Virus record (IMG/VR): IMGVR_UViG_3300035212_003113
Span: 62,001 to 126,000 of that record
DNA: 64,000 bases
Direction: 5' to 3' (one strand)
The notes beneath the pieces are model-generated. The model made no database searches. It worked only from the letters and a program-made list of their open reading frames with translations, and was not told the origin of the DNA. Numbering within the stretch: position 1 is the stretch's first letter; each line of letters opens with the position of its first letter. Positions 1 through 64,000 of the stretch are shown piece after piece. A program made the translations under genes and the position numbers.

Positions 1-2
1 TA

Positions 3-227
3 ATCCTACTAAGTCCTCATGGTAAACATCCGAACTGCGAAATAGTTTTTACACTGCGAAAAGATGGATCTTTAATCTATAAAGACTACTACGAAAACGG
101 CATCTTCCACCGCGAAGACGGCCCAGCAGTAACTGTATATAGCGAGTGCGGTAATACTGCAGAAGAGCTTTTCTACTGTCAGGGAAAGCTGTTAAACAGA
201 AAGTGCTACAAGGATGAAGCTGAATAA
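3..227 (+). CDS. 5'-truncated HRxDGPA-motif phage protein
   Basis: Open frame from window start: ...YYENGIFHREDGPAVTVY...; TAA at 225-227 overlaps the next gene. Confidence 0.7.
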   Translation: MLLSPHGKHPNCEIVFTLRKDGSLIYKDYYENGIFHREDGPAVTVYSECGNTAEELFYCQGKLLNRKCYKDEAE

Positions 228-528
228 AGCGGCGGTGATTGCCGGACTACCTGACGGCTGGGAGCTGCAATACGATGGCGATATCATTTTGTATCAGATG
301 GGAGACGCAGCAGTACAGCATGAATTCAGCGGCAACAACTTAATCAGTATTTCACATTTCCTAGAAGGAGAGCTGCACCGCGACCCTGTCAACGGGCCAG
401 CTTATATTTGGTGGGTCGGCGATCAGGTTTATGAGAAATACTTTTTTGCTGGACTGCCTGCTGCCAGTCCCGCTGGCCACTACGGCGTGGTAAAAAAAGA
501 TGACGGCAGCGTGCTACTTACTTACTAG
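214..528 (+). CDS. HRxDGPA-motif hypothetical protein (MKL start)
   Basis: LHRDPVNGPAY motif. Confidence 0.7.
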   Translation: MKLNKAAVIAGLPDGWELQYDGDIILYQMGDAAVQHEFSGNNLISISHFLEGELHRDPVNGPAYIWWVGDQVYEKYFFAGLPAASPAGHYGVVKKDDGSVLLTY

Positions 529-532
529 AGCT

Positions 533-565
533 GGCCGGACCTAAAGACCGGTCGGGCCGATCCTG
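533..565 (+). promoter_or_regulatory. CCTAAA-N13-GATCC hairpin element, copy 1
   Basis: CCTAAA 540-545, GATCC 559-563; arms GGCCGG/CCGGTC; followed by GGAGCGAAG-ATG. Confidence 0.75.
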
Positions 566-576
566 ACGGAGCGAAG

Positions 577-960
577 ATGCAAAAACTAGACGAGGTACTA
601 GACGCCTTGCGGGCAGAACGTGCCGATAACGACCGGCTTATCCGGGCGCTAGACAAGTCAGAGGCATATGCTGCCGACTGTGCACAGCAGTGTGGAGACC
701 TGGCAGAAGGCGTAGCGAAGGCACTAGGTATGGGCTATGTCCTTGTTGTGCCAGATGATGTCCGTATAATTGAGCGGGCAACCACTACTGTGACACAACT
801 GCGTAACGCTACCGCCCTACTCGCAGAGGCGCTAGGTCAACTAGAGACTCACTCCGGCTTTAGTGCTTATAGCAGAATTCATTCTATGGCCGGAGAAAAG
901 CTGGCCGCCCGTATACATTGCTTTCTCGGAGAACTAGATGCGAGCAGAATCAAGGACTGA
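577..960 (+). CDS. hypothetical helical protein
   Basis: ORF with GGAG SD directly after the element. Confidence 0.7.
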   Translation: MQKLDEVLDALRAERADNDRLIRALDKSEAYAADCAQQCGDLAEGVAKALGMGYVLVVPDDVRIIERATTTVTQLRNATALLAEALGQLETHSGFSAYSRIHSMAGEKLAARIHCFLGELDASRIKD

Positions 961-1456
961 GCGCTATCGACGCAAGCTGCCTACGGCAGACCTATTGCCC
1001 GTGGAGGTAACTAGCGTCAACTTCCGCTGCGAAGAGAATATCGCTTACCTCATCCGTGCAGCAGCTTGCTTTGGCGCATCAGCCGTAAATGTAATCGGCT
1101 CCTGTCCTCCTCCCGGATTACTGCGTGAACTTTCGGGCACTACTTCGGACTTAGTTACGATTCGTAATTTTTCCTCGCCTGGAGACTTCCTGCAATTCTG
1201 CCGCGACAACAATAGGAGAATTGTCTGCGCGGAGCTGGCAAATGATGCCACAAGCTTGCATGACTATGCCTTTGACCATAGCGCAATCACCTGTATTGTT
1301 ATTGGTCACGAGCAGCTGGGCGTTCCAGTTGACATCCTGCATCACGGCGACGTAGTGCAGATCCCAATGCCAGGCTTTGGCTACTCGCTTAATGCTGCTC
1401 AGTCCGGTAATATCATGCTTTACGAATATGCGAAACAGTTCGCGCGGAGTTGCTAA
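938..1456 (+). CDS. SpoU/TrmH-family RNA methyltransferase
   Basis: ENIAYLIRAAACFG, VIGHEQLG, IPMPGFGYSLNAAQSG SPOUT motifs. Confidence 0.9.
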   Translation: MRAESRTERYRRKLPTADLLPVEVTSVNFRCEENIAYLIRAAACFGASAVNVIGSCPPPGLLRELSGTTSDLVTIRNFSSPGDFLQFCRDNNRRIVCAELANDATSLHDYAFDHSAITCIVIGHEQLGVPVDILHHGDVVQIPMPGFGYSLNAAQSGNIMLYEYAKQFARSC

Positions 1457-2586
1457 TGGTTGGCTTTCATGAATCTCTCGCTGCAACACAAGCATATCTC
1501 CGCGAAGGAGGTTCGCTAGAAAGGTTTGAGAGCGAGCATGGTATTGCCGGCAAGAGCGACGGACAGCACCTCATTCTGGATTATGACCAGATCACTGTCA
1601 AGTGGACCGAGCCTTATGCCTATGCCTGTCGTGGCCTTGTGCTCGATGCGGTTACGTTTGACGTGATTGCTGCGCCAATCAAAAAGTTTTTCAACGCGGG
1701 CGAGCACTATGCAGATACTATCGACTGGAGTTCTGCCACGGTCTTTGAAAAGATTGATGGCACAATGGTCAACCGTTGGTGGAGTCCGCATACCGAACGT
1801 TTTGAATATAGTACCCGGTTTCAGTTGCCGGCTGGCCTAGAAAGCTCTGCCGTTAATTCCGGCATGATGAAGTGGGGCGATATGATTCGCCGATGCATGG
1901 CATCGCTTGACACGGCGTTTTTAGAGTCTCAGCCAAAGGACGAGACTTGGACTTTCGAGGTATGCTCGCCGCATAATATGGTTGTTGTGCGACATGCTGC
2001 TTTCTTTGCACGACTACTGGCAATCAAAAACATCCGATCTCTAGAAGAGAGGTCCGTTGCCACCAACCATTATGGTCCTAAGAACTATGCCTTTGCTAAT
2101 GCCGATGAAGTGGCTGCATTTGCAAATGCACATCCTGCTACAGAGCTAGAGGGCTTTGTAGTAGTGGACGCTGCTTTTAATCGCATAAAGATTAAGAGCG
2201 ATCAGTACGTTGCCCTCCACCGGGCCAAAGACGGCTTGCGTAGCGCCAATAATATTCTGCTGCTGGCTCGCTCAAATGACTACGAAGAAATCGTAGTACA
2301 TTTTCCTGAATACAAGGAAGACTTAGACGCAGCTACCGCCATTATCGAAGAGCTAGTTTCCAGGCACGAGGCAGCCTTCCAAAGGCACAGAGATGTGTCT
2401 TCTCAAAAAGATTTCGCAATTGCTATTGCCGCTGAGGGACTAGAGTGTACAGCGGCGCTGTTTTCTCTGCGAGCAGGCAAGGTTACCAGCATAGGGGCAG
2501 CTATTGCCGCGATGAATGAAACGGCTTTCTGCAAGTTGCTTAAACCAAGGCTTCTAGAAAAGATCGGCGCCAAGTACGCTGAATAA
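1456..2586 (+). CDS. T4 Rnl1-like RNA ligase
   Basis: CRGLVLD, KKFFN, motif I EKIDG, motif IV EGFVV, motif V IKIKS; TAATG coupling to the TrmH gene. Confidence 0.88.
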   Translation: MVGFHESLAATQAYLREGGSLERFESEHGIAGKSDGQHLILDYDQITVKWTEPYAYACRGLVLDAVTFDVIAAPIKKFFNAGEHYADTIDWSSATVFEKIDGTMVNRWWSPHTERFEYSTRFQLPAGLESSAVNSGMMKWGDMIRRCMASLDTAFLESQPKDETWTFEVCSPHNMVVVRHAAFFARLLAIKNIRSLEERSVATNHYGPKNYAFANADEVAAFANAHPATELEGFVVVDAAFNRIKIKSDQYVALHRAKDGLRSANNILLLARSNDYEEIVVHFPEYKEDLDAATAIIEELVSRHEAAFQRHRDVSSQKDFAIAIAAEGLECTAALFSLRAGKVTSIGAAIAAMNETAFCKLLKPRLLEKIGAKYAE

Positions 2587-2645
2587 GCGCTTCCGGGCGC
2601 CCCATATTCATATGGGCTTAATTCTGAAGTAAGACAGGAGGGACT

Positions 2646-2846
2646 ATGGCCGTAATAATACTTGATATCTCCCCTGCTAGCGTTCAGGTAATTCGAGACG
2701 GTTATATTGCTGAGGAATCAGCAAAGCCGCTGTCTCCCGATGATAGGGCGCTTCCAGCTCTGCAAATAGTAGAGCGGGGGCATGATAAAGCAATTCCTCT
2801 TACAGAAGATCAGATAGCAGAGCTGCATCGCAAATACCGACTATGA
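2646..2846 (+). CDS. hypothetical protein
   Basis: 66-aa ORF with AGGAGGG SD. Confidence 0.6.
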   Translation: MAVIILDISPASVQVIRDGYIAEESAKPLSPDDRALPALQIVERGHDKAIPLTEDQIAELHRKYRL

Positions 2847-2864
2847 ATGCTCTAGGATAGCTCT

Positions 2865-3695
2865 ATGAAAAAGATATTAGATAGCCTTGTCGCGGCAGCT
2901 AATGCCGCTGATACTGCTGGCTTGGAAAAGCTAGCAAATGATATTGATGACCTAACGCTTTCCGTTATAGATGAAACTAAAAAATCTCCCGCTGCCAAGT
3001 TAAGCGAAATCCCTAACTGGGAAATGGGCGGAGGCTATAATAATATTATGGCCCTACTGAAAACAGCCAGCCCAGAAGAAATAGATTACTGGCGCAATTG
3101 GTATGCTAATGCTAGACAAGATGTGCAGGCATTGGCGGTTAAATATAACGAGCCTTTTGACCTAGTAGCAGCAACAGTAGCGGTACTAAGCCCTGGAAAC
3201 AATTGGAAATCTAATTTGCGGGCGGCAGAAAACCTATTGCTAGAGGTTCATGACGGCGGAAAGGGCGCGGTCGGCTCCGGCCCTAAGAAAGATAAATCAT
3301 ACGATACTTCTGACATACACAGGCAAATAGCTGAAGAAGAAGCGCCTGTTAATGTCAGATACCGCAATATTGCCGCTTATCCTGCCAATGCAGAGAAGGC
3401 TCGTAACATATTGATCACCGGAAACGTAGCTGATCATTTGACTGGGCCAAAAGTAACTATATTCTACGACAGCTTGGTACATCCCGAGCACGCTCGCGAT
3501 CATATGGTGCTTGATGGCCATGCCATAAACATTTGGCGCGGCGTTCGTGTTCCACTAAAAGGACTAAAGAGTCCTACTGATGCAGAACGAGCGGCAATGA
3601 TATCAGACTATAAGCGCGCTGCCGCAGATACTGGCCTAAGCGTACAGGAAGTTCAAGCAATTACCTGGTTTCTTTGGAAAACGGCGGAAGAATAA
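2865..3695 (+). CDS. Shared N-terminal leader fused to a phage HhH-glycosylase-like (DUF7178-like) domain
   Basis: WY...VAVLSPGNNWKSN...GPKVTIFY...VLDGHA...QAITW pattern; leader shared with 15052 and 38746. Confidence 0.65.
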   Translation: MKKILDSLVAAANAADTAGLEKLANDIDDLTLSVIDETKKSPAAKLSEIPNWEMGGGYNNIMALLKTASPEEIDYWRNWYANARQDVQALAVKYNEPFDLVAATVAVLSPGNNWKSNLRAAENLLLEVHDGGKGAVGSGPKKDKSYDTSDIHRQIAEEEAPVNVRYRNIAAYPANAEKARNILITGNVADHLTGPKVTIFYDSLVHPEHARDHMVLDGHAINIWRGVRVPLKGLKSPTDAERAAMISDYKRAAADTGLSVQEVQAITWFLWKTAEE

Positions 3696-4073
3696 ATGAG
3701 ATTTCTTATACTGGATGACGATGCCTCTCGACACGAGGGCTTTGACTTCCTACTGCCCGGCCACAAAGTAGTTCATGCTTATAGCTATACCGATTTCGTT
3801 GCGGCTGCTAAATCACAAACATTTGATATTATTTGCCTTGATCATGATCTTGGAATAGAAGTAGATGGCGAGCAAATGATTGACAATGGCCAAGCTAGAG
3901 AACTAACTGGACAAGATGCAGCCCGCTGGCTTGTAGACAATCCTCAGCATTTTCCAGATAGCATTCTTGTGCATTCACACAATCCTGTCGGTGCTGCCGC
4001 CATTGCAGATATTCTGCGAGCGGTGCCCGGCAAGCGCGTAGTTGTCAGGCCCTATTCAGCACCTAGGAAGTAA
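3696..4073 (+). CDS. Cyclic-phosphate-processing receiver-domain protein
   Basis: LILDDD..R, ICLDHDLG, TGQDAARWL, VHSHNPVG. Confidence 0.8.
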   Translation: MRFLILDDDASRHEGFDFLLPGHKVVHAYSYTDFVAAAKSQTFDIICLDHDLGIEVDGEQMIDNGQARELTGQDAARWLVDNPQHFPDSILVHSHNPVGAAAIADILRAVPGKRVVVRPYSAPRK

Positions 4074-4074
4074 C

Positions 4075-4260
4075 ATGAATATCCGCGTTATTGCAGAGAA
4101 AGAGTTGCCTGATGGCTCCATGCAGCTCTCTGTCGAGATGGATGATGAAGCCGAGGCAACTATACTTGGGCTGTACAATGAGCAAGTACTGACCGAAGAA
4201 CTTGTGTCCCGATTTGTAATAGAAGCTATCGAGAACCATGTAGAAAAGAAAGGCAAGTAG
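4075..4260 (+). CDS. hypothetical protein
   Basis: Short acidic ORF packed between neighbours. Confidence 0.55.
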   Translation: MNIRVIAEKELPDGSMQLSVEMDDEAEATILGLYNEQVLTEELVSRFVIEAIENHVEKKGK

Positions 4261-4261
4261 C

Positions 4262-5299
4262 ATGAGAAAGCTTGCAAGCATTCAGCGGGTACTTGCGGTT
4301 GAGCCAATTGAAGGCGCAGATAAAATCGAAAAGATCAGCGTGCTAGGCTGGCAGCTAGTTGCAAAGCGTGGCGAGTTCTCTGCGGGCAATCTTTGCACTT
4401 ATTTTGAGCTCGACTCAGTGCCGCCAGATACAGAGCAATATGCTTTTCTCTGGTCTAAGCCGGGAGAGGTTATACCGCGACCGTCTGGTTGGAGGCTGCG
4501 CTCTAAACGCATGCGTGGCGTGCTTAGCCAGGGTCTTGCCCTGCCTATCTCCGTTCTGCCTGCCGGCTGCGAAGCGGTCGAAGGTCAGGACGTAACTGCT
4601 GCGCTAGGTGTAAGCAAGTGGGAGCCGGTTGTCTCTTCTTCTGCTAGAGAGATCGCGGGCGCCTTTCCGAAGCATCTATTTCCAAAGACAGACGAGCTAC
4701 GAGTACAAAGCGCGCCGGAGATCCTAGAAGAGCTGCGCGGAGTAGACTGCTATGCCGCAGTTAAACTAGACGGACAAAGCCTAAGTATTGCAAAGATTGC
4801 TGATGAGTCTGGCTCGCGGCTACTTGTATGCACCCGCAATTATTCTCTGAAAGATTTGCCTGACTCACCTCATTGGGAGGTCGCTCGTCGGCTTAATTTG
4901 ATTGAATTGCTACCAGCCGGCTTTGCGATACAAGGTGAGTTTTGCGGTCCTTCTATTCAGAGCAATCGACTAGCTCTTCGAGACAAGGCTTTTTATGCTT
5001 TCCAGGTATTCGACATCAGCAAGCAGCGCTATTTAGGTTACGATGAATTTGTACAGTTTTGCTCTGCCCGTAGTATCCCTACTGTGCCCGTAGAATGGAG
5101 AGGGGCACTTGACATAGACCTAGCAGGAGTGCTAGCTATGGCTGACGGCACTTATCAAGGCGGCCATCCAAGAGAGGGTCTTGTTATTAGGCCTGTTGCT
5201 GAGAGGATCAGCCCAGCGCTATCTGCTTATTGCGGCTCGCCCGCCCGTGCATCATTCAAGGTAATCAGCAACGCCTATCTACTAAAAATAGGCGAATGA
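4262..5299 (+). CDS. RNA ligase, DRB0094/Rnl2-like with N-terminal OB domain
   Basis: MRKLASIQRV..PIEGADKIE, RGVLSQGL, PKTDELR, KLDG, QGEFCG, REGLV, SFKVISNAYLL. Confidence 0.92.
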   Translation: MRKLASIQRVLAVEPIEGADKIEKISVLGWQLVAKRGEFSAGNLCTYFELDSVPPDTEQYAFLWSKPGEVIPRPSGWRLRSKRMRGVLSQGLALPISVLPAGCEAVEGQDVTAALGVSKWEPVVSSSAREIAGAFPKHLFPKTDELRVQSAPEILEELRGVDCYAAVKLDGQSLSIAKIADESGSRLLVCTRNYSLKDLPDSPHWEVARRLNLIELLPAGFAIQGEFCGPSIQSNRLALRDKAFYAFQVFDISKQRYLGYDEFVQFCSARSIPTVPVEWRGALDIDLAGVLAMADGTYQGGHPREGLVIRPVAERISPALSAYCGSPARASFKVISNAYLLKIGE

Positions 5300-5302
5300 C
5301 TT

Positions 5303-5524
5303 ATGACTGAAGAAACACGCGCGCGCATAAAAGCATCCATAATTGACAAAGGCCTTGAAAAAGTAGTTAGTCGCAAGCTACTGGTATGGGCAGTTGCCAC
5401 GGTAGGCGTTCCACTAGGCTTTCTTAGCGGAGCAGAGTGGATGCAGCTTAGCATGGTATATATAGGCAGCCAGGCTGCCATGGACTTCGCTCTTAATTAT
5501 ACAAAGGCTCGCTCAGGGGGCTGA
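5303..5524 (+). CDS. small membrane protein (holin-like)
   Basis: SRKLLVW followed by two hydrophobic segments; YIGSQA. Confidence 0.5.
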   Translation: MTEETRARIKASIIDKGLEKVVSRKLLVWAVATVGVPLGFLSGAEWMQLSMVYIGSQAAMDFALNYTKARSGG

Positions 5525-5754
5525 TGTACATAACCCGCAGTGAGCAGAACGGTACAGATGAATTCTATACCCTGCGTGACGCACACGTAGCTGCTGACTG
5601 CGACCTCACTATCTGGAAGATAACAAAGCTGCTGATCACTGGCGAGTTGCTTGTTTTTATCCGTCTGCCCAGCGGTGAATGGGAACGAGTACACTGGGAC
5701 GCGGATCGCATTTCTGAAGAAATCAATCTACGACGAGAGGTAATAAAGCCATGA
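5524..5754 (+). CDS. hypothetical protein
   Basis: Overlap-coupled ORF. Confidence 0.55.
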   Translation: MYITRSEQNGTDEFYTLRDAHVAADCDLTIWKITKLLITGELLVFIRLPSGEWERVHWDADRISEEINLRREVIKP

Positions 5755-6323
5755 GTCCTGAGCTTGAGCAACAACTATTCCTAAAGTACAAACGCATATT
5801 CCAGACTCGGTGCGATTACTCTGGCACACCTGTTGCCCCGTCAGTCTACGCAATAGAGTGCAGAGATGGCTGGTATAACCTTATTGATCGGCTACTTTTT
5901 TCAATAAATGAGCACGTCAAGTCTGGCCGCAATCAGCGAGCACGTGACATGCGATATAATCGCGCGCTCAAGGCCGCACAGGCCGGTAACTTTCGATACC
6001 TCTATAACTACTTTCAGTTTGGAGTAAAAAGCTACAAAGTAGAGCCATGGGTTGTCGATAGAGCACACATGGAGCTACAGGCTGGCAAGATACGCGAACC
6101 GGCTCAACTGGTTAAGCAAGTCTATGTCATGCAGATAAAAGAGAAGTTTGGTACCCTGCGCTTTTACTATAACGGCGGAGACGAACAGGTAGCCGGCATG
6201 GTGGCTCTTGCAGAAGCAATGAGCGGCGTCATTTGCGAAGGCTGTGGGGCACCAGGCAGCAAGACCCGTAGCGGCTGGATTAGAGTGCTTTGCGACAACT
6301 GCAAACGCCAACCAAGTGTTTAG
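5751..6323 (+). CDS. conserved phage hypothetical protein with C-terminal Zn ribbon
   Basis: GWYNLI, QIKEKFGTLRFY, CEGCG...LCDNC. Confidence 0.75.
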   Translation: MSPELEQQLFLKYKRIFQTRCDYSGTPVAPSVYAIECRDGWYNLIDRLLFSINEHVKSGRNQRARDMRYNRALKAAQAGNFRYLYNYFQFGVKSYKVEPWVVDRAHMELQAGKIREPAQLVKQVYVMQIKEKFGTLRFYYNGGDEQVAGMVALAEAMSGVICEGCGAPGSKTRSGWIRVLCDNCKRQPSV

Positions 6324-7315
6324 TACCTGTATAGCTTAAATTGCGCTCGGCATGGATTGCCAGCAGCATATATAAAAGCGCGCTCTGTCGGCAAAAACAC
6401 AGTAGAAAATACCGTATGAGATTCGTTATCTCCGTGCCGACAAAGTCCGCCTAGGCCATGCGTACGCATCATTTGCAGTATCTGGGTAACGCCTATTTGC
6501 CCGCCAGCAGTCTTTATTTCTTCTATAGCTCGCTCCAGTCTGGCTCTTGAACCGGCAAGGGAGCTGCCTTCTCGCGCCTCTACTCCCGGTAAGAATATAA
6601 AGTGATTTGAATGAGCAGCTGCGCCCATGGGATGCGTAAGCTTAACAGACTTCCTAGCGCTGGCCTCCAAGCTCACTACTTCACCGGATGCGTCAGCAAT
6701 TATATTATTGAATGAGCTGGCACGATCTTCGTGTAGCAGTATTTTTTCTGCTTCTTCTATAGTCTGCGACCAGCATGCCTCTACGTAAAGAACCATACGC
6801 GGAACGCCGGGGCGAGTATCAGCTGCATCAATTTGATTGCCCGATATAACAATCCCCGCGCTATTTAAACCAATAGAGGGTCCGCCTCGGGTAAATACCA
6901 TGAAAAGACTTGGCAATCCCTTGATGCCAATCTTAAATAGGCGCGAACCTGCTCCCTCGCCTTCGTCGTTTGTATGCCCTATTATAGTTCCTGCGGCAGT
7001 GCGAATAACTATATCTGTACAGCCAGTATCTTTAAGGAGGCGGGCATCTACTGTGTCTGCAAACGTCAACTCCTCATACCACATGCAAAACGCTTCTTGA
7101 AAACTTATACCAGCACCCTCTGCTATGCCTAGTAACAGAGCGCAGGCACGGGGAGCTGCCCGCGTAGCAGAAGCTACTCCCACCTCTACCCACTCCGGAT
7201 ACTCGCGCATAAGTCGACCTATCTCGTGATCCTTGATTGACTGCCTAATCTGATCTCGGAGGGAGCGCCCTATGCTCCTGCCGGCCTTCTGTATGTTTTT
7301 GATCTTTTTGCTCAT
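6320..7315 (-). CDS. Peptidase C45 / acyl-CoA:6-APA acyltransferase-like Ntn hydrolase
   Basis: GCT nucleophile site, GHTND, GLNSAG, HSNHF, SRAR, GNPC; ATG at 7315 has a GGAG SD (ORF is open to 7396). Confidence 0.8.
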   Translation of the reverse strand: MSKKIKNIQKAGRSIGRSLRDQIRQSIKDHEIGRLMREYPEWVEVGVASATRAAPRACALLLGIAEGAGISFQEAFCMWYEELTFADTVDARLLKDTGCTDIVIRTAAGTIIGHTNDEGEGAGSRLFKIGIKGLPSLFMVFTRGGPSIGLNSAGIVISGNQIDAADTRPGVPRMVLYVEACWSQTIEEAEKILLHEDRASSFNNIIADASGEVVSLEASARKSVKLTHPMGAAAHSNHFIFLPGVEAREGSSLAGSRARLERAIEEIKTAGGQIGVTQILQMMRTHGLGGLCRHGDNESHTVFSTVFLPTERAFIYAAGNPCRAQFKLYRY

Positions 7316-7414
7316 GTGCGCAGGAACTCCGGAAAAGCTTACATTGGCATCTGTTTGACTAGCTACTTGCAAATTATTCATTTGCTGATTGCACAAGAAA
7401 TCGTTAATATTGTA

Positions 7415-7452
7415 GGTCGGGGCGGGCCTAAAGCCGGTGTCGCCCGATCCTG
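7415..7452 (+). promoter_or_regulatory. CCTAAA-N13-GATCC hairpin element, copy 2
   Basis: CCTAAA 7427-7432, GATCC 7446-7450; GGC/GCC inner stem; GGTCGGG can pair with CCCGATC. Confidence 0.8.
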
Positions 7453-7482
7453 AAGGGCGTAACCCGAACCGCCGGAGTAGTC

Positions 7483-7881
7483 TTGAAGATTTCCAGCTTT
7501 CCTGAAAACCGCGTTACGCTGATTAATGCAGCGCTGTCTGGCTTTTTTACTGGCAATTCCTTGCCACTAATTCAACTTGAAAAAGCACGGGCTAAGCGGC
7601 TTATCCATTGGTTTAATAAATACCTTGTTAATCCCCACTGGGATAATGCTAAGCTAATGGCGGCGGAGGATCATAACCTGAGGATTCGATGGACTCTCTG
7701 GGACTATAATAGCTCATGCAAAACATCAGTTCACAAAGATATCGACACCAGAGAAACGCTAGGGAATCTGGCCAACCATCGACTACCGCCTGCCGTTGTG
7801 CAAGAGGTTTCTGCTAGCAAATCGGTTGCAATCTATGTGTACCATTATTGGGATTATAAATCTTTTTTCTTTAAAGTATAG
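7483..7881 (+). CDS. hypothetical protein (MKI start)
   Basis: TTG start after GGAG SD. Confidence 0.6.
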   Translation: MKISSFPENRVTLINAALSGFFTGNSLPLIQLEKARAKRLIHWFNKYLVNPHWDNAKLMAAEDHNLRIRWTLWDYNSSCKTSVHKDIDTRETLGNLANHRLPPAVVQEVSASKSVAIYVYHYWDYKSFFFKV

Positions 7882-7883
7882 CC

Positions 7884-8138
7884 ATGAAACTTAGCTCTAT
7901 TGCGATATCGGAAGCAATAAGCGAAGGCGACTATGATGCGGTGTATGACCTCATCTGTAGCCACTTTCATCTACAGGTGCTGGATAGAATCTATATAGAT
8001 GTTTATCCGGCAATCGGTTATTCAAAATACGCTATCCTTTGGCAAGACGGCTACACATATTCCTGGAATTCTGCTGTCGGGTGGGAAGAGCCACGAGCCA
8101 CAGATACTCCAGATACAGAATTGCTGATAAGAACATGA
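7884..8138 (+). CDS. MKL-family small protein (group A)
   Basis: MKLSSIAISEAISEGDYDAV; resembles 9489, 12438, 14474, 14758. Confidence 0.65.
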   Translation: MKLSSIAISEAISEGDYDAVYDLICSHFHLQVLDRIYIDVYPAIGYSKYAILWQDGYTYSWNSAVGWEEPRATDTPDTELLIRT

Positions 8139-8620
8139 GTCATCCCATTCAACCTCCTGCCTATATGCCGACTGAAGCAGAGCACGAGATCGCCTACCTG
8201 CGATGGTGCTTGCGCGAGATATGCGATAATCATCTGCTGCATATCAGCATGATTGACGACGGCTCGTTTTCTGGACTTGGCTCTTCGGGTAGATCACTGG
8301 CGCATGAACGCGATGCAGTGCTTAAGCGCTTGCTTAAAAAGCTATTCTCTATGCCCAGTGAAAATCCTGATGCAGAAACATGGGATGCGTTCTGGCCAAA
8401 GGCAGAGAGCGGCGTTTCTGGTCTAGCTGCATTCAAGGCAAAGCAAGAGCTGGCTCTTGCAGATTATCATTGCGGCGATTGCGTTGCAATGGCATGTAGT
8501 TGCGCCCGCTGCAATACAGAAGAGCTGTATCGAATTCCGTTGACAGCAAGATGGAGCAAGGCTGAAGGCTCTTCTCTTTATGCTGATTTTTTTAAAAATG
8601 TTCTTCATAAAAGGAGTTAG
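8135..8620 (+). CDS. hypothetical Cys-rich phage protein
   Basis: HCGDCVAMACSCARC; ATGA overlap start. Confidence 0.65.
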   Translation: MSHPIQPPAYMPTEAEHEIAYLRWCLREICDNHLLHISMIDDGSFSGLGSSGRSLAHERDAVLKRLLKKLFSMPSENPDAETWDAFWPKAESGVSGLAAFKAKQELALADYHCGDCVAMACSCARCNTEELYRIPLTARWSKAEGSSLYADFFKNVLHKRS

Positions 8621-8622
8621 CC

Positions 8623-9105
8623 ATGGGCAGCCATAGTTCATTTTGTCTTGATATCAGCTCCAGCGCAGGCATTAGTGATGCGGAGATTATCGCTTTTGGC
8701 AATAGCCTGCCCGACTTCAAAGGCGCAGATTTTGGCGGCTGGATGTGGCGACGTTTTTCGCCAGAGTCAAAGTGGCACGGCGGAGATGGTATCGCCCGTG
8801 AGATCTCAAAGAAGTTTACTGGCGTAGTCTTTCGACTGCGATGCCGCGGAGACTATCAGTACACTTCTTACTGGCTTGATGGCAATGAGCTGCCATTTGA
8901 GTGTGTATATGGCGATCCATTCCCTAGCAAGGCGCTGTTCAATAGAAGGCTAAAGCAAAAACGGGAAGCCGACTGCGTAGCGGCAGCAGCCCGGGAAGCG
9001 GCAGCCGCTAAGAAGAAAGCCGATAACGACGCTGCCGAGTTGCAGCGCCTGCGTGCCCGCACCGCAGAGATCGAGGCACGCCTCGCAGGAACTGCCAATG
9101 GATGA
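8623..9105 (+). CDS. hypothetical protein with coiled-coil tail
   Basis: AGGAG SD; Ala/Lys-rich C-terminus. Confidence 0.65.
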   Translation: MGSHSSFCLDISSSAGISDAEIIAFGNSLPDFKGADFGGWMWRRFSPESKWHGGDGIAREISKKFTGVVFRLRCRGDYQYTSYWLDGNELPFECVYGDPFPSKALFNRRLKQKREADCVAAAAREAAAAKKKADNDAAELQRLRARTAEIEARLAGTANG

Positions 9106-9331
9106 CGCAGCAGAGCTGGATCGCAAAGCGCAGCTGATGCTAGGACTTATCGGCTTTACCGAAGGCATGAGCGATGCTGCAAAAACAGCCGCACTCCAGA
9201 GACTGGCCTTTAGTTACTTGCAATTCTATCTTGACTCTACCTGCCGTAATTTGCAGGGAGTGAAACCCGAGCACGACTATTCGTGCTTTGTGCTGCGCAG
9301 GGCTATGGAACTGCTTAAGCCAACGCTATAA
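9098..9331 (+). CDS. hypothetical protein
   Basis: ORF from MDDAAEL. Confidence 0.5.
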   Translation: MDDAAELDRKAQLMLGLIGFTEGMSDAAKTAALQRLAFSYLQFYLDSTCRNLQGVKPEHDYSCFVLRRAMELLKPTL

Positions 9332-9375
9332 ATAGAATGATTTGATCTGTCAATCATTGGGCTGCCGGAGAGCAA

Positions 9376-9492
9376 ATGTTTTATTTCCTGGGATGTTGCA
9401 TTATAATTGCCAGCTTGCCGCTGTGGGTAATAGCTGGTGCGCTAGCGGGAATTGCCGAAAGCCTTAAGCAGTACGGCCCTAGAGAGCTATGA
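9376..9492 (+). CDS. small membrane peptide (38 aa)
   Basis: GGAG SD; MFYFLGCCIIIASLPLWVIAGALAG; ATGA overlap with the next gene. Confidence 0.55.
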   Translation: MFYFLGCCIIIASLPLWVIAGALAGIAESLKQYGPREL

Positions 9493-9761
9493 AGCTCGAC
9501 AGCATCCTGATGCGCGAGGCATTCGAGACTGAGGACTGGGAGGTTGCTGTGCGCGCTTTGCAGTCAGTATTTGGCATTGACCTTGATGCCTGCGTTCTCT
9601 CGGTTCACAGAGATGTTGACCACTGTCCCGAGATAGTAGCATGCACCAAGACGAACGAGTACTGCTGGAGTATGTACAGCGGCTTTAAAGAATATTTGCA
9701 CACAAATAACCAGCCTTTTTCTATTGCTGTCTACGCCAACATCAAACCTTGGAAATTCTAG
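9489..9761 (+). CDS. MKL-family small protein (group A)
   Basis: MKLDSILMREAFETEDWEVAV. Confidence 0.65.
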   Translation: MKLDSILMREAFETEDWEVAVRALQSVFGIDLDACVLSVHRDVDHCPEIVACTKTNEYCWSMYSGFKEYLHTNNQPFSIAVYANIKPWKF

Positions 9762-9768
9762 GAAGTTG

Positions 9769-9981
9769 ATGGAACCTTATTCCTGGGCTCATTCAATTGT
9801 AAAACAGATGACGGATCTACGTGCAGACGGTTCGCCATATGCTTTTGTCTACACGGTCTGTCCAGAGTGGACACAAATCCTGCGAGAGTTGCTTGCATCT
9901 TCAGGCATCGCTGAGGCGTGGATCCATTCTGATAATAGCTGCGTGATGGTACGTTTTCCAGAGAACGCTAAACACGCCTAG
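9769..9981 (+). CDS. hypothetical protein
   Basis: ORF from MEPYSW. Confidence 0.5.
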   Translation: MEPYSWAHSIVKQMTDLRADGSPYAFVYTVCPEWTQILRELLASSGIAEAWIHSDNSCVMVRFPENAKHA

Positions 9982-10012
9982 CCTAAAACCGGCGCAGCCG
10001 GACAAAGCGGAG
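9981..10012 (+). promoter_or_regulatory. degenerate CCTAAA element (copy 3)
   Basis: CCTAAA 9982-9987 + 13 GC-rich nt + GACAA instead of GATCC; followed by CGGAGTAGTT-ATG like other copies. Confidence 0.45.
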
Positions 10013-10017
10013 TAGTT

Positions 10018-10569
10018 ATGCGTGGTCTTTTCGTAATCTTGTCCTTGTTTATATCGACCGCTTCCTTGGCGAGCAAATACATAGAGGATGCCTACCTAGG
10101 TGGCTACTCTGTGCCGTTTATTGGCGAAGTAGTTGACAGCGACAGGAAAGGTGATTTCATCCTAATGGATGATGCCGCTGCTTCTTATATAGAGTTACGA
10201 AAAGCAGCCAAGGCAGCAGGCTTTAATCTAATTCTTAATTCTGCTTATCGCAGTACTGCTGATCAACATAGAATGATGCGACAGCGGCGGCGCTGGGCTG
10301 CGCAGGTAGGCTATAGCATGCATCAAAGCGGAAGAGCAGTTGACATTGCTGGAACCCGCGTGCGCTGTCGAGCTAAGCGTCGGAGACTTTGCAAAAGCGC
10401 ATTATTCGCGTGGTTACAGGAAAATGCACCGGCATACGGCTGGCATAATTCTGCACCAAAGGAACCGTGGCACTGGTTGTTCTCTGGCACAGATACACAA
10501 ACAGCACTAAAAGGCTATGGGCGCGCTTTATGGCGCGGTCCACCGGGACAGCCAAATTGCAGTCGCTAG
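10018..10569 (+). CDS. M15B (VanY-like) D-Ala-D-Ala carboxypeptidase with signal peptide
   Basis: SAYRS, SMHQSGRAVD, WLQENAPAYGW, EPWHW. Confidence 0.88.
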   Translation: MRGLFVILSLFISTASLASKYIEDAYLGGYSVPFIGEVVDSDRKGDFILMDDAAASYIELRKAAKAAGFNLILNSAYRSTADQHRMMRQRRRWAAQVGYSMHQSGRAVDIAGTRVRCRAKRRRLCKSALFAWLQENAPAYGWHNSAPKEPWHWLFSGTDTQTALKGYGRALWRGPPGQPNCSR

Positions 10570-10570
10570 A

Positions 10571-10606
10571 GGCGAACGGCCCTAAACCCGGTCTCGCCCG
10601 ATCCCG
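10571..10606 (+). promoter_or_regulatory. CCTAAA-N13-GATCC hairpin element, copy 4
   Basis: CCTAAA 10581-10586, GATCC 10600-10604. Confidence 0.78.
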
Positions 10607-10638
10607 TGCGGCGTTGGCGCCGCGCCAAAAGGAGAACT

Positions 10639-11040
10639 ATGTCGATTAGAAATTTTACTTTCGAGCATCCGATTGACGACGAGCTACAGCAGAGCGCTGC
10701 CGAGTCTCTAGCGCAACGCCTGACTGATAGGTGGAACCAGATTGATGAAGAGCTTGAGCACAAGTCTTGGCAAGCTCAAGACGACTACTATGCAGAGCGC
10801 GAGCAGGATTTTCTTGAAAGCATCCTGTCTGAGGCAGAGGATGATGAAGCAGGTCAGGCCGCAGTAAATGCCTATCTTGCGAGCAAGGCCCAGCGTGAGC
10901 TTTCTCTTCGTCTTGAGCAAGAGACTATCGAGGGCCAGTTGGCTCAGATTGGCGCGCGCATGATGCGCCCATACGAGCACTGGAACGAAGAGGAAGCATA
11001 CATAGAATATAACGAAAACCGATATTCCGAGAGGTACTGA
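10639..11040 (+). CDS. acidic hypothetical protein
   Basis: AAGGAG SD before ATG 10639. Confidence 0.7.
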   Translation: MSIRNFTFEHPIDDELQQSAAESLAQRLTDRWNQIDEELEHKSWQAQDDYYAEREQDFLESILSEAEDDEAGQAAVNAYLASKAQRELSLRLEQETIEGQLAQIGARMMRPYEHWNEEEAYIEYNENRYSERY

Positions 11041-11640
11041 ATGAGCTGTTATGAGTGGGAGCGGGGCACTATTCGCCTGCCTGCGCAAGACTATGTAGCA
11101 TTTCGCAAGAACATCATTGAGGCATGGAACTCTAGGCAACTAGATCTGCTGAACGCAGCAAGCACTTCTCTTCCCGTAATCCGGTCCGCTTGCGCTCGCA
11201 AGCGAGGCTGGGAGGCACAAGACATTGCGGAGAAGAACGCTGCTAATTACTGGAAAGATCCACATGAGTTGCTTGCTCTAATCATGAAGCGCGAGGGCGA
11301 TAAGCTGGTATTCTGCTCTCCCAAGAAGAAAGATATTGGGCTAAAGCCGATCTCCCGGGCATGTGTCCTGCATCTAGAAGATGCTAGCATCTCTTTTGTC
11401 GAGGAGGCGCGGTCAGTTACTTGGAGCGTACGGGAAAATAACCACGCCCGCGAACATGCTCGCGAACATCCGATTGCAAGGCGCTTCTTCGCACATCTGG
11501 AGCGTATCAACTGGGTCCGTGGCACAGGCGGGGTTATCGTTGGTAATGACGAATACAACAGGGACAATGAATGCGAAGGCGGGGGCGGTAACTACGTGAC
11601 CAGCAGATATGGTCCGCTGGGAAGCGCCTCGGCACGATAA
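11041..11640 (+). CDS. hypothetical phage protein
   Basis: 199-aa ORF; W.RGTGG.IVGNDEYNR motif. Confidence 0.7.
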   Translation: MSCYEWERGTIRLPAQDYVAFRKNIIEAWNSRQLDLLNAASTSLPVIRSACARKRGWEAQDIAEKNAANYWKDPHELLALIMKREGDKLVFCSPKKKDIGLKPISRACVLHLEDASISFVEEARSVTWSVRENNHAREHAREHPIARRFFAHLERINWVRGTGGVIVGNDEYNRDNECEGGGGNYVTSRYGPLGSASAR

Positions 11641-12170
11641 TGCCAGTGCGCTGGCTTGATATAGGATCTGGACGCAATCCGGTATATTTTTCACTGCCAG
11701 ATTCTTTAACGGTAAACAAGCGTGGACCACGGTCTAAGAATTGGTTTACGGCGTCGTATGATCCAGATCCTCATATTTGGTCATCCGCCTCGGACCTACG
11801 ACTACCTCCCTGTTCGGTAGAAAACATATTGTTTCATTTTTCAGTCGGCATGAATAGAGAATCAGTAATTGATCCAGATCAGCTTGCTGAAACACTCCTA
11901 CACGGTTATGACTGGCTACTGCCTGGCGGCAGCGTACTAATCAGATCTCTGTTCCACGGCAGGAAGCGCTTTGATCCAGTACCCTTCTTCCGCTGTCTGC
12001 TTGCAGCAGGATTTAACAGTAATGCCATAGACCTCATAAAGTGCAGCGATATCGAGCTACTCCCCGAAGCTGCTCGGCAAATACTAATGTATTGCGAACA
12101 CCACGACTTATCAATGGCAGATAGCCAGTCTGCTTTTTTAATTGCGACAAAGGATTACCATGAGCAATAA
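11640..12170 (+). CDS. class I SAM-dependent methyltransferase-like protein
   Basis: LDIGSG motif I; LLPGGSVLI. Confidence 0.55.
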   Translation: MPVRWLDIGSGRNPVYFSLPDSLTVNKRGPRSKNWFTASYDPDPHIWSSASDLRLPPCSVENILFHFSVGMNRESVIDPDQLAETLLHGYDWLLPGGSVLIRSLFHGRKRFDPVPFFRCLLAAGFNSNAIDLIKCSDIELLPEAARQILMYCEHHDLSMADSQSAFLIATKDYHEQ

Positions 12171-12441
12171 CACTCCTCGAATTGCGCTGCGATTTGTTAC
12201 CGACCTGCTGCGCTCGTTTTATTCTACTTTTTATTCGGCTGGTAGCGGTTGGTTCATTGTAACCGTAACAGTAACCGTATGCTTGTATTTTGCTTCATCG
12301 AGTGGCAGTCCTGCTCTCGCCAACGCATTCAACTTGATTGTACTGCCGTGGCAGATCGCCTTTCTTATCTATGTTGTTGGCGCGGCACGAAAATTCTTTT
12401 CTGAGCGTTGGGCCGCTGCCCGCCGCAGCATTAGTAAGTGA
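12160..12441 (+). CDS. membrane protein
   Basis: Two hydrophobic segments. Confidence 0.6.
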   Translation: MSNNTPRIALRFVTDLLRSFYSTFYSAGSGWFIVTVTVTVCLYFASSSGSPALANAFNLIVLPWQIAFLIYVVGAARKFFSERWAAARRSISK

Positions 12442-12701
12442 AGCTGTTTAAGTTGGCGGCACAAGGGGCCTTTGTTGCTGGCAACTATGATCTAGCAGTC
12501 CGCATCATATGCGATCAAATGGGGGCACGCCATCCAGAGGCTGCCCCTATGTTTTTTATAACATACGAAGCCCCGCGCATGTTAAAGATAGTGCTGGGCA
12601 AAGAGCGCCGCACATATTGCTTTGAAGCACGCAGCCTTGTATTAGAATGGTGGGAATGGGACGGCACTATCCATTCTTTCGATAGGATCTTAATAGAATG
12701 A
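12438..12701 (+). CDS. MKL-family small protein (group A)
   Basis: MKLFKLAAQGAFVAGNYDLAV. Confidence 0.65.
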   Translation: MKLFKLAAQGAFVAGNYDLAVRIICDQMGARHPEAAPMFFITYEAPRMLKIVLGKERRTYCFEARSLVLEWWEWDGTIHSFDRILIE

Positions 12702-13126
12702 ATAGCGGATTTATTCTGGCGCTGACAGCTGCCTTGCTTTGGGGCGCAAGCTATACTCTTTCTGCCAAAGTTCTAAAAGGCGTAGAGCCGCTAGTGATGC
12801 TGCCTATAGCCAGTGTATTCCGGTTGCTATGGTTCACTTGCTTATTTGCACTATTTGCCAGAGACAAAATATCCCAGCTCAGCATGAAGTCAGTGGGACT
12901 AATTGGAATTGAAACATTTTTTTCGACAGCCGCTACGTTAGCTATTATGACAGCAATAACCCGTATTGGTGCCAGTCGCGCTTCGCTACTGGAAATCAGT
13001 TATCCAATTTTTGTGGTAGTACTGTCTGCGCTATTCATGCGAACGCCTATTACTGCAAATATGCTGATCGGTGGATTGATAGTGCTACTGGGCGTCGCAA
13101 TTATCTCTGGAGACTCACATGTCTGA
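12698..13126 (+). CDS. EamA/DMT-family membrane protein
   Basis: LALTAALLWGASY, GASRASLL..SYPIFVVVLS; about 5 TM segments. Confidence 0.85.
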   Translation: MNSGFILALTAALLWGASYTLSAKVLKGVEPLVMLPIASVFRLLWFTCLFALFARDKISQLSMKSVGLIGIETFFSTAATLAIMTAITRIGASRASLLEISYPIFVVVLSALFMRTPITANMLIGGLIVLLGVAIISGDSHV

Positions 13127-13421
13127 TTCAGGTACAAAAGACGCAACAGCAAGCAAGAATCGCGTAGAAGAGCCGCGCCGGTTTAAAGTTATTATTCTCA
13201 ATGATGATTTCACGCCATACGAGTTCGTAGTGGATATCTTGAAATCAGTTTTCCGAAAAGACCAGCAAGCGGCAAACGCAATCACTCTGCAAATTCATGC
13301 TAGTGGTTTTGGCCTTGCCGGAGTCTATACGCGAGACATTGCAGAGACGAAAGCTGGCGTCGCCGTTGATCGTGCACAGGCCGCTGGACACCCGCTCATT
13401 GTTCAGGCTGTTCCAGAATAA
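13119..13421 (+). CDS. clpS: ATP-dependent Clp protease adaptor ClpS
   Basis: FKVIILNDDFTPYEFVVDIL, IHASG, YTRDIAETK, GHPL. Confidence 0.95.
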   Translation: MSDSGTKDATASKNRVEEPRRFKVIILNDDFTPYEFVVDILKSVFRKDQQAANAITLQIHASGFGLAGVYTRDIAETKAGVAVDRAQAAGHPLIVQAVPE

Positions 13422-13434
13422 TGTAAAGCCTTAT

Positions 13435-13812
13435 GTGAAACTAGGTCTAGCCAAACTTATCCTAGGGCTGGATGCCTACTCTATAGATGGAGTAGGCTGG
13501 GGAATTATTTTTGCAACGGCCGAGGACAGGCGCGTCAAGATATCTTTCCGCGAACATAACTACTCTATGCGCTCCATAGAATATTATAATGGTTCAGGCG
13601 ACGCAGACCGTGATGCTGCGAACGGCCCAGCCAAAATTTACTATGATGCAGACGGCTCTGTTCTAGGCGAAGAATATTGGCGCAGCTCCTACCTGCACAG
13701 GCCGGCTTGCGATGGCCCTGCCGTAACACTATATGGCACAGACTATAGGCGAGAAGAATATTGGGAGAACGGCTTGCAGCTGTTTTCAGAACCCCTTTAC
13801 TCTAGAATATGA
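13435..13812 (+). CDS. HRxDGPA-motif protein (MKL start)
   Basis: RDAANGPAK, LHRPACDGPAV, EEYWENG; GTG start. Confidence 0.7.
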   Translation: MKLGLAKLILGLDAYSIDGVGWGIIFATAEDRRVKISFREHNYSMRSIEYYNGSGDADRDAANGPAKIYYDADGSVLGEEYWRSSYLHRPACDGPAVTLYGTDYRREEYWENGLQLFSEPLYSRI

Positions 13813-13988
13813 AGGCAATTATGTCTGCTATTTTGTTTTTGGCATTTCTAATTTTGCTTCCCAGCTCGATTGCAGCAGCTTTTAATATCGGCGAGATAGT
13901 CTTTAAAGTCGTTTCGTATGTTATTGGTGGCGCGCTATTTGCAGGCGCCGTATTACTTTTGGCGGCTGGCCTTCTAGGTCAATGGTGA
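13809..13988 (+). CDS. small membrane protein (59 aa)
   Basis: MKAIMSAILFLAFLILLP...GALFAGAVLLLAAGLLGQW. Confidence 0.6.
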   Translation: MKAIMSAILFLAFLILLPSSIAAAFNIGEIVFKVVSYVIGGALFAGAVLLLAAGLLGQW

Positions 13989-13991
13989 AAC

Positions 13992-14468
13992 ATGGCACTA
14001 ATTGAAAGCGTAGCTGTTACCGAGCCCAAAAATCCCGAGTCGGGGCACTTCCACGTACGCATTTGCCTTGGCATTAGCGAAGACTATGCCAGCCAAGCCT
14101 TGCCCCGCTTAATGAAGTGGCATCAAGCTTCTTGCGTAGATGATCCTAAGAAATACGAAGAAGAGATGACTAGGTCCAAGGTGGAGTTCGTCCCGCTAGC
14201 TAACTCAAATTTTTTCGAAATGAAGTTTATCGGAGAAGCTACTCAGAAGATTAAGACGACCTGGATTAGTGGTCTTGATGCACTGCATATGGATGACAGC
14301 AAGCGTCATTTAATTTTTTCTGAATACATACGGGATACCGTAGTTACCAGGGCGATTGTACAGGAGCTGCATCTCATTTCAACTACACCCCAGAAAAACG
14401 AAAACCTCGACCATCTAGTCGGCTCTGTCGAGCCACTGCTGGTCTGCCTATATATGCACTGGGATTGA
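13992..14468 (+). CDS. hypothetical protein
   Basis: 158-aa ORF. Confidence 0.6.
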   Translation: MALIESVAVTEPKNPESGHFHVRICLGISEDYASQALPRLMKWHQASCVDDPKKYEEEMTRSKVEFVPLANSNFFEMKFIGEATQKIKTTWISGLDALHMDDSKRHLIFSEYIRDTVVTRAIVQELHLISTTPQKNENLDHLVGSVEPLLVCLYMHWD

Positions 14469-14473
14469 ATAAT

Positions 14474-14755
14474 ATGAAACTTGAGATCGTAGATGCAATG
14501 CTAGCATTGCAGGCGCAAGACGCCCCTGCCTTAGCAAGTCGCATATTTTATCATTTCGGAGTACTGCCACTCGAACTAAAAACAGTAATCAGAGGCATAG
14601 TTACGCCTAGAGCGGGTGTGATTGTCGTACCAGACAAGTTCATGTCGTATGCCTTTGGCGAGCTAGTCGGACCAAACAAAAAGCACTGGGGTTTTAGTTG
14701 CTGGTCTTTTAGTGTGACAGACCCGCATGACTATCCATATCTTCTATTTACTTAG
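14474..14755 (+). CDS. MKL-family small protein (group A)
   Basis: MKLEIVDAMLALQAQDAPAL. Confidence 0.65.
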   Translation: MKLEIVDAMLALQAQDAPALASRIFYHFGVLPLELKTVIRGIVTPRAGVIVVPDKFMSYAFGELVGPNKKHWGFSCWSFSVTDPHDYPYLLFT

Positions 14756-14757
14756 AT

Positions 14758-15042
14758 ATGAAAATAGATGCTTTTCTTGCAGAGCAGGCTCTGGCCGAAA
14801 GAAATTGGACAGAAGTCGGGGCTCTTATAATAGGTTACTTTAAACTGGGCGACGTCCCATTTGAAATCAAATGTGAGGTGCCGCGAGGCAAGAGCGCCTG
14901 CAAAGCTGTTCTTGTATTGGTCAAAGAACACCGCAGCTATTCTTTCCTTACGACTGATTTTAGCAACAACAGCCCTACCTTTTTCCCCTGGGACTGGAAT
15001 GAGCCTCTTTCCAGAGATAGCAATTACCTACTAATCGTATAA
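14758..15042 (+). CDS. MKL-family small protein (group A)
   Basis: MKIDAFLAEQALAERNWTEV; tandem with 14474. Confidence 0.65.
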   Translation: MKIDAFLAEQALAERNWTEVGALIIGYFKLGDVPFEIKCEVPRGKSACKAVLVLVKEHRSYSFLTTDFSNNSPTFFPWDWNEPLSRDSNYLLIV

Positions 15043-15051
15043 AGAAAATTC

Positions 15052-15747
15052 ATGAAACGCATTCTTAAGAAACTGCTAAGCATCGCCTCTGATCTCGACT
15101 CTATTGGCCTGGACAAAGAGGCCGACGCGCTAGACAGCGTAGTAAATCAGCTGGCCGCAGACGACAATGATCTCTTGCCAGGTAATCAAGAGATGGCGCA
15201 GGTTCAGGCGGCTTTTAACAAATACGTTAGTATGGCAGGCGGTACCTTTACGGTAGAAGGCAGATCTTTTGAGGATGCCGTTCCAGTAAATGGCAAAGCG
15301 GGAGATCGCACTACGTGGACCGCCATCCAAGTACAATTTCCTGAATGGTTTGAGGACAGAGATTTTACCAAGCCGGTAGCCTTTAAAAACTACAGGCAGC
15401 TACTAGCCCTGATCGAAAAAGAAATTGCGGCCCTTGATGAAAAAACAGCAGAGGCCCAAACTGCGTTCGAGGCGAAAGCTTCCGAGGTATTGGAAGCTTG
15501 GGACAGCCTTGTTTCAGAACTTTATGATCCAAAAGATCAGGACAAGTATCGCGTAAAAGATATCGCCGATCTACAGTCCAAGCTAAATGCTCTGCCCGCT
15601 CAACGCGGACCTGCCGATGAATTGCATGAAAACGTGGGAGAGCTTGCTGTCAAGCTGAACACTGCTCTTGAGAATAAAGATGTTGACTTACTAGAGCAGA
15701 TAAATGTGACCCTAGGCGGAATGGAACTAGTAACAGAAGAGGATTAA
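15052..15747 (+). CDS. acidic protein with shared N-terminal leader
   Basis: MKRILKKLLSIASDLDSIGLDKEADALD. Confidence 0.75.
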   Translation: MKRILKKLLSIASDLDSIGLDKEADALDSVVNQLAADDNDLLPGNQEMAQVQAAFNKYVSMAGGTFTVEGRSFEDAVPVNGKAGDRTTWTAIQVQFPEWFEDRDFTKPVAFKNYRQLLALIEKEIAALDEKTAEAQTAFEAKASEVLEAWDSLVSELYDPKDQDKYRVKDIADLQSKLNALPAQRGPADELHENVGELAVKLNTALENKDVDLLEQINVTLGGMELVTEED

Positions 15748-15748
15748 A

Positions 15749-15776
15749 GAAGGCGCTACGGCGCCTTCGCCATTTT
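15749..15776 (+). terminator. hairpin/possible terminator
   Basis: GAAGGCGC-TACG-GCGCCTTC followed by a displaced T run. Confidence 0.55.
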
Positions 15777-16085
15777 ATGAACGAACCCGCTACTTCTGCG
15801 ACTGCACTAGCAACTGTTGAAAAAAAGCAAAATGCGCTACAGCGATGGCAAAAGCGTAATCGAATGCGACGTGATAGCAGTATGGCTTCGGATTTTATTC
15901 ACTGGGCGCACAGTTATTCACTGGGCATAGACAAAGAAGTTGCGATGCGGGCTGCCATTAGAGCAGGACCAGACGATTACCTGGCTGCCTTTGCGGGCCT
16001 GCTGATTTTCCCATTTTTTGGATTACCGCTTAATATCATCAAGCTTATTAAAAAAATGCATTCCAGGCTTTACTACGGAGAGTAA
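15777..16085 (+). CDS. hypothetical membrane protein
   Basis: C-terminal hydrophobic segment. Confidence 0.55.
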   Translation: MNEPATSATALATVEKKQNALQRWQKRNRMRRDSSMASDFIHWAHSYSLGIDKEVAMRAAIRAGPDDYLAAFAGLLIFPFFGLPLNIIKLIKKMHSRLYYGE

Positions 16086-16103
16086 TTAAATCGTAAATAC
16101 TTG

Positions 16104-16535
16104 GTGAAACTCCAGGTAGCTGAGCTTTTATTTTGTGAAGACTTTTACCAAGTTTTGCTTTGGTTTGCAAAGTTTTACGAAATGAAGGTTCCGTCACCGG
16201 AGCATTTCTCAGAGATAATGTCTAATCCCGATATAATGACGATAGGCATATGGCTAGATTCTTGTGGTACGCTTGCTACTTTGAAATGGGATCGCCATAA
16301 TTACATAGCAGACTTTTTTCAGAAATGCGTAGAGCTGCCGCCTAGTGCCGAAAGTGCGGGTGAAATATTCGCCGCACTTGCAAAATATAAATACGGAATG
16401 CCACCTAGAATCACTCTTTGGACGACTACAACTATAACTACAAGCCTAGAGCTGAGCCTTGATCTCGCGCGCTTCCTAGAAGATCGCGGATTTTGCAGAG
16501 ACTTCTCAAACAACTGGGACTACTTTGGATCATGA
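16104..16535 (+). CDS. MKL-family protein, tandem paralog of 16532
   Basis: IMSNPDI, GIWLD, PRITLW, NWDY shared. Confidence 0.7.
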   Translation: MKLQVAELLFCEDFYQVLLWFAKFYEMKVPSPEHFSEIMSNPDIMTIGIWLDSCGTLATLKWDRHNYIADFFQKCVELPPSAESAGEIFAALAKYKYGMPPRITLWTTTTITTSLELSLDLARFLEDRGFCRDFSNNWDYFGS

Positions 16536-16954
16536 AGCTAAATGACCTAAGCGCGGCAATCGAGCTAAAGAATTGCCAAACAGGCCTAGACCTATGCGTT
16601 AAATGTGCAAATCTTTTTGGAATGCCGATGCCATCAAAAGAATGCATCAGCTGGATAATGTCTAATCCAGACATCCAAGAAGCAGGAATATGGATAGACT
16701 TGCCAGGAGACTCGTTTTGCCTTTATTTCAAGTATGAGCATTCAGCAGAGCCTCTTAACAAAACTCTGTCATTTTATACAAAGTTTGCTGGCCTTTGTCG
16801 CAAGGGTCGACCACACATTACCTTGTGGTCTAGTAAAGATGCAAACACTACATATCTAGATGATCGTGATTTTACAAGAGTAGATCGCACAAACTGGGAT
16901 TATGACGGCAGGGCAATTAATCATGCTCAAGCCTGTCATGGGCATAACAAATAA
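16532..16954 (+). CDS. MKL-family protein, tandem paralog of 16104
   Basis: IMSNPDI, GIWID, PHITLW, NWDY shared. Confidence 0.7.
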   Translation: MKLNDLSAAIELKNCQTGLDLCVKCANLFGMPMPSKECISWIMSNPDIQEAGIWIDLPGDSFCLYFKYEHSAEPLNKTLSFYTKFAGLCRKGRPHITLWSSKDANTTYLDDRDFTRVDRTNWDYDGRAINHAQACHGHNK

Positions 16955-17324
16955 GATAACCGGCATTGCGAGAGAGACGGCAAAGAGCGTTCGGCGATCT
17001 GCTGGCTGGAGCAAAGTAAGAAAAGCGCACCTTGCGGCCAATCCGCGCTGCGCTGCTTGCGGCACAAAACGCCTGCTTCAAGTCCATCATATTAAGCCTT
17101 TTAAAGAGCAGCCCGAGCTAGAACTTGATCCGGCAAATTTAATAACGCTATGCTTACTTAGAGACTGCCATGTTGATATTGGACATGGTGGCCATTATAA
17201 GTTTTACTGTTCCGATGTGCGCGTCATTTGTGCATCTATTGTAGGCGGTCATCTTAGCCTTAAGCAAGGCAAAGAATTGGCCAAAAATATGCGGCGGCTG
17301 AACGATGGCCTGCTCAATACATAG
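16938..17324 (+). CDS. HNH endonuclease
   Basis: W..VRKAHL..NPRCAACG, VHHIKP, NLITLC, CH; start uncertain. Confidence 0.85.
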   Translation: MGITNKITGIARETAKSVRRSAGWSKVRKAHLAANPRCAACGTKRLLQVHHIKPFKEQPELELDPANLITLCLLRDCHVDIGHGGHYKFYCSDVRVICASIVGGHLSLKQGKELAKNMRRLNDGLLNT

Positions 17325-17325
17325 T

Positions 17326-17361
17326 CCCCGCCGGGCCTAAAGCCGGGCTGGGCCGATCCTG
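17326..17361 (+). promoter_or_regulatory. CCTAAA-N13-GATCC hairpin element, copy 5
   Basis: CCTAAA 17336-17341, GATCC 17355-17359; 9 of 11 arm pairs. Confidence 0.8.
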
Positions 17362-17395
17362 AGGCGGGCACCACCCGCACCAGAAAGGACACCCG

Positions 17396-17731
17396 ATGAA
17401 TACCTGCGAGAACTGTGATGCCGAGTATGACCGTCGCTCCCGTGCCAAAAAGCCCGGTCGAGCCACCATCTGTGACGAGTGCGCAGAAGAAGAAAGCGAT
17501 GTGCAGCGTTACACCGGCTTTACCGTCTATGGTCACAAGTGCGGCGCTACACTTCAGATTAACGCAGACCCTAAGCTGACACAGTATCTTATTGCTGCTA
17601 CCAAGCTAAAAAACAAAGGTTCAAACATGAATGATAATGCCATTCAATGTTCAAAGTACCGCAGCAAGACAAGCGGCGCTTGCGTAGTTACAGCAGATGC
17701 AACTGATTACAAGAACCGCTCAGGCATCTAA
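17396..17731 (+). CDS. hypothetical Zn-ribbon protein
   Basis: CENC...CDEC; AAAGGA SD. Confidence 0.7.
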   Translation: MNTCENCDAEYDRRSRAKKPGRATICDECAEEESDVQRYTGFTVYGHKCGATLQINADPKLTQYLIAATKLKNKGSNMNDNAIQCSKYRSKTSGACVVTADATDYKNRSGI

Positions 17732-18147
17732 TGAAGCTGGAAGACGTATCGCTCAGGCTTGCAAACTCAGTAGAAGCAATAGACAGAATTCTTGTAGCTT
17801 CTCGAGAGCTTTATGGCAAACTACTGCCCGTAGACAGGCAGCGAGTAGCGAAGTACATAGTAGGTTGCAACCATCATAATGTCAAAATAGAGCGAGTACA
17901 ATTCCACGAGTCCTTCTACTGTAATCGCATATGGCCTGATCCAACCAAGTATATGCCAGATAGAGAATATATCTGGTCTATTCAGATAGTACTGATGACA
18001 AAAAAGAAAAAAGTACACTTGGTTTCGCTGCACTATCCTTATGACGCAGCAACAAATTCTTGCTTACCTGTGCAAGATTTGCAGCTCCTGAGACAACAGC
18101 GTGCTGCTGACTGGGTGCGTAAATGCGCCTCGCCAAGGCAGCCATGA
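17731..18147 (+). CDS. MKL-start hypothetical protein
   Basis: TAATG coupling. Confidence 0.6.
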   Translation: MKLEDVSLRLANSVEAIDRILVASRELYGKLLPVDRQRVAKYIVGCNHHNVKIERVQFHESFYCNRIWPDPTKYMPDREYIWSIQIVLMTKKKKVHLVSLHYPYDAATNSCLPVQDLQLLRQQRAADWVRKCASPRQP

Positions 18148-18455
18148 AGTTAACTTGGGCTACAGATGCCTGGTACGCATGGCAAGATGGCAATAAAGCG
18201 CTGCTGTCTTCTTTAGTTTTGCAAAATATTGGCAAGCCGCTTTCTGCTAGAATCCCTTCAGTAAAATGGGGTTACGAGTCAAGCGCAAATCTTGACCATA
18301 TCTTTACAATGATAATGCTATCAAATGCTTGGTCTGTGTTTCGTGGCGAAACGCTAATACGTAGCATAGCCTGGGAATTTGACAGAAACGCAGGTCCGCC
18401 TGGCGTAGTACCATCGGTTTTACCATATCGACAGTTTATCATAATTAAGAATTAA
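18144..18455 (+). CDS. MKL-start hypothetical protein
   Basis: MKLTWATDAWYAWQDGNKAL. Confidence 0.6.
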   Translation: MKLTWATDAWYAWQDGNKALLSSLVLQNIGKPLSARIPSVKWGYESSANLDHIFTMIMLSNAWSVFRGETLIRSIAWEFDRNAGPPGVVPSVLPYRQFIIIKN

Positions 18456-18457
18456 CC

Positions 18458-18817
18458 ATGAAGTTCAAAGTTGGCGACACAGTCGTGATCATTAGCTCTC
18501 CAGCTATGGGTTATTATTTGACGTGGGAATCAGACATGGATGACCACTGCGGATGTAGCGGCGAAGTTATAAGCCTAGATTGGATGGATGATTATCCTAT
18601 TTATGCTGTGCGCTCGTGTTCAAGGTCTGGCCAAGAGAAAAGCTGGTGGTATCAAGAGTCATGGCTAAGCGCTGATCAAGGCTATTATTGGGGTTCTCCG
18701 CTAACTCGAGATGAGTACCAACGTCGAGGATTGGACGAACTCCGCAGAGAAGAACAATCTCTTAAGGCAAAGCAAGATGCTATTTTTAAAAAGATTTTTG
18801 ATGTGGATGACTCCTGA
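18458..18817 (+). CDS. SH3-like hypothetical protein
   Basis: MKFKVGDTVVI; WWYQESWL. Confidence 0.6.
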   Translation: MKFKVGDTVVIISSPAMGYYLTWESDMDDHCGCSGEVISLDWMDDYPIYAVRSCSRSGQEKSWWYQESWLSADQGYYWGSPLTRDEYQRRGLDELRREEQSLKAKQDAIFKKIFDVDDS

Positions 18818-19121
18818 CTTGCCGTCTATGCTAGACTCTAGATTACATGTACAACGATACTGGTATTCTTTAAGCGTAGACGGCAAAGCCCGAGCTGCCT
18901 CGGAATCAGAGGTAGTTGCCTTAAGTGGAATGTCAGCTAAAAAGCTGTCTGGATTGCAGTGCCCTGTCACATCAATTATAAACGGTAAACTCACCCGTAT
19001 TAAGCGGTACCCTTACTACTTAGTACCGGTATATACCGGTATTTAAACTTTCCTTCCGGTTGCGGCGGCAATTTTAATATCCCCGAGACCTTTTTTCCCA
19101 GACAATTAACCTGGAGCAGCA

Positions 19122-19784
19122 GTGCCAGATTACGGACCAGCTCGTAACTTCTTTAAGACAATTGATGCAGACACGGCAAACCGATACCGGGATTACTGGG
19201 AGTCGGTAGCACCCAAAAACGACTACGAGTCTTTCCAGCGATACCTGTTTGCATTTTGCAGCGTACACACTACCTTCAAAGGTAATGTGAATGGCTACCT
19301 TGCCATCAAGGATTATAATACTTGGGCCGACAATCACGACCGTCTTCTTGAGCTGCTAAAGGACAGCAAGGCTGGGCTACACAATAACCGAGCCAAGTAT
19401 ATCATGCAGTTTAGCAGACAGTACTGGGCAGACCCGCAGCGCTTCCGCTTCACTTCTAAAAAGAATCATGTTTCAAAGCGCAACGAGATTGCTGAGCGCA
19501 TTTCTGGCCTGGGCCTCGCTAAGGTGTCATTTGCCCTTGAAATGATTCATCCTAATTCTGCGCGTGTTGTCTGTGGCGACATTCATCAGTTGCGTTTCTA
19601 TGGCATGGAAGAGTGCCGTTATAAAAATGCGGCAGAAGTAAAGCAGTATCGTCTTATGGAGAATCACTGGGTAACTGGTGCCGCAAAAGCAGGAGTGTCG
19701 TCATATGTCGCACGCTGTATATTTTGGGACAAGCTGCAAGGCAAAGACGATTCCCGCTATTGGAGTTTTACTCTGGAGAGCTAG
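19122..19784 (+). CDS. HhH-GPD-superfamily DNA glycosylase (8-oxoG glycosylase-like)
   Basis: FAFCSVHT, GLHNNRAKYI, ISGLGLAKVSFAL (HhH), VCGDIH. Confidence 0.75.
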   Translation: MPDYGPARNFFKTIDADTANRYRDYWESVAPKNDYESFQRYLFAFCSVHTTFKGNVNGYLAIKDYNTWADNHDRLLELLKDSKAGLHNNRAKYIMQFSRQYWADPQRFRFTSKKNHVSKRNEIAERISGLGLAKVSFALEMIHPNSARVVCGDIHQLRFYGMEECRYKNAAEVKQYRLMENHWVTGAAKAGVSSYVARCIFWDKLQGKDDSRYWSFTLES

Positions 19785-20291
19785 ATGAAAAAGATTGCAT
19801 GTATCGGTACCCGAGAGATCAGCGAGGAAATGCGCCGCAAACTTAGTCTGTTTGGCAAGATGATTGTCATGCGCGGCTACGAGTTGCATACCGGCAACGC
19901 TCTTGGTTCCGATGCTGCATTTGCTGAGGGCGGCAACAAGCTACCAGGTCAAGTCCATTTGCATTTGCCTTGGAGTAGCTATAATGCGGGATTAATCAAT
20001 CCCAGTAATGTTGTGCACACCTCTTATTCATCAGCTCTTGCTGAACTTGCGGCTGGCTGTCATCCTGCATGGAACGCTTGTTCACAGGGTACAAAAAAGA
20101 TGCTTACGCGAAATGCTAGCATTGTTTCGGTAGCTGACATCGTCGTATACCATGTTGACGAATCTAAGCTGGGTGGCGGTGGTACTGGCCATGGCGTCCG
20201 TATCGCATGTAATCTAAAAAAGCCGCAGCTGGCAATTACGGTAGATAGTACAATAGAGCAGATATATGAAGCATTCTTCAAGATTGAGTGA
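19785..20291 (+). CDS. SLOG/DprA-like protein
   Basis: IGTRE, HTGNALGSDAAFAEG, RNASIV, GGTGHGVRIA. Confidence 0.8.
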   Translation: MKKIACIGTREISEEMRRKLSLFGKMIVMRGYELHTGNALGSDAAFAEGGNKLPGQVHLHLPWSSYNAGLINPSNVVHTSYSSALAELAAGCHPAWNACSQGTKKMLTRNASIVSVADIVVYHVDESKLGGGGTGHGVRIACNLKKPQLAITVDSTIEQIYEAFFKIE

Positions 20292-20425
20292 TGCATTTCT
20301 TCTGGGATGTTTAGCAGTTATAGTGCTGCTTATGAACACGAGCGATCCTGGTAGCAATGTCTTCCTTGCAGTCATGTTGCTGCCATCTGCATTTGTATTC
20401 TGCTCTTTGATGGCGGAGACCTTCC

Positions 20426-21268
20426 TTGGCAAAGAATAGCTTAGGCAAAATACTATGGGATATGGCTAAGCGCGGCGATGCCTTTTTGCTTAACACAAAA
20501 AAGGCTACGCAGGTTCTTGTGCCATATGGCAAGTATGCCGGTGCGTGGACATATGCAAAGTCTACCAGAACTTGTCGCTGGGCATTCACATTCCCAGCCG
20601 AATTGGCAGATAGCAAGGCGAAGGCATATGGCCCCAGTGGAAAGTCTAAGACTTTCCCTCTGCCGGATACAATTTATAGTTGGATGGGCGGCGGACATCC
20701 AGGAAAAATTCATGCTGCAAATAGGTCGCAACTAGCCTGGGCGGTTACAAAGTGGGCCGCATTCAATGCAAGCCGTTTGCGACCTATTTCGGAACTGCTC
20801 GCTTTAGTTGATAGTTCTATTGCCTTCTCTAGCTGGCAGGCCAAAGTGGGCTTGCGCTGGGCGCTGGCTTTCTCTATGCCAGATGCGCTGCGTGCAATGG
20901 CGGCAGACAGGGCGGATTTCATCCGCAAATTGGATTTCATTGGAAAGTCAGCAACCTTTATGCGGCACCTATCTCCATCCCGCCGCCAGCGGTTTGTTGC
21001 CAGATGCTTGCGTGGTGGACCAGAGTTTGCGGTACGCAAGGTGTTCCGCCGAGCAGATGCAGATTTAATTTCAAGTGTTTTTGAAGGCAATGCCTGGAAG
21101 TGCGAGCCTGGCTTGGCTCATGTATTTTTAGCGTCTGCCGAGAAAAACCAGACTTTGAATAAATTTGATTCGTTGTTGCATATGGCTCAAAGTGGATCTT
21201 CTAGAAAGATAAGCAGATTAAAAATCCACTTTGTAGATGAAGCTAATCACGGCGGCCCTAATACTTGA
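20426..21268 (+). CDS. hypothetical protein
   Basis: Long ORF; start uncertain. Confidence 0.55.
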   Translation: MAKNSLGKILWDMAKRGDAFLLNTKKATQVLVPYGKYAGAWTYAKSTRTCRWAFTFPAELADSKAKAYGPSGKSKTFPLPDTIYSWMGGGHPGKIHAANRSQLAWAVTKWAAFNASRLRPISELLALVDSSIAFSSWQAKVGLRWALAFSMPDALRAMAADRADFIRKLDFIGKSATFMRHLSPSRRQRFVARCLRGGPEFAVRKVFRRADADLISSVFEGNAWKCEPGLAHVFLASAEKNQTLNKFDSLLHMAQSGSSRKISRLKIHFVDEANHGGPNT

Positions 21269-21635
21269 GCCTGATTTAAAGCGGCGTTTAATGCTTGCTC
21301 TGGAAATGACTGCGGCCGAAAGACATGGATGCGCGCGAGGAGAAGTGCTGCCAGCATATGTTGGCATGATAGAAAGCATTCTGCATGATAAGTTCCTAAC
21401 TAGAGGAAAGCTAGATTTCTGCCTAGGAGTACGTTCATTTAGGACGCTTAGGATTGGTCGCCTACCACATATAAGGGATCATTCAGATTTTTTCTGTAGC
21501 GATTACTCATCTGTGTTCTCTATAGGAGGATCTCCTACTTCTCCAAGTATACTTTCTGTTGTTTGTGGCGATGTAGTATATCTTTATCCGGATGAGACAA
21601 TGATGCTTGCGTATTCTACGTCGCTTGATGAGTAA
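21237..21635 (+). CDS. MKL-start hypothetical protein
   Basis: MKLITAALIL. Confidence 0.6.
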   Translation: MKLITAALILEPDLKRRLMLALEMTAAERHGCARGEVLPAYVGMIESILHDKFLTRGKLDFCLGVRSFRTLRIGRLPHIRDHSDFFCSDYSSVFSIGGSPTSPSILSVVCGDVVYLYPDETMMLAYSTSLDE

Positions 21636-21728
21636 AACATCCGCTGATAAGTCACAGATAGCTTTCCTAGATATTTTAGCGGGCAGTCGGCGACAGGTTC
21701 GGCTCCCACCATAAGACATGCAATAGCA

Positions 21729-21766
21729 GGTCGCGGCGGGCCTAAAGCCGGTGTCGGGCGATCCTG
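21729..21766 (+). promoter_or_regulatory. CCTAAA-N13-GATCC hairpin element, copy 6
   Basis: CCTAAA 21741-21746, GATCC 21760-21764; nearly identical to copy 2. Confidence 0.8.
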
Positions 21767-21799
21767 GTGCTCGCCGGAACCCGCATAGGGAGACAGAGA

Positions 21800-22201
21800 A
21801 TGAAGCTAGTAGATGCCGCAGCTCTGTATTTCCCAGAAATGCTGCGCACAATAGATGAAAATCTGTTCGTGCCCCGTACAGTTGTTGATGCTTGGTCATA
21901 CATGGTCCGCAATATAATGTATCAACCGATAAATTGTGGATGGGGCTACTTTGACGGCATGGAGTACAAACGGCCCTATGCTATATGCAATATTGAGCTT
22001 GCCGGAGATAAGCCGTCAGTATATCTACAAACAGATTATGCTGATGGTTGCGAGAAAACCCATTCATCTGACCCGGCATTTTGGTTTTACTACTACGAAG
22101 ATCGGCGTCTGCGGGCTGCCTTTGACGCAGATCCGCGCGCGCTACTATCCAATAACAGCAGATTTTTCTTTTGGAGAAAAGCTTATGTTGATCTGCCTTG
22201 A
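21800..22201 (+). CDS. MKL-family protein, probable paralog of 22339
   Basis: MKLVDAAALYFPEMLRTIDENLFVP; GGGAG SD. Confidence 0.65.
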   Translation: MKLVDAAALYFPEMLRTIDENLFVPRTVVDAWSYMVRNIMYQPINCGWGYFDGMEYKRPYAICNIELAGDKPSVYLQTDYADGCEKTHSSDPAFWFYYYEDRRLRAAFDADPRALLSNNSRFFFWRKAYVDLP

Positions 22202-22338
22202 TGAAATTCAGGTTAGCTTTGACGACATCCCTCTTGGCACAGAGCTGGCAGAGTTAGGAGCATGGAGCGAATGCCGTCATTTGTTTAATCGTCCTAACGA
22301 AGCCGTTTACCGCATATGTAATAATTCACCAGTAAATG

Positions 22339-22680
22339 GTGAAGCTGGCGAACTGGACAGCAAGATTTGCGCCTAAGCAGCTAATAGCGCTTGATCCAAT
22401 TCTTCGTTTCCCGGATTTTCTAACAGAAGAAGATGCCATTCAGATACTGTCAACCGGAAACTCCATTTTCTGGGAGACGAGCCCGCCAGATATAAGTATA
22501 TTTTATTACGCGTACATAGATCTGGCCAGCGGACTTGTTTATTCTGATCGCAATATTAGTCCCAATTTTATATCGTTTCACTTTTCTGGCTTGGGAGATG
22601 ACAGACTACAGGAACTGAAAAAGCTATATCCCGAGCGAGTGGTGTTTGATTTCCTTTATGTTTCTATGGAGATAGGCTAG
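22339..22680 (+). CDS. MKL-family protein, probable paralog of 21800
   Basis: MKLANWTARFAPKQLIALDPILRFP. Confidence 0.6.
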   Translation: MKLANWTARFAPKQLIALDPILRFPDFLTEEDAIQILSTGNSIFWETSPPDISIFYYAYIDLASGLVYSDRNISPNFISFHFSGLGDDRLQELKKLYPERVVFDFLYVSMEIG

Positions 22681-22831
22681 TGGCAGACCGGTTGCTGTTG
22701 CTGGCGAAGTTCACGGTGCTTTGTCTTTGCTGCTGCACCGGATTACTGCCAAGCATAGGTGCCGAACTAATAAAAATTGCTGCGGGTCTTTTTGTGGCCA
22801 TCTGGCTAACGGAAGCGGTGAGGAAAGAACA

Positions 22832-23143
22832 ATGAAGCTAGGATTTAAGCAAATCGTTCTATTCGGTGATCCAGACCTGTTAAGCGCTACTATAGAAAAT
22901 ACTGCCAATGTGCGTGTGCCACGGGCCATCATTGGTCGCTTCTATGAGGCCTGCGAAGCCACTTTATTCTATAGAACTTCTGAAGAATCCTGCGCCAGTA
23001 TTAACCGGGCAGGCGAAGTCAAAAAAAATATAATGTGGCCGCGCCATATCCCTGGCAACGCTTTTGTGATCGCATATAACAAGAGCACTGTCAACGTTTA
23101 CTTGGAAAAGGAAACCAAGGATGAATCCATCGCTTTTCTCTAG
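22832..23143 (+). CDS. MKL-start hypothetical protein
   Basis: GAGGA SD; MKLGFKQIVL. Confidence 0.6.
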   Translation: MKLGFKQIVLFGDPDLLSATIENTANVRVPRAIIGRFYEACEATLFYRTSEESCASINRAGEVKKNIMWPRHIPGNAFVIAYNKSTVNVYLEKETKDESIAFL

Positions 23144-23762
23144 CCCAGAGATGCTCGCTGACATTAATGCTGGCACGGCATATCTACAGGGCCTGCACGA
23201 TGGGTTGTTCCCGGCGCCACCAGGTATTTCTCAGGAATGCATGACTGCTGCAATGAAGGTTTGGGTTGATAGCAGAAACCATCTGCTAAACAACATAAAA
23301 GCAGACTTCAAAGATATTGCTGCTGCCTCTGCCGCTGGCAAGCCAATTGCTTTACTGCGTGCAGCTCTTGCAACCAGAATTGAGGCTTATAACGGCGTAT
23401 ACCTGCCGCAATTCATGGAATCATTCGAGGCTGCTACAGGTGGCACTCCGCCTGAAGGCTGGCTATTTTCTCTGCCTCCCCGAGAGTGGAGGCGCGCAGC
23501 AAAAGCGAACATGTGCCTTAATCCCACCGACGATCCGCGGTGCCTGTTCGTGTCAAAGCCTTCATTTTACATGAGGGCACTAGATAATCTCCTTAGCATG
23601 GACCCTCATTCGGCATTGGTTTCAGCGCTATTTAACTCGTCCCTATTCCTGGTGGCACTTGCTGCCACCGGGCATCCACGAGCAATGAGCCTCTTGCTGG
23701 AGGCCATTTTCCTTGTAGTGACAGCTGTCGCATATCTTGGCCTGGCCAAGAGGAGTACTTAG
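23121..23762 (+). CDS. hypothetical protein with C-terminal TM segments
   Basis: 213-aa ORF. Confidence 0.65.
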   Translation: MNPSLFSSPEMLADINAGTAYLQGLHDGLFPAPPGISQECMTAAMKVWVDSRNHLLNNIKADFKDIAAASAAGKPIALLRAALATRIEAYNGVYLPQFMESFEAATGGTPPEGWLFSLPPREWRRAAKANMCLNPTDDPRCLFVSKPSFYMRALDNLLSMDPHSALVSALFNSSLFLVALAATGHPRAMSLLLEAIFLVVTAVAYLGLAKRST

Positions 23763-23965
23763 AGTGAACAATGTAACTGCCAAGCACAGAATCTTTATCT
23801 CTGATGATAGCGGGCCAGGTCCTCTGTTTAAGACTGAATATGTTTTCGTGGCGGCAGAACCCGGGGATAGCGGCAGCATAATTGGACCTGAAGGGAGTGG
23901 GCTGCTTGTTGCATTCCATCGCACCAGACTCGTTGCCGTAGTACAAGAAGAAAGCATCTGCCGAG

Positions 23966-24439
23966 ATGAAGCTTGAGTACTTTATCGAGAAACAGCGCAT
24001 AGTGCAGATAAATGCTGCGCTGCCAGCGGGCGCCCGCTGGCCAAGTCTTCATGCCGTACTAAACGCTTGCGATCAACAAATGCCAATGTTTTCGGAGCAT
24101 GAAAATAAAGAAGGTATTTTCATTGGTTGGGGATGGGCTTATCCACATGAAGGTGACGTAGACCGGTGGCTTTATCATCATACTATAACCTCTGCCTTCC
24201 GTGATGCCGGCCTGGATCGTTTTTTTGGATTCCACTATGATAGCGCAATCGAAGCAGTCCGCAGTGGAAAAATAAAGGCTACGCCTGTTTTTAGTGTGGG
24301 CAAGGTAGCAGAATCTGCCAAATTTGCACGCATACTGCGGAGTATAGGTGTGAAGGCGTATGTGAATATGCCACCACTAACGTCAGTCGAGCCATATGAG
24401 AGAAATAGTAATCACAGACATACACGGGTGCTACGATGA
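23966..24439 (+). CDS. MKL-start hypothetical protein
   Basis: MKLEYFIEKQ. Confidence 0.6.
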   Translation: MKLEYFIEKQRIVQINAALPAGARWPSLHAVLNACDQQMPMFSEHENKEGIFIGWGWAYPHEGDVDRWLYHHTITSAFRDAGLDRFFGFHYDSAIEAVRSGKIKATPVFSVGKVAESAKFARILRSIGVKAYVNMPPLTSVEPYERNSNHRHTRVLR

Positions 24440-25166
24440 GCTGAGGGCGCTTCTCAGCGAAGTTGACTTTGGCCCAGGCGACCTAATCATAGGCGCATCT
24501 GATTGCGTAGACAAAGGACCAGCATCTGCACAAGTAGTTAAGTATCTGCGACAGCTAGCTGATGCCGGACAACTAGTGCATATAAAAGGCAACCACGAAG
24601 TAAAGTTCCTTAAATTCGTTGCGCGCTATCGTAAAGATCCCGAGAGTGCAATGGAGCACAAAAGCAGCAGGGAAATGCTGCGAACACTAAGCTCACTAGG
24701 AGATGCCGACCTAGATTGGCTTTCTGAAGCCAAACTATGGCATCCTGTATCAGGATATCCGGGAATTGTGATGCATGCCGGTGTAGAGCCTGGGCTTAGG
24801 AGCTTGCCTACCACCGGCAAAGTAAAAGACAGCGAACTGGGTCATTTTAGCCAGATGATATACTGTCGCTATGTCCGTGCTGGCAAAATGGTTAGGCTGG
24901 GCGATGAAGACGACTCTTGCTCCTTTTGGGCCGACCAGTATGATGGCAGGTTTGGACACGTATTCTATGGCCATCAGCCATGGATGCAGCCAGTTCCCAG
25001 GTTAACGTCAAATACATCTGGCCTAGACCTAGGATGCGTAATGGGCGGCCGCCTAGCAGCTGCTGTTATAGAAGGAGGTAAGGTTCATTATGCCTCGGTG
25101 CCAGGGGCTGATTATGTGTCTGCCCGGCGCCAGAAAGAGAACAATGAAGACTTACCTATTTGCTGA
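24396..25166 (+). CDS. calcineurin-like metallophosphoesterase (PrpE/ApaH-like)
   Basis: DIHG, DCVDKG, GNHE, HAG, YGH, LDLGCVMGGRL. Confidence 0.9.
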   Translation: MREIVITDIHGCYDELRALLSEVDFGPGDLIIGASDCVDKGPASAQVVKYLRQLADAGQLVHIKGNHEVKFLKFVARYRKDPESAMEHKSSREMLRTLSSLGDADLDWLSEAKLWHPVSGYPGIVMHAGVEPGLRSLPTTGKVKDSELGHFSQMIYCRYVRAGKMVRLGDEDDSCSFWADQYDGRFGHVFYGHQPWMQPVPRLTSNTSGLDLGCVMGGRLAAAVIEGGKVHYASVPGADYVSARRQKENNEDLPIC

Positions 25167-25689
25167 TATGGAATTCAGCGGCCTAGACATAGAGCTGCAC
25201 CGACCGCTAGAGATAGCTATAATTGCAACTGATAAGGCTTTTAAGTCTATCAAGACTTACTCATCAACGTTTTACTGGGAAGAGATTCAGTTTAACGAGT
25301 GGAGCGAAGAGCGGCATGCAGTATCAGGTCTACTAGACGATATATGTGACGGGCGGGATGCCGGTGACATCGATGCAGATTTGCTACGATTTTGCTCAGG
25401 CCTGAGCGGCGACTTAGTGCTAGCCGGCCAGTCTGTTCATGTGGATAGGAGCTGGATTGCGCGGTATTTGCCGCAGTTTGCAAAAAAGCTGAATCACAGA
25501 GTATTCGATCTAACTACAATAGACATGATGCTTGAAGACCGCGGATCATCTATCCGCAATCGCTCTAATGTGCATCGTGCTATGGCTGATGTTCGCGCAG
25601 CTGTAAAAAGTGCCCAGCATTATGCCGCAAGCATATCTTATTCGGCATCACTAAATGGGGTCAATATTGAATCGAGAGACAGCCTTTAA
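25144..25689 (+). CDS. orn: oligoribonuclease-like DEDDh exonuclease
   Basis: DMEFSGLD, LEIAII.TD, H..SGL, LAGQSVHVDR, HRAMADV. Confidence 0.85.
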   Translation: MKTYLFADMEFSGLDIELHRPLEIAIIATDKAFKSIKTYSSTFYWEEIQFNEWSEERHAVSGLLDDICDGRDAGDIDADLLRFCSGLSGDLVLAGQSVHVDRSWIARYLPQFAKKLNHRVFDLTTIDMMLEDRGSSIRNRSNVHRAMADVRAAVKSAQHYAASISYSASLNGVNIESRDSL

Positions 25690-25879
25690 AAAATCAGTAG
25701 TGAGCTTTCTTGCCGAAACCAAGAAAGACATAGGGCAGACTGCGGACTTACTAGGAGTAGATGCGCGTACGATAGCAAAGTGGATGAGCGGGGACGTAGT
25801 GCCGCATACTCTTTTGCAGCCATATATCATAGCAATCCTACAGGCTGAACGCGATTCTGCTAATAACAAAGCTACATAA
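25655..25879 (+). CDS. XRE-like HTH protein
   Basis: TADLLGVDARTIAKWMSG..P. Confidence 0.7.
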   Translation: MGSILNRETAFKKSVVSFLAETKKDIGQTADLLGVDARTIAKWMSGDVVPHTLLQPYIIAILQAERDSANNKAT

Positions 25880-25912
25880 AGCATTATGTAATTATATATA
25901 AAAGGAGGGCCG

Positions 25913-26104
25913 ATGAGGAGCATCGACGATATAATTCGGCGCACTGCCATGCGCACCCTCGGTTTTCTAGTGAAGGATGCATGCGACCAGCAGCGTGCCC
26001 AGATAGAAGAAGTTGCCTCACTGGTTAATAGTGACGAGCAGCTCGACTACGAGGAGCTTGTTCGCAAGATTACCGCACTAAAGAAAAAGCGTAAGGAATG
26101 CTGA
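25913..26104 (+). CDS. hypothetical protein
   Basis: AAGGAGG SD. Confidence 0.6.
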   Translation: MRSIDDIIRRTAMRTLGFLVKDACDQQRAQIEEVASLVNSDEQLDYEELVRKITALKKKRKEC

Positions 26105-26107
26105 GTA

Positions 26108-26509
26108 ATGAAACACCGTAACTGTCACTTGGCGATGCATTTAGTAGGCAATCGCGGGGCGGGAGTCCATAGCTCCAATTATGCCACACTGCGACACGAG
26201 CCTGCGCCAGAGTTCGGCGAACTAGCCGATGACGAGCTTCGAGAGCATGTGCTCTCCGAAATAGCAGCCCGTGAAGCGAAGGGCGCAACCCGTCATTATA
26301 GCACAAACTTCTTGGGCTTTGCCCGCAACAGCGACATCAACTATTGTCTTGACTCTCTTGTAGAGCAAGGGATTCTGCTTGTAAGCAGGGAATACAGATG
26401 TTCTAGCTGCGGAGCCGCAACAGTGACCAAGTCTCGTATAAATGCTATGCAAAGCGACTGCTGCGCCGCACCGCGTTACAGGATGACCTCAGAATTTTTC
26501 TCATCCTAG
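26108..26509 (+). CDS. hypothetical protein with Zn ribbon
   Basis: CSSCG...CC. Confidence 0.5.
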   Translation: MKHRNCHLAMHLVGNRGAGVHSSNYATLRHEPAPEFGELADDELREHVLSEIAAREAKGATRHYSTNFLGFARNSDINYCLDSLVEQGILLVSREYRCSSCGAATVTKSRINAMQSDCCAAPRYRMTSEFFSS

Positions 26510-26522
26510 AAAGGCCCTATGT

Positions 26523-27716
26523 ATGCGCAAGGCTCTGGCTCTTTTACTCTTGATCGGCTGTTCTGAAGAAATACTAGTAGCGCAGGAAAAGTGCGGGGCG
26601 CCCTGCGCCGTTGTAGATGGCAGCCTACTGCTAAATGATGACGCACTAGAAGCTACTTGTAGGCCCGGCACGTCGGTCTGCGAGGGCGAGAGCGAGGTCA
26701 CCTGTCCTAATTATGTGCCGCCAACCCGAGAAGAGATTTGCGGTAGTTTTCCTGACGATGACTGCAACCCAGCGTCAAAAGAATCTGATATAGAGATTAT
26801 ACCTGGCTGGTACAGCAATACATGCGACAACACTGAGCTAGGCGTGTGTAAAAAATCATACATGATCTGCGTAAACGGCGAACTTGTATGCGACCACAGA
26901 CGCAAGGCCACTGAGGTCTGCGATTACGAACTCGAAGACGAGGATTGCGACGGCCTTGTCAATGAGGAAGATCCTGACATGGTATTTACCATACCGCTCT
27001 TCAGATATGATGGCGACATAAGCACAGCTAATGTTGGTGCCTGCAAAATCGGGGCAGCTCGTTGTATAGCTGGCGTTCAGAGGCACGAGGGCATGGTCCT
27101 GCCTCGAGCCGAAGAATGCGGCAATAATATTGATGACGATTGCGATGGCCTAACTGATGAGCGAGAAGGACAAGCTGATCCTCGGTCTTTCCTACTGCTA
27201 CTAGACTACAGTGGATCAATGTCTGACTACATAAGTAACGTAGAGAGTGCCCTCTGCGACTGGTCAGTAACGCGACCAGATGACTTCTTTGGCATTGGAG
27301 CATTTGGCGCATCCTACAACGGCAATACTTTTGAATACCTAGAGATCGTGCCATTTTCTCCTGCCGCAGATGCGTGCAGAGCAATGAGACGTGCAAATCC
27401 GCCCTCAAGTGGCTCTGAGTACGCTGCGCGAGCCGGTCTGATATTCCTTGAGGATAATCAGTGGCCAACCAGTGACCGGAGTGTTGTTATATTCTCGGAC
27501 GAAGAGCTGCAATACTACTCGACTACGGATGAAGCAAATTTCATAAACATGTGTGCAGAAAGCAGTGTCCAGCTTGGCATATACACGCTTCCTTCAGAAG
27601 AGTGGACGTATGATCCTATTGTAACAGGATGCAACGGCTGGGTAGAGTATCTTGGATCTAGACCTAGTATGATTGCCTCTCTAATTGCGCGCTTTGCCGG
27701 GCGCTGCACGCCATAG
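26523..27716 (+). CDS. lipoprotein with Cys/Asp-rich (MopE-related) repeats and C-terminal vWA domain
   Basis: Lipobox LLIGC; three E.C...D.DC repeats; LLLDYSGSM MIDAS; VVIFSDE. Confidence 0.8.
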   Translation: MRKALALLLLIGCSEEILVAQEKCGAPCAVVDGSLLLNDDALEATCRPGTSVCEGESEVTCPNYVPPTREEICGSFPDDDCNPASKESDIEIIPGWYSNTCDNTELGVCKKSYMICVNGELVCDHRRKATEVCDYELEDEDCDGLVNEEDPDMVFTIPLFRYDGDISTANVGACKIGAARCIAGVQRHEGMVLPRAEECGNNIDDDCDGLTDEREGQADPRSFLLLLDYSGSMSDYISNVESALCDWSVTRPDDFFGIGAFGASYNGNTFEYLEIVPFSPAADACRAMRRANPPSSGSEYAARAGLIFLEDNQWPTSDRSVVIFSDEELQYYSTTDEANFINMCAESSVQLGIYTLPSEEWTYDPIVTGCNGWVEYLGSRPSMIASLIARFAGRCTP

Positions 27717-27718
27717 CA

Positions 27719-27756
27719 GGTCGGGGCGGGCCTAAAGCCCGCTCCGCCCGATCCGG
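27719..27756 (+). promoter_or_regulatory. CCTAAA-N13-GATCC hairpin element, copy 7
   Basis: CCTAAA 27731-27736, GATCC 27750-27754; GCGGGC/GCCCGC stem. Confidence 0.82.
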
Positions 27757-27793
27757 TGGAGCGTCCGGCCCCCGCCGGAGAAAGGAAGTGCCC

Positions 27794-28123
27794 ATGACCG
27801 TTGAGCATAGCGACATTCGATATCAGCATTTTCATTGTGCAGAAACCGGCAGGCTGTGCCTGACGATTGCGTCAAAGACGCTAGAGAGCGGACGGATTCG
27901 TATAGCGGCTGCTATTGCAAGCAAGCGCGATGTACCAAGTCGCGCAGCCGGACGCAGGATCGCAGCAGGCAGACTTCTTAGCGTCAGATCAAAGTCGCTT
28001 GAACTTGACTTGGCCGAATTTCAGCAGATGGTCCGTGATCGGACTATTATCAAATTGTTCCCACATGCAGACGACTACGCACTATCTGCCCAGAAGTTTT
28101 TCAGAATCCTGAGTGGCAAATGA
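27794..28123 (+). CDS. hypothetical phage protein
   Basis: AAAGGAAG SD; D...R..GRRIA.GRL motif. Confidence 0.65.
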   Translation: MTVEHSDIRYQHFHCAETGRLCLTIASKTLESGRIRIAAAIASKRDVPSRAAGRRIAAGRLLSVRSKSLELDLAEFQQMVRDRTIIKLFPHADDYALSAQKFFRILSGK

Positions 28124-28341
28124 TTAGACTGTTTCTTGCTTCTGCTTACTGGTCGCTATTTCTGTGGTGGAACGACTACCTTTCAAAGACAGAACCGCCA
28201 GGCGAGCTGATCGGCAGCATGATCTGTCTAACTGGCAGCATCTACTTGGTTTATTTCACAGGAATTGCTACAGCAGAGCTGTTCCTAGGTCCGGTACGGG
28301 ATTACTATGAGAATACTGCTACCGAACCTAGGAAAGACTAA
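28120..28341 (+). CDS. membrane protein
   Basis: Two hydrophobic segments. Confidence 0.55.
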   Translation: MIRLFLASAYWSLFLWWNDYLSKTEPPGELIGSMICLTGSIYLVYFTGIATAELFLGPVRDYYENTATEPRKD

Positions 28342-28541
28342 CGTGCACTGCTGGAAGGCAAGTCTTTCAAGTGGCTCTGCAAACGCAACCGTTTTCATCA
28401 TTGCGCGATCAAAAGCAGACGCCAAGAACTCCATTTTCAATCGGTTCCTGCGATTAGAGCCCGGCACAATAACCTGGGAAGGCGAACCAACATTCTGGAT
28501 CGTCATGAATGAGATTATTTCTGTAGAGCAGGAGCTACCTG

Positions 28542-29033
28542 ATGAAGCTGGACGAAGCGGCAGCACTAATCAAGATCTCTGATCTGTCTTTTCTGAAAGA
28601 ACCGCACATGCAGTGCCTTGAGGCATTATTTGAGCATGCGGTCGACTGGCTGCTTCAAAATCCGCCAGGAATTTGTTGCCTAGACATAAGAGCATCACCA
28701 AGCTTCGACAACAGTCTTGATGCCAGCTTTTTTATTCTGGATGGTCGGGGCGACGCGGCGATTGCTCGCAGGCCACTGCGAAGTATGCACTTTCTTGAGC
28801 GGCGCTTTGCTGGAAAGCAAGTAGCATTTAACCTGATGCCTCTAGGTTCATGGTGCGGCGCAAATAGGTTTTCGTTTGACTGGATCAGTAGGAAACCGGA
28901 CGGGACGAAGCATGTCTCTCTTGTTTACCCAGGCTCTGTGATAGACTTCCCTTCGCTTGGCCTAAAGTTAGTTAATGAGTTTTTTGTTGAGGAGAATAAT
29001 AGTGGGAAAAGCAAAAGCACTGCAAGACTTTGA
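28542..29033 (+). CDS. MKL-start hypothetical protein
   Basis: AGGAG SD; MKLDEAAALI. Confidence 0.65.
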   Translation: MKLDEAAALIKISDLSFLKEPHMQCLEALFEHAVDWLLQNPPGICCLDIRASPSFDNSLDASFFILDGRGDAAIARRPLRSMHFLERRFAGKQVAFNLMPLGSWCGANRFSFDWISRKPDGTKHVSLVYPGSVIDFPSLGLKLVNEFFVEENNSGKSKSTARL

Positions 29034-29685
29034 TGCAGAGGTAACCCGTATCGACAACGAGTTGCTCTCTCTTGGATCAGAGGCAATCGAGCTGGTATTT
29101 CGTTTTATCTCAGAAGACATCCATGCCTGGATCGAGAACGGTGGTTGTCTGCATTGTAACGGAACTGGCATCTGTAGGCCGTGGGGCAACAAAGCCCATT
29201 CTCAGGACAGCATCCTCTGTCCGCACTGTGATGGTCGCAGTGTGCGCTACTCCCTGGCTTTTGCAGCAAGCTCACAGCCGACAAGCTCTTATTTTCCGGA
29301 AGTTGATTACGCGCTGCTTGACGCAGTGCGCGGCTTGGGTCTTGATGCTAGTTATCCTATGTTTTGGACAGAGACCAGAATTACCGCCAAAGCCAAGATA
29401 GACAACAAAACTGCCAAGCTCAAGAAGACCAGGCAAGATATTCTGTACGAGAAACAGGACGCTTTATATAAGCAGAGCATTGCCGTGGCAGAAGCAGCTG
29501 TCGCTGTGCCGCCCTCCAATGGCGAAATGCCAGATCTGCATGGCGTAAGTCTGAAGCAAATTAACTACGGCGTAGTCTGCCGCAGGGCCGCGATTGAAGG
29601 CGGCAAGGTAACCCAAGAAGACGCTGCTAAGATTACAAGCGCCGTACACTGGATCGAGAACTACAAAGGTCTAGTACGGCGCTGA
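29002..29685 (+). CDS. hypothetical protein with DnaJ-like Zn finger
   Basis: CLHCNGTG...CPHCDG; GAGGAG before GTG. Confidence 0.6.
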   Translation: MGKAKALQDFDAEVTRIDNELLSLGSEAIELVFRFISEDIHAWIENGGCLHCNGTGICRPWGNKAHSQDSILCPHCDGRSVRYSLAFAASSQPTSSYFPEVDYALLDAVRGLGLDASYPMFWTETRITAKAKIDNKTAKLKKTRQDILYEKQDALYKQSIAVAEAAVAVPPSNGEMPDLHGVSLKQINYGVVCRRAAIEGGKVTQEDAAKITSAVHWIENYKGLVRR

Positions 29686-29783
29686 CAGATGCTGCAATGG
29701 CGAATGGTTCGTTGTTGCACTACAAACAAAATCCGCTGGTCACCGGATTTCACCAACAAAGCTGACTAAAAGGATAGATACAA

Positions 29784-30188
29784 ATGGCTAAGAAGAATAC
29801 GTCCCGTTCACAGTCCCGTTCAACCACTGCCGATAAGGGCGCGCGTCGTACCCGTACTGCGAGCGGCTTCGATTCTCGACGCACGCTTGGACCAGTAGCT
29901 ACGCTGCTCCTTCGCTCACTCGCTGTACGAGATCGCTCGCTACAGGAGCTTGCAACCGTTCATCCTCGTGCTCGTCGTTCACTGCGCTCGCTCATTGATC
30001 GCGGCCTTGTTCTCGAGCGCACGATTGCCGACGGTGAGGTGCGGTTTGCTCTTTCTACCGATGCCCGTCGCTCGCTTGTACCGGCACTGCGTCGTGCCCG
30101 TGCCACTGACGGCGTTGCGGTAGTAGTAACGGGCGTGGCGCTGCGCGATACCCGTCGTTCGCGTCGTTCGCTTACCTTTAAGCAGTGA
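29784..30188 (+). CDS. highly basic Arg-rich, wHTH-like nucleic-acid-binding protein
   Basis: Very Arg-rich; RSLRSLIDRGLV..R..FALS. Confidence 0.6.
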   Translation: MAKKNTSRSQSRSTTADKGARRTRTASGFDSRRTLGPVATLLLRSLAVRDRSLQELATVHPRARRSLRSLIDRGLVLERTIADGEVRFALSTDARRSLVPALRRARATDGVAVVVTGVALRDTRRSRRSLTFKQ

Positions 30189-30194
30189 TGGTCA

Positions 30195-30232
30195 GGTGGG
30201 GCCGGGCCTAAACCCGGCCCCGCCCGATCCGG
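30195..30232 (+). promoter_or_regulatory. CCTAAA-N13-GATCC hairpin element, copy 8
   Basis: Perfect GGGGCCGGG-CCTAAA-CCCGGCCCC; GATCC 30226-30230. Confidence 0.85.
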
Positions 30233-30253
30233 TGGTGCAGGAACGGAGGTCGC

Positions 30254-30823
30254 ATGTTTAACGCCATTATGCGCTGTCACTATGCACATATTTCGTCACA
30301 GATGCCTCCGCGGATTAGGCTGCGCACAGCCTATCACGAGGCGGGGCATGGGTACTTCATGTCCCGCTCGCCTCTTTGGAAGAACGTAAGACTCAGTCTT
30401 AATGCCGGCGGTGGTCTCACACGAGGCGCCTACAACAAGCGTGAGTCGTTCTCAGACGCTGAAGCCGGCTGGCTGATTACCAGAATGACTATTGCCGGAG
30501 CTGCCGCAGAGCAGTATTTTTTCGGCAACTATTCCAGGGCCGGTGCAGCACGAGATGTTGAAAATGCTATTGAGCTAATCTCTGGCAGGGAGTCAATCCT
30601 TCATGACTATATTGAGTCAGAATTCCTGCCTATGTCTCTGACCGCTATATCGGCAGCCGTTCCGCAAAGCACGTCGCCGCGTACCCAGGGCATCTTGGGA
30701 GGCGCATTGATTTCAGTAGCCAGAGACATTGTCCGGGATGCAGACAAAATCCGCAGGTTGGGGAAGCTGCTTTATAACAAGTCGTATCTCAGTGATCGCG
30801 AAGTGCGAGCAGCACTGGAGTAG
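30254..30823 (+). CDS. stand-alone M41 (FtsH protease-domain-like) metallopeptidase
   Basis: TAYHEAGH, AGAAAEQ, GAARDVENA; no AAA or TM region. Confidence 0.8.
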   Translation: MFNAIMRCHYAHISSQMPPRIRLRTAYHEAGHGYFMSRSPLWKNVRLSLNAGGGLTRGAYNKRESFSDAEAGWLITRMTIAGAAAEQYFFGNYSRAGAARDVENAIELISGRESILHDYIESEFLPMSLTAISAAVPQSTSPRTQGILGGALISVARDIVRDADKIRRLGKLLYNKSYLSDREVRAALE

Positions 30824-30995
30824 TATGAAAGATATTTGCCAGATACTGCTGATCGGAGCCGTCGCACTAGTCGCACTTTTCTTGCTGGCGGAGTGCTAGT
30901 GATAGATCGTTTACTGCGCGGCACATATCACTGTTTTCTAGTAGGTCTTGTCTTGTATGCCGCTGTACTCAATATAAAAAGACCAAGGACGCGAA

Positions 30996-31178
30996 ATGTA
31001 CGCTAAATACGCAAAACTGCTATTGAGCAAGAATCCCTTCATAGTAGTAGCGCTATCTGGCCTGCTACTGTTCTCGTTGTGTGGCACATGCGACGATGAA
31101 GATGACGATGAAGATGAAGAAGACGATCCCGCCGGCAATCCATGCGAAGGCGCCGTAGGCTGCGAACCAATTGACTGA
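30996..31178 (+). CDS. small membrane protein with acidic tail
   Basis: TM segment followed by DDEDDDEDEEDD. Confidence 0.5.
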   Translation: MYAKYAKLLLSKNPFIVVALSGLLLFSLCGTCDDEDDDEDEEDDPAGNPCEGAVGCEPID

Positions 31179-31420
31179 GGAGCTTATCTTGGAAGACTAC
31201 TGCATCGAGGTCTGGTTGCGCGGCAAGAAAGCCGTCAGCTACATTGGCCATCCAGAAGACATTCTTTCCAGCACAGATCCAGATCTTGTAGACTGGTATA
31301 CGCAAACAGCTGCAACACGCAAGTGGTCGATGTTCTGCGAAACATTTGATTCTCGCAAATGCAGCTCTGGTACCATGTCGCATCTCTCTGGCACAATTCG
31401 TATTTCACATAGGAAGCAAA

Positions 31421-32743
31421 ATGACAACGTTTGATCTTCGCAGCGACGAAACAACTCACCGCGTCCATGTAAAGGTGGACGCTGCTGATGTGAAGACGGC
31501 CATGGAAGAGGCTGCGCGGGGGTTGCAGGCAGTAATGGCCTTGCCTCCTCATCCGAAGGGTTCTGTCCCTATTGAGATTATTCTGAATAAGTTCTCTAGC
31601 CAGTTCCGCTCTGGCGTCACTGAGAAGCTTGTTCGCAAGGCAACTGGCGAAGCAGTATATTCGCTCGGTCTTCGTAGCGGCGCAGATCCGCAGCTAGACG
31701 AGCAGTATCGCATCTCTCCTGCAAAGCGTTGGCTCGGTGCATTTGCTGATGACGGCGGACTGGAGTTCTCGGTTAGTTGGCCAAGGCCACCTGCCGTAGA
31801 AATCCGTGATTATATTGGTATCTCTGTAGAGGTAGCACAGGGCGACAGGGAAGCTGCCATTGAAGGCCAGCTGCAAATCCTGCGTCTACAGACTAGCAGC
31901 AACAAGCTGGTAGAGCGTCCAGCAACAGCCGAAGATGTGCTTGTAGTTGACCTTGAAGGTACTGATGGCGAAGGTAATCTTCTGCACGGCGCACGGTTCA
32001 CAGACTTTGTTTTCCGCCCTAAGATGCGTGGCGGGCGAGGGTTCAGTGACAAGCTAGATCAGCTTGCCGTTGGTCGGTCGGCAGGAGAGAGCTTCTCGTT
32101 TGAAGAGAACTACCCTGACAACCACCATGACAAATATCTGCGCGGACAAAAAGTAACTTTTGCCTGTACCGTGCGGGAGGTTCGGGAATCAGTTGTGCCC
32201 GAGATCAATGACGAGTTTGCAAAGACAGCAGGATACGCTGATCTTGCAGAACTACGTGAAGCGGTGGGCAGGGAGTGGGATGCTGGCAATGAAGTAAACA
32301 TTGCCACTGCCAAGCGCAAGCAAGTTCGTAAAAAGATTGTAGAGGCGAATCCGCTGCCGGTAGACGAGGCAGTGCTCGCAGACTATTGTGGTGCTGCGGC
32401 AGAGCAATTTGGAGTAAAGTTCGAGGATTTACTTAAGGCTCCCGAGACAGCGGAGATTGCTGAGTCTATCCGTGCTGATCAGCGCGAAGTAATTATCTAC
32501 AATGAAATCCTTGATCGTGTATTTGACAGCCACGCACAGCAGCTGTTGCTGAAGGAAGCTGACATCTTGAAGTACGCCGCGGCCGAGGCACAGCACGGAG
32601 TAACAGCAGAAGAAGAGATTGCCGCAAAGCGTTCAAAGCCTGCTGCCTATTCCTCCTGGCTCCAGCGTTCTCAACGCCAGAAAGTAGCCGACTGGATTGT
32701 AGATCAGGCGGTTGTAACAAAGGTTCCTGGCAAGGAGGATTGA
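31421..32743 (+). CDS. tig: trigger factor (divergent)
   Basis: N-domain, FKBP domain (DVLVVDLEG, YPDNHH..LRGQKVTF), PEINDEFAK, C-domain. Confidence 0.88.
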   Translation: MTTFDLRSDETTHRVHVKVDAADVKTAMEEAARGLQAVMALPPHPKGSVPIEIILNKFSSQFRSGVTEKLVRKATGEAVYSLGLRSGADPQLDEQYRISPAKRWLGAFADDGGLEFSVSWPRPPAVEIRDYIGISVEVAQGDREAAIEGQLQILRLQTSSNKLVERPATAEDVLVVDLEGTDGEGNLLHGARFTDFVFRPKMRGGRGFSDKLDQLAVGRSAGESFSFEENYPDNHHDKYLRGQKVTFACTVREVRESVVPEINDEFAKTAGYADLAELREAVGREWDAGNEVNIATAKRKQVRKKIVEANPLPVDEAVLADYCGAAAEQFGVKFEDLLKAPETAEIAESIRADQREVIIYNEILDRVFDSHAQQLLLKEADILKYAAAEAQHGVTAEEEIAAKRSKPAAYSSWLQRSQRQKVADWIVDQAVVTKVPGKED

Positions 32744-32910
32744 GCTGGATCGCAGCTCCAATTATGAGTTCATACGTAATCATAGGCGCTGCGACAGCTT
32801 GCTGGCTAGCTGCCTCTAATAAAGACGGCAGCTTCGGCCCATTGGAAGCAATTATAGTGATAGCGGTATGGCCGGCTGTGCTGGGCGGTATTGCAGTAGG
32901 TGCCAAGTGA
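32740..32910 (+). CDS. small membrane protein (56 aa)
   Basis: Two hydrophobic segments; overlaps both neighbours. Confidence 0.5.
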   Translation: MSWIAAPIMSSYVIIGAATACWLAASNKDGSFGPLEAIIVIAVWPAVLGGIAVGAK

Positions 32911-33719
32911 ATACGTGTATTTTTCATGCAAACTGCCCAGACGGAATAATGAGCGCGATAGTCGCTTCGCTTGCTCATCCTGGTATACGCCTGCATGCTG
33001 CTTCTGATCGGCTCAACCCGCCACCGCGAGAACTGATTGACGGCAAAGAAGTATTGATCGCAGACTTTAGCTATCCGCTATCTGTCATGCAAGATATTGC
33101 CTCGCGAGCCGCTAGTGTAGTTCTGCTCGATCATCATGCCAGCGCAGAGAAGGCGCTCAAGCATCTGCCGTATTGTGTTTTTGATCAAAACAAGTCTGGC
33201 GCCCAGGTATGCTGGGACTTCTTTTTTCCTGGTCAAACACAGCCGATATTGTTGCAGGCAGTTGGCGAAGCGGACCGAGGGCTGTGTGAGCTGCCATTTA
33301 CTCGTGATGTAATGACTCTTGCAGAGGTGCTGCCGTTTGAGACTGAGGCATGGTTAGACCTCGCCATTAGACTTGAAAACAACATGGAAGAAGAGCTTGC
33401 TGGAGCAGGAGCTGTTGCAGCCTGGCGTTCTGCTAAAATCGACCGATTGCTTGGTAAATCATTTCTTACCGAGATAGGCGGACATATTGTTCCAGCCATA
33501 AATTCATGTGATTTTAAATCAGAGCTAGGGCGACGCCTGGCAGTGAAAAATCCGTTTGCTGCGGTATTTAGCGGCTCAGACGGCAAATGGTATATTAGTC
33601 TGCGCTCTTCAAATGCAGGTCTTGATGTATCAGAGATAGCAGAGAGTCACGGTGGTGGTGGTCATAGAAATGCTGCGGCCTTTGTATCTGATCGCGCCCC
33701 CAAGAATCTAGAGGAATAG
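32907..33719 (+). CDS. DHH/DHHA1 phosphoesterase
   Basis: H.NCPDG, DFS, LDHH, SLRS, GGGGHRNAAAF. Confidence 0.9.
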   Translation: MNTCIFHANCPDGIMSAIVASLAHPGIRLHAASDRLNPPPRELIDGKEVLIADFSYPLSVMQDIASRAASVVLLDHHASAEKALKHLPYCVFDQNKSGAQVCWDFFFPGQTQPILLQAVGEADRGLCELPFTRDVMTLAEVLPFETEAWLDLAIRLENNMEEELAGAGAVAAWRSAKIDRLLGKSFLTEIGGHIVPAINSCDFKSELGRRLAVKNPFAAVFSGSDGKWYISLRSSNAGLDVSEIAESHGGGGHRNAAAFVSDRAPKNLEE

Positions 33720-33720
33720 C

Positions 33721-34206
33721 ATGAGTAATACGATGTTGCGATACATTGAGCAGCGCAGTGCGGCAGAAGCTTTTCGTTGGGGCTTCTCCAGTATGGAGAC
33801 AGAATTGAAAAAAAAGAACAGCTTTTCCGTATTCGATTTTCCACCTGGTAGCGCTGCGGTCGTTGTTATCGAGCAGGATGGACAGCTGCTTGCAGTCAGT
33901 CGCCGCGATAATCACGCAGACCTCGGGCTGCCCGGCGGCAAGATTGAGCCCGGAGAATCGCCAATCACTGCCGCTTGCAGGGAGGCCGTAGAGGAGCTGG
34001 AAGCTACTGTCTGCAACCTAATGCTGGCAAGCATTGCTGCTGTCAATGGTATTGCTGTTTTTATTTACCGGGCAGAGCTAATTGGCGACTTGACGGAGCG
34101 TATCAACAGCGAGGGTGCGCGCGTTTGCTGGACCAGTCCACATACCATTTGCAAGGGCAGTTTTGGTAAATTCAATAAGCAATACGTCCTCCCACTTCTT
34201 GCTTGA
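33721..34206 (+). CDS. Nudix hydrolase
   Basis: PGGKIEPGESPITAACREAVEE Nudix box. Confidence 0.9.
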   Translation: MSNTMLRYIEQRSAAEAFRWGFSSMETELKKKNSFSVFDFPPGSAAVVVIEQDGQLLAVSRRDNHADLGLPGGKIEPGESPITAACREAVEELEATVCNLMLASIAAVNGIAVFIYRAELIGDLTERINSEGARVCWTSPHTICKGSFGKFNKQYVLPLLA

Positions 34207-34208
34207 CA

Positions 34209-34246
34209 GGCCACCCCGGCCCTAAAGCCGGGGTCCGCCGATCCTG
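34209..34246 (+). promoter_or_regulatory. CCTAAA-N13-GATCC hairpin element, copy 9
   Basis: Perfect ACCCCGGC-CCTAAA-GCCGGGGT; GATCC 34240-34244. Confidence 0.85.
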
Positions 34247-34273
34247 AGCGGCGACGCCCACAACGGAGTAAAG

Positions 34274-35548
34274 ATGCTAACTGAAAAACTTCTAGATGAC
34301 TGGATTCGTACATCGCAGAATGTACTCCTTGTCGGCCCGCATGGCATTGGCAAGACCGAGCAAGTACTGGCTGCTATGAAGCGCAACGGCATTAAGTATG
34401 CCTACTTCTCTGCCTCTACCATGGACCCGTTCGTTGACTTCGTTGGTGTGCCACGGGTAGTCGAAGATAAGACCGGCCGCTGGCTAGACTTTGTACGTCC
34501 AAAGATTTTTGCAAACAATGATGTGCAAGTGATCATCGTTGACGAGTTCAATCGTGCTCCCAAGAAGGTGCGCAATGCACTAATGGAAGCAATCCAGTTT
34601 AAGTCGATCAATGGCGTGCCGATGCCCAATCTAAAGATGATCTGGGCCATGGTCAATCCTCATGATGACGAGGATACCTACGACGTTGATCGCCTGGACC
34701 CAGCTCAGGAAGACCGCTTTCAAATCAAGGTTGTCCTGCCTAATGGCCCATCTCTCAAGTACTTCCGCGATAACTACGGAGTGCTTGGCGAGATAGCGCA
34801 CCGTTGGTGGAATAAGATTGATGAGAAGATGCGTAAGAGCAGCATTGTTTCTCCCCGGCGCCTAGAATACGCGCTACAGGCGTATCAAGCGGGCCTTGAT
34901 ATTGATTACGTTCTGCCCAAAGAAGTTAACGTAAAGGATCTTAAGACCGAGCTCAATAAGTCAGGACTTATGTCGCGGCTGCCTGCTCTCAAGAAGTTGG
35001 GCGTAGAGGATCTGCGCAAGGAGATTCAGGGCAACGGCAATCTGCGTGACCTGGTCATGCAGGAGATCCTTGAGACTAAGTTCCCGGTAGAGTTGGTCGC
35101 TGCCATGAGTGACGAGGAAATCGTCAACAAGTGCAGCAAGCCTGGTGTTCGCACGTTTATTTGCGAACGGATCAGCGAAGGCGATCCACGCTTCACTTCT
35201 ATGGCAGAGGGCGTAGCAAAGACGCCTCCTAGCAAGGCCGCTGACAAAGAGCTGGCCGAGGCCATTAAGGCTTTTGCCACTGCGCTTGAAAAGGCCAAGC
35301 TAGCGCGCCAGCGCAAGATTACGGCAGAAGCCCGCAAGCAGAATGCAGGCGCCGAAGCGCTTAAGCGCCAGCTAGGAGTTCTTTTCCAGCCTACCATTAC
35401 TCGGGAAGAGATTGTTGCTCTGCTTGAGCCCCATAAGAAAGACATCTCTGCTGACCCGGTAATGAAGGATCTGATCCTGCGCGCTACGCAGGTGGCCGTC
35501 AATCGCGAACTAATTAGCGAGGTCGCACGGTCGCTCTCGCTTATCTGA
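34274..35548 (+). CDS. MoxR/dynein-related AAA+ ATPase
   Basis: GPHGIGKT, IIVDEFNRA, NP, LDPAQEDRF, SPRR. Confidence 0.9.
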   Translation: MLTEKLLDDWIRTSQNVLLVGPHGIGKTEQVLAAMKRNGIKYAYFSASTMDPFVDFVGVPRVVEDKTGRWLDFVRPKIFANNDVQVIIVDEFNRAPKKVRNALMEAIQFKSINGVPMPNLKMIWAMVNPHDDEDTYDVDRLDPAQEDRFQIKVVLPNGPSLKYFRDNYGVLGEIAHRWWNKIDEKMRKSSIVSPRRLEYALQAYQAGLDIDYVLPKEVNVKDLKTELNKSGLMSRLPALKKLGVEDLRKEIQGNGNLRDLVMQEILETKFPVELVAAMSDEEIVNKCSKPGVRTFICERISEGDPRFTSMAEGVAKTPPSKAADKELAEAIKAFATALEKAKLARQRKITAEARKQNAGAEALKRQLGVLFQPTITREEIVALLEPHKKDISADPVMKDLILRATQVAVNRELISEVARSLSLI

Positions 35549-35561
35549 CAGGAGCTTGCCC

Positions 35562-36857
35562 ATGGAAGAAGTATTTTCGGATGACGAGTGGAACTCGCTG
35601 GCCAAGAGGCTAGAGGATTTTCACTCGGTTTTTTCAAAGTTCTGGTCCATGGGCAAGCCGACTGTTACTCGCGACATCCCTACTTGCGCGGTAGCATTTG
35701 ACAAGGCCGGGCAGCAGATCATGTGGTCTGTTAATCCTGACTTCTGGGAAACGCTTTCAGACGATGGCAAGCTGTTTGCAATTGCGCACGAGTGTATGCA
35801 TGTTGTTTTTAGCCATGGCGTGCGCAGTACCGAAATGCTTAAGAACATAGATCCTCAGATCATTAACGTTGCGATGGATATCGCAGTCAACTCTCATCTT
35901 GAGAGTCACTATGGTTTCGAGCGCGCGGCAGTAGAGCCGCCCGGCGTGCGCTATATTTGGTTAGACGAGGTACTGCCCGGAGAACAAGCTGGACGAGCTT
36001 TTGAGTACTATGTAGAGGCTCTGCTAAAAGACAATCCGCAGTGCCAGTCAAAGAGTGGCGACGGAGATCCTACGACTGTTGATGATCACGGCGGACTAGG
36101 CGACTTTACGGGCGGCGATCTAGCTGATATGCTAAAGCGCACGCTTGACTCTGGTACTACAGAAGACCTAGCAGATATGGCCCAAGATGACGCCAGCGAT
36201 GATATGAAGAAGAAAGCCGCTGCTGTTAGCAAAGGCATTAAGCCCGGCAACAATCCTGGCAATACTGTGCTCGAGATTACTTCTGCTAAATATCTGCGTC
36301 GCAAGCCAAAGTGGGAGACTGTTGTCAAGAAATGGTCGATGCGAGCACTAGAGGAATATGCAGAAGTTCCTAGCTGGACGCAGCCTTCGCGCAGGCTTGA
36401 TCCCAATATGATGGGTGACTGTATCTTGCCTTCTCCCGGCGAGCAGGAAGGCGACGGAAAGAACAGGATTCGTGTATCGTTTTTTCTGGATACAAGCGGT
36501 AGCTGTATTAGCTATGCCACCAGGTTTTTTCGTGCAGCTGGTACCCTGGATCCACGCAAGTTTGACATCAAGCTATACTGCTTCGATACCAGAGTTTATG
36601 ACACAGATCTAAAGAGCGCCAAAGTCTATGGTGGCGGTGGTACTGCTTTCTCTATTATCGAGAGACGGATTCAAAAAGAAATGGCTGACAAGAGCACTTG
36701 CTATCCCGATGCAGTCTGGGTACTGAGTGATGGTTATGGCGATACTGTTCGACCAGAAAAGCCAAAGCGCTGGCACTGGTTCCTGACAGAGGGCGGCTCA
36801 CGCGACTACGGCATCCATCCCGAGTCCAATGTCCATCATCTTAAGAATTTTGAGTGA
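35562..36857 (+). CDS. DUF2201-like metallopeptidase + VWA protein
   Basis: HECMH, NVAMDIAVN, DTSGS, GGGGTAF, SDGY. Confidence 0.88.
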   Translation: MEEVFSDDEWNSLAKRLEDFHSVFSKFWSMGKPTVTRDIPTCAVAFDKAGQQIMWSVNPDFWETLSDDGKLFAIAHECMHVVFSHGVRSTEMLKNIDPQIINVAMDIAVNSHLESHYGFERAAVEPPGVRYIWLDEVLPGEQAGRAFEYYVEALLKDNPQCQSKSGDGDPTTVDDHGGLGDFTGGDLADMLKRTLDSGTTEDLADMAQDDASDDMKKKAAAVSKGIKPGNNPGNTVLEITSAKYLRRKPKWETVVKKWSMRALEEYAEVPSWTQPSRRLDPNMMGDCILPSPGEQEGDGKNRIRVSFFLDTSGSCISYATRFFRAAGTLDPRKFDIKLYCFDTRVYDTDLKSAKVYGGGGTAFSIIERRIQKEMADKSTCYPDAVWVLSDGYGDTVRPEKPKRWHWFLTEGGSRDYGIHPESNVHHLKNFE

Positions 36858-36860
36858 AGT

Positions 36861-37607
36861 ATGACCTGGAATTCAGACGCAGAAGGCGCAGGGGCACGGA
36901 CATTTCGAAACAGCTTTGTTGCCAGGTTTGATGGCAAAGGCTTCTCTCGTCTTGTTCGGTCTCCTGAATTTGTTGCCCCTTTTGACAATAGCATCTGTCA
37001 AAGCATGCACGCAGCAACCGACTGCATAATCAAGCATCTTACTCCTGACTTTGTGTATCAAGTTTCGGACGAGATAAGTGCTTTTTTTATAGCACGTCCA
37101 GAGGCCGGATCTCAGCTGCCGTTTGGCGGCAAAGAATCCAAGGTATGCAGTATTGGTGCTTCGGCGGCAGGCACCGCATTTTCTCTCGCGCTAGGCAAAT
37201 CCGCGCTGTTTGATGGGCGAGCATTCGACTGCACAGCAGATCAAATGCCTGATTATCTTGCTTCCCGGCTGAAGTCTGGCTTCAAGAATAGTGTTAGTCA
37301 GCTAGCCGGCGAGCACTTTTCTGCCAAGTCTCTGCATTGCAGGAACAGCGCGGAAAAGCTACAGATGCTTGCAGACGCGGGAATAGATTACAATGGCATG
37401 CCCGAAGACTTTAAATATGGGCGAATTTGGTATAAGGAAAAGCAGCAGGTCTGGAGCGATGTTGCAGGCGAGCATATTCAGCGCAGTCGCTGGACCAGTA
37501 CCGCGCTATACTCGCAGCTGAGTCAAGCGGCCTTCTCCGAGTTAAAGCGAACTATATCTGAATTGGATGGGCGGGCCGGGCCTAAAGTCGACCCCGCCCG
37601 ATCCTGA
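36861..37607 (+). CDS. tRNA(His) guanylyltransferase Thg1-like
   Basis: RFDGKGFS, PFD, YQVSDEIS, FGGK..K, FDGR. Confidence 0.9.
   Translation: MTWNSDAEGAGARTFRNSFVARFDGKGFSRLVRSPEFVAPFDNSICQSMHAATDCIIKHLTPDFVYQVSDEISAFFIARPEAGSQLPFGGKESKVCSIGASAAGTAFSLALGKSALFDGRAFDCTADQMPDYLASRLKSGFKNSVSQLAGEHFSAKSLHCRNSAEKLQMLADAGIDYNGMPEDFKYGRIWYKEKQQVWSDVAGEHIQRSRWTSTALYSQLSQAAFSELKRTISELDGRAGPKVDPARS
37569..37606 (+). promoter_or_regulatory. CCTAAA-N13-GATCC hairpin element, copy 10 (overlaps Thg1 3' end)
   Basis: CCTAAA 37581-37586, GATCC 37600-37604; GGGCGGG/CCCGCCC arms. Confidence 0.8.
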
Positions 37608-37691
37608 ACTACGGGCGGCGCGGCCAGCCACCGGGGTTGCACAGTAATTCTGCTTGTGCAGCCAGCAGAGGCCTTGTTTAATAGGAATAAA

Positions 37692-37865
37692 ATGAAGACA
37701 TCTTATCTTCGTGGTATGCAGTTTCATGAGCTTAAGCGTCTGGAGAAGGAGCTCTTTGCGGAGCTGCGCAATGCTGATCCAGGCCATCTGTCCGCTATCC
37801 AGCGGGATATTGCATGGGCGCAGAAGGCTCTGCAAGAGAAGCTTGAAGACGTAAAGCGTACCTGA
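37692..37865 (+). CDS. small helical protein
   Basis: AGGA SD; 57 aa. Confidence 0.55.
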   Translation: MKTSYLRGMQFHELKRLEKELFAELRNADPGHLSAIQRDIAWAQKALQEKLEDVKRT

Positions 37866-37883
37866 GACAAGGGGGCTTGTTGC

Positions 37884-38441
37884 ATGTCAAATACCGGACA
37901 CCCAGCTTGGCAGCTAGCATATCTAGTTGGCAACAAGCCCCCTGCTTTTGGAATTGCATTAGAAGCAGGCATATACTCGGTAACTTATGGAGAACCAGAA
38001 TGCCTGCTCTTTTGCAAAAATCTAGGCGATGATCGCCTTATCCTCAAAGCTCTGCGGGATGCTGCCGACAAAAATGGTCCTGTGCTGTTTTGCACCGACT
38101 TTCTTATAACAGATCGCGGCAGCTATCCAGAGTATTTTCTGCCATCGCTGGCTGTATCAGGCTGGCGGCCAGGCAGAGTACGTGATGAAATTATAGAGAA
38201 TATGGCACGTATGTGGCCCGGCAGGCGCCTGTATACGTATCGCACACCCGATCACGAACAGATATATGTAGATGTGATCGCAGACTACTCGCGCGACAGA
38301 GCCGACTGGGTTAGAGTTATTGATGCCCTAGAATATGGCGGCATGGCACATTCACCCTGGCTAAAATATGTGCGGACTAGTCATCGCTCGTTGATAGACT
38401 GGACTCGCAACCCCAAGCTTAAAGATTGGATAACCCTTTGA
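37884..38441 (+). CDS. hypothetical protein
   Basis: 185-aa ORF. Confidence 0.6.
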   Translation: MSNTGHPAWQLAYLVGNKPPAFGIALEAGIYSVTYGEPECLLFCKNLGDDRLILKALRDAADKNGPVLFCTDFLITDRGSYPEYFLPSLAVSGWRPGRVRDEIIENMARMWPGRRLYTYRTPDHEQIYVDVIADYSRDRADWVRVIDALEYGGMAHSPWLKYVRTSHRSLIDWTRNPKLKDWITL

Positions 38442-38745
38442 GATCTCGCTTTACAAGAGTTAATACAACGCTTTGGGTTGCCATTATAAAGAGTTTTGCA
38501 CCAAAGAGGGATATACCTCCGGTGGTGTTTCTGGGTAAAAAGAAGAAGAATAGGTTGAAGAATAATGAGCAGCCTGCTGAAAAAGCTACGCAAGTTTTGT
38601 GAAAAACTAAATAAAAATGACGAAGTTCCGCGGTCTTACGAGATAGTCAGGGTAAGTACGAATATCCCTAGCACAAGAATGTTTGTCCTAGTCGCTACTA
38701 ATAAGCCTAAAATTTGAGGCAATATTTACTATCTCAGAGGTAAAA

Positions 38746-39519
38746 ATGAAGGAAATCCTTAATAAGCTTGCTGCATTGGCAGACGAAGCAGACACCGCCG
38801 GCCACGCCGAAGTAGCCAATCAGATTGACGGAATAATCAAGACTTTTGCAGCAGATGGCGGAGACCCTGAAGCCGTTGCTCCAATGATCAAAGATTTTGA
38901 AGCGCCACCCGTCTTTGTGCCTAACAGAGGCATAATGTTCATCAGAAAGTACGAAGAGTACAAGAAACTATCTGATGAGGATAAGAAGAAGTTCTTGGCA
39001 GCAAATCCCGACTTCGTTAAAGACAAAGGCCATCTTGTTCCTCCAACTTCTAAAGAAGTAGATGACGCCTTTAAATCAGTTGTCAAAACGAAGGTTTATC
39101 AGGATGCGAACAAGGCTCCATCAGTAAAAGATCAGCACGAGAAAGCTCGTCAGCAGATGGAGCAGATTGCAAAGCTCTATACTGATATAGGTCGGCCAGC
39201 TCCATTTACTGTCCCGGCTTCTGGCCAGGCAACTGGTCAGCAGATTCTGGACTTCTTAAATAAGGCCGGTAAAGGCGGGCCGCTTGCAAGCTGGAGTGAT
39301 ATGTTTGCGCGCCTAAATGAAATCAAGGGCGATGCGCATCTATTCGCCCTTGATATGAAGAAGGATCCATTTGGCAAGGATTCTACCACTATGGTTGCCG
39401 ATAATGAGTTTAAGTCGCTGCCGCCTGACTATTTCAAAGCGAAAGCCCCTGGAGAAATGGATTTCTTGCCAGGAGAGGTAGAGGGCAAAGGGCCGCCAAA
39501 GCCCCCGCGCGGAATGTGA
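38746..39519 (+). CDS. protein with shared N-terminal leader
   Basis: MKEILNKLAALADEADTAGHAEVANQID; GAGG SD. Confidence 0.75.
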   Translation: MKEILNKLAALADEADTAGHAEVANQIDGIIKTFAADGGDPEAVAPMIKDFEAPPVFVPNRGIMFIRKYEEYKKLSDEDKKKFLAANPDFVKDKGHLVPPTSKEVDDAFKSVVKTKVYQDANKAPSVKDQHEKARQQMEQIAKLYTDIGRPAPFTVPASGQATGQQILDFLNKAGKGGPLASWSDMFARLNEIKGDAHLFALDMKKDPFGKDSTTMVADNEFKSLPPDYFKAKAPGEMDFLPGEVEGKGPPKPPRGM

Positions 39520-39550
39520 AAAAAAGAGCGCTGCAAGGCGCTCTTTTTAT
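39519..39550. terminator. bidirectional intrinsic terminator
   Basis: AAAAAAGAGCGC-TGCAAG-GCGCTCTTTTT between convergent genes. Confidence 0.85.
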
Positions 39551-40239
39551 TTGGGCAGCATTTGTACCAGCAGGTCGCCCACTTGTGGGCGATATGCCTC
39601 AAGGGCTCGCTTGCCCCGCAACTGACTGGCATTCAGTACATAAAGCTTGATGCCGGCATCCTTGGCCATGCGCGTTTTACGAGCATCATTCCTAAGAGTC
39701 TTTATGAACTTGCCCCAGTCGCCACGTACCGGATAGTAGTGGTAAGCGCCGTGGATCTCAATGCCGAGCTTTAGCTGAGGGAAATAGATGTCGATCTCAG
39801 CTCCGATAGCACTGTTATCGCCGAACAGAACTTCGATCCCAGGAAACTGCTCCTTAATAAATTCCTCTAGCTGAGTCTCTAATATAGAGCGGGTATTGAA
39901 TTTCTTGCCTACGTAGTTTGACCAGATCGTCCCGCACTCTGGCGAGCAAAAGATATTGCCGCTCTTGGACTTGCGGTGCTCAGACATCAGTCGCGTCACA
40001 GGCTTATTGCAGATCTTGCAAGGCATAGTGATCCGGCGCTGATAATTCAGGACACGGCAATCCCGTGAACAAAACAGCTTTTTAGTTAAACCGTTGCGCA
40101 GCTTCCACAATGCAGAATGACGAGGCACAAAAGAAATGTGACACTGAGAGCATTCCTGAGCTTCCGCCGCTGATTTAAACAGCACAAAATCCATACGTTC
40201 TTTCCAGTTTATTGCTAGCCTGACCCTACCCCTTACCAC
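39547..40239 (-). CDS. Zn-finger + PD-(D/E)XK/Vsr-like endonuclease (free-standing, homing-like)
   Basis: Two CxxC...FCS..C fingers; EIDIYFP.LKLGIEIHG.YHY; D..K. Confidence 0.78.
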   Translation of the reverse strand: MVRGRVRLAINWKERMDFVLFKSAAEAQECSQCHISFVPRHSALWKLRNGLTKKLFCSRDCRVLNYQRRITMPCKICNKPVTRLMSEHRKSKSGNIFCSPECGTIWSNYVGKKFNTRSILETQLEEFIKEQFPGIEVLFGDNSAIGAEIDIYFPQLKLGIEIHGAYHYYPVRGDWGKFIKTLRNDARKTRMAKDAGIKLYVLNASQLRGKRALEAYRPQVGDLLVQMLPK

Positions 40240-40248
40240 GGATAACCC

Positions 40249-40953
40249 ATGAGCAAGTATACCTCTAACATCCTCAAAATCCTTGACAATGGCGATCTCC
40301 CCGAGGGCTTGCGGGCCTCTAGCCCTGCCAAGATTTCTCTAAAGAAAAACAATGCATTCGCCATTCCTGCTGGCAAAGCTTTTGCCTGCATTGGCGAAAC
40401 CGAGGTCTGTGCCAGCAAGTGCTATGCCAAAAAGGGCAACCATACCTGGCCAGCGGTACAGAATCTGCTTGCCAAGAATTGGGCGCTACTCCGGCACTTC
40501 GAGAGCAACGGGGACAATGAAGGCGCTGTTCGTGCGCTGCTCGCTATCATCCCAGAAAAGCAGCAGTTGTTCCGCATCCACGAATCCGGCGACTTCTTTT
40601 CACAGTGGTATGTAGATGTGTGGGCTGAGGCAATTGCTGCGCGCCCCAATACGCAATTCTGGTTCTACACTCGCTCGTTTAATCTAAATTTCTCTGCAAT
40701 GAAGAGTCTGCCAAATGTCACTTGTTGGGCCAGCACGGACTCAGCTAACAGCGAAGCCGCCACGGCTTTTGTTGCCGCGCACACTTTCTTCCGTCATGCA
40801 TACGGCCCGATCAACAAAGGCGAAGACAAGCCTGATAATTCATTCTTCTGCCCTGCGACGGTGGGCAAGCTGGAAACGGCAGGTGCGTGCGAGAAGTGCC
40901 GTCTGTGCACTGATAATCGCACGACCCGCCACGTTGCATTCCGAGCACACTGA
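40249..40953 (+). CDS. phage Gp88-like protein (Cys-cluster, radical-SAM-like)
   Basis: CIGETEVCASKCYA, FRIHESGDFFS, WFYTRS, CP..CEKCRLC. Confidence 0.75.
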   Translation: MSKYTSNILKILDNGDLPEGLRASSPAKISLKKNNAFAIPAGKAFACIGETEVCASKCYAKKGNHTWPAVQNLLAKNWALLRHFESNGDNEGAVRALLAIIPEKQQLFRIHESGDFFSQWYVDVWAEAIAARPNTQFWFYTRSFNLNFSAMKSLPNVTCWASTDSANSEAATAFVAAHTFFRHAYGPINKGEDKPDNSFFCPATVGKLETAGACEKCRLCTDNRTTRHVAFRAH

Positions 40954-41280
40954 ATGAAGCTGTGGCTGGCAGAGCTAATCGAAAGCATAACGCAGAGTTG
41001 TAACCGCAAGCCGACAAGGCTCAATATTTCACTGGACCCGAAGCATGTTCGCGAAGCTATTGTATGGCTAAATGATGATGGCAGTCCTTTTGCCAAATAT
41101 TACTGCGCACTGCGCAAACTAAAGACATACTCAAGCGACGCGACTCATGAAACGCTGTTTTATGATTCTGGTCAAATAGCACAAATAACTCAAACCGCCC
41201 CCGGCACGATGACTACCGAGTGTTTTGATCGTGATGGGAATCCTGTACACTTTGCAGATTTTAATGAACTGAGGACTTGA
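40954..41280 (+). CDS. MKL-start hypothetical protein
   Basis: MKLWLAELIE. Confidence 0.6.
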   Translation: MKLWLAELIESITQSCNRKPTRLNISLDPKHVREAIVWLNDDGSPFAKYYCALRKLKTYSSDATHETLFYDSGQIAQITQTAPGTMTTECFDRDGNPVHFADFNELRT

Positions 41281-41284
41281 CAAA

Positions 41285-43417
41285 ATGAAGCAAGATAGCA
41301 ATGGTTTCGATGTAGAGCGCAACGGCAACTTTAACTCCTCAAAGTTCGGCATCAAGAGTGCGTCAGATATGGTGCACATCTTTTCCGTGCTCCGTAGCAA
41401 GCTTTATTCTGACAAGGTGCTCGCGGTTTGCCGCGAGTATGCTACCAACGCTTGCGATGCGCATATTGACGCTGGCATCCCTGATCAGCCTATTCGCATC
41501 ACGCTGCCCAATCACAATGATCTGTTCTTCCGGGTTCGTGACTTCGGCAAAGGTTTGGACGAGGAGGGTATCCGCGAAGTCTATTGCATGTATGGCGCTT
41601 CAACAAAGCGCAACTCGAATGCATTCAATGGTCAGATGGGATTCGGTAGCAAGTCGGCATTCGCTTACACGGACTTCTGGCAGATCAATTCACACTGCAA
41701 CGGCACGAAGATCTCCTACAGCGTTTTTCTGGACGAGAGCGGTCTCGGCGAAGTTAGCGAGCTGGCTCGTGAGCCGACGCTAGAGACCGGTGTCGAGATT
41801 GTTATTCCGGTAGATTCATCCGACGTAGGCGACTTCCATAGTCGCGCCCGCGATCTATATCGCTGGTTTCGCATCAAACCGGAGATTATTGGAGCCCAGG
41901 TCAGCATTGAGCAGCCGACTATTTCTATTGATCTTGGTGACGTAAAGATCATAAAAGATCGCCAATCTGATCCGATGGCCATCATGGGCAACGTTGGCTA
42001 TCCCGTAGATATCTCAAAGATGCTTTTTGATCAGTACGATACAAAAGGAAATGTTAATCGCCTGAATCAGCAGGACAGCGAATGGCTGCGTTGGCGCTGT
42101 TCTAACCTTGTCATGCATTTTGAGATTGGCGAGCTACAGATGGCCGCCAGCCGCGAAGCCCTGGAATACAAGGACTCTACTACTAAGGCCATCATCCGCA
42201 AGCTGACTGGCGTGCGTGATCGCGCAAATGCCAAGGTAAATGCCGCTGTGCTCGCAGAGACAAATCTTAAGGCAGCTCTGCGCAAGGCGAATGAGCTACA
42301 GTATATCTCGAACAGTGGTATCGAGAGCATCGTATCTAGTGACAAGATCATCTGGCAGGGCAAGACGTGGGAAGCTCGGCCATGCATTGATGATCATTGC
42401 TTTGCCTCTGTTATCGAGGTATATCGTTCTGGCAGCCGTTTCGCCGCTCGTCCCATGGATGTGCTGAGTAAGGAGCGCATCAACCCTCTGAACAATTTCA
42501 TCGTGCTCATGGACACTGACCGTGCTGTTTGCGTGTCACGCGCAAAGTACCTTGCGGCGCAGACGCGCGCTAGCGTAACTATTCTTGTGCCAGCACCTAC
42601 CAAGGTAGATGGCGCCAAGAAGTGGATGGAGAATAATATCAATGGCGATCTGTTCGTGCTTGCTAGCCAGTGCGAAGATCCTGAGATCGCCGACTCTACC
42701 GAAGACGAAGACAAGCCACTTGTTCGCGCTCGGCGTGCTCCTACGAAGGTAGACGCGGCCAAGCGAGCCGCTATCTATCTGACGCCTGTTCGCAACTCTT
42801 TTGACCGTTCGGCCAAAAGCAAGAACTGGAATACAGTAGAGTTCGACGCCAACAGGCTAAATCTTATTATCCAGATCGAGAGTTTCGCACCAAAAGGTTT
42901 TGGAGATAATCCTGAGCCGCGCAATCTCGCAGCGGACTTTGATCACCTGGTTACAGCCGGTGTTCTTCCAGTAAACGCATGCCTGCTTGGCGTGCGCACC
43001 GCAGATCTGGATAAGGCTAAGGAAGACGGCTGCCTTCTGCTGTCGGACGTATTGCGCGAGGCTGGTACGCGGTTTCAGGAGCAGGCCGGCCTATTCGATT
43101 CAATCAACATGTCTGGCGAGCAAAAGCGCATAATGGTCTTTGCCAAGAAGGCCGGCGCTCCAATGTTCTTCGACCCAGAGACAACAGAAGGCAGCGCTGC
43201 TTCGAAAAAGCTAGGCATTCTTCTATCGTCTCGCCTGGGTCGTAGCCTTGGCATCGGTCGAGGCGAGTACATTTCTGACGTTCCAAAAGAGACTTATATT
43301 GCTATCCTCGAGACATTCCCGATGCTGCGACTTGTCAATATGTGGGATTTGGCTCGTGGCGGCCACGAGCCAACAGTAGTAAATTACATGAAAACAGTTC
43401 TTGCTGCGGGTAATTGA
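41285..43417 (+). CDS. rIIA: rIIA-like protein (GHKL ATPase N-domain)
   Basis: LYSDKVLAVCREYATNACDAH, RDFGKG, YGASTKRNSN, GFGSKS.FAY. Confidence 0.88.
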   Translation: MKQDSNGFDVERNGNFNSSKFGIKSASDMVHIFSVLRSKLYSDKVLAVCREYATNACDAHIDAGIPDQPIRITLPNHNDLFFRVRDFGKGLDEEGIREVYCMYGASTKRNSNAFNGQMGFGSKSAFAYTDFWQINSHCNGTKISYSVFLDESGLGEVSELAREPTLETGVEIVIPVDSSDVGDFHSRARDLYRWFRIKPEIIGAQVSIEQPTISIDLGDVKIIKDRQSDPMAIMGNVGYPVDISKMLFDQYDTKGNVNRLNQQDSEWLRWRCSNLVMHFEIGELQMAASREALEYKDSTTKAIIRKLTGVRDRANAKVNAAVLAETNLKAALRKANELQYISNSGIESIVSSDKIIWQGKTWEARPCIDDHCFASVIEVYRSGSRFAARPMDVLSKERINPLNNFIVLMDTDRAVCVSRAKYLAAQTRASVTILVPAPTKVDGAKKWMENNINGDLFVLASQCEDPEIADSTEDEDKPLVRARRAPTKVDAAKRAAIYLTPVRNSFDRSAKSKNWNTVEFDANRLNLIIQIESFAPKGFGDNPEPRNLAADFDHLVTAGVLPVNACLLGVRTADLDKAKEDGCLLLSDVLREAGTRFQEQAGLFDSINMSGEQKRIMVFAKKAGAPMFFDPETTEGSAASKKLGILLSSRLGRSLGIGRGEYISDVPKETYIAILETFPMLRLVNMWDLARGGHEPTVVNYMKTVLAAGN

Positions 43418-44166
43418 AAATGCTTTCACATATCGTTTCCAACTCAGGCATAACCGTTGTCTTTGACGACGGTCCAAAGATGCTGCACAAGAGTTCTGCC
43501 AGATACCAGGAAGCTCTTGATGCCCTTAAAAGCAGTGACATCTCAACGCTTAGAGAGATAATGGATCCGCGAGGAGCCATTAAGAAATACTCTAATAATG
43601 AGCTTAGCTTTGAAGAAGACGGCAGCCTTTCATTTGAAGGGCTGCGCCTTGGCAGCAAGCTAGAGTCGCTTCTCAAGTCATGCATGAGTCGAGGTCTTCC
43701 CTGGGAAGTAATAGCTCGATTCGCTACCAACTGCCTTGCAAATCCATCTACACGGGCACATAGCGAGATCGAGTCGCTGCTAAGTATCGAAAATCTGCCT
43801 ATTACGGAAGATGGATGTTTCTTAGCGTATAAGCTTGCAACAGTGGATGGCCTTGATGCGGATCACGGAATCTTTGATTGCTCGCCAGGCAAAACAGTTG
43901 AGTACCCGAGAAACAAAATCTCTAGGCATTCCAAGAAAGGTCCAGAGCGCGGATTGTCGGCTGGTGGCAAGGCTTATACCAACTCTGGATTTGTTGGCAA
44001 AACACTAGTGGTGAAGATAAATCCTGCTGATGTAATTGGCGTATATATGCATCCGTATAGGGAAGCAGTAGTATGCCGGTTCTCTGTGGTAAAAGAAGGC
44101 GCTCTAGACTTCGCGTCTGATATCGTAGACTCTACCACTTTAGAGCCGCTGCGGCAAGTGAAGTAA
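43414..44166 (+). CDS. rIIB: rIIB-like protein
   Basis: ANPS, LPITEDGCFLAYK, VKINPADVI; follows rIIA. Confidence 0.85.
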   Translation: MKMLSHIVSNSGITVVFDDGPKMLHKSSARYQEALDALKSSDISTLREIMDPRGAIKKYSNNELSFEEDGSLSFEGLRLGSKLESLLKSCMSRGLPWEVIARFATNCLANPSTRAHSEIESLLSIENLPITEDGCFLAYKLATVDGLDADHGIFDCSPGKTVEYPRNKISRHSKKGPERGLSAGGKAYTNSGFVGKTLVVKINPADVIGVYMHPYREAVVCRFSVVKEGALDFASDIVDSTTLEPLRQVK

Positions 44167-44168
44167 CA

Positions 44169-44206
44169 GGAGGCGGCCGGCCTAAAACCGGCCGCCCCCG
44201 ATCCTG
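44169..44206 (+). promoter_or_regulatory. CCTAAA-N13-GATCC hairpin element, copy 11
   Basis: Perfect GGCGGCCGG-CCTAAAA-CCGGCCGCC; GATCC 44200-44204. Confidence 0.85.
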
Positions 44207-44229
44207 CTGGGCACAGCCCGGAGTGACAA

Positions 44230-44721
44230 TTGCAAAGAGTACCACTTTTGATGAGACTATCTGCTTTCTTTTCTCATGCCAAAAATCCTAAGTTTTGGGA
44301 AGAAGCAGAGAGAGCGCACCTGCTTATCTCTAGGCTAAATAATGGGATTTGCTCTAATTCGCTTACGCACCAATTTCTTAAAAAGGCAGCAACCGATATA
44401 GAAGATAGAGTTGCATTCAACGCTTCTCCCGTATGCTGCTATCTTTATGGTGCGTGGTCAGCTCTATCTGAGCAAACAAAGAATCACACTGAGTCTGGTT
44501 ATGAACCAGACGATAGGTATCTGCTGTCACTTGAGAGCGCCAATGATCATATCTTCTGGCGGGTAATGCCATATTTAAATTCAACTGACTTCAACAAAAC
44601 GCTTGACCTGTTTCCTGTTATCTATAACAATGTCAGCGCTACATTTGCTTCAGGCAATGCCTGTCACATAGACATGGATGATCTAATTGTTAAAAAGTTT
44701 AGCGAAATGCCGGGTATGTAA
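44230..44721 (+). CDS. hypothetical protein
   Basis: TTG after GGAG SD (alternative ATG 44251, MRL). Confidence 0.6.
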   Translation: MQRVPLLMRLSAFFSHAKNPKFWEEAERAHLLISRLNNGICSNSLTHQFLKKAATDIEDRVAFNASPVCCYLYGAWSALSEQTKNHTESGYEPDDRYLLSLESANDHIFWRVMPYLNSTDFNKTLDLFPVIYNNVSATFASGNACHIDMDDLIVKKFSEMPGM

Positions 44722-45050
44722 TGAAGCTGCATGAAATGCATTTAATCCACTCTCTTATGGAGACACACGAGCTGTCTAACCATATTAGCTCTGAAAAACT
44801 AAATGGGCAGCGAGTGCATGTTATTACCGGACCCGGACGCATGATTATGCTAACAAAGCATCCACACCATTTTCATATATCTATGAACTATGATTCACGT
44901 CCTGTTAATGTAGAGCTGGATCTTAATCTTAATCTAGTGTCGCTAGATACTGGCAAATGGTCTCTTTCTGATGAAGACCTGATTCTTCGCAAAGATTTTG
45001 AGGAAAAAGTTAAGAGCTGGCTGCCTGCCGGACTAGGTTTTGGAAAATAA
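44721..45050 (+). CDS. MKL-start hypothetical protein
   Basis: TAATG coupling. Confidence 0.6.
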   Translation: MKLHEMHLIHSLMETHELSNHISSEKLNGQRVHVITGPGRMIMLTKHPHHFHISMNYDSRPVNVELDLNLNLVSLDTGKWSLSDEDLILRKDFEEKVKSWLPAGLGFGK

Positions 45051-45182
45051 CGCTTAATAATTTACCCATAATAGTTTCCCAGTCTAGGAGCCGAGCGCGC
45101 AGCGCCCGGCAATTAAATCGGCTAAGTTGACTGCAATCGGCACAAGTAGGCCAATATAAATCGCTAACAGGTCAATATTCTC

Positions 45183-45653
45183 ATGAAGAAATATAACGCA
45201 TTTGCATACTGCACATTTCCTGCTGAAATAGAGAGCGCATTTCCGCGGTTTGGACGTATTCTTAATGACGACTTTACCCGTCCGCATGCCTCTCTTGTCT
45301 ATATACCAGGGCTTAGCGCAAGTGAAGTTGGCAAAGTCGCCGCTGCCGTAGAGATGCTGGCAAAACGTTTGCAGCCATTTCAGATATCATTTGGAGACAC
45401 TAAGTGCTTCGAGTCAAACAGTGATAGCGTTCCATGGTATGTAGAAGTAAAGGGCGAAGGTTTCCTGCGATTGCGGGAGGCGTTGCTTTCCGTCATTGAT
45501 TCGCTCGATGTCGAAATAAATGAGAAATTTGACAGCTTTGTTCCACATGCCACGCTACAATACATGAAGCCAGGCGAGAGTTATGAGGGCAAATCGCCGT
45601 CAGGCGATTGCACCATAAGTGATGTTCACTTTGCCTTCAAAGAAGCAGAGTAG
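45183..45653 (+). CDS. 2H phosphoesterase (2'-5' RNA ligase family)
   Basis: Two HxS/T motifs: PHASL, PHATL. Confidence 0.88.
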   Translation: MKKYNAFAYCTFPAEIESAFPRFGRILNDDFTRPHASLVYIPGLSASEVGKVAAAVEMLAKRLQPFQISFGDTKCFESNSDSVPWYVEVKGEGFLRLREALLSVIDSLDVEINEKFDSFVPHATLQYMKPGESYEGKSPSGDCTISDVHFAFKEAE

Positions 45654-45690
45654 GCGGCGCCGGCCCTAAAGTCGGACCCGCCCGATCCGG
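45653..45690 (+). promoter_or_regulatory. CCTAAA-N13-GATCC hairpin element, copy 12
   Basis: CCTAAA 45665-45670, GATCC 45684-45688. Confidence 0.8.
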
Positions 45691-45756
45691 TAGAGCGGAC
45701 GGGGTGCCCGGCACCGGATCGCAAGTCTTTTTATAGCAACCAGCAACGGAGTAGCC

Positions 45757-45993
45757 ATGGAAATGATCTCGATCCCGCAGCGCTTTATCGTTTACCAGAA
45801 TGCAGACCCGGATGTGATCGACGAGTTCACAGTAGTTTATCCGGATGGAGCAGTATTCCTTTTCGACTCACAGGAACCGCATCGACCGCGTTTTCTGTGT
45901 TCTTATAAACACTTCACAAAGGACGAAGAAGATGTATTGATTAATTCTGTGCCAGAGTCGTTACTTGAGGCAATGATCAATCAGGAGATCTGA
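45757..45993 (+). CDS. hypothetical protein
   Basis: CGGAG SD. Confidence 0.6.
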   Translation: MEMISIPQRFIVYQNADPDVIDEFTVVYPDGAVFLFDSQEPHRPRFLCSYKHFTKDEEDVLINSVPESLLEAMINQEI

Positions 45994-45997
45994 AAAG

Positions 45998-46306
45998 TTG
46001 GAACAGCAGAAATTATCAGCATTGCAACAGCTACAAGCAAAGGCGAAGGCAGCTGGAAGAGCTGCTGTCGTCTCTTCAGAAAACTTTGACGGGCTGGAGG
46101 ATGACGCAAATCAATTCATTCAGCTTGTTCATCAGGCAGCCGATGAAGGATTGTGGGAGATTGATCTCACATTTGATAATCGGTCTGCTACTTATTTAAA
46201 TCGGATAGCAGAAAAGGTTAAAGACGTCCTGTTTGATGTCTTTATCCTGGTAGACGCAGGCAGTCGCAAGATCCAGGCTTCCTGGAAATCTAGCAACGAA
46301 GTTTAA
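45998..46306 (+). CDS. hypothetical protein
   Basis: 102-aa ORF. Confidence 0.6.
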   Translation: MEQQKLSALQQLQAKAKAAGRAAVVSSENFDGLEDDANQFIQLVHQAADEGLWEIDLTFDNRSATYLNRIAEKVKDVLFDVFILVDAGSRKIQASWKSSNEV

Positions 46307-46332
46307 GCCATTTTGGCAGAAAGATGCATACC

Positions 46333-46686
46333 ATGTCGAATACTTTTGATACGAACTATGACCGTACCGTTGTTGTTACCGTAGATGACCTTGTCAAGGA
46401 GAGTGGCAAGCCAGCGCTTCTTGTGAACAAGGCTCTTAAGGATGCTGGATTGCAGTCGGTTGGTACGGTGCGTACTGGCCGCGTAGGCAAGCCCCCGCGC
46501 CTTTTTGACCGTGATCAGTTTCTGCGGGCAATTGCCGCATACGAGGAGCAGCGTACTACGCTTCGTGCTGCTCGTGCCTCTGCTGCTGTTCGCACGGCGC
46601 CAAAAGTTACTGTAAACACAGTACCACCGCCGGCGAATGATGATTCGTCAACTGCCTCATCCGAGGCCGTTGTTTTTGGTGAGTGA
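46333..46686 (+). CDS. putative wHTH DNA-binding protein
   Basis: TVDDLVKESG...TGRVGKPPRLF wing-like motif. Confidence 0.55.
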   Translation: MSNTFDTNYDRTVVVTVDDLVKESGKPALLVNKALKDAGLQSVGTVRTGRVGKPPRLFDRDQFLRAIAAYEEQRTTLRAARASAAVRTAPKVTVNTVPPPANDDSSTASSEAVVFGE

Positions 46687-46708
46687 ATAAAAGGAATAAG
46701 GAAAAAAC

Positions 46709-46993
46709 ATGAATAAGAAAGTTGTTGCCGCTGTTGTTGCTGTTCTTGTTGCCGTTCTCGGTCTCGTCAAGGTCTTCTCGGGCTCGGATGAGGCTGCTGC
46801 CGCTGCCGTAACGGAGGCCGCTGCCGCCGTTGTTGGCGAGGGTGAGGGCGAAGCTGCCGCTACCGTTACCACGGATTCGGCTGCTCCTGTTGGTGCCGCT
46901 GCTGCTACGGCTGCTACGGCTGCTACGGCCGCTACGGCCGCTACCACGGCTGCCCCAGCCACGGCGCCCGCTGCTGATGCAGCTGCCAAGTGA
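46709..46993 (+). CDS. membrane-anchored Ala/Thr-rich low-complexity protein
   Basis: N-terminal TM helix then AAT repeats; AAGGA SD. Confidence 0.7.
   Translation: MNKKVVAAVVAVLVAVLGLVKVFSGSDEAAAAAVTEAAAAVVGEGEGEAAATVTTDSAAPVGAAAATAATAATAATAATTAAPATAPAADAAAK
46901..46945 (+). repeat. 5 x 9-bp tandem repeat GC(T/C)GCTAC(G/C)
   Basis: gctgctacg x3, gccgctacg, gccgctacc; encodes (AAT)5. Confidence 0.9.
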
Positions 46994-47017
46994 AAAAATA
47001 GGGCTATGCCCTCTTTA

Positions 47018-47077
47018 CTCCGTGTAAGCGGAGGATATAATCCTCCTAGCGGCGAAGAGCCGGAACTAGGAGGATTT
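47018..47077 (+). promoter_or_regulatory. structured 5' leader sequestering the Hsp20 SD
   Basis: AATCCTCCTAG (47039-49) is the perfect complement of CTAGGAGGATT (47066-76). Confidence 0.7.
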
Positions 47078-47377
47078 ATGTTTGATACGCTATCTCTATT
47101 TGATTCAATCTATTTTGTAGAAGAGGCCGATGGGCATACTATTATACACATTCCCATGCCAGGAGCTACAAAAGAGGACGTAGACATTGACGCTGAGCCT
47201 ACAAGGCTAGAGGTCAAAGTAAACACAGATAAGAAGCTGCCGTTCCTAAAGCAACGACGCTGGCGATTTACCCATAGACTGGGTAACCCAGAGGTTTCTG
47301 CAAAAGTAAATAACGGCGTTCTAGAGATTCGTATGTGCGAAGTAGGCCGTTCACGCTACCGCGTAGAGGTGGCATAG
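47078..47377 (+). CDS. small heat shock protein (Hsp20)
   Basis: MPGATKEDVDI, VSAKVNNGVLEI; AGGAGG SD. Confidence 0.85.
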   Translation: MFDTLSLFDSIYFVEEADGHTIIHIPMPGATKEDVDIDAEPTRLEVKVNTDKKLPFLKQRRWRFTHRLGNPEVSAKVNNGVLEIRMCEVGRSRYRVEVA

Positions 47378-47386
47378 CGAGGATAA

Positions 47387-48313
47387 ATGCTAGGAGTATG
47401 CTGCCAGTGGTTGAATGTCGTTCCTACAAAAACTGGTGAAAAATATGTTAACGCCCTAGGTGAACGCGCGCTTCAACTAGGGCGTTACTCTTCTGGCGCA
47501 TATACGCCGGAACACATAGCTGATGTATGGCTCGGTAATGTAAAAGGTTTGGCCAACATTATACCTACGGTACGCAGCGCCGGCGTAGGTATGTTTAGAG
47601 TGGGCAGCACGCTGCTGCCGCTCTTTGATAAGATCGCAGAGAGCCCGCTTAAAGGCCTGGTCGCAGATGCGGAGTCAGAACTGCGCAAGGTAGGCGCCCT
47701 CACTAACGGTATGAGGCTGACCACTCACCCCGGTCAATTCGTAGTAATTAGCTCGGATTCTGATACGGTCGTAGCTAACTCTGTTCGTGAGCTAGAGTAT
47801 CACGCATTTATCATGGACTCTCTAGGGTGCGCCGCAACGCCGCGGTTTGCAATAAATATTCATGGTGGCAAGCGAGATCGCGGAGATCGCTTGGTTGCTT
47901 CAATTAAGTCTCTGCCTAATTCAGTCCGATCCCGCCTTACGCTAGAGAATGACGAGAATTGCTGGTCTGTCGCTAACCTGCTGCCGATTTCTGAGCAAAC
48001 CGGCGTTCCGATTGTCTTCGACTCTCATCATCATCCATTTAATGATGGCGGTCTAACCGGCGAGGCAGCAATGCTTGCTGCCGCAAGTACGTGGCCAAGC
48101 GACATAAGACCGCTACAACACCTTAGTAATACAGAGCCCGGCTTTGAAGGCGGCTCATTTACAGAGCGCCGACAGCATAGCTGGGCAATTCATTATGTAC
48201 CGGATTATCAGCGAGACTTCTATCTAGCCGGTAAATCGGACATAGAGATGGAGTGCAAAGGCAAGAATCTAGGCTTTATTCCGTATGTAGATGCCCTCGG
48301 CATCTATTTATGA
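47387..48313 (+). CDS. uvsE: UV DNA damage endonuclease
   Basis: FRVGS.LLP, RLTTHPGQF, NIHGG, RLTLENDE, VFDSHHH, MECKGK. Confidence 0.93.
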   Translation: MLGVCCQWLNVVPTKTGEKYVNALGERALQLGRYSSGAYTPEHIADVWLGNVKGLANIIPTVRSAGVGMFRVGSTLLPLFDKIAESPLKGLVADAESELRKVGALTNGMRLTTHPGQFVVISSDSDTVVANSVRELEYHAFIMDSLGCAATPRFAINIHGGKRDRGDRLVASIKSLPNSVRSRLTLENDENCWSVANLLPISEQTGVPIVFDSHHHPFNDGGLTGEAAMLAAASTWPSDIRPLQHLSNTEPGFEGGSFTERRQHSWAIHYVPDYQRDFYLAGKSDIEMECKGKNLGFIPYVDALGIYL

Positions 48314-48708
48314 AATTAAGCGATTTTGTATTTAGGAATAAACACTTCTTCATCGACATGTTTGTCGATCCTTCCAATACAAAATCGCTTAAAGCGGTAG
48401 TAGATGACCTCAATGTATACAAATGGGGTATAGCTGAGCCAGGAGCTAGCGGCAGGATAATCCTGTCTTGCTCCAGTAATGGCGAGATACAGAAGTCTGC
48501 TACTCTAGCAGTACTACCCGAACAGCTAACGGTATTTTTCGCCTTCCTGCCAGAAGGCGATTACTGCCGGTCTGACTTTGATGGCTTAGATTATATAATA
48601 GACGTCTGGAGCGAAGGCTCTACCTTCTTTCGCTGCGGAGGTCTTGAGGTGGTAGTTTACCAGCAAGATTCGTTAGTCGAATTGATCAAGGCAGCCAACG
48701 AAGGTTGA
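48310..48708 (+). CDS. MKL-start hypothetical protein
   Basis: ATGA overlap. Confidence 0.6.
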   Translation: MKLSDFVFRNKHFFIDMFVDPSNTKSLKAVVDDLNVYKWGIAEPGASGRIILSCSSNGEIQKSATLAVLPEQLTVFFAFLPEGDYCRSDFDGLDYIIDVWSEGSTFFRCGGLEVVVYQQDSLVELIKAANEG

Positions 48709-49179
48709 ATCCTCGTAGCGCCGAATCTTCTTAATGATATTGCGTATGCGACCCGGTCGCTTAAGTACATTAGCCGCCAAGTCAAAGCGATTTAATATGT
48801 ATTCGTATATGTCTTTGACGCTACCGTTCGGCAACACAAAGCCTTCGTCGCAGAAATCGGCCATGATAATCTGCTTCTTCCCTTTGTTCGGCCAGCTGCA
48901 TATCTCGCAGAACAACAGCTTGCTGGCGCTATTTTGAAAGCAGCGTATTATTCGGCGATTGTTTACCCAGATCTCGGCTACCATGATGCGAGGCCCTTCT
49001 AGCTGCACTTCGCCATCTAACCAGTAGTTATAGCCAACGAACTTGCTGATAAAAGATTGGCCAGTGCCCAACTTAGCGACATTTAGTCTTATACCGAGGC
49101 TCTGCAATTTCACAACTAACTCGATTTCGATGCCTGGATTTCTGTGCTCTTTGCCACTTGCTGTAATGCTTCTGCACAA
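48673..49179 (-). CDS. hypothetical protein
   Basis: Only long ORF filling the gap; start uncertain. Confidence 0.45.
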   Translation of the reverse strand: MCRSITASGKEHRNPGIEIELVVKLQSLGIRLNVAKLGTGQSFISKFVGYNYWLDGEVQLEGPRIMVAEIWVNNRRIIRCFQNSASKLLFCEICSWPNKGKKQIIMADFCDEGFVLPNGSVKDIYEYILNRFDLAANVLKRPGRIRNIIKKIRRYEDSTFVGCLDQFD

Positions 49180-49197
49180 GAATCTCGAGGGAATTAG

Positions 49198-51042
49198 ATG
49201 ACCAAGACTAAAGAGTACACTTCCAACTCAATCCAAGTGCTGGACGATATTGCGCATATTCGCCTGCGTCCCGGCCTTTATGTGGGCGGTGCAAATGCTA
49301 CCGGTCACTTTATTATCCTGAAGGAAATCATTGACAATGCTATTGACGAGGCTATCGCCGGCCATGCGACAAGGGTGCACGTAAAGATTTCTGACGACGG
49401 CAGGAGCGCCGAGGTATTTGATAATGGTCGCGGCATTCCACATGAGAAGCACCCCAAGACCGGACTAAGTACGCTGGCGACCGTATTTGGCACTGCCAAG
49501 TCAGGCGGCAAGTTTGACAACGACACTTATGGGACCTCAGTCGGTACACACGGCGTTGGCTCGACCGCTACAAATGCTCTTTCGAAATCTTTTTATGCAG
49601 AGTCTTACCGTGGCAAGAAGTCTGCTAGCGTCTCGTTTGTACGTGGCAAAATGGTCGGCAAGGACGCAGTAATCTCGGACAACAAGACAAAAGAGAAGCG
49701 CGGCACCCTGGTGCGCTTTACTCCGGATTACGAAGAGGTATTCAAAGACGTATCTGCTTTTAACATGGTCGAGATTGAAGCTCGCCTATCAGACGCAGCC
49801 AACCTGCTGCCTAAGACAAAGATAACTCTTGAGTTCGGCGGAGCCTCAAAAGACTTTAAGTGTGCGGGAGTAGCGGGAATCCTTGGAGTTACCGGGGCAT
49901 ATTCTGCTGACTTCGACATTGAAGTAGAGGTTGGTGGCGATAAAAAGACTGCGGGCGTTTCAATTGCTTGGTGCTGGGGCAGCGAAGGCCGCGCAGTGTC
50001 GCTTGTTAACCTTAGTCGCACATCTGATGGAGGTCAGCACGCTTCTGGCTGGGAATCAGCAATTAGCGATTTCTTGTTGGAGCGCTGCAAGAACAAATGC
50101 TCTTCAAAAGAAATCCTTGATACCCTGCAGTACGCAGTGCATGTCAGCCACCCAAATCCGCAGTTCTCTTCGCAGACAAAAGAAAAGCTGATAAACAAGG
50201 GACTAGGCAAGGCTATCAGCGAGGCCGCTGTGCCACAGCTTAAGAGCTGGGCTCGCAGGAATACTGCCGCAGTTGATGCGCTATTGCAGTCAGCTATTGC
50301 AGCATATGAGGCGCGCCAGGCGCAGAAAGACCTGAAAGCTGCGCTAAAGGATCTGAAGACAACCCGCCGCAACAGCCGAGGCATCCTGCCCGATAAGCTG
50401 TTCGAAGCCGACTGCAAGCCGTATATGCGCGAGCTATACCTAGTGGAAGGCGACAGCGCTGCCGGCTCAGCAGTCAAGGGTCGTGACGCAGGGCACCAGG
50501 AGATCCTGCCACTAAAGGGCAAGATCCTGAACGTATTCAAGGCTTCCGAGGCGGAGGCAATTGCTAATGACGAAATCGCTGCAATTGTTGCTTCTGTAGG
50601 CGGAGGCTTTGGTGCCAGGTTTAATATGGCTGATGTGCGAATCGGCAAGGTTATCATCCTGTCTGATTCTGATCACGACGGCCATCACATTAGCAGTCTT
50701 ATCGTAGGTCTTTTTGCCAAGTACATGCCGGGCCTTCTGGAGAAAGGCATGATCTATACCGTAGATGCTCCACTTTACAAAGCTTCGTTGCCTGGCACGC
50801 GCACTCGCTGGTTCGGACATACGATGGACGATATTAAAGCAAAGGCTGGCAAGCAGTTCTCCAAGTGTGATGTTACGCGCCTCAAAGGTCACGGCGAGGC
50901 TAATCCAGATGAAGTTGCCGAATACGCCATGGGGAGCACAAGAAAACTTATTCAGCTGTCCTGGAAGGCTGCGGATGTAGAAGAGATTGTGAGAGTAATG
51001 GGCGATGACATCGCCGGCCGCAAAGAACTACTGGGAATCTGA
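49198..51042 (+). CDS. type IIA DNA topoisomerase subunit B (GyrB/ParE-like)
   Basis: EIIDNAIDE, DNGRGIP, GGKF, HGVG, VEGDSA, PLKGKILN, DSDHDG. Confidence 0.95.
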   Translation: MTKTKEYTSNSIQVLDDIAHIRLRPGLYVGGANATGHFIILKEIIDNAIDEAIAGHATRVHVKISDDGRSAEVFDNGRGIPHEKHPKTGLSTLATVFGTAKSGGKFDNDTYGTSVGTHGVGSTATNALSKSFYAESYRGKKSASVSFVRGKMVGKDAVISDNKTKEKRGTLVRFTPDYEEVFKDVSAFNMVEIEARLSDAANLLPKTKITLEFGGASKDFKCAGVAGILGVTGAYSADFDIEVEVGGDKKTAGVSIAWCWGSEGRAVSLVNLSRTSDGGQHASGWESAISDFLLERCKNKCSSKEILDTLQYAVHVSHPNPQFSSQTKEKLINKGLGKAISEAAVPQLKSWARRNTAAVDALLQSAIAAYEARQAQKDLKAALKDLKTTRRNSRGILPDKLFEADCKPYMRELYLVEGDSAAGSAVKGRDAGHQEILPLKGKILNVFKASEAEAIANDEIAAIVASVGGGFGARFNMADVRIGKVIILSDSDHDGHHISSLIVGLFAKYMPGLLEKGMIYTVDAPLYKASLPGTRTRWFGHTMDDIKAKAGKQFSKCDVTRLKGHGEANPDEVAEYAMGSTRKLIQLSWKAADVEEIVRVMGDDIAGRKELLGI

Positions 51043-52490
51043 TGATATCAAAAAAACAAAAAACGCCGCCTCAGGCATCTGTTGTAGTAGGACAATCTGC
51101 TGTAGAGTTCGTACGCCGAGCAATGAAGCACTACGGCGACGAGGTCATTCAGAACCGCGCGCTACCCCGCCTAGAGGATGGTCTAAAGCCGATTCAGAGA
51201 CTGCTGCTATGGAGCTGCGTAGACCTTAGCACTACTAGGTTTATCAAGTCTGCCAAGATCACCGGGCATTGCATTGCATCGTATTCGCCACACGGCGAGA
51301 TTGCTGCATACGGATCGCTGGTTGGTATGGTAAACGAGCGGCACCCGCTAGTCGAAGGCCAAGGCAACTTTGGCGGCGCTACCACCGAAGCAGCCAGCGC
51401 TCGATACACAGAGAGCCGAATCCACCCACTAGCTCGTCGCCTGATAACAGATTTACCTGACATGGCAGTAGTTCCTTATGAAAAGAACTACGATGACACT
51501 AAGGATCAGCCTCGCTATCTGCCAGGCCTCCTGCCAATGCTACTGCTAAATTCTAGCACCGGCATTGCAATGGCAATCACCAGCAAATTCCCTGGGTTCT
51601 CGATCCTAGAGGTTGCTGCCGCTGTACTAGAATATCTGGCGAATGGCAATGAGAAAAAGGCTGCCAGGCATATTAAGGCTCCTGATGGCAACATCTGCAA
51701 CCTGCTGTCTACAAAAGAGGAGGTTGCCGAACTACTTGCAACAGGATGCGGCCAGCTGCTGTACGAATGCAAGTACCACCTGGATAAAAAAGGCGACCGC
51801 AAGCTCATCGTAATCACCGGCTATGCTCCAGAGTTTAGCGTTTCTGGTTTTCTTGCCAAGTGCGGAGAGCTACAGGACTCAGGAATAATCGAAGCAACGC
51901 GCAATGAGACTTCAGGTGCCAATGGCGACAGAATCGTTATAGAATATCGCTCTGACGAAGCGTATGAGAAAGTACGCAAGCTACTTCGCAAAAAAGTTAG
52001 CTACCGAATGAATTGCCTGTATGAGGACGGCGGTTCGCTGATTCCAAAGCAAGTAGGTGTTGCCGACGTAATCAGGGATTGGGTAGCGGTTCGGCGCAAG
52101 ACGGTTGCAGCTACGCTAGCGGCGTCGCTTAAGCGGCAAGACGAAGAGATCAAGCGAGAAGCTGCCAAGCTGAATGCTTGCCTAAATCTAGAGGCAGTAT
52201 TTGCTGCACTACGGGCTGAAGGCGATTTTAGGCAAAATTTGCAGAAGCTTGCCGGGCTAGACGACTTCGAGGCAGGCATAGTTTGCGAGATGCGCGTAGA
52301 GGCGCTAAAGAAAGCAAGTGCAGAAGCACTACGCAATAAAATAACAGATATGCAGACTGCGCGCGCAACAACGGTCACAGATCTCAGCAATGTCGATGCC
52401 TATTTAATCCGTCAGATAAAGGCATTCATGAGCTGGTTGAAAGCGGAATACCCCGACCTGTTGCTGCGAAAAACGGTCTGGGAAGTATGA
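51042..52490 (+). CDS. type IIA DNA topoisomerase subunit A (no CTD)
   Basis: RALP..EDGLKPIQR, KSAK, PHG, GQGNFG, ARYTE catalytic Tyr. Confidence 0.93.
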   Translation: MISKKQKTPPQASVVVGQSAVEFVRRAMKHYGDEVIQNRALPRLEDGLKPIQRLLLWSCVDLSTTRFIKSAKITGHCIASYSPHGEIAAYGSLVGMVNERHPLVEGQGNFGGATTEAASARYTESRIHPLARRLITDLPDMAVVPYEKNYDDTKDQPRYLPGLLPMLLLNSSTGIAMAITSKFPGFSILEVAAAVLEYLANGNEKKAARHIKAPDGNICNLLSTKEEVAELLATGCGQLLYECKYHLDKKGDRKLIVITGYAPEFSVSGFLAKCGELQDSGIIEATRNETSGANGDRIVIEYRSDEAYEKVRKLLRKKVSYRMNCLYEDGGSLIPKQVGVADVIRDWVAVRRKTVAATLAASLKRQDEEIKREAAKLNACLNLEAVFAALRAEGDFRQNLQKLAGLDDFEAGIVCEMRVEALKKASAEALRNKITDMQTARATTVTDLSNVDAYLIRQIKAFMSWLKAEYPDLLLRKTVWEV

Positions 52491-52873
52491 TGAAGCTGGT
52501 GCAGTGGGTAATCATGTATGATCACGACTCGCTACTGAGTCTCGACTCACGATTACCCATTCACCCGCAACACAGCAGAGTTCTAGATATCATGACAGTT
52601 TGCGACTGGATAATAGATCTGGACATGAAGTCAGGCTGCGGAGCATGGATATGTCTTCGCGGCCTTTTTTGTGGCAAGGGCTTTTCACGCGATGCGGACG
52701 ATATAGACTCAATACTCCATAGAATTGGTAATTCTGTAAAACCATTTCTAGAGATTTCTCCAAGTGATTCGCTGGATGCTACCTGTGTTCATCAGCTATC
52801 CAGCCTGGGTTTTGTAACTGAAAATAACTGTGGCCTACAGGTCATGCGGTGGTACAAAGATGAAGATTGTTGA
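52490..52873 (+). CDS. MKL-family protein, tandem paralog of 52860
   Basis: MKLVQWVIMYDHD...LPIHP. Confidence 0.6.
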   Translation: MKLVQWVIMYDHDSLLSLDSRLPIHPQHSRVLDIMTVCDWIIDLDMKSGCGAWICLRGLFCGKGFSRDADDIDSILHRIGNSVKPFLEISPSDSLDATCVHQLSSLGFVTENNCGLQVMRWYKDEDC

Positions 52874-53186
52874 GTGGTTTCTGAGCAAAGACATCGACAC
52901 TGTTGTCAATAGCCTTCAGGACTTCCCCGTTCATCCAAAGATCAATGACGTTGTCGAGTACTCTAGGAAGAACAATATCGGCATCCAGGTCCGCACAAAA
53001 GATGATCTGATGGTCCTGGGATTGTCTCCTTCGCTTGTTCGACCTGCCTGGCTGGCAGAGAGTATGTTTAATTTTTCGTTTGCCGGCTGCCGTATTATTG
53101 CCACGGTTTATTCCGAAGAACACCAGTCAAAGTTCCGGGCATGGGGATTTAAAGAAAAAGGCCGAACCTTTACCTATACCGGCTGA
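52860..53186 (+). CDS. MKI-family protein, tandem paralog of 52490
   Basis: MKIVEWFLSKDID...FPVHP. Confidence 0.6.
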   Translation: MKIVEWFLSKDIDTVVNSLQDFPVHPKINDVVEYSRKNNIGIQVRTKDDLMVLGLSPSLVRPAWLAESMFNFSFAGCRIIATVYSEEHQSKFRAWGFKEKGRTFTYTG

Positions 53187-53223
53187 GTCAATTAATAAGT
53201 GGGCAGTTTTAGACGAGGTTCTG

Positions 53224-53460
53224 ATGCACGACTTCTGCCAGCAAATTGCCCCATGTGATATCAAAGCTGGTCAGACCATCTTAATAAAGTGCCCAAGAAT
53301 TAAAGAGATTTTCCGCGGCGACACTGACCAAATGATAGGTACAGTCTCCGCAGTGTTTGACGCTGGTGGCACGGTTGGCGTTCAAGTAGATATTTCCAAT
53401 AGAAATCAATGGTGGCGCTGGATACCCTCAATTGATGGCGGCGAAGCATTTGTCAAGTGA
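53224..53460 (+). CDS. hypothetical protein
   Basis: GAGG SD before MHDFCQ. Confidence 0.5.
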   Translation: MHDFCQQIAPCDIKAGQTILIKCPRIKEIFRGDTDQMIGTVSAVFDAGGTVGVQVDISNRNQWWRWIPSIDGGEAFVK

Positions 53461-53465
53461 CTGCT

Positions 53466-53500
53466 CGCCCCGGCCCTAAAGCCGGTGCCGCCCGATCCTG
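53466..53500 (+). promoter_or_regulatory. CCTAAA-N13-GATCC hairpin element, copy 13
   Basis: CCGGC-CCTAAA-GCCGG; GATCC 53494-53498. Confidence 0.82.
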
Positions 53501-53540
53501 TTGGGCACAAGGCGAACCCACAGCAGAAAGGATTTTGAAG

Positions 53541-53930
53541 ATGAACCACGGAGAGAAGACAGCTAGCGAGGCAGTTTCTGGAGTCATGGCCGAATTGGCC
53601 GTAAAGGACGGCCAGCTGCGAGCAGCTTTCGTTATTCGCGACAAGCAGAACCCGTACAATGAGCCAACCACTCTTCGCGTAATGACGCTCGAAGATGTAA
53701 AGGCTTTCGTGGATGCCGTTCCAGACCAAGTTCACTATCTGGCTCTGTCAAAAGACGACAACCAGAAGCTTGTCAAGCTGAGCCTAAGCTCGCGTTCACA
53801 CAAGTACAACGTCCACTGTGGTCAAACTAATCACATGGGATATCTATTCGACAAGACTCTTTTCGTTCGCCTAGAAGAAGAAATCGGCAACGAATTGATG
53901 CCGGATCTGCTCGTTTTCTTGAGCAACTGA
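53541..53930 (+). CDS. hypothetical protein
   Basis: AAAGGA SD. Confidence 0.65.
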   Translation: MNHGEKTASEAVSGVMAELAVKDGQLRAAFVIRDKQNPYNEPTTLRVMTLEDVKAFVDAVPDQVHYLALSKDDNQKLVKLSLSSRSHKYNVHCGQTNHMGYLFDKTLFVRLEEEIGNELMPDLLVFLSN

Positions 53931-53945
53931 AGTAAGGGGGTTATT

Positions 53946-54260
53946 ATGATCAGTAGCGCTGAACAGCAATTTGTTATAAAACTGCAAGACGAAGAAGAAC
54001 TAGAGCGCCGGTATTTGCTAGATGTTCTAGCTCACAAGCGCCTTGAGAATGTCCAGAAATCCGGCGCGGTACTCGCTCCAGATCGCATTCTTGAGGCAGT
54101 AACGGTACTTGGAGAAGACTGCCGCCTGGAGTTCCGTGATGGTATGTGGAACATTGACCTTGGCGGAGCAGATACCAAGAAAAAGGTTAAGATCAGAGCT
54201 GAACGGCAGCATATTGCTCTCGCCAAAGCAATGATCATCTATGTCCGCAAATACCTTTGA
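53946..54260 (+). CDS. hypothetical protein
   Basis: 104-aa ORF. Confidence 0.6.
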   Translation: MISSAEQQFVIKLQDEEELERRYLLDVLAHKRLENVQKSGAVLAPDRILEAVTVLGEDCRLEFRDGMWNIDLGGADTKKKVKIRAERQHIALAKAMIIYVRKYL

Positions 54261-54729
54261 TTTCCTAGACCATTGCGGTCCGCAGCTAGTTCCTAGCTCA
54301 GCTTGGAACTCGAATCTGCGCGCAATACTGAGCGCAGCCGAATGGCGAGATCTTAGAGAGCGGGTATTTGCAAAACACGGCAAACAATGCGCTTACTGTG
54401 GATCCAGGCCGCGCTCACTAGACTGCCATGAAATCTGGTCGTACTGCATAGAAGATGGTCAAGCAGCGGGCAGACAGAGCCTTGTTAAAATTCAACCTCT
54501 GTGTAAAGCCTGTCACATGGTGTGTCATATTGGATTCTGGTCGATGCAAGGCAAGTATGAACAAGTGCTTGCGCATATGATGCGCGTCAGAGGGATAAGT
54601 CGTGCAGCAGCTGTCGACGAAGTAGATGCAGCTTTTGCTACTTTTGAATTACTGAGCCGCTTTGAATGGATACTCGACATAGGGGCGGTAAGCTTCTATG
54701 CAGATGAAACTCAAAAAATTCTTCCCTAG
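54241..54729 (+). CDS. HNH endonuclease
   Basis: NLRAIL...W..LR, CAYCG, CHEIW.Y, LCKACHMVCH. Confidence 0.85.
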   Translation: MSANTFDFLDHCGPQLVPSSAWNSNLRAILSAAEWRDLRERVFAKHGKQCAYCGSRPRSLDCHEIWSYCIEDGQAAGRQSLVKIQPLCKACHMVCHIGFWSMQGKYEQVLAHMMRVRGISRAAAVDEVDAAFATFELLSRFEWILDIGAVSFYADETQKILP

Positions 54730-55159
54730 GCACGATCTAGATTTCCTGCTGGATTCTATTTTCGGCTGCCCCGAACCCAGACGCTTGATAGACATTGCCC
54801 GCAGCGCCAGTAGCCGCCTTGATTTTCCGCTATTTCAAGCGAGCATAGGCCAGGGCGATACCCCGTTTATTGTCGGCGACAACCCGCTTACAAGCGTGCA
54901 CATGATCACATGGTTCAGGCAAAGCGCCGCCAAAGAGCGAATAGTCACAGGATATCCTACCGCACACCCATTGTCAAGCTATTATCTGGGCTTATGGTAT
55001 GCCTACGGATGGAGGCGTCCAGATAGCGAGATGCAGCGCATGCTAGATGACTTAAGTAGTATTGGACAAATTCACACAAGAAACAGCTGGGCCTGGATAA
55101 TAATAGACCCGGGCACAACCTTTGATCTAGGAGTTTTTTATGCAGTTTTCGGAGAATAA
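54704..55159 (+). CDS. MKL-start hypothetical protein
   Basis: MKLKKFFPRH. Confidence 0.55.
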   Translation: MKLKKFFPRHDLDFLLDSIFGCPEPRRLIDIARSASSRLDFPLFQASIGQGDTPFIVGDNPLTSVHMITWFRQSAAKERIVTGYPTAHPLSSYYLGLWYAYGWRRPDSEMQRMLDDLSSIGQIHTRNSWAWIIIDPGTTFDLGVFYAVFGE

Positions 55160-55628
55160 GCCACAGAACAACGGCTGCTATGCCGTCAAGTACGACGGAA
55201 TTGTTTGGGCCTCGTTTAGGAAAGAGGCGTTGATGCAGTATTTTCACGACGTAGAGAATATTGAGCAAGCCTCCAAGTTCTTTGAAGCACAGCCGGTTTT
55301 TGACGAGAGCAATCCTTTGGCTGATCCACTAGACCGACGGGATCTGCGCGCAGGCGAGAAACACCTAAAATATCTCGTATGCGACCGAACGGCACTAGAG
55401 TTCCAGCTAACATGCGCCGCCCGATCAGACGCACTAGGAATCGTAGCTTCTGAGATCTGCAATATTCTTGTTAATCGAGAAGAGGCGGCAGAGCTACTAG
55501 GTGTCCTGCGAGCGGATACGTTAGCAGTCGCAGCAGAAGACGACTGGTATCAAAAGAATGGCGAGCGGTCACATGTCATGTTTGAAGAGACGTGCAAGGC
55601 CGCCGGCAAAGAACTAGGCAAGTGTTGA
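55140..55628 (+). CDS. hypothetical protein
   Basis: AGGAG SD. Confidence 0.6.
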   Translation: MQFSENKPQNNGCYAVKYDGIVWASFRKEALMQYFHDVENIEQASKFFEAQPVFDESNPLADPLDRRDLRAGEKHLKYLVCDRTALEFQLTCAARSDALGIVASEICNILVNREEAAELLGVLRADTLAVAAEDDWYQKNGERSHVMFEETCKAAGKELGKC

Positions 55629-56084
55629 ATGAAGATTAAGTCATTCCTGTACAATCAAGAGACAGAGGCTACGATAGATCTCGCATATAAGAGCGCGTCA
55701 GAGGTCGCCAAGAAGCTTGGTGTCAAGCTAAAGCCGGAAAAAGATTTCCGTTTCAGAATGAACTATGCTATCGCGCGCGCACGCAAGAGTCGTTGGAGCG
55801 ACAAGCTAAACGAAATCAAGTCGATCCGACTTTCAGTTGGCGTTTCTTATCATTCGCCTTGGTCTTCTGCAAGTCGCGAGACGCTAGAATACAGCATCTG
55901 CCATGAATTGACCGATGCGGCTGTAACAGACATAGGACTTTGCTCGGAGCTTATCAATTACGCCAGCTCCATCAAGATTGTTATCACGGTTGATTATTAT
56001 CAAGCCTGGAGGCGTCAGGCCCGCAAAAAACAGCAGCAAACTACTGCCAACCTAAAAGGAACTCTCAGTGGATCAGGAGCGTAG
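55629..56084 (+). CDS. MKI-start hypothetical protein
   Basis: 151-aa ORF. Confidence 0.55.
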   Translation: MKIKSFLYNQETEATIDLAYKSASEVAKKLGVKLKPEKDFRFRMNYAIARARKSRWSDKLNEIKSIRLSVGVSYHSPWSSASRETLEYSICHELTDAAVTDIGLCSELINYASSIKIVITVDYYQAWRRQARKKQQQTTANLKGTLSGSGA

Positions 56085-56481
56085 AATAGAAACAAAGATC
56101 TATCACGTTGACTGGGAGCAGCGCATCCTCTCGCATGTAGAGATCTTGTCTTCGGATGCTGCTGAAATGCCGGAACAGGGCGCGCTATTTGAGCGACTAT
56201 TTGCTGCCGGCGATACAATCCTCACTACCTTCTCTACAGAGCATCCGCACAATCGGATGCCGGATGCAATGCTAGGGCATCCGATAGGTACGCTCAAGTG
56301 GAACAAGAACTACTCAATACCGGATTTTGGCTATGATGAGTCCGGCGTCTATGGAAATCTCAGCTTCAACTCAAGGCTACAGTTCGTTTATATCTCCTGG
56401 AGCTCAATCTTGGAGATCACCGGACAAACCTCAGGGATTTCTGCAGCATGGCAACTACCGCCAGAAAGCGAAAAAACATGA
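56068..56481 (+). CDS. SspB-like ClpXP specificity factor
   Basis: IPDFGYDESGVYGNLSFN....VYISWSSILEI matches the SspB core. Confidence 0.7.
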   Translation: MDQERRIETKIYHVDWEQRILSHVEILSSDAAEMPEQGALFERLFAAGDTILTTFSTEHPHNRMPDAMLGHPIGTLKWNKNYSIPDFGYDESGVYGNLSFNSRLQFVYISWSSILEITGQTSGISAAWQLPPESEKT

Positions 56482-57188
56482 GTGATTATGCTCGAGTCAT
56501 TCAGCATTGCTGGGACAAAACGCTTCGTGGAGCAGAGCCGAATGGCTCGTATTTTTTCTCGAAGGCTGACCTCGAGCAGTCTGCCGCTACACTTGGTCTA
56601 GTGATCAAAAACATAGCAGATATTCGCTATACGTTTGATTCAAGAGAGCCGCTGCCATTCTCGCACGATTACGGCATACTCCAGCTAGGCAAAGGCAAGT
56701 ATGCTTTTGTGCCAGTCAAAGCTAACCTGGTTGACATGCCGCAGATTGATGAGGCGCTTGCAGTAAAAGACTGCACCCCCGCTTTTGCAAAGAAGTATCT
56801 ATCTAATGACGAGCAGGCAGCTATAACGCGCATGATGAGCAGCGGATGCTTTAACATGCTACCAGGCATATCTTGTGTACAGCGGTTGCAAGATCACTGG
56901 CGTACGACATGTAGCTTTGGACAAGTAGAGGTCGATGGTTTGGCCTCTGCAAAAGAGGGCGGGCGAGACTGCATACTGCTTATATCTGCAAAGCAATATC
57001 CTGGTAAAATAAGCAAGACGTACATCTATAATCTCGGGCGCCTCGCAAAGGAAAAGTTTCCTTCAGAAGTGGTTAAGATTGTCAATGTGTATTGCGCAGA
57101 TGACTGCTATGTAGCATGGAGTTGTTGCGCCGGTGACAGCCCGGATGCAGTAGAGATAACAGATAGCACTGCATTCCATCTCTACTGA
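56478..57188 (+). CDS. putative PD-(D/E)XK restriction-endonuclease-like protein
   Basis: KNIADIRYTF.SR..LP, GKGKYAF, DEQA, LQDHWRT, QVEVD, SAK. Confidence 0.6.
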   Translation: MSDYARVIQHCWDKTLRGAEPNGSYFFSKADLEQSAATLGLVIKNIADIRYTFDSREPLPFSHDYGILQLGKGKYAFVPVKANLVDMPQIDEALAVKDCTPAFAKKYLSNDEQAAITRMMSSGCFNMLPGISCVQRLQDHWRTTCSFGQVEVDGLASAKEGGRDCILLISAKQYPGKISKTYIYNLGRLAKEKFPSEVVKIVNVYCADDCYVAWSCCAGDSPDAVEITDSTAFHLY

Positions 57189-57214
57189 AATAAGGTTAAG
57201 ATTAAGTTGTGGTT

Positions 57215-57232
57215 GCCGCGATTCGTCGCGGC
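57215..57232 (+). terminator. GC hairpin with TTCG loop
   Basis: GCCGCGA-TTCG-TCGCGGC; weak U tail. Confidence 0.4.
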
Positions 57233-57234
57233 TT

Positions 57235-58257
57235 ATGGTGTTTATGGAGAACTATGTTGCGTATCTCAAAGCCAACAAAATACATGGCACAGATTTCGTT
57301 TTCTCGAGTAACAAATTCACCCGTTCGCTTTCATTCCGACCTGGCATAGGCACAAGGCTTTCGGCAGTAGAGAAAATAGTAAAAGACTTCTCGTTGTTTG
57401 CAGGCTCGGTAGGCGTTGCAACCGTATCTGCACACTACAACGACGGTAGAATTAAAATCGAATGGCTACATGAACCGCTGCAAAGCAGCACCCTGCCCGG
57501 TCGGCCAGACTTCTATAGCGTTCCACTTGGTATCACCACAAAAGGCGAGCCAAGAAATATCCATCTGCCCAAGGCGCCACACATTCTAGTGGCCGGAACA
57601 ACCGGTAGTGGCAAGACCTATTGGATGCATGGTGCTATTCGCTGGGCTCTAAAGCAGGAAATGCAGGTCTATGCAATCGATCCAAAGTGGGGCGAGTTCG
57701 TTGCGTACAGCAAAGACGCACGCTTTAGGCACCTTACCGAGGACGAAGATATCCTAGGAACAGTTAATGATCTGGTCTCCCGAATGGATCTGCGCTATCG
57801 GCGCATGGCAGAACTCAAGATGTCAGACATTGTTACGCTAAATCGGATGTCTGGTAAGAAAATGGATCCGATACTATTGGTAGTGGACGAGCTTGCTGAC
57901 CTCGTAGCAAAGCATGGAGATGCATTCCTCAAGCCGCTACAGCGCCTTGCCCAGAAAGGCCGAGCCGCTGGTATACATATTATTTGTGCGACGCAGGCGC
58001 CAACCGCCAAGCTGCTAAATGGCGAGCTAAAGGCAAACTTCCCGGTGCGCGTGGCGTTCAGAACTGCTTCGGCCGTAGCCAGCAGAGTAATTCTTGACGC
58101 ATCAGGTGCTGAGAATCTAGCAGGGGCTGGTGATGGCATCTGTATCGCAGAGGGCGGCGAATGGGTTAGGTTCAAGGGTTATGCTCTTGGTAATGCGCCG
58201 CTAGAGATAAAGCCAAAGTCTATCTGGCATATGCTCAAAGAAATGGTTAACATATGA
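57235..58257 (+). CDS. FtsK/SpoIIIE-family ATPase (no TM or gamma domain)
   Basis: PHILVAGTTGSGKT, IDPK, VVDELADL, LAQKGRAAGIH, GAENL.G.GD. Confidence 0.92.
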   Translation: MVFMENYVAYLKANKIHGTDFVFSSNKFTRSLSFRPGIGTRLSAVEKIVKDFSLFAGSVGVATVSAHYNDGRIKIEWLHEPLQSSTLPGRPDFYSVPLGITTKGEPRNIHLPKAPHILVAGTTGSGKTYWMHGAIRWALKQEMQVYAIDPKWGEFVAYSKDARFRHLTEDEDILGTVNDLVSRMDLRYRRMAELKMSDIVTLNRMSGKKMDPILLVVDELADLVAKHGDAFLKPLQRLAQKGRAAGIHIICATQAPTAKLLNGELKANFPVRVAFRTASAVASRVILDASGAENLAGAGDGICIAEGGEWVRFKGYALGNAPLEIKPKSIWHMLKEMVNI

Positions 58258-58649
58258 ACAATCGTATCGCTTATGCGCTAATTAAAGAGATCCCGCTGCC
58301 CAGGCTGCTTGCTGCACTTGAAGGCGCTAGCGAGGCACCTCCGGCTGAGCTTGCAGAGGCAGCAGACAAAGTAAGCAAGCTCATATATGGCTCAGAAGAG
58401 AACGACCAAATGCTGCGAGACATTGCAAAGCTTCTGGTTACGACGCCAGCTCTTACGAGTAGCATAATTATGCGCTCGCCTGCCGTAGAGGGCTTGCTTG
58501 CAAGCCAAGCCGTTTCGCAGGCTATTGAGTTGCTAAAAAATGCAGGATTTGGTGCCCTACACATAGCAGAACAAAAAGCAGAGCACCGTAGTCCGGTGCT
58601 CAGCAAGTTTCTTAAGATTTGCCAGGAAGAGCTATCTGGTCGCTCATGA
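58254..58649 (+). CDS. hypothetical protein
   Basis: ATGA overlap. Confidence 0.6.
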   Translation: MNNRIAYALIKEIPLPRLLAALEGASEAPPAELAEAADKVSKLIYGSEENDQMLRDIAKLLVTTPALTSSIIMRSPAVEGLLASQAVSQAIELLKNAGFGALHIAEQKAEHRSPVLSKFLKICQEELSGRS

Positions 58650-59006
58650 CTCCGGTTCGTCTACTTCTACCGCTTCCTCTATGTGGGCATCAGACTCTTC
58701 TTCTAGATCTGCGTCATCCCCGTCACCGTCGCCTTCATCTGCGTCTAGCATTCCTTTCAGCCTATTTGCAAGCTCCTTTACAGGATCAGTCGCTGGAAGC
58801 TCTGGCATTGGTGGGGCTTTAGTTGCACCGGCAGCAGGATCAGCTGGCAATGGGACTTCTGAGATCGCATCTCCGCCAGCGGCAGGATTCTTTTGATCAG
58901 TCCCCATTTGTTGGACAAGCGAGTCTATTTTGACAGAAGGGTCAACCGCAGGAGCGGCCTCGTCTGCGGTTTTAAAAAGACTAAAATTAAACACGGAATA
59001 CCTCAT
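58644..59006 (-). CDS. acidic Pro/Ala-rich protein
   Basis: MRYSVFNFSLFKTADEAAPAVD...; biased, protein-like composition; fills the gap. Confidence 0.6.
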   Translation of the reverse strand: MRYSVFNFSLFKTADEAAPAVDPSVKIDSLVQQMGTDQKNPAAGGDAISEVPLPADPAAGATKAPPMPELPATDPVKELANRLKGMLDADEGDGDGDDADLEEESDAHIEEAVEVDEPES

Positions 59007-59331
59007 GAGTGAAAACGAAGAACTATCTCTATATTCGTCTGCAAAAGAATTGAGCAAGAAAAAGCTGCTCGATGGGATTATTTCGCAAATCTCCGATCCG
59101 GGATTCGATATCATTAACTTTGCCAGACTCCTAGAGCAGGATGACGGCGGCGACAATGGTCTAAATCCACTGCACTCTGTATTTACACAGTACAATGTGC
59201 AGCAAGCGAAAAAATTCTTAAGAGCAGTAGAACTACTTGATCAGTATTTTGCATCTATTCCAGATGATCCTTTAGATGGATCGCCTGATGGAGCAGAAGA
59301 GATCGTAGCAGAGGTGGCGGATGACGACTGA
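59005..59331 (+). CDS. acidic hypothetical protein
   Basis: MSENEELSLY. Confidence 0.6.
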   Translation: MSENEELSLYSSAKELSKKKLLDGIISQISDPGFDIINFARLLEQDDGGDNGLNPLHSVFTQYNVQQAKKFLRAVELLDQYFASIPDDPLDGSPDGAEEIVAEVADDD

Positions 59332-59701
59332 CGCACTACTGCCAGGCCGCCGGGTGCGGGTTTACCGCAATCTGCACAGTGGCAACTTCTCGGTTCAGTG
59401 CACCAAAAGTGGGCTAGTTGTTGCGCGAGTGTCGCGCATAGTTCTTGCTAATGCCGCATTTGTGGTCAGGCCAGCCGGCCGCGCAAAGGTTCTAGCGCAA
59501 AAGAAAAAGAATGTGCATGCCTTTGTCGTAGGAGAGGTAAGCGCAGAGGCGCTAGCAGGGACAAGGCAGGTAAAATATAACCCATATGCTGCCGGGCATT
59601 TTTGGATCAACAGCCCCGAACAAGAAATCAGCCGTGCCAACCTGGTACTGCTAGTCGACAACAAGATCTTTATCCGAAAGGAAAGTAATGAACAGCAATA
59701 A
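59321..59701 (+). CDS. conserved phage hypothetical protein
   Basis: [25 protein letters not shown]. Confidence 0.75.
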
Positions 59702-59921
59702 TAGCGACAAGGTAAAACTCACAGGCTTGGTTACAAACGTAAACAATTCGATTATCTTTGTAGAGGTGCAGCACGGCGAAAGGCGGCTTAACATTACCGC
59801 ATATCCCGGCGGCAAGCTCCGTAAGAACTCGATCATGATTACGCTAGGTGATACCGTAGATCTAGAAGTCAGTCCTTATGATCTAACCAAGGGTCGCATA
59901 GTTTATCGGCATGCTAAGTGA
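59688..59921 (+). CDS. infA: translation initiation factor IF-1
   Basis: [27 protein letters not shown]. Confidence 0.93.
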
Positions 59922-60133
59922 TAGCAGGTATAGAAGTAGATGCTGCTGTTACCAAAGCAGCAGGCATGCTGGCTGCAGACAAGATAGTCGCAATAATCGG
60001 ACTGCTTTGCAATTCTAGTAAATGCGCAGTTGATACGCTTTCGGTTTATCTTGTCGAGCTACAGGGAGCTGAGCAGCCAGATCACCTAATGATCGGACTA
60101 GTGAAATACTATATATCACAGAGCGGTGGATGA
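59918..60133 (+). CDS. hypothetical protein
   Basis: Coupled ORF. Confidence 0.5.
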
Positions 60134-60981
60134 TGATAAAAAACGAAAACATTAAGCTTGCCGACGAAGTACATACTATATTCCAGGCCATGCGGCCAAC
60201 TTTTATGTACCTTGCTCGCGGCTACCGAATTCCTAATCCAGGTAATTACGTAGACGAGTGGCTAGCACGAGCCTTCTTTATTGCGAAGAAGTTCGACGAT
60301 GGCGAGCTACAGCGCAAGGCTCTTTCTGACGATGGTCTAGCTGAAGCCGATGGAGCAGACTCCGAGATCGACTTCTTAAAGCTTTTCAAGTCCTATCTAA
60401 AGACTTCGTTCCGGAATGATCTCAATCGGGATTATGGCAAGAAGCTTAAGACTGTTGCTATCGAAGACTTAGTAGCCAAGTCTGCTGGTGGCGATACGCA
60501 GCAGGCGCCTGATCGAGCGATTGATGGCGTTACCTTGCAACCGGATATCGGCATAGACTCCGCTACCATCCCCGACTTACTAGAGATCATTTGCTCTGAT
60601 CTAGAAAAGGCAAAAAAAGATGAAGAGTTTGCCGCAGACCGGGTTAATGTCGTATTCTATGATGCGCTGCGAGGCGCCCTAATGAATCTTGGGCAGATCT
60701 GGATGCAAGACCCGGTGGTGCCCAACTTTGTATCTACCGAGAACAAGAATTACTTTGACGCAGATTTTAGAGAAATGCTTACGCCAAGAGTTGCCTTCTA
60801 CATGGCAGAAGCTGCGCTGGCAGAAGACTCGCCGCTGGTTGCCAGCAAGGTTGCAGACATATGCCTGAGCCATGCTGGTATGGCATTGCAGCGGCGCATG
60901 TATAGGTATTTCTTTGACTACCAGGGCGGACTACAGAAACGCATCCCACGCTTTCGCGCTGCCAAAAAGAAGGAAAAATGA
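60130..60981 (+). CDS. putative divergent sigma-factor-like protein
   Basis: FKSYLKTSFRNDLNRDYGKK resembles sigma70 region 2.3-2.4. Confidence 0.45.
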   Translation: MMIKNENIKLADEVHTIFQAMRPTFMYLARGYRIPNPGNYVDEWLARAFFIAKKFDDGELQRKALSDDGLAEADGADSEIDFLKLFKSYLKTSFRNDLNRDYGKKLKTVAIEDLVAKSAGGDTQQAPDRAIDGVTLQPDIGIDSATIPDLLEIICSDLEKAKKDEEFAADRVNVVFYDALRGALMNLGQIWMQDPVVPNFVSTENKNYFDADFREMLTPRVAFYMAEAALAEDSPLVASKVADICLSHAGMALQRRMYRYFFDYQGGLQKRIPRFRAAKKKEK

Positions 60982-61241
60982 AGAACTTCGGGTTATCTGA
61001 AAAAGAGCTAAAGCAGATCGTAGACAATGTTCATCCCGAGGGATGGACGCGAAAGAAGATTCCTGGTAAAAAGAAGGAGGAACTAGAGCCTTCGGCCGAG
61101 CAGCTAGAAGCGGTAAGGATTCATTTGGAGTCTATTTACATGCTAGACAAGCGCAAGGCTTATCTTCAGCAGCTAGTTGACCGATTGAGGCCAGAGGTAG
61201 AAGGTCGAAAAGTGCCATCAGGCAGTGGGCGCCCGGCCTAA
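60978..61241 (+). CDS. hypothetical protein
   Basis: Stop TAA lies inside the element's CCTAAA. Confidence 0.6.
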   Translation: MKNFGLSEKELKQIVDNVHPEGWTRKKIPGKKKEELEPSAEQLEAVRIHLESIYMLDKRKAYLQQLVDRLRPEVEGRKVPSGSGRPA

Positions 61242-61262
61242 AGGCGGGCGGCGCTGATCCTG
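61227..61262 (+). promoter_or_regulatory. CCTAAA-N13-GATCC hairpin element, copy 14
   Basis: CCTAAA 61237-61242, GATCC 61256-61260; CGCCCG/CGGGCG arms; GGAGCGAAG-ATG as in copy 1. Confidence 0.8.
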
Positions 61263-61281
61263 AAGGGCGCCCGGAGCGAAG

Positions 61282-61641
61282 ATGCTGAACGAAGCAGACA
61301 TAATAAATATCGCAAGCACTTACCTTGATGCCTATCGTGGCGTACTGGTAATTGATCCGCTGTTGCGATTTAGCGTTAGAACGGTTGGCTCCGGCCCTGT
61401 TGCCGAAACTATAAAAGACGCAAACAGTAAACTCAGCTGGATATTGCAGCTAAATGCAAACCAGCACAGCACTATCGAAGACGTAAGGGACTCAGCAATT
61501 GAGTTCCTAGCTAACATAATGCTAGTTGACATGGATTTGCTAGAGAGTGACCTTGTAAAAGACATAAAAGAGCGAATTAGTTGTAGGCTCTTCTGCGCAC
61601 TTCAAAACATGCTGCCTGACCTAGCGGATGAAGAAGAATGA
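61282..61641 (+). CDS. hypothetical protein
   Basis: GGAG SD. Confidence 0.65.
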   Translation: MLNEADIINIASTYLDAYRGVLVIDPLLRFSVRTVGSGPVAETIKDANSKLSWILQLNANQHSTIEDVRDSAIEFLANIMLVDMDLLESDLVKDIKERISCRLFCALQNMLPDLADEEE

Positions 61642-61829
61642 AGAATGTTCAAATTGCCAGCCTAGTGTGCGTAGAGTGGGATCGCGAAAGCGACCGGGTT
61701 TTTCTTAAGTTTGAAGTATTCGACAGCAAGTACAAAGACTTTGCGCTGCGTGTTGCCGGTCGAGACGATATCGCTCTTAACCTGATAGGCGAGCGACTAG
61801 AGGCAGAAATGCCAGACGAGGAGGCGTGA
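61638..61829 (+). CDS. hypothetical protein
   Basis: Coupled ORF. Confidence 0.6.
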   Translation: MKNVQIASLVCVEWDRESDRVFLKFEVFDSKYKDFALRVAGRDDIALNLIGERLEAEMPDEEA

Positions 61830-62164
61830 TGCCACAATATCTTTATCGCTGTGACAAATGCGGCTTTAGCAAGAAGCACTATTTTAACCACGACAGCAAG
61901 CGCACAGTCAGCTGCGGCAAATGCGGTGAAGTAGAGGCTTATACCCGAAGAGTCGGTACATTTAATACTCATGTGAATTACCAGACCATGGCCGAAATCA
62001 TGGAGCACGAGATTGACCCGCTTGTCAATCGAACCTATGAAAAGATTGGTACGGAGCTGGTAAATGGTGATGTGCAGACTCTACAGAATCTGGTCGGCGA
62101 CCAGAAGATGAAGGACACCTTTTACGAGGACGACACTTGGGTCGACCCGCTGGACATGCCCTGA
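61826..62164 (+). CDS. FmdB-like Zn-ribbon protein
   Basis: MPQYLYRCDKCG...CGKCG. Confidence 0.7.
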   Translation: MMPQYLYRCDKCGFSKKHYFNHDSKRTVSCGKCGEVEAYTRRVGTFNTHVNYQTMAEIMEHEIDPLVNRTYEKIGTELVNGDVQTLQNLVGDQKMKDTFYEDDTWVDPLDMP

Positions 62165-62165
62165 T

Positions 62166-62609
62166 ATGATAGATGCTAAGAGATTGCACAAGTATCTTTA
62201 TCTTGCGGACGTGGCAGTCTGCTGTGATATATGCGGAAAAGATACTTGGACTTGCACCCTACCAGAGAATGAAATCTTCGTAGAGCATCGCTGGCACCAT
62301 GCCACCTGTCCGCTTCAAGGAAGAGCAGATGTCTATAGCGACTGGGGAGGTCATCTTGATCCGGAAGTTGCCCCATGGAGCGGCAAGGTTGTGCTGAGTG
62401 CTAGGTTTGACCAAGGCAAACGCATTCATACACTGTGGCTAGAGACACATGATTCAAAGCGCTATCGTATAGTTCCTATTTCAGAGTTCGGATTGTATGA
62501 CGCAGACCCTTGCTTGCTTGACGGCAAAGATGTGCATATAGTCGGCAGCCTTGTTAACAACGAAACAATTTACTACTCAATGATGATGCAGAGGTTTGAA
62601 CATGAGTGA
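62166..62609 (+). CDS. hypothetical protein
   Basis: 147-aa ORF. Confidence 0.55.
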   Translation: MIDAKRLHKYLYLADVAVCCDICGKDTWTCTLPENEIFVEHRWHHATCPLQGRADVYSDWGGHLDPEVAPWSGKVVLSARFDQGKRIHTLWLETHDSKRYRIVPISEFGLYDADPCLLDGKDVHIVGSLVNNETIYYSMMMQRFEHE

Positions 62610-63114
62610 TCAGGAAACACCGGTTTTTCATTTTTGTCGATCAACGCTTAGCCCACACATCGATGCTTCTTTTCTACCCAAGAAGCAGAATAATGGCGAC
62701 GCCGGATTTGATGTACGCGCAGTAATCCTGGATGATAATGGCGAGCCGGGATCAATTGCTCTTCAGCCAGATCAGGCTGTCAAAATTGATCTCGGTATTC
62801 GAGTGATTGCTCCTCCTGGCTGGTGGCTTCAGCTAAATCCGCGTAGCAGTACATTTGCCAAACTGCATCTTGCCTGCCTTGTTGGCGTTGTCGACAACGG
62901 CTATGAAGGACCTATGATGTTGGCTGGCAAGTATCTGCCGCCGTCAAATGAAACGATTACGATTAAACACGGTGATCGAATTGGTCAGCTCATTCCGATG
63001 CGACTCGAGCAGATGGATGCTCGCTGGGTATCGGAAGAAGAGTTTGACCTACTAAGCCGCTCGCGTAACAATACTCGCGGCACAGGCGGATTCGGCAGCA
63101 GCGGAACGAACTGA
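62602..63114 (+). CDS. dut: trimeric dUTPase
   Basis: AGFDV, PRSS, GVVDNGYEG, GDRIGQL, RGTGGFGSSG. Confidence 0.95.
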   Translation: MSDQETPVFHFCRSTLSPHIDASFLPKKQNNGDAGFDVRAVILDDNGEPGSIALQPDQAVKIDLGIRVIAPPGWWLQLNPRSSTFAKLHLACLVGVVDNGYEGPMMLAGKYLPPSNETITIKHGDRIGQLIPMRLEQMDARWVSEEEFDLLSRSRNNTRGTGGFGSSGTN

Positions 63115-63131
63115 AGGGACAAGGCAGGAAG

Positions 63132-64000
63132 TTGAAACCACTCAAAGAGCATTATCCATTTCCTGCCTTTCGCCCTGGCGTAGAGGAGCTGCTTGACGCG
63201 CTAGACAGCAGCGAGCAAAAGAAATACTTTATTATACGCGGCAGAACAGGGTCAGGCAAAAGCGCAATTTCAGTTGCACTTTCGCGAAAGTACGAAGCAC
63301 ACATCCTAACTGCCACTAAGCTCCTACAGGACCAGTATTCAGGCACTCCTGTATTCAATGCGGAGTTCGTGCTCAAAGGCAAGAGCAATTATTCTTGTAC
63401 TATTTCTGGCGGCAGCATGTCTGATGCGCCATGTGGTAGCAGGAAGCTGCTTCAGCTAGGTAAGGCAAAATACAGCTTGCCGGAGAATACGCAGGCCGAG
63501 TTGCGACAGGCATGTGCCAAAAATAACAGGTGCGAGTATTACCAGAAAAAGTATGCACTGCCGCATACAGCTGGCGGGATCCTGAACTATGACCTGGCAT
63601 TTTCTAGCGCCTTTACCGGAAAAGCTATTATCCTTGACGAAGCACATAACTTCATCGACAAGGTGCTGGACTTCTATTCTCTAGAGATTCCTGTAAAACG
63701 CATCGTCTCGCTGCTTAAAATAAAAGACCTGCCAAATCAAACCAATTACGCTGACTGGCTAAAGCGTGTTCGCGGTGCTGCGGCTATCCGTGCCGAAGTA
63801 TCATCTGATGCAAAAACAATCGAGCAGTGTAAGCAGATCGCAGACCGAGTATCTGCCATTCTACAGGAGGCGCGCCTGCCAGGCGACTTCTATGTAGACT
63901 CAGAAAACGAAAAGGTGCAGATTAAACCAATCTATCCGCATAGCATTGCGCATAAATTTTTGTCGCGCTTTGAAAAGATCTTTTTTCTTTCAGCCACAAT
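63132..64000 (+). CDS. DinG/Rad3-family helicase (3'-truncated by window)
   Basis: TTG start; YPFPAFRP, GRTGSGKS, TATKLLQDQY, KGKSNYSC, Fe-S-like Cys residues, IILDEAHN. Confidence 0.88.
   Translation, partial: MKPLKEHYPFPAFRPGVEELLDALDSSEQKKYFIIRGRTGSGKSAISVALSRKYEAHILTATKLLQDQYSGTPVFNAEFVLKGKSNYSCTISGGSMSDAPCGSRKLLQLGKAKYSLPENTQAELRQACAKNNRCEYYQKKYALPHTAGGILNYDLAFSSAFTGKAIILDEAHNFIDKVLDFYSLEIPVKRIVSLLKIKDLPNQTNYADWLKRVRGAAAIRAEVSSDAKTIEQCKQIADRVSAILQEARLPGDFYVDSENEKVQIKPIYPHSIAHKFLSRFEKIFFLSAT

What the first reader, a model, noticed from the sequence alone, without database searches (positions are those of the whole stretch)
214..56084. About 25 small proteins begin M-K-L (or M-K-I): a shared N-terminal tag
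Seen: MKL/MKI starts at 214, 7483, 7884, 9489, 12438, 13435, 14474, 14758, 16104, 16532, 17731, 18144, 21237, 21800, 22339, 22832, 23966, 28542, 40954, 44721, 48310, 52490, 52860, 54704 and 55629. All are function-unknown proteins of about 85-165 aa, while the recognisable enzymes lack the tag. The codons vary (ATG/GTG/TTG; AAG/AAA; CTG/CTT/CTC/CTA/TTA), which points to protein-level selection. Known: Met-basic-hydrophobic N-termini are the ClpXP N-motif 2 degron (e.g. IscS MKLP). Inference: a common degradation, targeting or partner-docking tag on a diversified effector library, possibly linked to the phage's own ClpS/SspB adaptors. Caveat: some starts were chosen at the MKL.
Basis: partly seen in the sequence, partly recalled or inferred. 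Interest (0 to 1): 0.72.

Follow-up and report, generated by a model that had tools for sequence, protein, structure and literature searches.

The report
Shared Met-Lys-Leu start on small phage proteins
About one gene in five of this 372-kb lake-water phage, almost all of them small proteins of unknown function, starts with Met-Lys-Leu or Met-Lys-Ile; the pattern is real and kept at the protein level, gene-family expansion explains part of it, and its function is unknown.

Summary
A start caller that ignores everything after the start codon finds 102 of 491 genes beginning M-K-L or M-K-I. That is 41% of 80-170 aa proteins and 2.8% of proteins of 170 aa or more. Two other jumbo phages give 2.5% with the same caller.

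Paralogy explains part of it. Family A is an orphan family with at least 36 copies and a confident predicted fold with no match. Family B has 11 copies, an N-terminal helix and MORN-like repeats. After collapsing paralogs, 43 of 165 small-protein clusters still carry the start, against 4 of 148 large ones.

Lys2 is invariant and residue 3 is Leu or Ile in three families whose predicted architectures differ. These families share only their first 6-12 residues. Codon choice points to selection on the amino acids. MKL genes are poor in Shine-Dalgarno sites and closely abut the upstream gene.

In family A, MKL is the first turn of a structured helix, not a loose tail. Residues 4-5 are mostly acidic or polar, unlike the published ClpX N-motif-2 examples. 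A ClpS homologue exists; no SspB was found. The docking prediction gave no answer.

Best reading: an inherited, selected "start module" on a radiating set of accessory proteins. A true recognition tag is not excluded.

The parts
214..528 (+). MKL gene, family B (N-helix plus HRxDGPA / MORN-like repeats), 104 aa
   Evidence: the ESM Atlas model has pTM 0.82 with MORN_2-type structural neighbours.
7483..7881 (+). TTG-K-I gene, family c07, 132 aa
   Evidence: AF2 gives pLDDT 77 with an alpha2-beta2-alpha2-beta2 architecture. Of 23 database homologues, 22 start [MVL]K[LI] and one has MKL 16 residues in.
7884..8138 (+). MKL gene, family A, 84 aa
9489..9761 (+). MKL gene, family A, 90 aa; the modelled member
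   Evidence: AF2 gives pLDDT 92.6 with helices 2-13 and 17-28 plus 5 strands. No fold match was found.
12438..12701 (+). GTG-K-L gene, family A, 87 aa; its GTGA overlaps the upstream stop
13119..13421 (+). ClpS-like adaptor gene (context; not an MKL gene)
   Evidence: PF02617 at 91 bits. It aligns to C. crescentus ClpS with E = 2e-19, and the gatekeeper Met position is Tyr.
13435..13812 (+). GTG-K-L gene, family B, 125 aa
   Evidence: The paralogue alignment places VKL on the family's MKL. Longer in-frame starts exist.
14474..14755 (+). MKL gene, family A, 93 aa
14758..15042 (+). MKI gene, family A, 94 aa
   Evidence: database orthologues P0009 and P0011 start MKI.
16104..16535 (+). GTG-K-L candidate start, 143 aa; paralogue of the next gene
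   Evidence: My caller chose 16182. The paralogue at 16532 starts MKL.
16532..16954 (+). MKL gene, 140 aa
17731..18147 (+). MKL gene, 138 aa; missed by my caller
   Evidence: Paralogue of the genome gene at 363957, with both N-termini MKL. There is no upstream alternative start.
18144..18455 (+). MKL candidate start, 103 aa; ambiguous
   Evidence: An ATG lies 7 codons upstream, at 18123.
21237..21635 (+). MKL candidate start, 132 aa
   Evidence: First start after a stop. My caller chose 21345.
21800..22201 (+). MKL gene, 133 aa, singleton
22339..22680 (+). GTG-K-L candidate start, 113 aa; ambiguous (ATG one codon upstream)
22832..23143 (+). MKL gene, 103 aa; remote kin of the genome gene at 24502
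   Evidence: hhalign 91% over the full length.
23966..24439 (+). MKL gene, 157 aa; paralogue of the genome gene at 37235 (MKI)
28542..29033 (+). MKL gene, 163 aa, singleton
40954..41280 (+). MKL gene, 108 aa, singleton
44721..45050 (+). MKL gene, 109 aa
   Evidence: The orthologue in L008 starts MKL.
48310..48708 (+). MKL gene, 132 aa
   Evidence: Orthologues in L008 and L009 start MKL.
48673..49113 (-).
   Evidence: L008 MKL, L009 VKL.
52490..52873 (+). MKL gene, 127 aa (an ATG lies one codon upstream)
   Evidence: The language-model neighbours are GNAT-like, which is a lead only.
52860..53186 (+). MKI gene, 108 aa; weak kin of the preceding gene
   Evidence: hhalign 56% over columns 1-47; orthologues start MKI.
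54704..55159 (+). MKL candidate start, 151 aa; ambiguous (MQMKL)
55629..56084 (+). MKI gene, 151 aa
   Evidence: a PHROG 8141 match covers residues 67-94.

Best explanation
M-K-L/I is the fixed head of a 'start module' carried by a lineage-specific radiation of small accessory proteins (80-170 aa).

The genes sit head to tail on one strand. Most abut or overlap the upstream stop and usually lack a Shine-Dalgarno site. Their products begin (f)Met-Lys-Leu/Ile, which runs straight into an N-terminal amphipathic helix.

Much of the excess arose by tandem duplication and fast divergence of a few cassettes: family A with at least 36-40 copies, family B with 11, and many pairs. The first residues are held by purifying selection on the amino acids while the rest of each protein diverges.

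Inferred working:
- Lys2 keeps the initiator Met on the protein, because MetAP does not cut before Lys (established knowledge).
- Lys2 may also help expression of SD-less, coupled genes.
- Leu/Ile3 seeds the hydrophobic face of helix 1.

Shown: the pattern itself, the paralogy, amino-acid-level conservation across three predicted architectures, SD-poverty, and the helix in family A. Inferred: why Lys2 and Leu3 are needed.
For: Enrichment by independent start calls: 102/491 genes, 41% of 80-170 aa proteins against 2.8% of proteins of 170 aa or more. External jumbo phages with the same caller: 4/160.

Families:
- A has 36 called members, with M1 and K2 the only invariant columns at 17% mean column identity.
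- K2 is invariant in 145 sequences.
- 313 database clusters match family A, and 126 of the 133 listed small ones start [MVL]K[LI].
- B has M1, K2 and L3 invariant.
- c07: 22 of 23 homologues start [MVL]K[LI].

Tandem runs of paralogues are visible in the gene list. The start is conserved in relatives: 33/33 family A and 22/25 other homologues.

Codons: the AAG share at codon 2 is 0.69-0.70 against 0.645 genome-wide; all six Leu codons and ATG/GTG/TTG starts are used.

Helix: the family A model has a helix over residues 2-13, with mean pLDDT 91 for residues 1-10. Outside family A, hydrophobic residues are enriched at positions 6 and 8 and acidic residues at position 5. An anchored PSSM gives p = 1e-4.

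SD-poverty: 37% against 77% of small genes with unambiguous starts have an SD of 4 nt or more (p = 4e-5). Among coupled genes it is 34% against 72%, with 21% at random positions. 63% of MKL genes against 42% of others abut the upstream gene.
Against: - Descent alone does not explain the pattern. After collapsing paralogues, 43/165 small-protein clusters still carry it, against 4/148 large ones.
- Families A, B and c07 share only columns 1-12 or 1-6 in profile-profile comparison and have different predicted architectures.
- A quantitative expression effect seldom gives absolute invariance of Lys, with no Arg ever seen.
- K2 in MKL genes shows no AAA enrichment, whereas other K2 genes do (51% AAA). 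The usual A-rich +2-codon effect is therefore not what is seen.
- The highly expressed large genes do not use MKL.
- The SD contrast is weaker and not significant in two relatives (53% against 66%).
- No role for Leu at codon 3 in initiation is known to me.
Confidence: 0.42

Rival explanations
1. A true N-terminal recognition tag. (f)Met-Lys-Leu/Ile, with the first helical turn, would be read by one common factor that sets the lifetime, location or partner of more than 100 accessory proteins. Candidates are a host protease or adaptor such as ClpXP, or one of the phage's own N-terminus or nascent-chain proteins (ClpS-like, peptide deformylase, trigger-factor-like).
For: - Lys2 is invariant and residue 3 is only Leu or Ile in three families with different predicted architectures and no similarity past residues 6-12.
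- Selection acts at the amino-acid level.
- The pattern is restricted to one class of proteins.
- The phage encodes a ClpS homologue with a changed pocket residue, a peptide deformylase, a trigger-factor N-domain protein and a ClpP-family protease.
- IscS (MKLPI-5-A) is a listed ClpX N-motif-2 substrate, and family A has Ala at position 11 in 33 of 36 members (PMC9775585, Table 2).
Against: - In family A the N-terminus is part of a confident globular model, with the helix starting at residue 2. ClpX is described as recognising unstructured degrons (PMC12723719).
- Residues 4-5 are mostly acidic or polar, unlike the five listed N-motif-2 examples.
- No SspB or L/F-transferase was found.
- ClpS reads N-terminal L/F/Y/W, not Met (established knowledge).
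- The complex prediction gave no answer.
- No reader of fMet-Lys-Leu is known to me.
Confidence: 0.25
2. Pure common descent. All MKL proteins would descend from one ancestral small gene and have diverged beyond recognition. MKL would survive only because it is part of the ancestral helix, with no fold-independent function.
For: - Large families with extreme divergence: 14-17% mean column identity.
- Extra remote links appear with profile-profile comparison: c17-c26 at 91%, c05-c06 at 79%, c08-c09 at 71%.
- N-terminal similarity of several clusters to family A extends to 8-15 residues.
- The length range is narrow.
- SD-poor, abutting gene architecture is shared.
Against: - Three different predicted architectures.
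- The family B repeat module is widespread elsewhere with unrelated N-termini: none of the other 119 best database homologues starts MKL.
- An exposed residue 2 would be expected to tolerate Arg.
- Most clusters share nothing beyond MKL.
Confidence: 0.2
3. Artefact of start choice, or of a generic nucleotide bias at translation starts.
For: Six of the 25 listed starts are ambiguous or were not reproduced by my caller. A at the fourth CDS position and Lys at position 2 are common in bacteria generally (PMC5850271, PMC2034453).
Against: - A caller blind to downstream sequence gives 102/491.
- Other pipelines' calls agree.
- 13 of the 25 listed starts have no alternative start.
- Genes of 170 aa or more in the same genome show 2.8%.
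- Other jumbo phages show 2.5%.
Confidence: 0.02

Closest known systems
[quoted passage not shown] 2003, as tabulated in PMC9775585)
   Same: Met, then a basic residue, then Leu at the extreme N-terminus. Family A also has a small hydrophobic residue (Ala) at position 11.
   Different: Residues 4-5 are mostly Asp, Glu, Ser or Asn here. The N-terminus of family A is predicted to be helical and packed rather than unstructured. No degradation data exist, and the motif is so loose that a match carries little information.
Capsid targeting sequences of T4 internal proteins: a shared N-terminal ~10 residues on polymorphic injected proteins (recalled from the literature, not tested here)
   Same: A conserved short N-terminal element heads a diversified set of small phage proteins. 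The T4 element also begins Met-Lys.
   Different: No conserved protease site follows the element here. The element is part of the fold in family A. More than 100 genes are involved rather than a handful, and there is no evidence of packaging.
Expanded paralogous families of small ORFan genes in jumbo and T4-like phage accessory regions
   Same: Tandem arrays, rapid divergence, no known function, and restriction to a lineage.
   Different: The same first three residues recur across families that are otherwise unrelated in sequence and predicted architecture, and they coincide with SD-poor starts.
General bacterial preference for Lys (AAA) at codon 2 and A at CDS position 4 (PMC2034453, PMC5850271)
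   Same: Lys at position 2; an ATGA start gives a +1-frame stop; MKL genes have weak SD sites.
   Different: There is no AAA preference in MKL genes. Leu/Ile at position 3 is coupled to Lys2 (57% against 6%). Frequencies of 30-47% in one size class are far above any general trend, and the large genes of the same genome lack the pattern.
MORN_2 / DUF6745-type HRxDGPA repeat proteins (family B only)
   Same: Family B carries 2-4 such repeats. Database homologues carry PF20530 or PF07661, and the structural neighbours are MORN_2 proteins.
   Different: The MKLDxWEAIxSLLxAGG head is specific to this phage lineage. None of the other 119 best homologues starts MKL.

Membership tests
ClpX N-motif-2 degron | N-terminal Met, then a basic residue, then a hydrophobic residue | tested here: met
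   M-K-L/I in 102 genes.
ClpX N-motif-2 degron | Residues 4-5 small or hydrophobic as in the listed examples (VI, AV, TS, PI, TA), with a hydrophobic residue at about position 11 | tested here: inconclusive
   In family A, position 4 is acidic in 56% and position 5 is Ser or Asp. In other clusters position 5 is acidic in 33%. Position 11 is Ala in 33/36 family A members but not in other clusters. The examples come from PMC9775585, Table 2.
ClpX N-motif-2 degron | An unstructured, accessible terminus (PMC12723719) | tested here: not met
   The family A AF2 model has a helix over residues 2-13, with mean pLDDT 91 for residues 1-10. For c07, residues 1-10 have pLDDT 68, so it is less clear.
ClpX N-motif-2 degron | ClpXP-dependent degradation conferred by the tag | not testable with these tools
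   Needs a degradation assay.
ClpS / N-degron substrates | An exposed N-terminal Leu, Phe, Tyr or Trp | tested here: not met
   The encoded N-terminus is Met-Lys, and Lys at position 2 blocks Met excision (established knowledge). Leu would be exposed only after removal of two residues, for which there is no evidence.
ClpS / N-degron substrates | A ClpS adaptor is available | tested here: met
   The phage ClpS homologue scores 91 bits. The N, D, T and H pocket residues are aligned, and the gatekeeper Met is replaced by Tyr. The docking prediction gave no answer.
   No match at E <= 0.01 in the whole genome.
T4-type capsid targeting sequence | A short N-terminal leader followed by a conserved prohead-protease site and removed on maturation | tested here: not met
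   No conserved hydrophobic-x-Glu site was found: positions 7-10 reach no 50% consensus. The leader is part of the predicted fold. Cleavage itself is not testable here.
Double-glycine leader / Peptidase C39 substrates | Gly-Gly at the leader end, with a C39 peptidase present | tested here: not met
   Family B has AGG at positions 15-17 but family A does not. The genome has no PF03412 match.
Sec or lipoprotein signal peptide | A basic n-region followed by a 10-15 residue hydrophobic core | tested here: not met
   Positions 4, 5 and 7 are rich in acidic and polar residues.
Paralogous multigene family | Significant full-length similarity among several genes of one genome | tested here: met
   Family A has 36, family B 11, and there are about 12 smaller groups. 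This accounts for about half of the MKL genes, not all.
MORN_2 / DUF6745 repeat proteins (family B) | A Pfam match over threshold | tested here: inconclusive
   The protein at window 214-528 has no Pfam hit. Database homologues of the repeat carry PF20530 or PF07661, and the Atlas structural neighbours are MORN_2 proteins.

The most novel reading that the evidence does not exclude
Met-Lys-Leu/Ile is a lineage-specific N-terminal code marking more than 100 small accessory proteins, about a fifth of the proteome, for one dedicated reader. The phage could then control the synthesis, lifetime or delivery of a whole effector library through three residues.
Probability: 0.15. Interest if true: 0.85.

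Novelty: new variant of a known kind. Interest (0 to 1): 0.55.

Why it matters
If the three residues are only an inherited family head, the result still has two uses. It defines a large orphan protein family: at least 36 copies per genome, more than 300 clusters at 50% identity in public data, and a confident predicted fold with no match. It also gives a simple marker for the accessory gene class of a group of freshwater huge phages.

If the residues are read by a common factor, or are needed for SD-independent translation, it would be a rare case of a proteome-wide N-terminal code in a virus. That is testable with a handful of reporter fusions.

The contrast between MKL genes and the other genes of the same genome in SD usage also offers a natural system for studying initiation without a Shine-Dalgarno site.

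Tried and rejected
- Pfam and PHROGs on ten MKL proteins gave nothing useful.
- Fold searches of the family A model in PDB, AlphaFold DB clusters, BFVD and the ESM Atlas, and of the c07 model in PDB and the Atlas, gave no match with TM above 0.5.
- Large-protein hits of the family A profile are PKD_6 repeats that share only a YxW..G hairpin motif. I treated them as spurious.
- A family A profile without MKL (residues 4-32) finds no other MKL family.
- No conserved upstream nucleotide motif was found, and local RNA folding energy does not differ from that of other small genes. A promoter, cassette or structure explanation is therefore rejected.
- A strand-biased DNA word (ATGAAGCT) as a DNA-level signal is rejected. 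Most copies sit exactly on start codons, and synonymous or alternative codons are used freely.
- The search for related loci with the family A alignment failed because no stretch was conserved enough. With the topoisomerase it found only two close relatives.
- megablast and tblastn against cultured phages found no relative of the region or of family A.
- The ClpS-family A complex prediction gave no answer and is not used as evidence.
- No RNA sequencing run was listed.
- The double-glycine leader and C39 peptidase idea is rejected for this genome.
- The 'left arm means early genes' idea was dropped, because the 127-bp terminal repeat looks like an assembly overlap of a circular contig.

Full report
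**Source.** The window is bases 62,001-126,000 of a single 371,675-bp virus record. The record has 51% G+C, and 456 of my 491 called genes lie on one strand. It is held by lake-water and river metagenome runs. IMG/VR classes it as having direct terminal repeats. The repeat is exactly 127 bp, which I read as an assembler overlap of a circular assembly. The coordinate origin is therefore arbitrary. The window carries topoisomerase II subunits, two RNA ligases, a MoxR-type ATPase, a trigger-factor N-domain protein and other accessory enzymes.

- All 25 positions have a start codon followed by Lys and Leu/Ile, opening an ORF of 84-163 aa. Thirteen have no alternative start upstream.
It uses nothing downstream of the start.
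- The caller gave 82 MKL and 16 MKI among 491 genes.
- Four corrections were forced by paralogue alignment: three family A members have [TTG/GTG/ATG]-K-L seven codons upstream of my call, and 13435 is the fourth. The total then becomes 102.
- At least seven further MKL ORFs were not called at all.
Three fall in genes I missed or started later. Three have an alternative start 1, 2 or 7 codons upstream.

**Strength of the pattern.**
- Leu follows Lys2 in 57% of cases but follows any other second residue in 6%.
- The pattern is confined to small proteins: 62/132 at 80-120 aa, 31/97 at 120-170 aa, 5/181 at 170 aa or more, and 4/81 below 80 aa.
- In-frame internal [start]-K-[LI] occurs 23 times in 111,127 codons.
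- ATGAAGCT occurs 61 times on the coding strand, 44 of them at called starts, and 5 times on the other strand. About 6 per strand are expected from length alone.
- The same caller finds 4/160 in 50-kb stretches of phages RSL1 and PaBG, and 1/86 among their 80-170 aa proteins.
- Gene calls by other pipelines agree. Of the 133 small database relatives of family A that were listed, 126 start [MVL]K[LI]. In two distantly related contigs 13/17 and 22/48 called genes start MKL.

**How much is paralogy?** A large part, but not all.
- Family A has 36 called members, four uncalled ones and a 25-aa remnant. Its consensus is MKLxxYxxxxAxxxxDWxxAxxxLxxHFG...YxW....GF. Members are 16-35% identical to the first member. 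M1 and K2 are the only invariant columns, and L3, A11 and W60 are nearly invariant.
- A profile search of 1.84 billion representatives finds 313 family A clusters at E <= 1e-3. In a 145-sequence alignment K2 is the only invariant column, at 14% mean column identity.
- Family B has 11 members. It has the head MKLDxWEAIxSLLxAGG followed by 2-4 repeats of G.LHRDDGPAVIYPDGTQEWYRN.
- The family B repeat is very widespread (6,300 hits). Its best 120 homologues have unrelated N-termini, and none starts MKL apart from this genome's own protein. Its structural neighbours are MORN_2-type proteins.
- Smaller groups and a few remote links exist.
- After collapsing all detectable paralogues, 43 of 165 clusters of 80-170 aa proteins still contain an MKL/MKI member. 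The figure is 4 of 148 for clusters of 170 aa or more (Fisher p = 2e-9), and 1 of 86 for small genes of the two external phages (p = 4e-8).

**Is the constraint tied to one fold?** No.
- Family A models confidently (pLDDT 92.6) as two helices (2-13, 17-28) and five strands. It has no match in PDB, AlphaFold DB clusters, BFVD or the ESM Atlas.
- Family B is a helix plus a MORN-like sheet.
- Family c07 (window 7483) models as alpha2-beta2-alpha2-beta2 at pLDDT 77. Of its 23 database homologues, 22 start [MVL]K[LI] and the last has MKL 16 residues into a longer call.
- Profile-profile comparison aligns A with B over columns 1-12 only (probability 12%), and A with c07 over columns 1-6 only (6%).
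- A family A profile without MKL finds no other family.
- Beyond MKL there is a weaker shared tendency outside family A, consistent with an amphipathic helix starting at residue 2. Position 5 is acidic in 33% against 13%. Position 6 is hydrophobic in 75% against 46%, with aromatics at 33% against 10%. Position 8 is hydrophobic in 71% against 45%. The anchored PSSM gives p = 1e-4.

**Nucleotide or amino-acid selection?**
- Start codons are ATG 65, GTG 11 and TTG 6. Lys is AAG in 70%, against 64.5% genome-wide.
- All six Leu codons occur, with CTA raised to 39% against 20%.
- Other genes with Lys2 show the usual AAA enrichment (51%, p = 0.04). MKL/MKI genes do not (31%, p = 0.41).
- No upstream motif is shared, and local folding energy equals that of other small genes.

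**A new association.**
- MKL genes are poor in Shine-Dalgarno sites. Among small genes with unambiguous starts, 37% have an SD of 4 nt or more, against 77% of the others (p = 4e-5). Without family A the figure is 35%.
- Among genes abutting the upstream gene the figures are 34% against 72%, and random positions give 21%.
- MKL genes abut or overlap the upstream gene more often (63% against 42%).
- In two relatives the SD difference has the same sign but is not significant.

**The degron reading.**
- The published N-motif-2 examples are DadA MRVVI, FabB MKRAV, IscR MRLTS, IscS MKLPI and OmpA MKKTA, each with a hydrophobic residue five positions further on (PMC9775585, Table 2).
- ClpX degrons are described as unstructured (PMC12723719).
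- Here residues 4-5 are mainly D/E/S/N, and the family A terminus is helical and packed. Family A does have Ala at position 11.
- The fit is loose and carries little information.
- The phage does encode a ClpS homologue at window 13119-13421. It has the N-degron pocket residues, but Tyr replaces the gatekeeper Met.
- The phage also encodes a peptide deformylase, a ClpP-family protease and a trigger-factor-like protein. No SspB or L/F-transferase was found.
- ClpS reads N-terminal L/F/Y/W for ClpA. With Lys at position 2 the initiator Met is retained (established knowledge). MKL proteins are therefore not ClpS substrates as encoded.
- The ClpS-family A complex prediction scored 0.18 and is stated by the tool to be no evidence either way.

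**Conclusion.**
- The pattern is real, protein-level and lineage-wide. About half of it comes from gene-family expansion.
- A fold-independent constraint still holds Lys2 and Leu/Ile3 in otherwise unrelated small proteins of an SD-poor, tightly coupled gene class.
- I favour an inherited 'start module': Met retention, SD-independent expression and a helix seed (0.42).
- The alternatives are a true recognition tag (0.25) and pure descent (0.20).
- An artefact is excluded for practical purposes (0.02).
- The function of the proteins themselves remains unknown.

Noticed in passing
window 15052-15747 and 38746-39519; genome 14625, 19503, 20280(-), 24783(-), 25286, 61508(-), 210605: A second shared N-terminal module. 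At least nine proteins of 91-467 aa carry IAxELDxAG....ADxxD at about residues 8-32, ahead of unrelated C-terminal parts. A relative in contig L011 (14811-15470) has a Peptidase_C39 domain. The own genome has no C39 match.
   Followed up: partly
window 13119-13421: A phage ClpS homologue that keeps the N-degron pocket residues but has Tyr where C. crescentus ClpS has the gatekeeper Met53 (LNDDFTPYEFVV). This suggests an altered N-terminal specificity.
   Followed up: partly
window 31346-32743, 34274-36857; genome 137962-138366 and 170941-171435: The phage carries a set of nascent-chain and proteostasis genes. They are a trigger-factor N-domain protein, a MoxR-type AAA ATPase next to a DUF2201 metallopeptidase-like protein, a peptide deformylase and a ClpP-family protease.
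   Followed up: partly
genome ends (1-127 and 371549-371675): The 'direct terminal repeat' is exactly 127 bp, the size of a common assembler k-mer. It is probably the overlap of a circular assembly rather than a physical terminal repeat.
   Followed up: partly
L001:959-2840 and 10829-11481; window 214-528 and 13435-13812: Family B proteins are built of 2-4 HRxDGPA...WYxNG repeats (DUF6745 / MORN_2-like). These repeats have thousands of homologues in public data with quite different N-termini.
   Followed up: yes
genome 30875 (L002:10875): A 25-codon remnant of a family A gene (MKLHHYKMLQVFRAR...) lies between intact copies, a sign of turnover in the array. Four intact family A-like ORFs (genome 8486, 9728, 10110, 50361) were missed by my caller.
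   Followed up: partly
genome 12482-35886: Five tRNA genes lie inside the MKL-rich region: Thr-TGT, Met-CAT, Ser with the unusual anticodon ACT, Leu-TAA and Gln-CTG. None reads the AAG or CTN codons of the MKL start.
   Followed up: no
window 41285-43417: A 710-aa protein with only a weak GHKL-type ATPase match (HATPase_c_3, 24 bits). It lies upstream of the topoisomerase II genes, and its identity is not resolved.
   Followed up: no
L002:4502-4786 and window 22832-23143: A small MKL family (MKLDLKTTITHGNPQQLQAVIQKEFGADLP) whose helix-2 end 'EFG' resembles the 'HFG' of family A (hhalign 39% over columns 1-35). It may be a remote branch of family A.
   Followed up: partly

What the first reader, a model, noticed from the sequence alone, without database searches (positions are those of the whole stretch)
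533..61262. Dispersed covarying hairpin element CCTAAA-N13-GATCC heading gene modules (13+1 copies)
Seen: CCTAAA starts at 540, 7427, 10581, 17336, 21741, 27731, 30207, 34221, 37581, 44181, 45665, 53475 and 61237, each followed by GATCC exactly 13 nt later. A degenerate copy lies at 9982. All are on +, at gene boundaries, usually 10-50 nt before an SD+start (longer for copies 10 and 12). The flanks are GC islands in otherwise roughly balanced DNA. Their sequence changes between copies but arm complementarity is kept: GGGGCCGGG/CCCGGCCCC (copy 8), ACCCCGGC/GCCGGGGT (copy 9, G/C polarity swapped), GGCGGCCGG/CCGGCCGCC (copy 11), GCGGGC/GCCCGC (copy 7). This is compensatory covariation around an invariant loop, plus a fixed-distance second box. 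A second small hairpin often follows. Known analogies: N4 virion-RNAP hairpin promoters, PeSL mobile promoter/stem-loop cassettes of T4-like phages, lambdoid boxB antitermination hairpins, and integron attC sites. The boxes resemble sigma28 (TAAA...GCCGAT) but are spaced 5 nt shorter. Inference: a phage-specific structured promoter or RNA element that organises, and may help shuffle, the accessory genes.
Basis: partly seen in the sequence, partly recalled or inferred. Interest (0 to 1): 0.92.

Follow-up and report, generated by a model that had tools for sequence, protein, structure and literature searches.

The report
Phage-specific promoter cassettes with GC stem-loops
The 13 repeats are most likely the promoters of one gene class of an uncultivated 372-kb freshwater phage, built like the known promoter/stem-loop cassettes of T4-type phages but with unfamiliar recognition boxes; the claimed covarying hairpin is not statistically supported.

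Summary
CCTAAA-N13-GATCC occurs 13 times in the window, always on +, with 0 expected by chance. All copies are intergenic, and GATCC lies 13-87 nt before an SD-linked start codon.

The window is part of a 371,675-bp jumbo-phage contig. That contig carries about 73 copies, confined to one 144-kb arc. The true motif is about 30 bp long: CGG-n-CCTAAA-RM-C...YGATCCTG. The spacing is exactly 13 nt in every copy of the family. A pyrimidine-purine step follows 8 nt after GATCC.

About 33 copies outside the window have AT-rich spacers and no hairpin. Many of these sit just after classic intrinsic terminators. The two boxes, not the stem, therefore define the element, and it behaves as a promoter.

All 13 window copies belong to a GC-rich subclass whose arms can fold around CCTAAA. 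The arms are largely interchangeable between copies, and formal covariation is not significant.

The architecture runs stop codon, G-rich arm, first box, C-rich arm, second box, SD, start. This matches the PeSL cassettes of T4-type phages, but the boxes are not sigma-70-like. They resemble sigma-28 boxes set 5 bp closer together. The polymerase or factor that reads them was not found.

The parts
522..572 (+). Copy 1, GC-rich subclass (class B). CCTAAA at 540, GATCC at 559-563. ATG at 577, only 13 nt after GATCC.
   Evidence: Fold z = -2.10. It is an outlier: a start about 8 nt after GATCC would cut off the SD.
7409..7459 (+). Copy 2. CCTAAA at 7427. Start codon 32 nt after GATCC. The upstream neighbour is a minus-strand ORF (6320-7396).
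   Evidence: Fold z = -0.94.
10563..10613 (+). Copy 3. CCTAAA at 10581. SD-linked ATG 34 nt after GATCC.
   Evidence: Fold z = -0.48, a weak stem.
17318..17368 (+). Copy 4. CCTAAA at 17336. ATG at 17396.
   Evidence: Fold z = -0.69.
21723..21773 (+). Copy 5. CCTAAA at 21741. ATG 35 nt after GATCC.
   Evidence: Fold z = -0.18.
27713..27763 (+). Copy 6. CCTAAA at 27731. Start codon 33 nt after GATCC.
   Evidence: Fold z = -2.61.
30189..30239 (+). Copy 7. CCTAAA at 30207. Perfect 12-bp stem. ATG at 30254.
   Evidence: Fold -34.1 kcal/mol, z = -4.49. It is the most stable 44-nt fold in the window.
34203..34253 (+). Copy 8. CCTAAA at 34221. Heads the AAA ATPase gene (34274-35548).
   Evidence: Fold z = -3.55. 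Its orthologues carry three different perfect stems, one of only 3 of 25 ortholog groups with clear compensation.
37563..37613 (+). Copy 9. CCTAAA at 37581. Overlaps the last codons of ORF 36861-37607. Long leader (87 nt or more).
   Evidence: Fold z = -2.58. The region just downstream differs from the 76%-identical relative.
44163..44213 (+). Copy 10. CCTAAA at 44181, after the rIIA/rIIB-like genes. Start codon 25 nt after GATCC.
   Evidence: Fold z = -5.10. The stem is compensated in the orthologue.
45647..45697 (+). Copy 11. CCTAAA at 45665. 68-nt leader.
   Evidence: Fold z = -1.39.
53457..53507 (+). Copy 12. CCTAAA at 53475, after the topoisomerase II genes. ATG 36 nt after GATCC.
   Evidence: Fold z = -1.59.
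61219..61269 (+). Copy 13. CCTAAA at 61237. ATG at 61282. It is the last copy of the genome's series.
   Evidence: Fold z = -2.07. No further copy in the next 31 kb or so.
9982..10005 (+). It has CCTAAAACCGG but no upstream CGG and no GATCC box. Not counted as a member; possibly a decayed cassette.
   Evidence: Not recovered with up to 3 mismatches.

Best explanation
The element is the promoter of one transcription class of an uncultivated 372-kb freshwater jumbo phage. A single rigid reader recognises double-stranded DNA through an upstream block (CCGG-n-CCTAAA-RM-C) and a downstream block (YGATCC, usually followed by TG), always exactly 13 nt apart. I infer that transcription starts about 8 nt after GATCC, at a conserved pyrimidine-purine step. 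This gives a short C/A-rich leader with GGAG and the start codon.

The 13 window copies belong to a GC-rich subclass. In it a G-rich stretch starts right after the upstream stop codon, and a C-rich promoter spacer can pair with it so that CCTAAA sits in the loop. By analogy with the PeSL cassettes of T4-type phages, this stem most likely forms in RNA that reads through from upstream. It would attenuate or insulate that transcription, or protect the 3' end. The promoter itself does not need it.

Shown: the motif, its rigidity, its placement, its hairpin-free subclass and its restriction to one genome arc.
For: 1. 13 of 13 copies are exact, all on +, with 0 expected.
2. The contig holds about 73 copies between positions 350.8 kb and 123.2 kb (wrapping). 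All but one are on +. None occurs in about 48 kb before or about 31 kb after that arc.
3. The extended consensus includes C+8 in 49/49 copies, C-4 in 48/49, G+25 in 49/49, and C+31/R+32.
4. The spacing is N13 in 66/66 hits in this contig's pieces and in 254/254 hits in the relatives' loci, which partly overlap. No hit has N8-12 or N14-19.
5. About 33 class A copies have AT-rich spacers and no stem, occur every 400 bp or so, and each heads a small gene. At least 11 of 33 lie within 110 nt of a perfect GC stem plus T-run terminator. L019 has 19 terminator-like sites against 8.5 expected. A gene that follows a terminator needs a promoter, and this motif is the only conserved element there.
6. The median distance from GATCC to the SD-linked start is 39 nt.
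7. Sigma-70-like sites are not enriched in the window (24 against 23.5 expected).
8. In six orthologous pairs at about 76% nucleotide identity, CCTAAA is identical in all six and the GATC core in all six (one orthologue reads GATCT), while the arms diverge.
9. All 13 window copies fold with CCUAAA in the apical loop. All z-scores are negative and 7 are at or below -2.
10. PeSLs have the same layout: upstream stop codon, promoter boxes, a polyG/polyC stem between or over the boxes, SD and start, with tested terminator/attenuator activity (PMC2839356).
Against: There is no transcript 5'-end data. The reader of the motif was not found: Pfam scans of 127 ORFs of the arc gave no sigma region 2, RNA polymerase, MotA or AsiA, and roughly 145 kb of the genome was not seen. 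The box centres are about 4-5 bp closer than in any sigma-70-family promoter, so recognition by a standard sigma2/sigma4 arrangement is geometrically doubtful. In copy 1 the ATG lies only 13 nt after GATCC, so the predicted start would remove the SD. The stems lack a U-tract, so terminator activity is only an analogy. Selection on pairing as such is weak. Arm swaps give -13.7 against -12.2 kcal/mol (p = 0.001) within the genome, but there is no effect among orthologues (p = 0.47).
Confidence: 0.72

Rival explanations
1. It is an RNA element in polycistronic mRNA: a hairpin with a conserved loop plus a single-stranded GAUCC box, bound by a phage protein for processing, antitermination or translational control.
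For: In all 13 window copies CCUAAA falls in an apical loop and the folds beat shuffles on average. Three ortholog groups show compensated stems. Arm-swap p is about 0.001-0.003.
Against: About 33 copies in the same genome have no stem. Many lie just after intrinsic terminators, so they would rarely be transcribed from upstream. The linear spacing is invariant although stem lengths vary. There is no significant covariation, no effect among orthologues, and no Rfam match.
Confidence: 0.08
2. It is the binding site of a phage DNA-binding regulator (operator or activator site), or an origin or partition repeat, rather than the polymerase recognition site itself. One candidate binder is the CsgD/LuxR-type HTH protein encoded at L007:7770-8345.
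For: In relatives the upstream block is an inverted repeat, ACCGG-N8-CCGGT. A sigma-region-4/LuxR-like HTH protein is encoded in the arc. Tandem and convergent copies occur in a gene-poor stretch (L011 2600-4700).
Against: In class A the right half-site is absent while the motif is kept. The second box and the conserved start-like step are not palindromic. One copy heads each transcription unit, on the coding strand, at promoter distance. No other candidate promoter is conserved between terminator and gene.
Confidence: 0.08
3. The copies are promoters for the host's flagellar sigma factor (sigma-28/FliA), borrowed by the phage.
For: CCTAAAG matches 6 of 7 positions of TCTAAAG. CCGAT matches the core of GCCGATAA. 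The spacer is GC-rich, as in the P. aeruginosa fliC promoter (PMC12784957).
Against: The boxes are 10 nt apart instead of 15, about half a helical turn, with no exception among 66 + 254 hits. The last two bases of the second box are CC, not AA. The extended motif shows no clustering in any of 185,579 reference genomes (20 single hits in unrelated taxa).
Confidence: 0.05
4. The copies are the ends or recombination sites of mobile gene cassettes (attC-like or miniature-element-like). Their regulatory look would then be secondary.
For: Two clean indels of about 2 kb are bounded by motif copies, and the alignment overlaps across the motif (L006 9049 against L093; L011 9039/11040 against L071).
Against: Alignment breakpoints near motifs (12 of 89) are no more frequent than the share of gene junctions that carry a motif (11%). 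The window is collinear with its 76%-identical relative over 28 kb. No integrase or transposase family appeared in the Pfam lists. The conserved part is the loop and the second box, not the arms.
Confidence: 0.04

Closest known systems
PeSL (promoter-early stem-loop) cassettes of T4-type phages RB49/phi1, PST and nt-1 (PMC2839356, PMC4122927)
   Same: [quoted passage not shown] Both have two promoter boxes plus a stable stem of G-runs followed by C-runs placed between or over the boxes. Both have many copies, concentrated in regions of small ORFans. Indels are bounded by two copies.
   Different: The boxes are not sigma-70 consensus. The stem encloses the first box instead of lying between the boxes. 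The spacing is absolutely fixed. A hairpin-free subclass with separate canonical terminators coexists in the same genome. The phage has no close cultivated relative (at most 37% amino-acid identity). Terminator activity and mini-circles are untested here.
Sigma-28 (FliA) promoters, TCTAAAG-N14-GCCGATAA
   Same: The core letters of both boxes match (CTAAAG; CCGAT). The spacer is GC-rich. The A of GAT would sit at -11 if transcription starts 8 nt after GATCC.
   Different: The boxes are 5 bp closer together. The second box ends in CC(TG), not AA. There is an extra conserved CGG upstream and a conserved C at +8.
T4 middle promoters (MotA box centred at -30, about 12 bp before the -10 element); established knowledge and the review PMC2988021, listed but not read
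   Same: The geometry is similar. If the start is 8 nt after GATCC, the first box is centred near -28 and the gap to the second box is 13 bp.
   Different: Neither box matches in sequence (TGCTTtA; TAnnnT). No MotA or AsiA family was found among the 127 scanned ORFs.
N4 virion RNA polymerase hairpin promoters (established knowledge: 5-7 bp stem, 3-nt loop, extruded from supercoiled DNA)
   Same: A conserved sequence is displayed in the loop of a GC-rich hairpin upstream of phage genes.
   Different: The loop here is 6-8 nt. A second box is needed 13 nt away. About 33 copies have no hairpin at all.

Membership tests
PeSL cassettes (T4-type phages) | Intergenic cassette spanning upstream stop codon to SD/start of the next gene | tested here: met
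   The stop codon is typically at -17..-15 (T-17, CAG at -14..-12). The window copies start 11-18 nt after the upstream stop. The SD-linked start lies a median 39 nt after GATCC.
PeSL cassettes (T4-type phages) | Contains a sigma-70-consensus early promoter | tested here: not met
   The boxes are CCTAAA and GATCC, 13 nt apart. Sigma-70-like sites in window 1-20000 number 24 against 23.5 expected.
PeSL cassettes (T4-type phages) | Stable polyG/polyC stem-loop between or overlapping the promoter boxes | tested here: met
   All 13 window copies fold, with z from -0.2 to -5.1 and 7 at or below -2. The 5' arm is G-rich and the spacer C-rich. The stem encloses the first box.
PeSL cassettes (T4-type phages) | The stem-loop terminates or attenuates upstream transcription; the promoter is active | not testable with these tools
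   This needs reporter or transcript data. The stems lack a T-run: 2 of 40 class B copies have a stem plus T-run upstream, against 11 of 33 class A copies.
PeSL cassettes (T4-type phages) | Recombination between copies produces indels or replacements of the flanked ORFs | tested here: inconclusive
   There are two clean module indels bounded by copies. Breakpoints are not enriched at motif-bearing junctions (12/89 against an 11% baseline).
Sigma-28 (FliA) promoter | -35 element TCTAAAG and -10 element GCCGATAA | tested here: inconclusive
   CCTAAAG matches 6 of 7 positions. (C)CCGATCC matches 5 of 8.
Sigma-28 (FliA) promoter | About 15 nt between TAAAG and CCGAT (elements at -36..-30 and -15..-8) | tested here: not met
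   The gap is 10 nt in every copy. The CCTAAA-GATCC spacing is N13 without exception.
Structured RNA family (Rfam-type, defined by covarying helices) | Base pairs supported by covariation beyond column composition | tested here: not met
   62.7% of cells pair against 61.5 +/- 1.4 in shuffles (105/500). The covariation score is 0.144 against 0.133 (110/500). A +1 slide gives 60.3%. Ortholog arm swap gives p = 0.47.
Structured RNA family (Rfam-type, defined by covarying helices) | Match to a described family | tested here: not met
   There are no Rfam hits at the copies at the gathering threshold or at E up to 0.5.
N4-type hairpin promoter | The hairpin is obligatory for recognition (short stem, 3-nt loop) | tested here: not met
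   The loops are 6-8 nt. About 33 copies with identical boxes have no stem.
Integron attC site | Imperfect inverted repeats that fold as the recombination substrate, next to an integrase, with conserved arms and a variable centre | tested here: not met
   The pattern is the reverse: the loop and second box are conserved and the arms vary. No integrase family appeared in the Pfam lists for 127 ORFs.
T4 middle (MotA-dependent) promoter | MotA box TGCTTtA at -30 plus a sigma-70 -10 element; motA and asiA genes present | tested here: not met
   There is no sequence match, and no MotA or AsiA family in the scanned ORFs. Only the spacing geometry resembles it.

The most novel reading that the evidence does not exclude
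The motif is read by a so far unidentified phage-directed transcription apparatus. This could be a factor or polymerase delivered with the virion or made early. It would recognise sigma-28-like boxes at a spacing about 5 bp shorter than any sigma-70-family promoter allows. In the GC-rich subclass, the first box would be embedded in a stem that doubles as an attenuator for upstream transcripts. That would be a new promoter architecture governing a 144-kb arc of accessory genes in a whole family of freshwater jumbo phages.
Probability: 0.3. Interest if true: 0.7.

Novelty: new variant of a known kind. Interest (0 to 1): 0.5.

Why it matters
If the promoter reading is right, one short motif annotates the transcription units of about 40% of the genome of an uncultivated jumbo-phage family seen in many lake metagenomes. 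It also separates two subclasses that are probably timed or tuned differently. The combination of sigma-28-like letters, a compressed and completely rigid spacing, and no obvious sigma or polymerase gene nearby points to a recognition factor worth finding. It extends the PeSL idea of self-contained promoter/stem-loop cassettes flanking ORFans beyond sigma-70 promoters and beyond classical T4-like phages. It does not open a new category: phage-specific promoters and composite promoter/stem-loop cassettes are both known.

Tried and rejected
1. Fixed-register covariation tests, both my own and the tool's, were not significant.
2. The second hairpin around GATCC showed no copy-specific pairing.
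3. Arm swaps within ortholog groups showed no overall compensation.
4. Rfam gave nothing at the copies, at the gathering threshold or at permissive E-values.
5. A scan of 185,579 reference genomes for the extended motif gave only scattered single hits, so there is no host clue.
6. A literature search for the motif string found nothing relevant.
7. Pfam on 127 ORFs of the arc found no sigma region 2, polymerase, MotA or AsiA. phmmer with E. coli FliA found nothing.
8. The only sigma-region-4-like hit is a 143-aa CsgD/LuxR-type HTH protein with no significant similarity to FliA or to solved sigma factors.
9. A 2,378-aa protein next to the arc is collagen/tail-fibre-like, not a virion polymerase.
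10. Two large proteins beside the tubulin gene lack a D-x-D-G-D motif and have no family hits.
11. Nine contig-walking look-ups (one found nothing) covered contig positions of about 123-154 kb and 301-350 kb. They found structural, replication and chaperone genes but no polymerase. About 145 kb remains unseen.
12. GATC and CCGG are not avoided elsewhere in the window, so there is no hint of methylation logic.
13. Breakpoints are not enriched at motifs beyond the gene-junction baseline.

Full report
**Observation.** CCTAAA-N13-GATCC occurs 13 times in the window, at exactly the stated coordinates and always on the + strand, with none expected in shuffles. With an extended 15-base pattern and up to three mismatches, the same 13 sites score 0-1 mismatch. 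Only one other site appears, inside a gene, at chance level. The population is sharply bimodal. The copies are GC islands (61-77% GC in a roughly 49% GC background). They supply 10 of the 30 most stable 44-nt folds in the window. They start 11-18 nt after the upstream stop codon in most cases. GATCC lies 13-87 nt before an SD-linked start codon.

**Where the window comes from.** The window is positions 62,001-126,000 of IMG/VR contig 3300035212_003113 (371,675 bp). The same genome was assembled independently as a 371,689-bp contig with a different start point. Its genes include rIIA-like and topoisomerase II subunits, two RNA ligases and other RNA-repair genes, an FtsK-like ATPase and many ORFans. 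No cultivated phage is close: megablast finds nothing, and the best protein identities are 31-37%.

**Genome-wide picture.** Pattern scans of IMG/VR and direct inspection give about 73 copies in this contig. They run from position 350.8 kb through the contig end to 123.2 kb. All are on + except one. None, even with one mismatch, occurs in the roughly 48 kb before this arc, which holds baseplate, tubulin, UvsW, DnaB, RNR and a giant fibre-like gene. None occurs in the roughly 31 kb after it, which holds helicase, ligase, Lon, GroEL and then minus-strand tail-fibre-like genes.

In the first 49 copies compiled, C-4 is present in 48, G-2 in 47, C+8 in 49 and G+25 in 49. C+17, Y+18 and T+24 are strongly preferred. 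A C+31/purine+32 step lies 8 nt after GATCC. The spacing is N13 in 66 of 66 hits in this contig's pieces and in 254 of 254 hits in the relatives' loci, which partly overlap. No hit has any other spacing from N8 to N19.

**Two subclasses.**
- Class A has about 33 copies, packed every 400 bp or so between 350.8 and 363.7 kb. Its spacer is AT-rich (consensus GGTCCTAAAAACA...TTTTGATCCTGTTAGAC) and it has no stem around CCTAAA. Each copy heads a small gene. Many lie 20-40 nt after a classic intrinsic terminator. At least 11 of 33 have a perfect GC stem plus T-run within 110 nt upstream, and L019 has 19 terminator-like sites against 8.5 expected.
- Class B has 40 copies, including all 13 in the window. 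Its spacer is GC-rich and a G-rich stretch lies upstream.

The hairpin-free class shows that the two boxes define the element. Its position directly after terminators means a promoter must lie there, and nothing else is conserved between terminator and gene. Sigma-70-like sites are not enriched in the window (24 against 23.5 expected).

**The hairpin.** All 13 window copies fold with CCUAAA in the apical loop. Their z-scores against dinucleotide shuffles are all negative, and 7 are at or below -2. Hairpin potential is therefore real. The evidence for selection on pairing is weak.
- The inner stem is the palindrome CCGG on both sides. It is conserved as sequence and is retained upstream in class A, where it has no partner.
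- In a fixed register, no outer pair covaries.
- The pair-counting tool gives 62.7% paired cells against 61.5 +/- 1.4 in shuffles (105 of 500 reach it). The covariation score is 0.144 against 0.133 (110 of 500). Sliding the 3' arm by one column still pairs 60.3%.
- Swapping arms between class B copies, with bulges allowed, changes the mean energy only from -13.7 to -12.2 kcal/mol (p about 0.001). On average about 40% of foreign arms pair better with a given copy's 5' arm than its own 3' arm does.
- Among 25 ortholog groups from related phages, matched and swapped arms do not differ (-15.5 against -14.9, p = 0.47). Only three groups, including window copies 34221 and 44181, show clearly compensated stems.
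- The second hairpin around GATCC has no copy-specific complementarity.

The stem is thus mostly a property of the class B consensus (G-rich arm, C-rich spacer), not of copy-by-copy compensation.

**Relatives.** One metagenome scan found many lake contigs with multiple copies, for example a 52-kb and a 152-kb contig, and one 9.6-kb contig with 21 copies. There the early-type consensus is ACCGGGCCTAAAGCCGGT...CGATCC. TG after GATCC is not conserved in these relatives, but TAGRC a few bases later is common. A 36-kb relative is collinear with window 33,907-62,335 at about 76% identity. In its six orthologous copies the CCTAAA box and the GATC core are identical (one reads GATCT), while the arms have diverged. 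A scan of one genome for each of 185,579 bacterial and archaeal species gave only 20 single hits in unrelated taxa. The extended motif is therefore not a recurrent host signal.

**Mechanism.** The rigid linear spacing, despite stems of different length, argues for recognition of double-stranded DNA by one rigid protein or complex. So do the existence of an unstructured subclass, the position after terminators, and the conserved pyrimidine-purine step 8 nt after GATCC. If the A of GATCC corresponds to position -11, the start falls at +31/+32. CCTAAAG then lies at about -31 to -25 and the conserved CGG at -35 to -33 (inference).

The letters resemble sigma-28 promoters (TCTAAAG at -36..-30, GCCGATAA at -15..-8; PMC12784957). 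However, the boxes are 5 bp closer, which is about half a helical turn, without exception. A standard host sigma-28 holoenzyme is therefore unlikely. The geometry is closer to T4 middle promoters, where an activator box is centred near -30, but neither sequence matches.

I could not find the reader of the motif.

**Comparison with known systems.** The closest known system is the PeSL cassette of T4-type phages. It is a composite motif that starts at the upstream stop codon and carries -35 and -10 boxes and a polyG/polyC stem between or over the boxes. It ends with the SD and start codon. It is concentrated among ORFans, has tested promoter and terminator/attenuator activity, and recombines to give indels and mini-circles (PMC2839356, PMC4122927).

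The class B copies share this layout. They differ in having non-sigma-70 boxes, a stem that encloses the first box, and absolutely fixed spacing.

Evidence for shuffling is mixed. Two indels of about 2 kb are bounded by motif copies, with the alignment overlapping across the motif. Against this, alignment breakpoints fall near motifs in 12 of 89 clusters, no more often than the 11% of gene junctions that carry a motif.

**Verdict.** The repeat is real and strongly non-random. It is best read as the promoter of one gene class of a new jumbo-phage lineage. In the window it takes the form of PeSL-like promoter/stem-loop cassettes. The 'covarying hairpin' and 'RNA element' readings are not supported. 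It is a new variant of a known kind. Interest is moderate and rests mainly on the unusual box geometry and the unidentified recognition factor.

Noticed in passing
L011 2600-4700 (contig about 361.6-363.7 kb): This gene-poor stretch holds 13 motif copies, including a tandem array at 4294, 4364, 4433, 4514, 4573 and 4632 (59-81 nt apart). It also holds a convergent pair, + at 2722 facing the only minus-strand copy at 2822-2845. Relatives keep a similar array (L055, L101) and a convergent pair about 100 nt apart. It could make short or antisense RNAs, or serve as a transcription-primed origin. There are no Rfam or tRNA hits.
   Followed up: partly
L019 3012, 3582, 4073 and 5053: Four class A copies are followed by nearly identical 60-nt leaders containing a GAGACAGGG...CCCTGTCTG hairpin just before the start codon. 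This suggests tandem duplication of promoter-plus-gene units, or a shared 5'-UTR regulatory structure.
   Followed up: no
L007:7770-8345 (contig about 22.5-23.1 kb): This is a small CsgD/LuxR-type HTH protein with a Sigma70_r4 hit (27.4 bits). It is called as 143 aa in the source and is conserved only within this phage family. It is a candidate regulator of the motif's CCGG...CCGG block, but shows no significant similarity to FliA.
   Followed up: partly
window 1450-2586 and 4262-5299, with other ORFs of the window and arc: There is a dense RNA-repair and tRNA-related gene set: Rnl1-like and Rnl2-like RNA ligases, Thg1, a 2'-5' RNA ligase family protein, a cyclic-phosphate-processing receiver domain, a SpoU methylase and a HAD 'Swiss army knife' RNA-repair domain, plus five tRNA genes upstream of the window (L006, L007, L009). 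This is consistent with defence against host anticodon nucleases.
   Followed up: no
window 31346-32743; window about 59688-59921; L131 10558-16792; L134 1587-1976: The phage carries proteostasis and translation-related genes: a protein with a trigger-factor N-terminal domain, an IF1/eIF-1a-like protein, Lon protease, peptide deformylase, GroEL and GroES.
   Followed up: no
L136 8122-9468 (contig about 318 kb): A tubulin-family protein (Pfam Tubulin; weak PhuZ PHROG hit, E = 3e-6) lies next to UvsW-like and DnaB-like helicases. PhuZ-type tubulins are typical of nucleus-forming jumbo phages, which carry their own RNA polymerases. No such polymerase was seen in the parts examined.
   Followed up: partly
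L134 1-12700 (contig about 328-341 kb): This block has no motif copies. Sigma-70-like sites number 26 against 14.2 +/- 3.9 expected, and an extended -10-like TGTATAAT lies after the RNR genes. The genome may use at least two promoter types.
   Followed up: partly
window 6320-7396, 39547-40239, 48673-49179 and 58644-59195 (minus strand): A few sizeable minus-strand ORFs interrupt an otherwise all-plus gene array. One, a 116-aa version at 58644-58994, is also called in the public gene tables. The 358-aa ORF lies just upstream of copy 2.
   Followed up: no
L132 11431-18567 (contig about 341.6-348.7 kb): A 2,378-aa protein with collagen-like and tail-fibre-like repeats lies immediately before the motif arc. 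A 458-aa minus-strand gene separates the two.
   Followed up: partly

What the first reader, a model, noticed from the sequence alone, without database searches (positions are those of the whole stretch)
2865..39519. Portable ~28-aa N-terminal leader on three unrelated proteins
Seen: 2865 MKKILDSLVAAANAADTAGLEKLANDID; 15052 MKRILKKLLSIASDLDSIGLDKEADALD; 38746 MKEILNKLAALADEADTAGHAEVANQID. The consensus is MKxILxxLxxxAxxxDxxGxxxxAxx(I/L)D with no gaps, while the downstream domains are unrelated. Two of the genes are followed by their own hairpin/terminator and preceded by CTACTAAT (about 15028 and 38695). Known analogy: the T4 capsid-targeting sequence and cleaved propeptides of jumbo-phage head proteins. 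Inference: a virion-packaging tag. Its fusion to a DNA-glycosylase-like domain would mean the enzyme is co-injected with the genome.
Basis: partly seen in the sequence, partly recalled or inferred. Interest (0 to 1): 0.78.

Follow-up and report, generated by a model that had tools for sequence, protein, structure and literature searches.

The report
Shared helical tag on phage proteins
Three unrelated proteins of a 372-kb lake-water phage begin with the same ~35-residue two-helix module, which proves to be a widespread, virus-specific and so far undescribed domain that probably docks diverse proteins onto a common partner, though loading into the virion is not shown.

Summary
ORFs at 2865, 15052 and 38746 start with the same gap-free motif, and their downstream parts are unrelated. 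It is not a private leader. A profile of it finds 220 proteins (E<=1e-3) among 1.84 billion representatives. A position-agnostic DNA pattern finds it on about 100 IMG/VR contigs, against 2 true hits in 120 pattern matches from cellular genomes. Core: LxxLA[DN]xLDxxGxxxEA[DN]x[ILV]DxxI, predicted helix-turn-helix. About 58% of copies sit at the exact N-terminus; the rest are internal or C-terminal, and some are tandem (predicted four-helix bundle). Pfam, PHROGs, NCBIfam and PDB have no model for it. Genomes carry many copies (at least 6 here) on unrelated proteins. Copies within a genome resemble each other more than copies between genomes, without recent DNA copying, which points to a shared partner. 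The virion-packaging reading stays plausible: some copies flank portal or prohead-protease genes, some are fused to cell-wall hydrolases, and one is fused to DUF7178, a polyvalent-protein domain. It is unproven: no conserved cleavage site follows the module, and long contigs show no enrichment near head genes. DUF7178 does have an Ogg2-like DNA-glycosylase fold. CTACTAAT is chance.

The parts
2865..2969 (+). Module copy 1 (residues 1-35 of the 276-aa protein): MKKILDSLVAAANAADTAGLEKLANDIDDLTLSVI
   Evidence: AF2 model: helices 2-17 and 21-34, pLDDT 74-89
2865..3695 (+). Gene 1: module + linker (residues 35-57) + DUF7178
   Evidence: Pfam DUF7178, E 4e-29, residues 59-273. Close homologues with the same module: P0152, P0153, P0026
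3039..3683 (+). DUF7178 domain, HhH-GPD (Ogg2/AGOG-like) DNA-glycosylase fold; invariant G194-P195-K196 and L216-D217-x-H219
15052..15156 (+). Module copy 2 (residues 1-35 of the 231-aa protein)
15052..15747 (+). Gene 2: module + acidic protein with no known family (only itself in the 5.8-billion-protein search by its leader)
15749..15778 (+). Intrinsic-terminator-like hairpin plus T-run after gene 2
38746..38850 (+). Module copy 3 (residues 1-35 of the 257-aa protein)
38746..39519 (+). Gene 3: module + conserved family of unknown function (orthologues L003 at 75% identity, L007/P0002, P0004, P0005, P0020 all keep the module)
39521..39552 (.). Bidirectional terminator-like hairpin (A-run / 12-bp stem / T-run) between gene 3 and the convergent ORF 39547-40239
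15028..15035 (+). CTACTAAT upstream of gene 2: judged a chance match, not a part of the system
38695..38702 (+). CTACTAAT upstream of gene 3: judged a chance match

Best explanation
The leader is an autonomous helix-turn-helix docking module of about 32 residues: L8-x-x-[LI]-A12-[DN]-x-L-D16-x-x-G19-x-x-x-E-A24-[DN]-x-[ILV]-D28-x-x-[IL]. It is joined by a variable, mostly acidic linker to many unrelated proteins of large uncultivated tailed phages. Two hairpins can pack into a four-helix bundle: in cis in tandem proteins, and by inference in trans between single copies or with a hub protein. Within one genome all copies are kept alike by selection at the protein level. They therefore most likely recognise one shared, genome-specific partner. 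My preferred reading of the partner is the assembling head (scaffold, core, portal region). The tagged proteins would then be loaded into the capsid and delivered with the DNA, as an unlinked version of a polyvalent protein. They include the glycosylase-like DUF7178 protein and, in other phages, peptidoglycan hydrolases, a lipase and a 2H phosphoesterase. Shown: the module exists, it is virus-specific, it favours the N-terminus, it is multi-copy, it has a predicted fold, and copies within a genome are more alike. Inferred: that it docks. More weakly inferred: that the destination is the capsid.
For: The profile finds 220 proteins at E<=1e-3. Among the best 150 there are 264 copies, and 113 proteins have a copy at the N-terminus. 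The position-agnostic pattern in IMG/VR gives 69 N-terminal, 41 internal and 8 C-terminal copies out of 118. In those loci, 184 ORFs carry the module, often in runs of adjacent genes: L101 has 7, L120 has 6, L100 and L068 have 5 each. At least 6 copies lie in this genome (window plus L077). The module is virus-specific: 180 copies scoring >=20 bits in the viral loci against 3 in the 120 pattern hits from cellular genomes. Fold: two helices in the protein 1 model, and four helices at pLDDT 87, pTM 0.69 for a tandem copy. Within-genome identity at variable positions is 0.41 against 0.22 between genomes (0 of 2000 permutations reach this), although the downstream parts are unrelated. Codon identity at identical residues is only 0.45 against 0.40, so this is not recent DNA copying. 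Head link: module genes flank a large protein with a prohead-protease match in 7 loci, and follow the portal gene in a conserved arrangement. Cargo repertoire: LysM, Hydrolase_2, GH108 + PG_binding_1, GDSL lipase, tRNA-ligase CPD, ferritin, and DUF7178. DUF7178 also occurs fused to ART-PolyVal, and occurs three times in the 2039-aa Rctr197k_173 together with InPase and LigT. These are the domains of polyvalent proteins, which are proposed to be packaged and injected (PMC5512222).
Against: There is no direct evidence of virion location. The adjacency to head genes comes mostly from short IMG/VR contigs, which enter that collection because they carry hallmark genes. Among contigs >=50 kb, only about 5 of roughly 70 loci have a head gene within 2.5 kb. 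A rough estimate of 10-17% by chance makes that no enrichment (my estimate). The three window genes and P0013 lie among replication and RNA-repair genes. There is no conserved cleavage site after the module. In P0155-P0164 the module lies between DUF5661 and DUF7178, so it acts as an internal connector there. Most tagged proteins have no recognisable domain, so the cargo repertoire rests on about 10 of 95 proteins. Four-helix-bundle models of short helical peptides are easy for AlphaFold2 to produce.
Confidence: 0.4

Rival explanations
1. It is a generic self-association module. The hairpin simply dimerises or bundles (homo- or hetero-oligomers) to raise avidity or to build multi-enzyme complexes. 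It has no sorting role and no link to the virion.
For: Tandem copies are predicted to form a four-helix bundle. Many proteins carry 2-3 copies at any position. The module is internal in the DUF5661-module-DUF7178 proteins. The genes are dispersed among non-structural genes. Within-genome similarity would also follow if the copies pair with one another.
Against: A plain oligomerisation domain does not explain the extreme preference for the very first residues (58% against under 5% expected). It also does not explain the invariant polar residues D16, G19 and D28 across hundreds of unrelated proteins, or the restriction to viruses.
Confidence: 0.27
2. It is an address tag for a different phage-built destination in the infected cell, not the capsid interior. 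Candidates are the tail or baseplate, a replication compartment or condensate, or a phage-encoded chaperone or protease hub. This phage encodes a trigger-factor-like protein and a MoxR/DUF2201 pair.
For: It shares the evidence for a common partner. The window encodes a Trigger_N protein (31346-32743), a MoxR-type AAA protein (34274-35548) and a DUF2201 metallopeptidase-like protein (35556-36857). One tagged protein has a left-handed beta-helix of the kind seen in fibres, and single PHROG matches are to tail-fibre and tape-measure families.
Against: No co-occurrence of the module with any such hub was tested or seen. The peptidoglycan hydrolase, lipase and polyvalent-domain cargo fits delivery at entry better.
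Confidence: 0.2
3. It is a cleaved capsid-targeting propeptide homologous or equivalent to the T4 CTS or the phiKZ-type head propeptides.
For: It is N-terminal on many unrelated proteins, and some genes lie next to prohead-protease genes.
Against: The module is three times longer and folded. It also occurs internally, at the C-terminus and in tandem. Column information falls to background after position 35, and [LI]xE and [SAG]xE are not enriched in the following 36 residues (14.7 vs 14.9 and 18.1 vs 19.9 per 1000). tblastn with three motif-bearing queries (window gene 3 residues 1-42, P0016, L120 module) found no significant match in 50,697 GenBank phage records, which include T4 and phiKZ relatives.
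Confidence: 0.08
4. It is a chance resemblance or a low-complexity amphipathic helix with no common origin.
For: The region is short, helical and rich in alanine and acidic residues.
Against: Scores are 66-74 bits against 6 bits for the next ORF in the window. The pattern is expected 0 times and found 3 times. There are 220 database hits at E<=1e-3 with the same invariant D, G and D.
Confidence: 0.01

Closest known systems
T4 capsid-targeting sequence (CTS) of internal proteins IPI-III and Alt
   Same: A short N-terminal element shared by otherwise unrelated proteins of one phage. It would explain how enzymes are co-injected with the DNA.
   Different: The CTS is about 10 residues and is removed by the gp21 protease at an L/IxE site (established knowledge). 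This module is a folded hairpin of about 32 residues with no conserved cleavage site. It is also found internally, at the C-terminus and in tandem. There is no sequence relation.
Helix-loop-helix elements of scaffolding proteins (P22 gp8 C-terminal coat-binding domain; phi29 gp7 N-terminal four-helix-bundle dimer)
   Same: A small helix-turn-helix that bundles and/or binds the procapsid. P22 scaffold fusions are used to load foreign cargo into capsids (established knowledge). Some module genes sit in the scaffold position between the portal and the protease or capsid genes.
   Different: The P22 element is basic and C-terminal, whereas this module is acidic and mostly N-terminal. The profile search of PDB sequences found nothing at E<=10 beyond noise. 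Here the module is on many proteins per genome, not on one scaffold.
Encapsulin cargo-loading peptides and microcompartment encapsulation peptides
   Same: Terminal, linker-tethered short helical tags that send diverse enzymes into a protein shell. Encapsulin shells share the HK97 fold with phage capsids. One module protein carries a ferritin domain, a classic encapsulin cargo type.
   Different: Those tags are single helices or extended peptides with other consensus sequences. They are usually C-terminal in encapsulins, and they belong to cellular systems. This module is virus-specific.
Polyvalent proteins of phages and conjugative elements (Iyer et al. 2017, PMC5512222)
   Same: The same effector repertoire: DUF7178 fused to ART-PolyVal, or to InPase and LigT; lysozyme-type hydrolases; 2H phosphoesterase.
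   Different: Polyvalent proteins link their effectors covalently in one giant polypeptide, which is often anchored by MuF or portal domains. Here each effector is a separate small gene with its own copy of the module.
HhH-GPD DNA glycosylases, Ogg2/AGOG branch (for the DUF7178 part only)
   Same: The fold match covers the whole domain: SsOgg Z 9.9, MjOgg 9.8, TM1821 9.2, AGOG 7.0, MagIII 6.8, hOGG1 6.7. All 50 best rows are glycosylases of this superfamily. Lys196 in a G-P-K hairpin and Asp217, 21 residues later, are invariant. That resembles the Lys/Asp pair of bifunctional glycosylase/lyases.
   Different: There is no sequence-level match to any solved glycosylase or to Pfam HhH-GPD. Identity is 9-14%. 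The Z scores lie in the range where helical folds can match by arrangement alone. The activity and substrate are unknown.

Membership tests
T4-type capsid-targeting sequence / cleaved head propeptide | Short (about 10 aa) strictly N-terminal peptide | tested here: not met
   The module spans about 32 residues as two helices. 41 of 118 copies are internal and 8 are C-terminal.
T4-type capsid-targeting sequence / cleaved head propeptide | Conserved prohead-protease cleavage site at its end ([LI]xE in T4, [SAG]xE in phiKZ-like phages) | tested here: not met
   No conserved column after position 35, and no enrichment of either site in the next 36 residues.
T4-type capsid-targeting sequence / cleaved head propeptide | Tagged proteins are present in the mature head | not testable with these tools
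   No proteomic data. No RNA run was listed either.
Scaffolding-protein helix-loop-helix (P22 gp8 / phi29 gp7) | Helix-loop-helix able to bundle | tested here: met
   AF2: H2-17/H21-34 in protein 1. A four-helix model for a tandem copy, pLDDT 87. This is a prediction only.
Scaffolding-protein helix-loop-helix (P22 gp8 / phi29 gp7) | Sequence or profile similarity to solved scaffold domains | tested here: not met
   The profile of 80 copies against all PDB sequences gave a best E of 1.1, to unrelated proteins. The BFVD and ESM Atlas fold searches were uninformative.
Scaffolding-protein helix-loop-helix (P22 gp8 / phi29 gp7) | Encoded in the head module next to the capsid or protease genes | tested here: inconclusive
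   True for some subfamilies: 7 loci next to the protease-containing protein, and a conserved gene after the portal. Most copies, including the three in the window, lie elsewhere, and long contigs show no clear enrichment.
Known curated protein families (Pfam-A, PHROGs v4, NCBIfam 20) | A model that covers the module | tested here: not met
   No family matches the module region in the three window proteins or in multi-copy proteins at permissive thresholds.
HhH-GPD DNA glycosylase superfamily (DUF7178 part) | Two-lobed helical fold with a helix-hairpin-helix | tested here: met
   VIA-align Z 9.2-9.9 to Ogg2 enzymes over residues 53-274; all top 50 rows belong to this superfamily. Foldseek gives probability 0.93 but E 0.2.
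HhH-GPD DNA glycosylase superfamily (DUF7178 part) | Catalytic Asp about 20 residues after the hairpin (plus Lys in bifunctional enzymes) | tested here: inconclusive
   K196 and D217 are invariant in 63 homologues. Their structural equivalence to the catalytic pair was not checked residue by residue.
Polyvalent-protein domain (DUF7178 part) | Occurs inside giant multi-effector proteins of phages together with hallmark domains | tested here: met
   Rctr197k_173: InPase + DUF5661 + 3 x DUF7178 + LigT. P0225: ART-PolyVal + DUF7178.

The most novel reading that the evidence does not exclude
Large phages use a genome-specific protein address code. One folded hairpin tag, placed at the start of many separate genes, loads a whole set of unlinked effectors into the capsid for co-injection. 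These include a DNA-glycosylase-like enzyme, cell-wall hydrolases, a lipase and phosphoesterases. This would be a distributed counterpart of polyvalent proteins, and a sorting signal that has not been described.
Probability: 0.3. Interest if true: 0.85.

Novelty: new variant of a known kind. Interest (0 to 1): 0.64.

Why it matters
How huge phages decide which of their hundreds of proteins go into the particle, or to any other destination, is largely unknown outside T4 and a few model phages. This module can be recognised by sequence, is virus-specific, and marks half a dozen or more proteins per genome. It gives a direct handle on that question. It defines a candidate set of co-delivered or co-localised proteins in uncultivated phages, and it predicts a single partner that can be sought. 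If the tag loads capsids, it would also offer a natural way to load cargo into phage particles. It also assigns a likely fold (Ogg2-like DNA glycosylase) and context (polyvalent-protein effector) to Pfam DUF7178.

Tried and rejected
1. Word-indexed homologue search with the leader of gene 2 found only itself. The approach is too insensitive for a 40-residue region.
2. The search for related loci with the leader alignment confirmed only close relatives of gene 3.
3. tblastn of motif peptides against 50,697 GenBank phage records gave nothing significant. The module appears absent from, or too diverged in, cultured phages.
4. The profile against PDB sequences, the BFVD fold search and the ESM Atlas fold search of the tandem model gave no informative match.
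5. A literature search for motif strings found nothing relevant.
6. CTACTAAT as a promoter was rejected on statistics.
7. Neighbourhood enrichment: 30 of the 68 largest neighbours are portal, terminase or protease genes. I reject this as evidence of general head association, because most come from short hallmark-selected contigs.
8. The conserved unknown neighbour family A11 was tested as a divergent portal by profile-profile comparison and is not one (probability 0.3%). The Atlas search was uninformative.
9. Membrane targeting was rejected. Hydrophobic segments occur in 4% of tagged proteins against 12% of neighbours. Two L077 proteins of this genome do carry Gly/Ala-rich hydrophobic stretches.
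10. The cleavage-site search was negative.
11. No RNA-seq run was listed for expression data.
12. The full 372-kb genome could not be scanned. Only the window plus a 10.4-kb locus (L077) were available.

Full report
**Observation**

The three ORFs are real: 2865-3695 (276 aa), 15052-15747 (231 aa) and 38746-39519 (257 aa), all on the + strand. Their first 28 residues align without gaps, with ten invariant positions. BLASTP finds nothing in common after residue about 30.

A leader HMM searched against every stop-to-stop ORF in all six frames scores these three at 66-74 bits and nothing else above 6 bits. A degenerate DNA pattern for the core hits only these three sites, against zero expected.

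Two of the genes are followed by strong hairpin-plus-T-run terminators. The gene at 2865 has none; the next ORF starts at 3696, directly after it.

The octamer CTACTAAT is present at 15028 and 38695, but it is not meaningful. It is not enriched in the window. It sits at different distances from the two start codons. In this window, 16% of random triples of upstream regions share some exact octamer.

**Source of the window**

The window is part of IMGVR_UViG_3300035212_003113, a 371,675-bp viral contig, at about positions 62001-126000. The same DNA is held by several lake-water metagenomes from different years.

The window encodes two RNA ligases, a trigger-factor-like protein, a MoxR-type ATPase with a DUF2201 partner, a type II topoisomerase and an FtsK-like ATPase. 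No structural genes were recognised among the ten largest ORFs tested. No cultured phage is similar at the DNA level.

**What the leader is**

A five-sequence profile of the leader, searched without a word index against 1.84 billion cluster representatives, found 220 proteins at E<=1e-3. Among the best 150 there are 264 copies:
- 113 at the very N-terminus, 124 internal and 27 C-terminal;
- 103 of the 150 proteins carry two or three copies.

That ranking favours multi-copy proteins. I therefore also scanned IMG/VR with a DNA pattern that has no start-codon requirement. Of 118 classifiable distinct copies, 69 (58%) are at the exact N-terminus, 41 are internal and 8 are C-terminal.

N-terminal, internal and C-terminal copies share one consensus:
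- L8-[IVA]-x-[LI]-A12-[DN]-x-L15-D16-x-x-G19-x-x-[KE]-E-A24-[DN]-x-[ILV]-D28-x-[ILF]-[IL]-K-K-x-A35;
- D16, G19 and D28 are invariant in the 80-copy alignment.

Conservation ends at position 35. What follows is a variable stretch, mostly acidic.

AlphaFold2 predicts two helices (2-17 and 21-34) in protein 1. For a tandem copy it predicts a compact four-helix unit (pLDDT 87, pTM 0.69).

No model in Pfam-A, PHROGs or NCBIfam covers the module. No PDB sequence matches its profile. A literal search of the literature for motif strings found nothing.

The module is essentially virus-specific. The same DNA pattern in 596 Gb of bacterial and archaeal genomes also hit its 120-stretch limit. Only 2 of those loci hold true copies (3 copies scoring >=20 bits), and one of them is an 8.4-kb contig of a MAG. 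The viral loci hold 180 such copies.

**Distribution within genomes**

In the viral loci, 184 ORFs carry the module. Many loci hold runs of adjacent genes that each start with it: L101 has 7, L120 has 6, L100 and L068 have 5 each, and L104 has 4. Single contigs carry copies at several distant places.

The phage studied here has at least six. Three are in the window. Three more lie in L077, at contig positions 14730-25091, outside the window.

Module copies from the same genome are much more alike at the variable positions than copies from different genomes (0.41 against 0.22; 0 of 2000 label permutations reach this). Yet the proteins they are attached to are unrelated. Codon identity at identical residues is barely above the between-genome baseline (0.45 against 0.40, and 0.32 in this genome). 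The likeness is therefore maintained at the protein level rather than by recent copying. This is what one expects if all copies in a genome must fit one partner, or fit each other.

**What the module is attached to**

Most partner proteins have no known family. Among 95 module-first proteins, Pfam finds the following:
- LysM (2), SleB-type Hydrolase_2 (2), GH108 with PG_binding_1;
- a GDSL lipase, a tRNA-ligase CPD (2H) domain, PilZ, DUF6582;
- a left-handed beta-helix.

One 673-aa protein has a ferritin domain. Hydrophobic segments are not enriched.

Protein 1 of the window carries DUF7178. With a 63-sequence alignment, AlphaFold2 gives a confident model (pLDDT 85). Its domain (residues about 58-274) matches HhH-GPD DNA glycosylases and nothing else among the best 50 rows: SsOgg Z 9.9, MjOgg 9.8, TM1821 9.2, AGOG 7.0, MagIII 6.8, hOGG1 6.7. 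Foldseek alone is weak.

G194-P195-K196 and L216-D217-x-H219 are invariant in the family. This resembles the hairpin lysine and downstream aspartate of bifunctional glycosylase/lyases. That is my reading, and I did not check it residue by residue.

DUF7178 is a polyvalent-protein domain. It occurs three times in the 2039-aa Rctr197k_173, together with InPase, DUF5661 and a LigT-type domain. It is also fused to ART-PolyVal in P0225. Such proteins are proposed to be packaged and injected (PMC5512222).

In one subfamily (P0155-P0164) the module lies between DUF5661 and DUF7178, so there it is internal.

**Genomic context**

Of the 68 largest ORFs within 2.5 kb of a module gene, PHROGs identify 13 as portal, 10 as large terminase, and 7 as a large protein with a head-maturation-protease match.

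Three arrangements recur:
- portal, then a 166-aa module protein, then a protein of about 600-700 aa with DUF192;
- runs of module genes flanking the protease-containing protein;
- an unknown 520-575-aa family (A11), followed by a two-module protein and then a one-module protein.

Some module proteins are therefore encoded in head modules. I do not take this as general enrichment. Most of these loci come from short contigs, which enter IMG/VR because they carry hallmark genes. Among contigs of 50 kb or more, only about 5 of roughly 70 loci have a head gene that close, which is near my rough chance estimate. The A11 family is not a recognisable portal.

**Mechanism**

The best-supported statement is that this is an autonomous helical-hairpin docking module. 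It is tethered by a flexible linker, and all copies within a genome recognise a common partner.

The destination is inferred. I favour the assembling head, so that tagged proteins are packaged and co-delivered as an unlinked counterpart of polyvalent proteins. The reasons are the cargo types, the DUF7178 link and the head-module subfamilies. My confidence is only about 0.4.

Rival readings:
- a plain oligomerisation module (0.27);
- an address tag for another phage structure or hub (0.2);
- the literal T4-CTS/propeptide model (0.08). This is disfavoured by the module's size, its internal and tandem copies, and the lack of any conserved or enriched cleavage motif.

**Verdict**

The module family appears undescribed, but functionally it is a new variant of a known kind: terminal targeting or docking tags.

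Noticed in passing
window 1450-2586 and 4262-5299: Two different RNA ligases flank gene 1: one is T4 Rnl1-like (PF09511), the other is RNA_ligase with a PHA02142 OB domain. In other phages, tRNA nucleotidyltransferase/RNA-ligase giant proteins also sit next to module gene clusters (L015, L101, L109, L112).
   Followed up: partly
window 3696-4073: A 125-aa ORF starts directly after the end of gene 1 (ORF listing end 3695, start 3696). By eye it looks like a CheY-type receiver (MRFLILDDD...). It was not tested with a family search.
   Followed up: no
window 31346-32743, 34274-35548, 35556-36857: The phage encodes a trigger-factor N-domain protein, a MoxR-type AAA ATPase and a DUF2201 metallopeptidase-like partner. 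This is a possible chaperone or processing hub.
   Followed up: no
window 39547-40239 (-); L077 889-1425 and 1394-2047 (-): Cys-rich ORFs are convergent with or near module genes. The L077 pair ends in HNH-like motifs by eye, so they may be homing endonucleases. The window ORF shares the bidirectional terminator with gene 3.
   Followed up: no
window 14465-15042 and 16101-16954: Pairs of small adjacent ORFs around gene 2 look like local paralogues by eye (shared endings such as ...HITLW...NWDY.G).
   Followed up: no
P0006, P0009, P0017, P0018 (C-terminal ~90 residues); L009 2126-3175: A conserved Cys/His-rich C-terminal domain (...RYCPDHxGV...YQCPxDGxxYNWETGW...GGSVAxQTP...) follows two module copies. 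It has no Pfam or PHROG match. The gene always follows the unknown A11 family protein.
   Followed up: partly
L036 4211-5773 and 8 relatives (alignment A11): A conserved 520-575-aa protein family of unknown function lies immediately upstream of module genes in 9 loci. It is not a recognisable portal (hhalign probability 0.3%).
   Followed up: partly
L101 10093-13764, L104 2-2620, L027 1222-4599 and 4 relatives: Proteins of about 650 to 1,220 aa (L104 runs off its locus), whose residues ~110-220 match a head-maturation-protease PHROG (phrog_18299, and phrog_2774), are flanked by module gene clusters. Pfam finds nothing in the two tested (L101, L027).
   Followed up: partly
L077 4774-5505 (+) and 5551-6579 (-): Two further module proteins of this same genome carry long Gly/Ala-rich hydrophobic stretches (glycine-zipper-like). 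This is unlike most module proteins.
   Followed up: partly
L252 2-2023 (P0054): A 673-aa module protein has a ferritin domain. Ferritin-like proteins are classic cargo of encapsulin shells.
   Followed up: no
P0155-P0164; L001 15885-22004: DUF5661 repeatedly precedes DUF7178, in small proteins and in the giant Rctr197k_173. In the small proteins the module sits between the two domains.
   Followed up: partly
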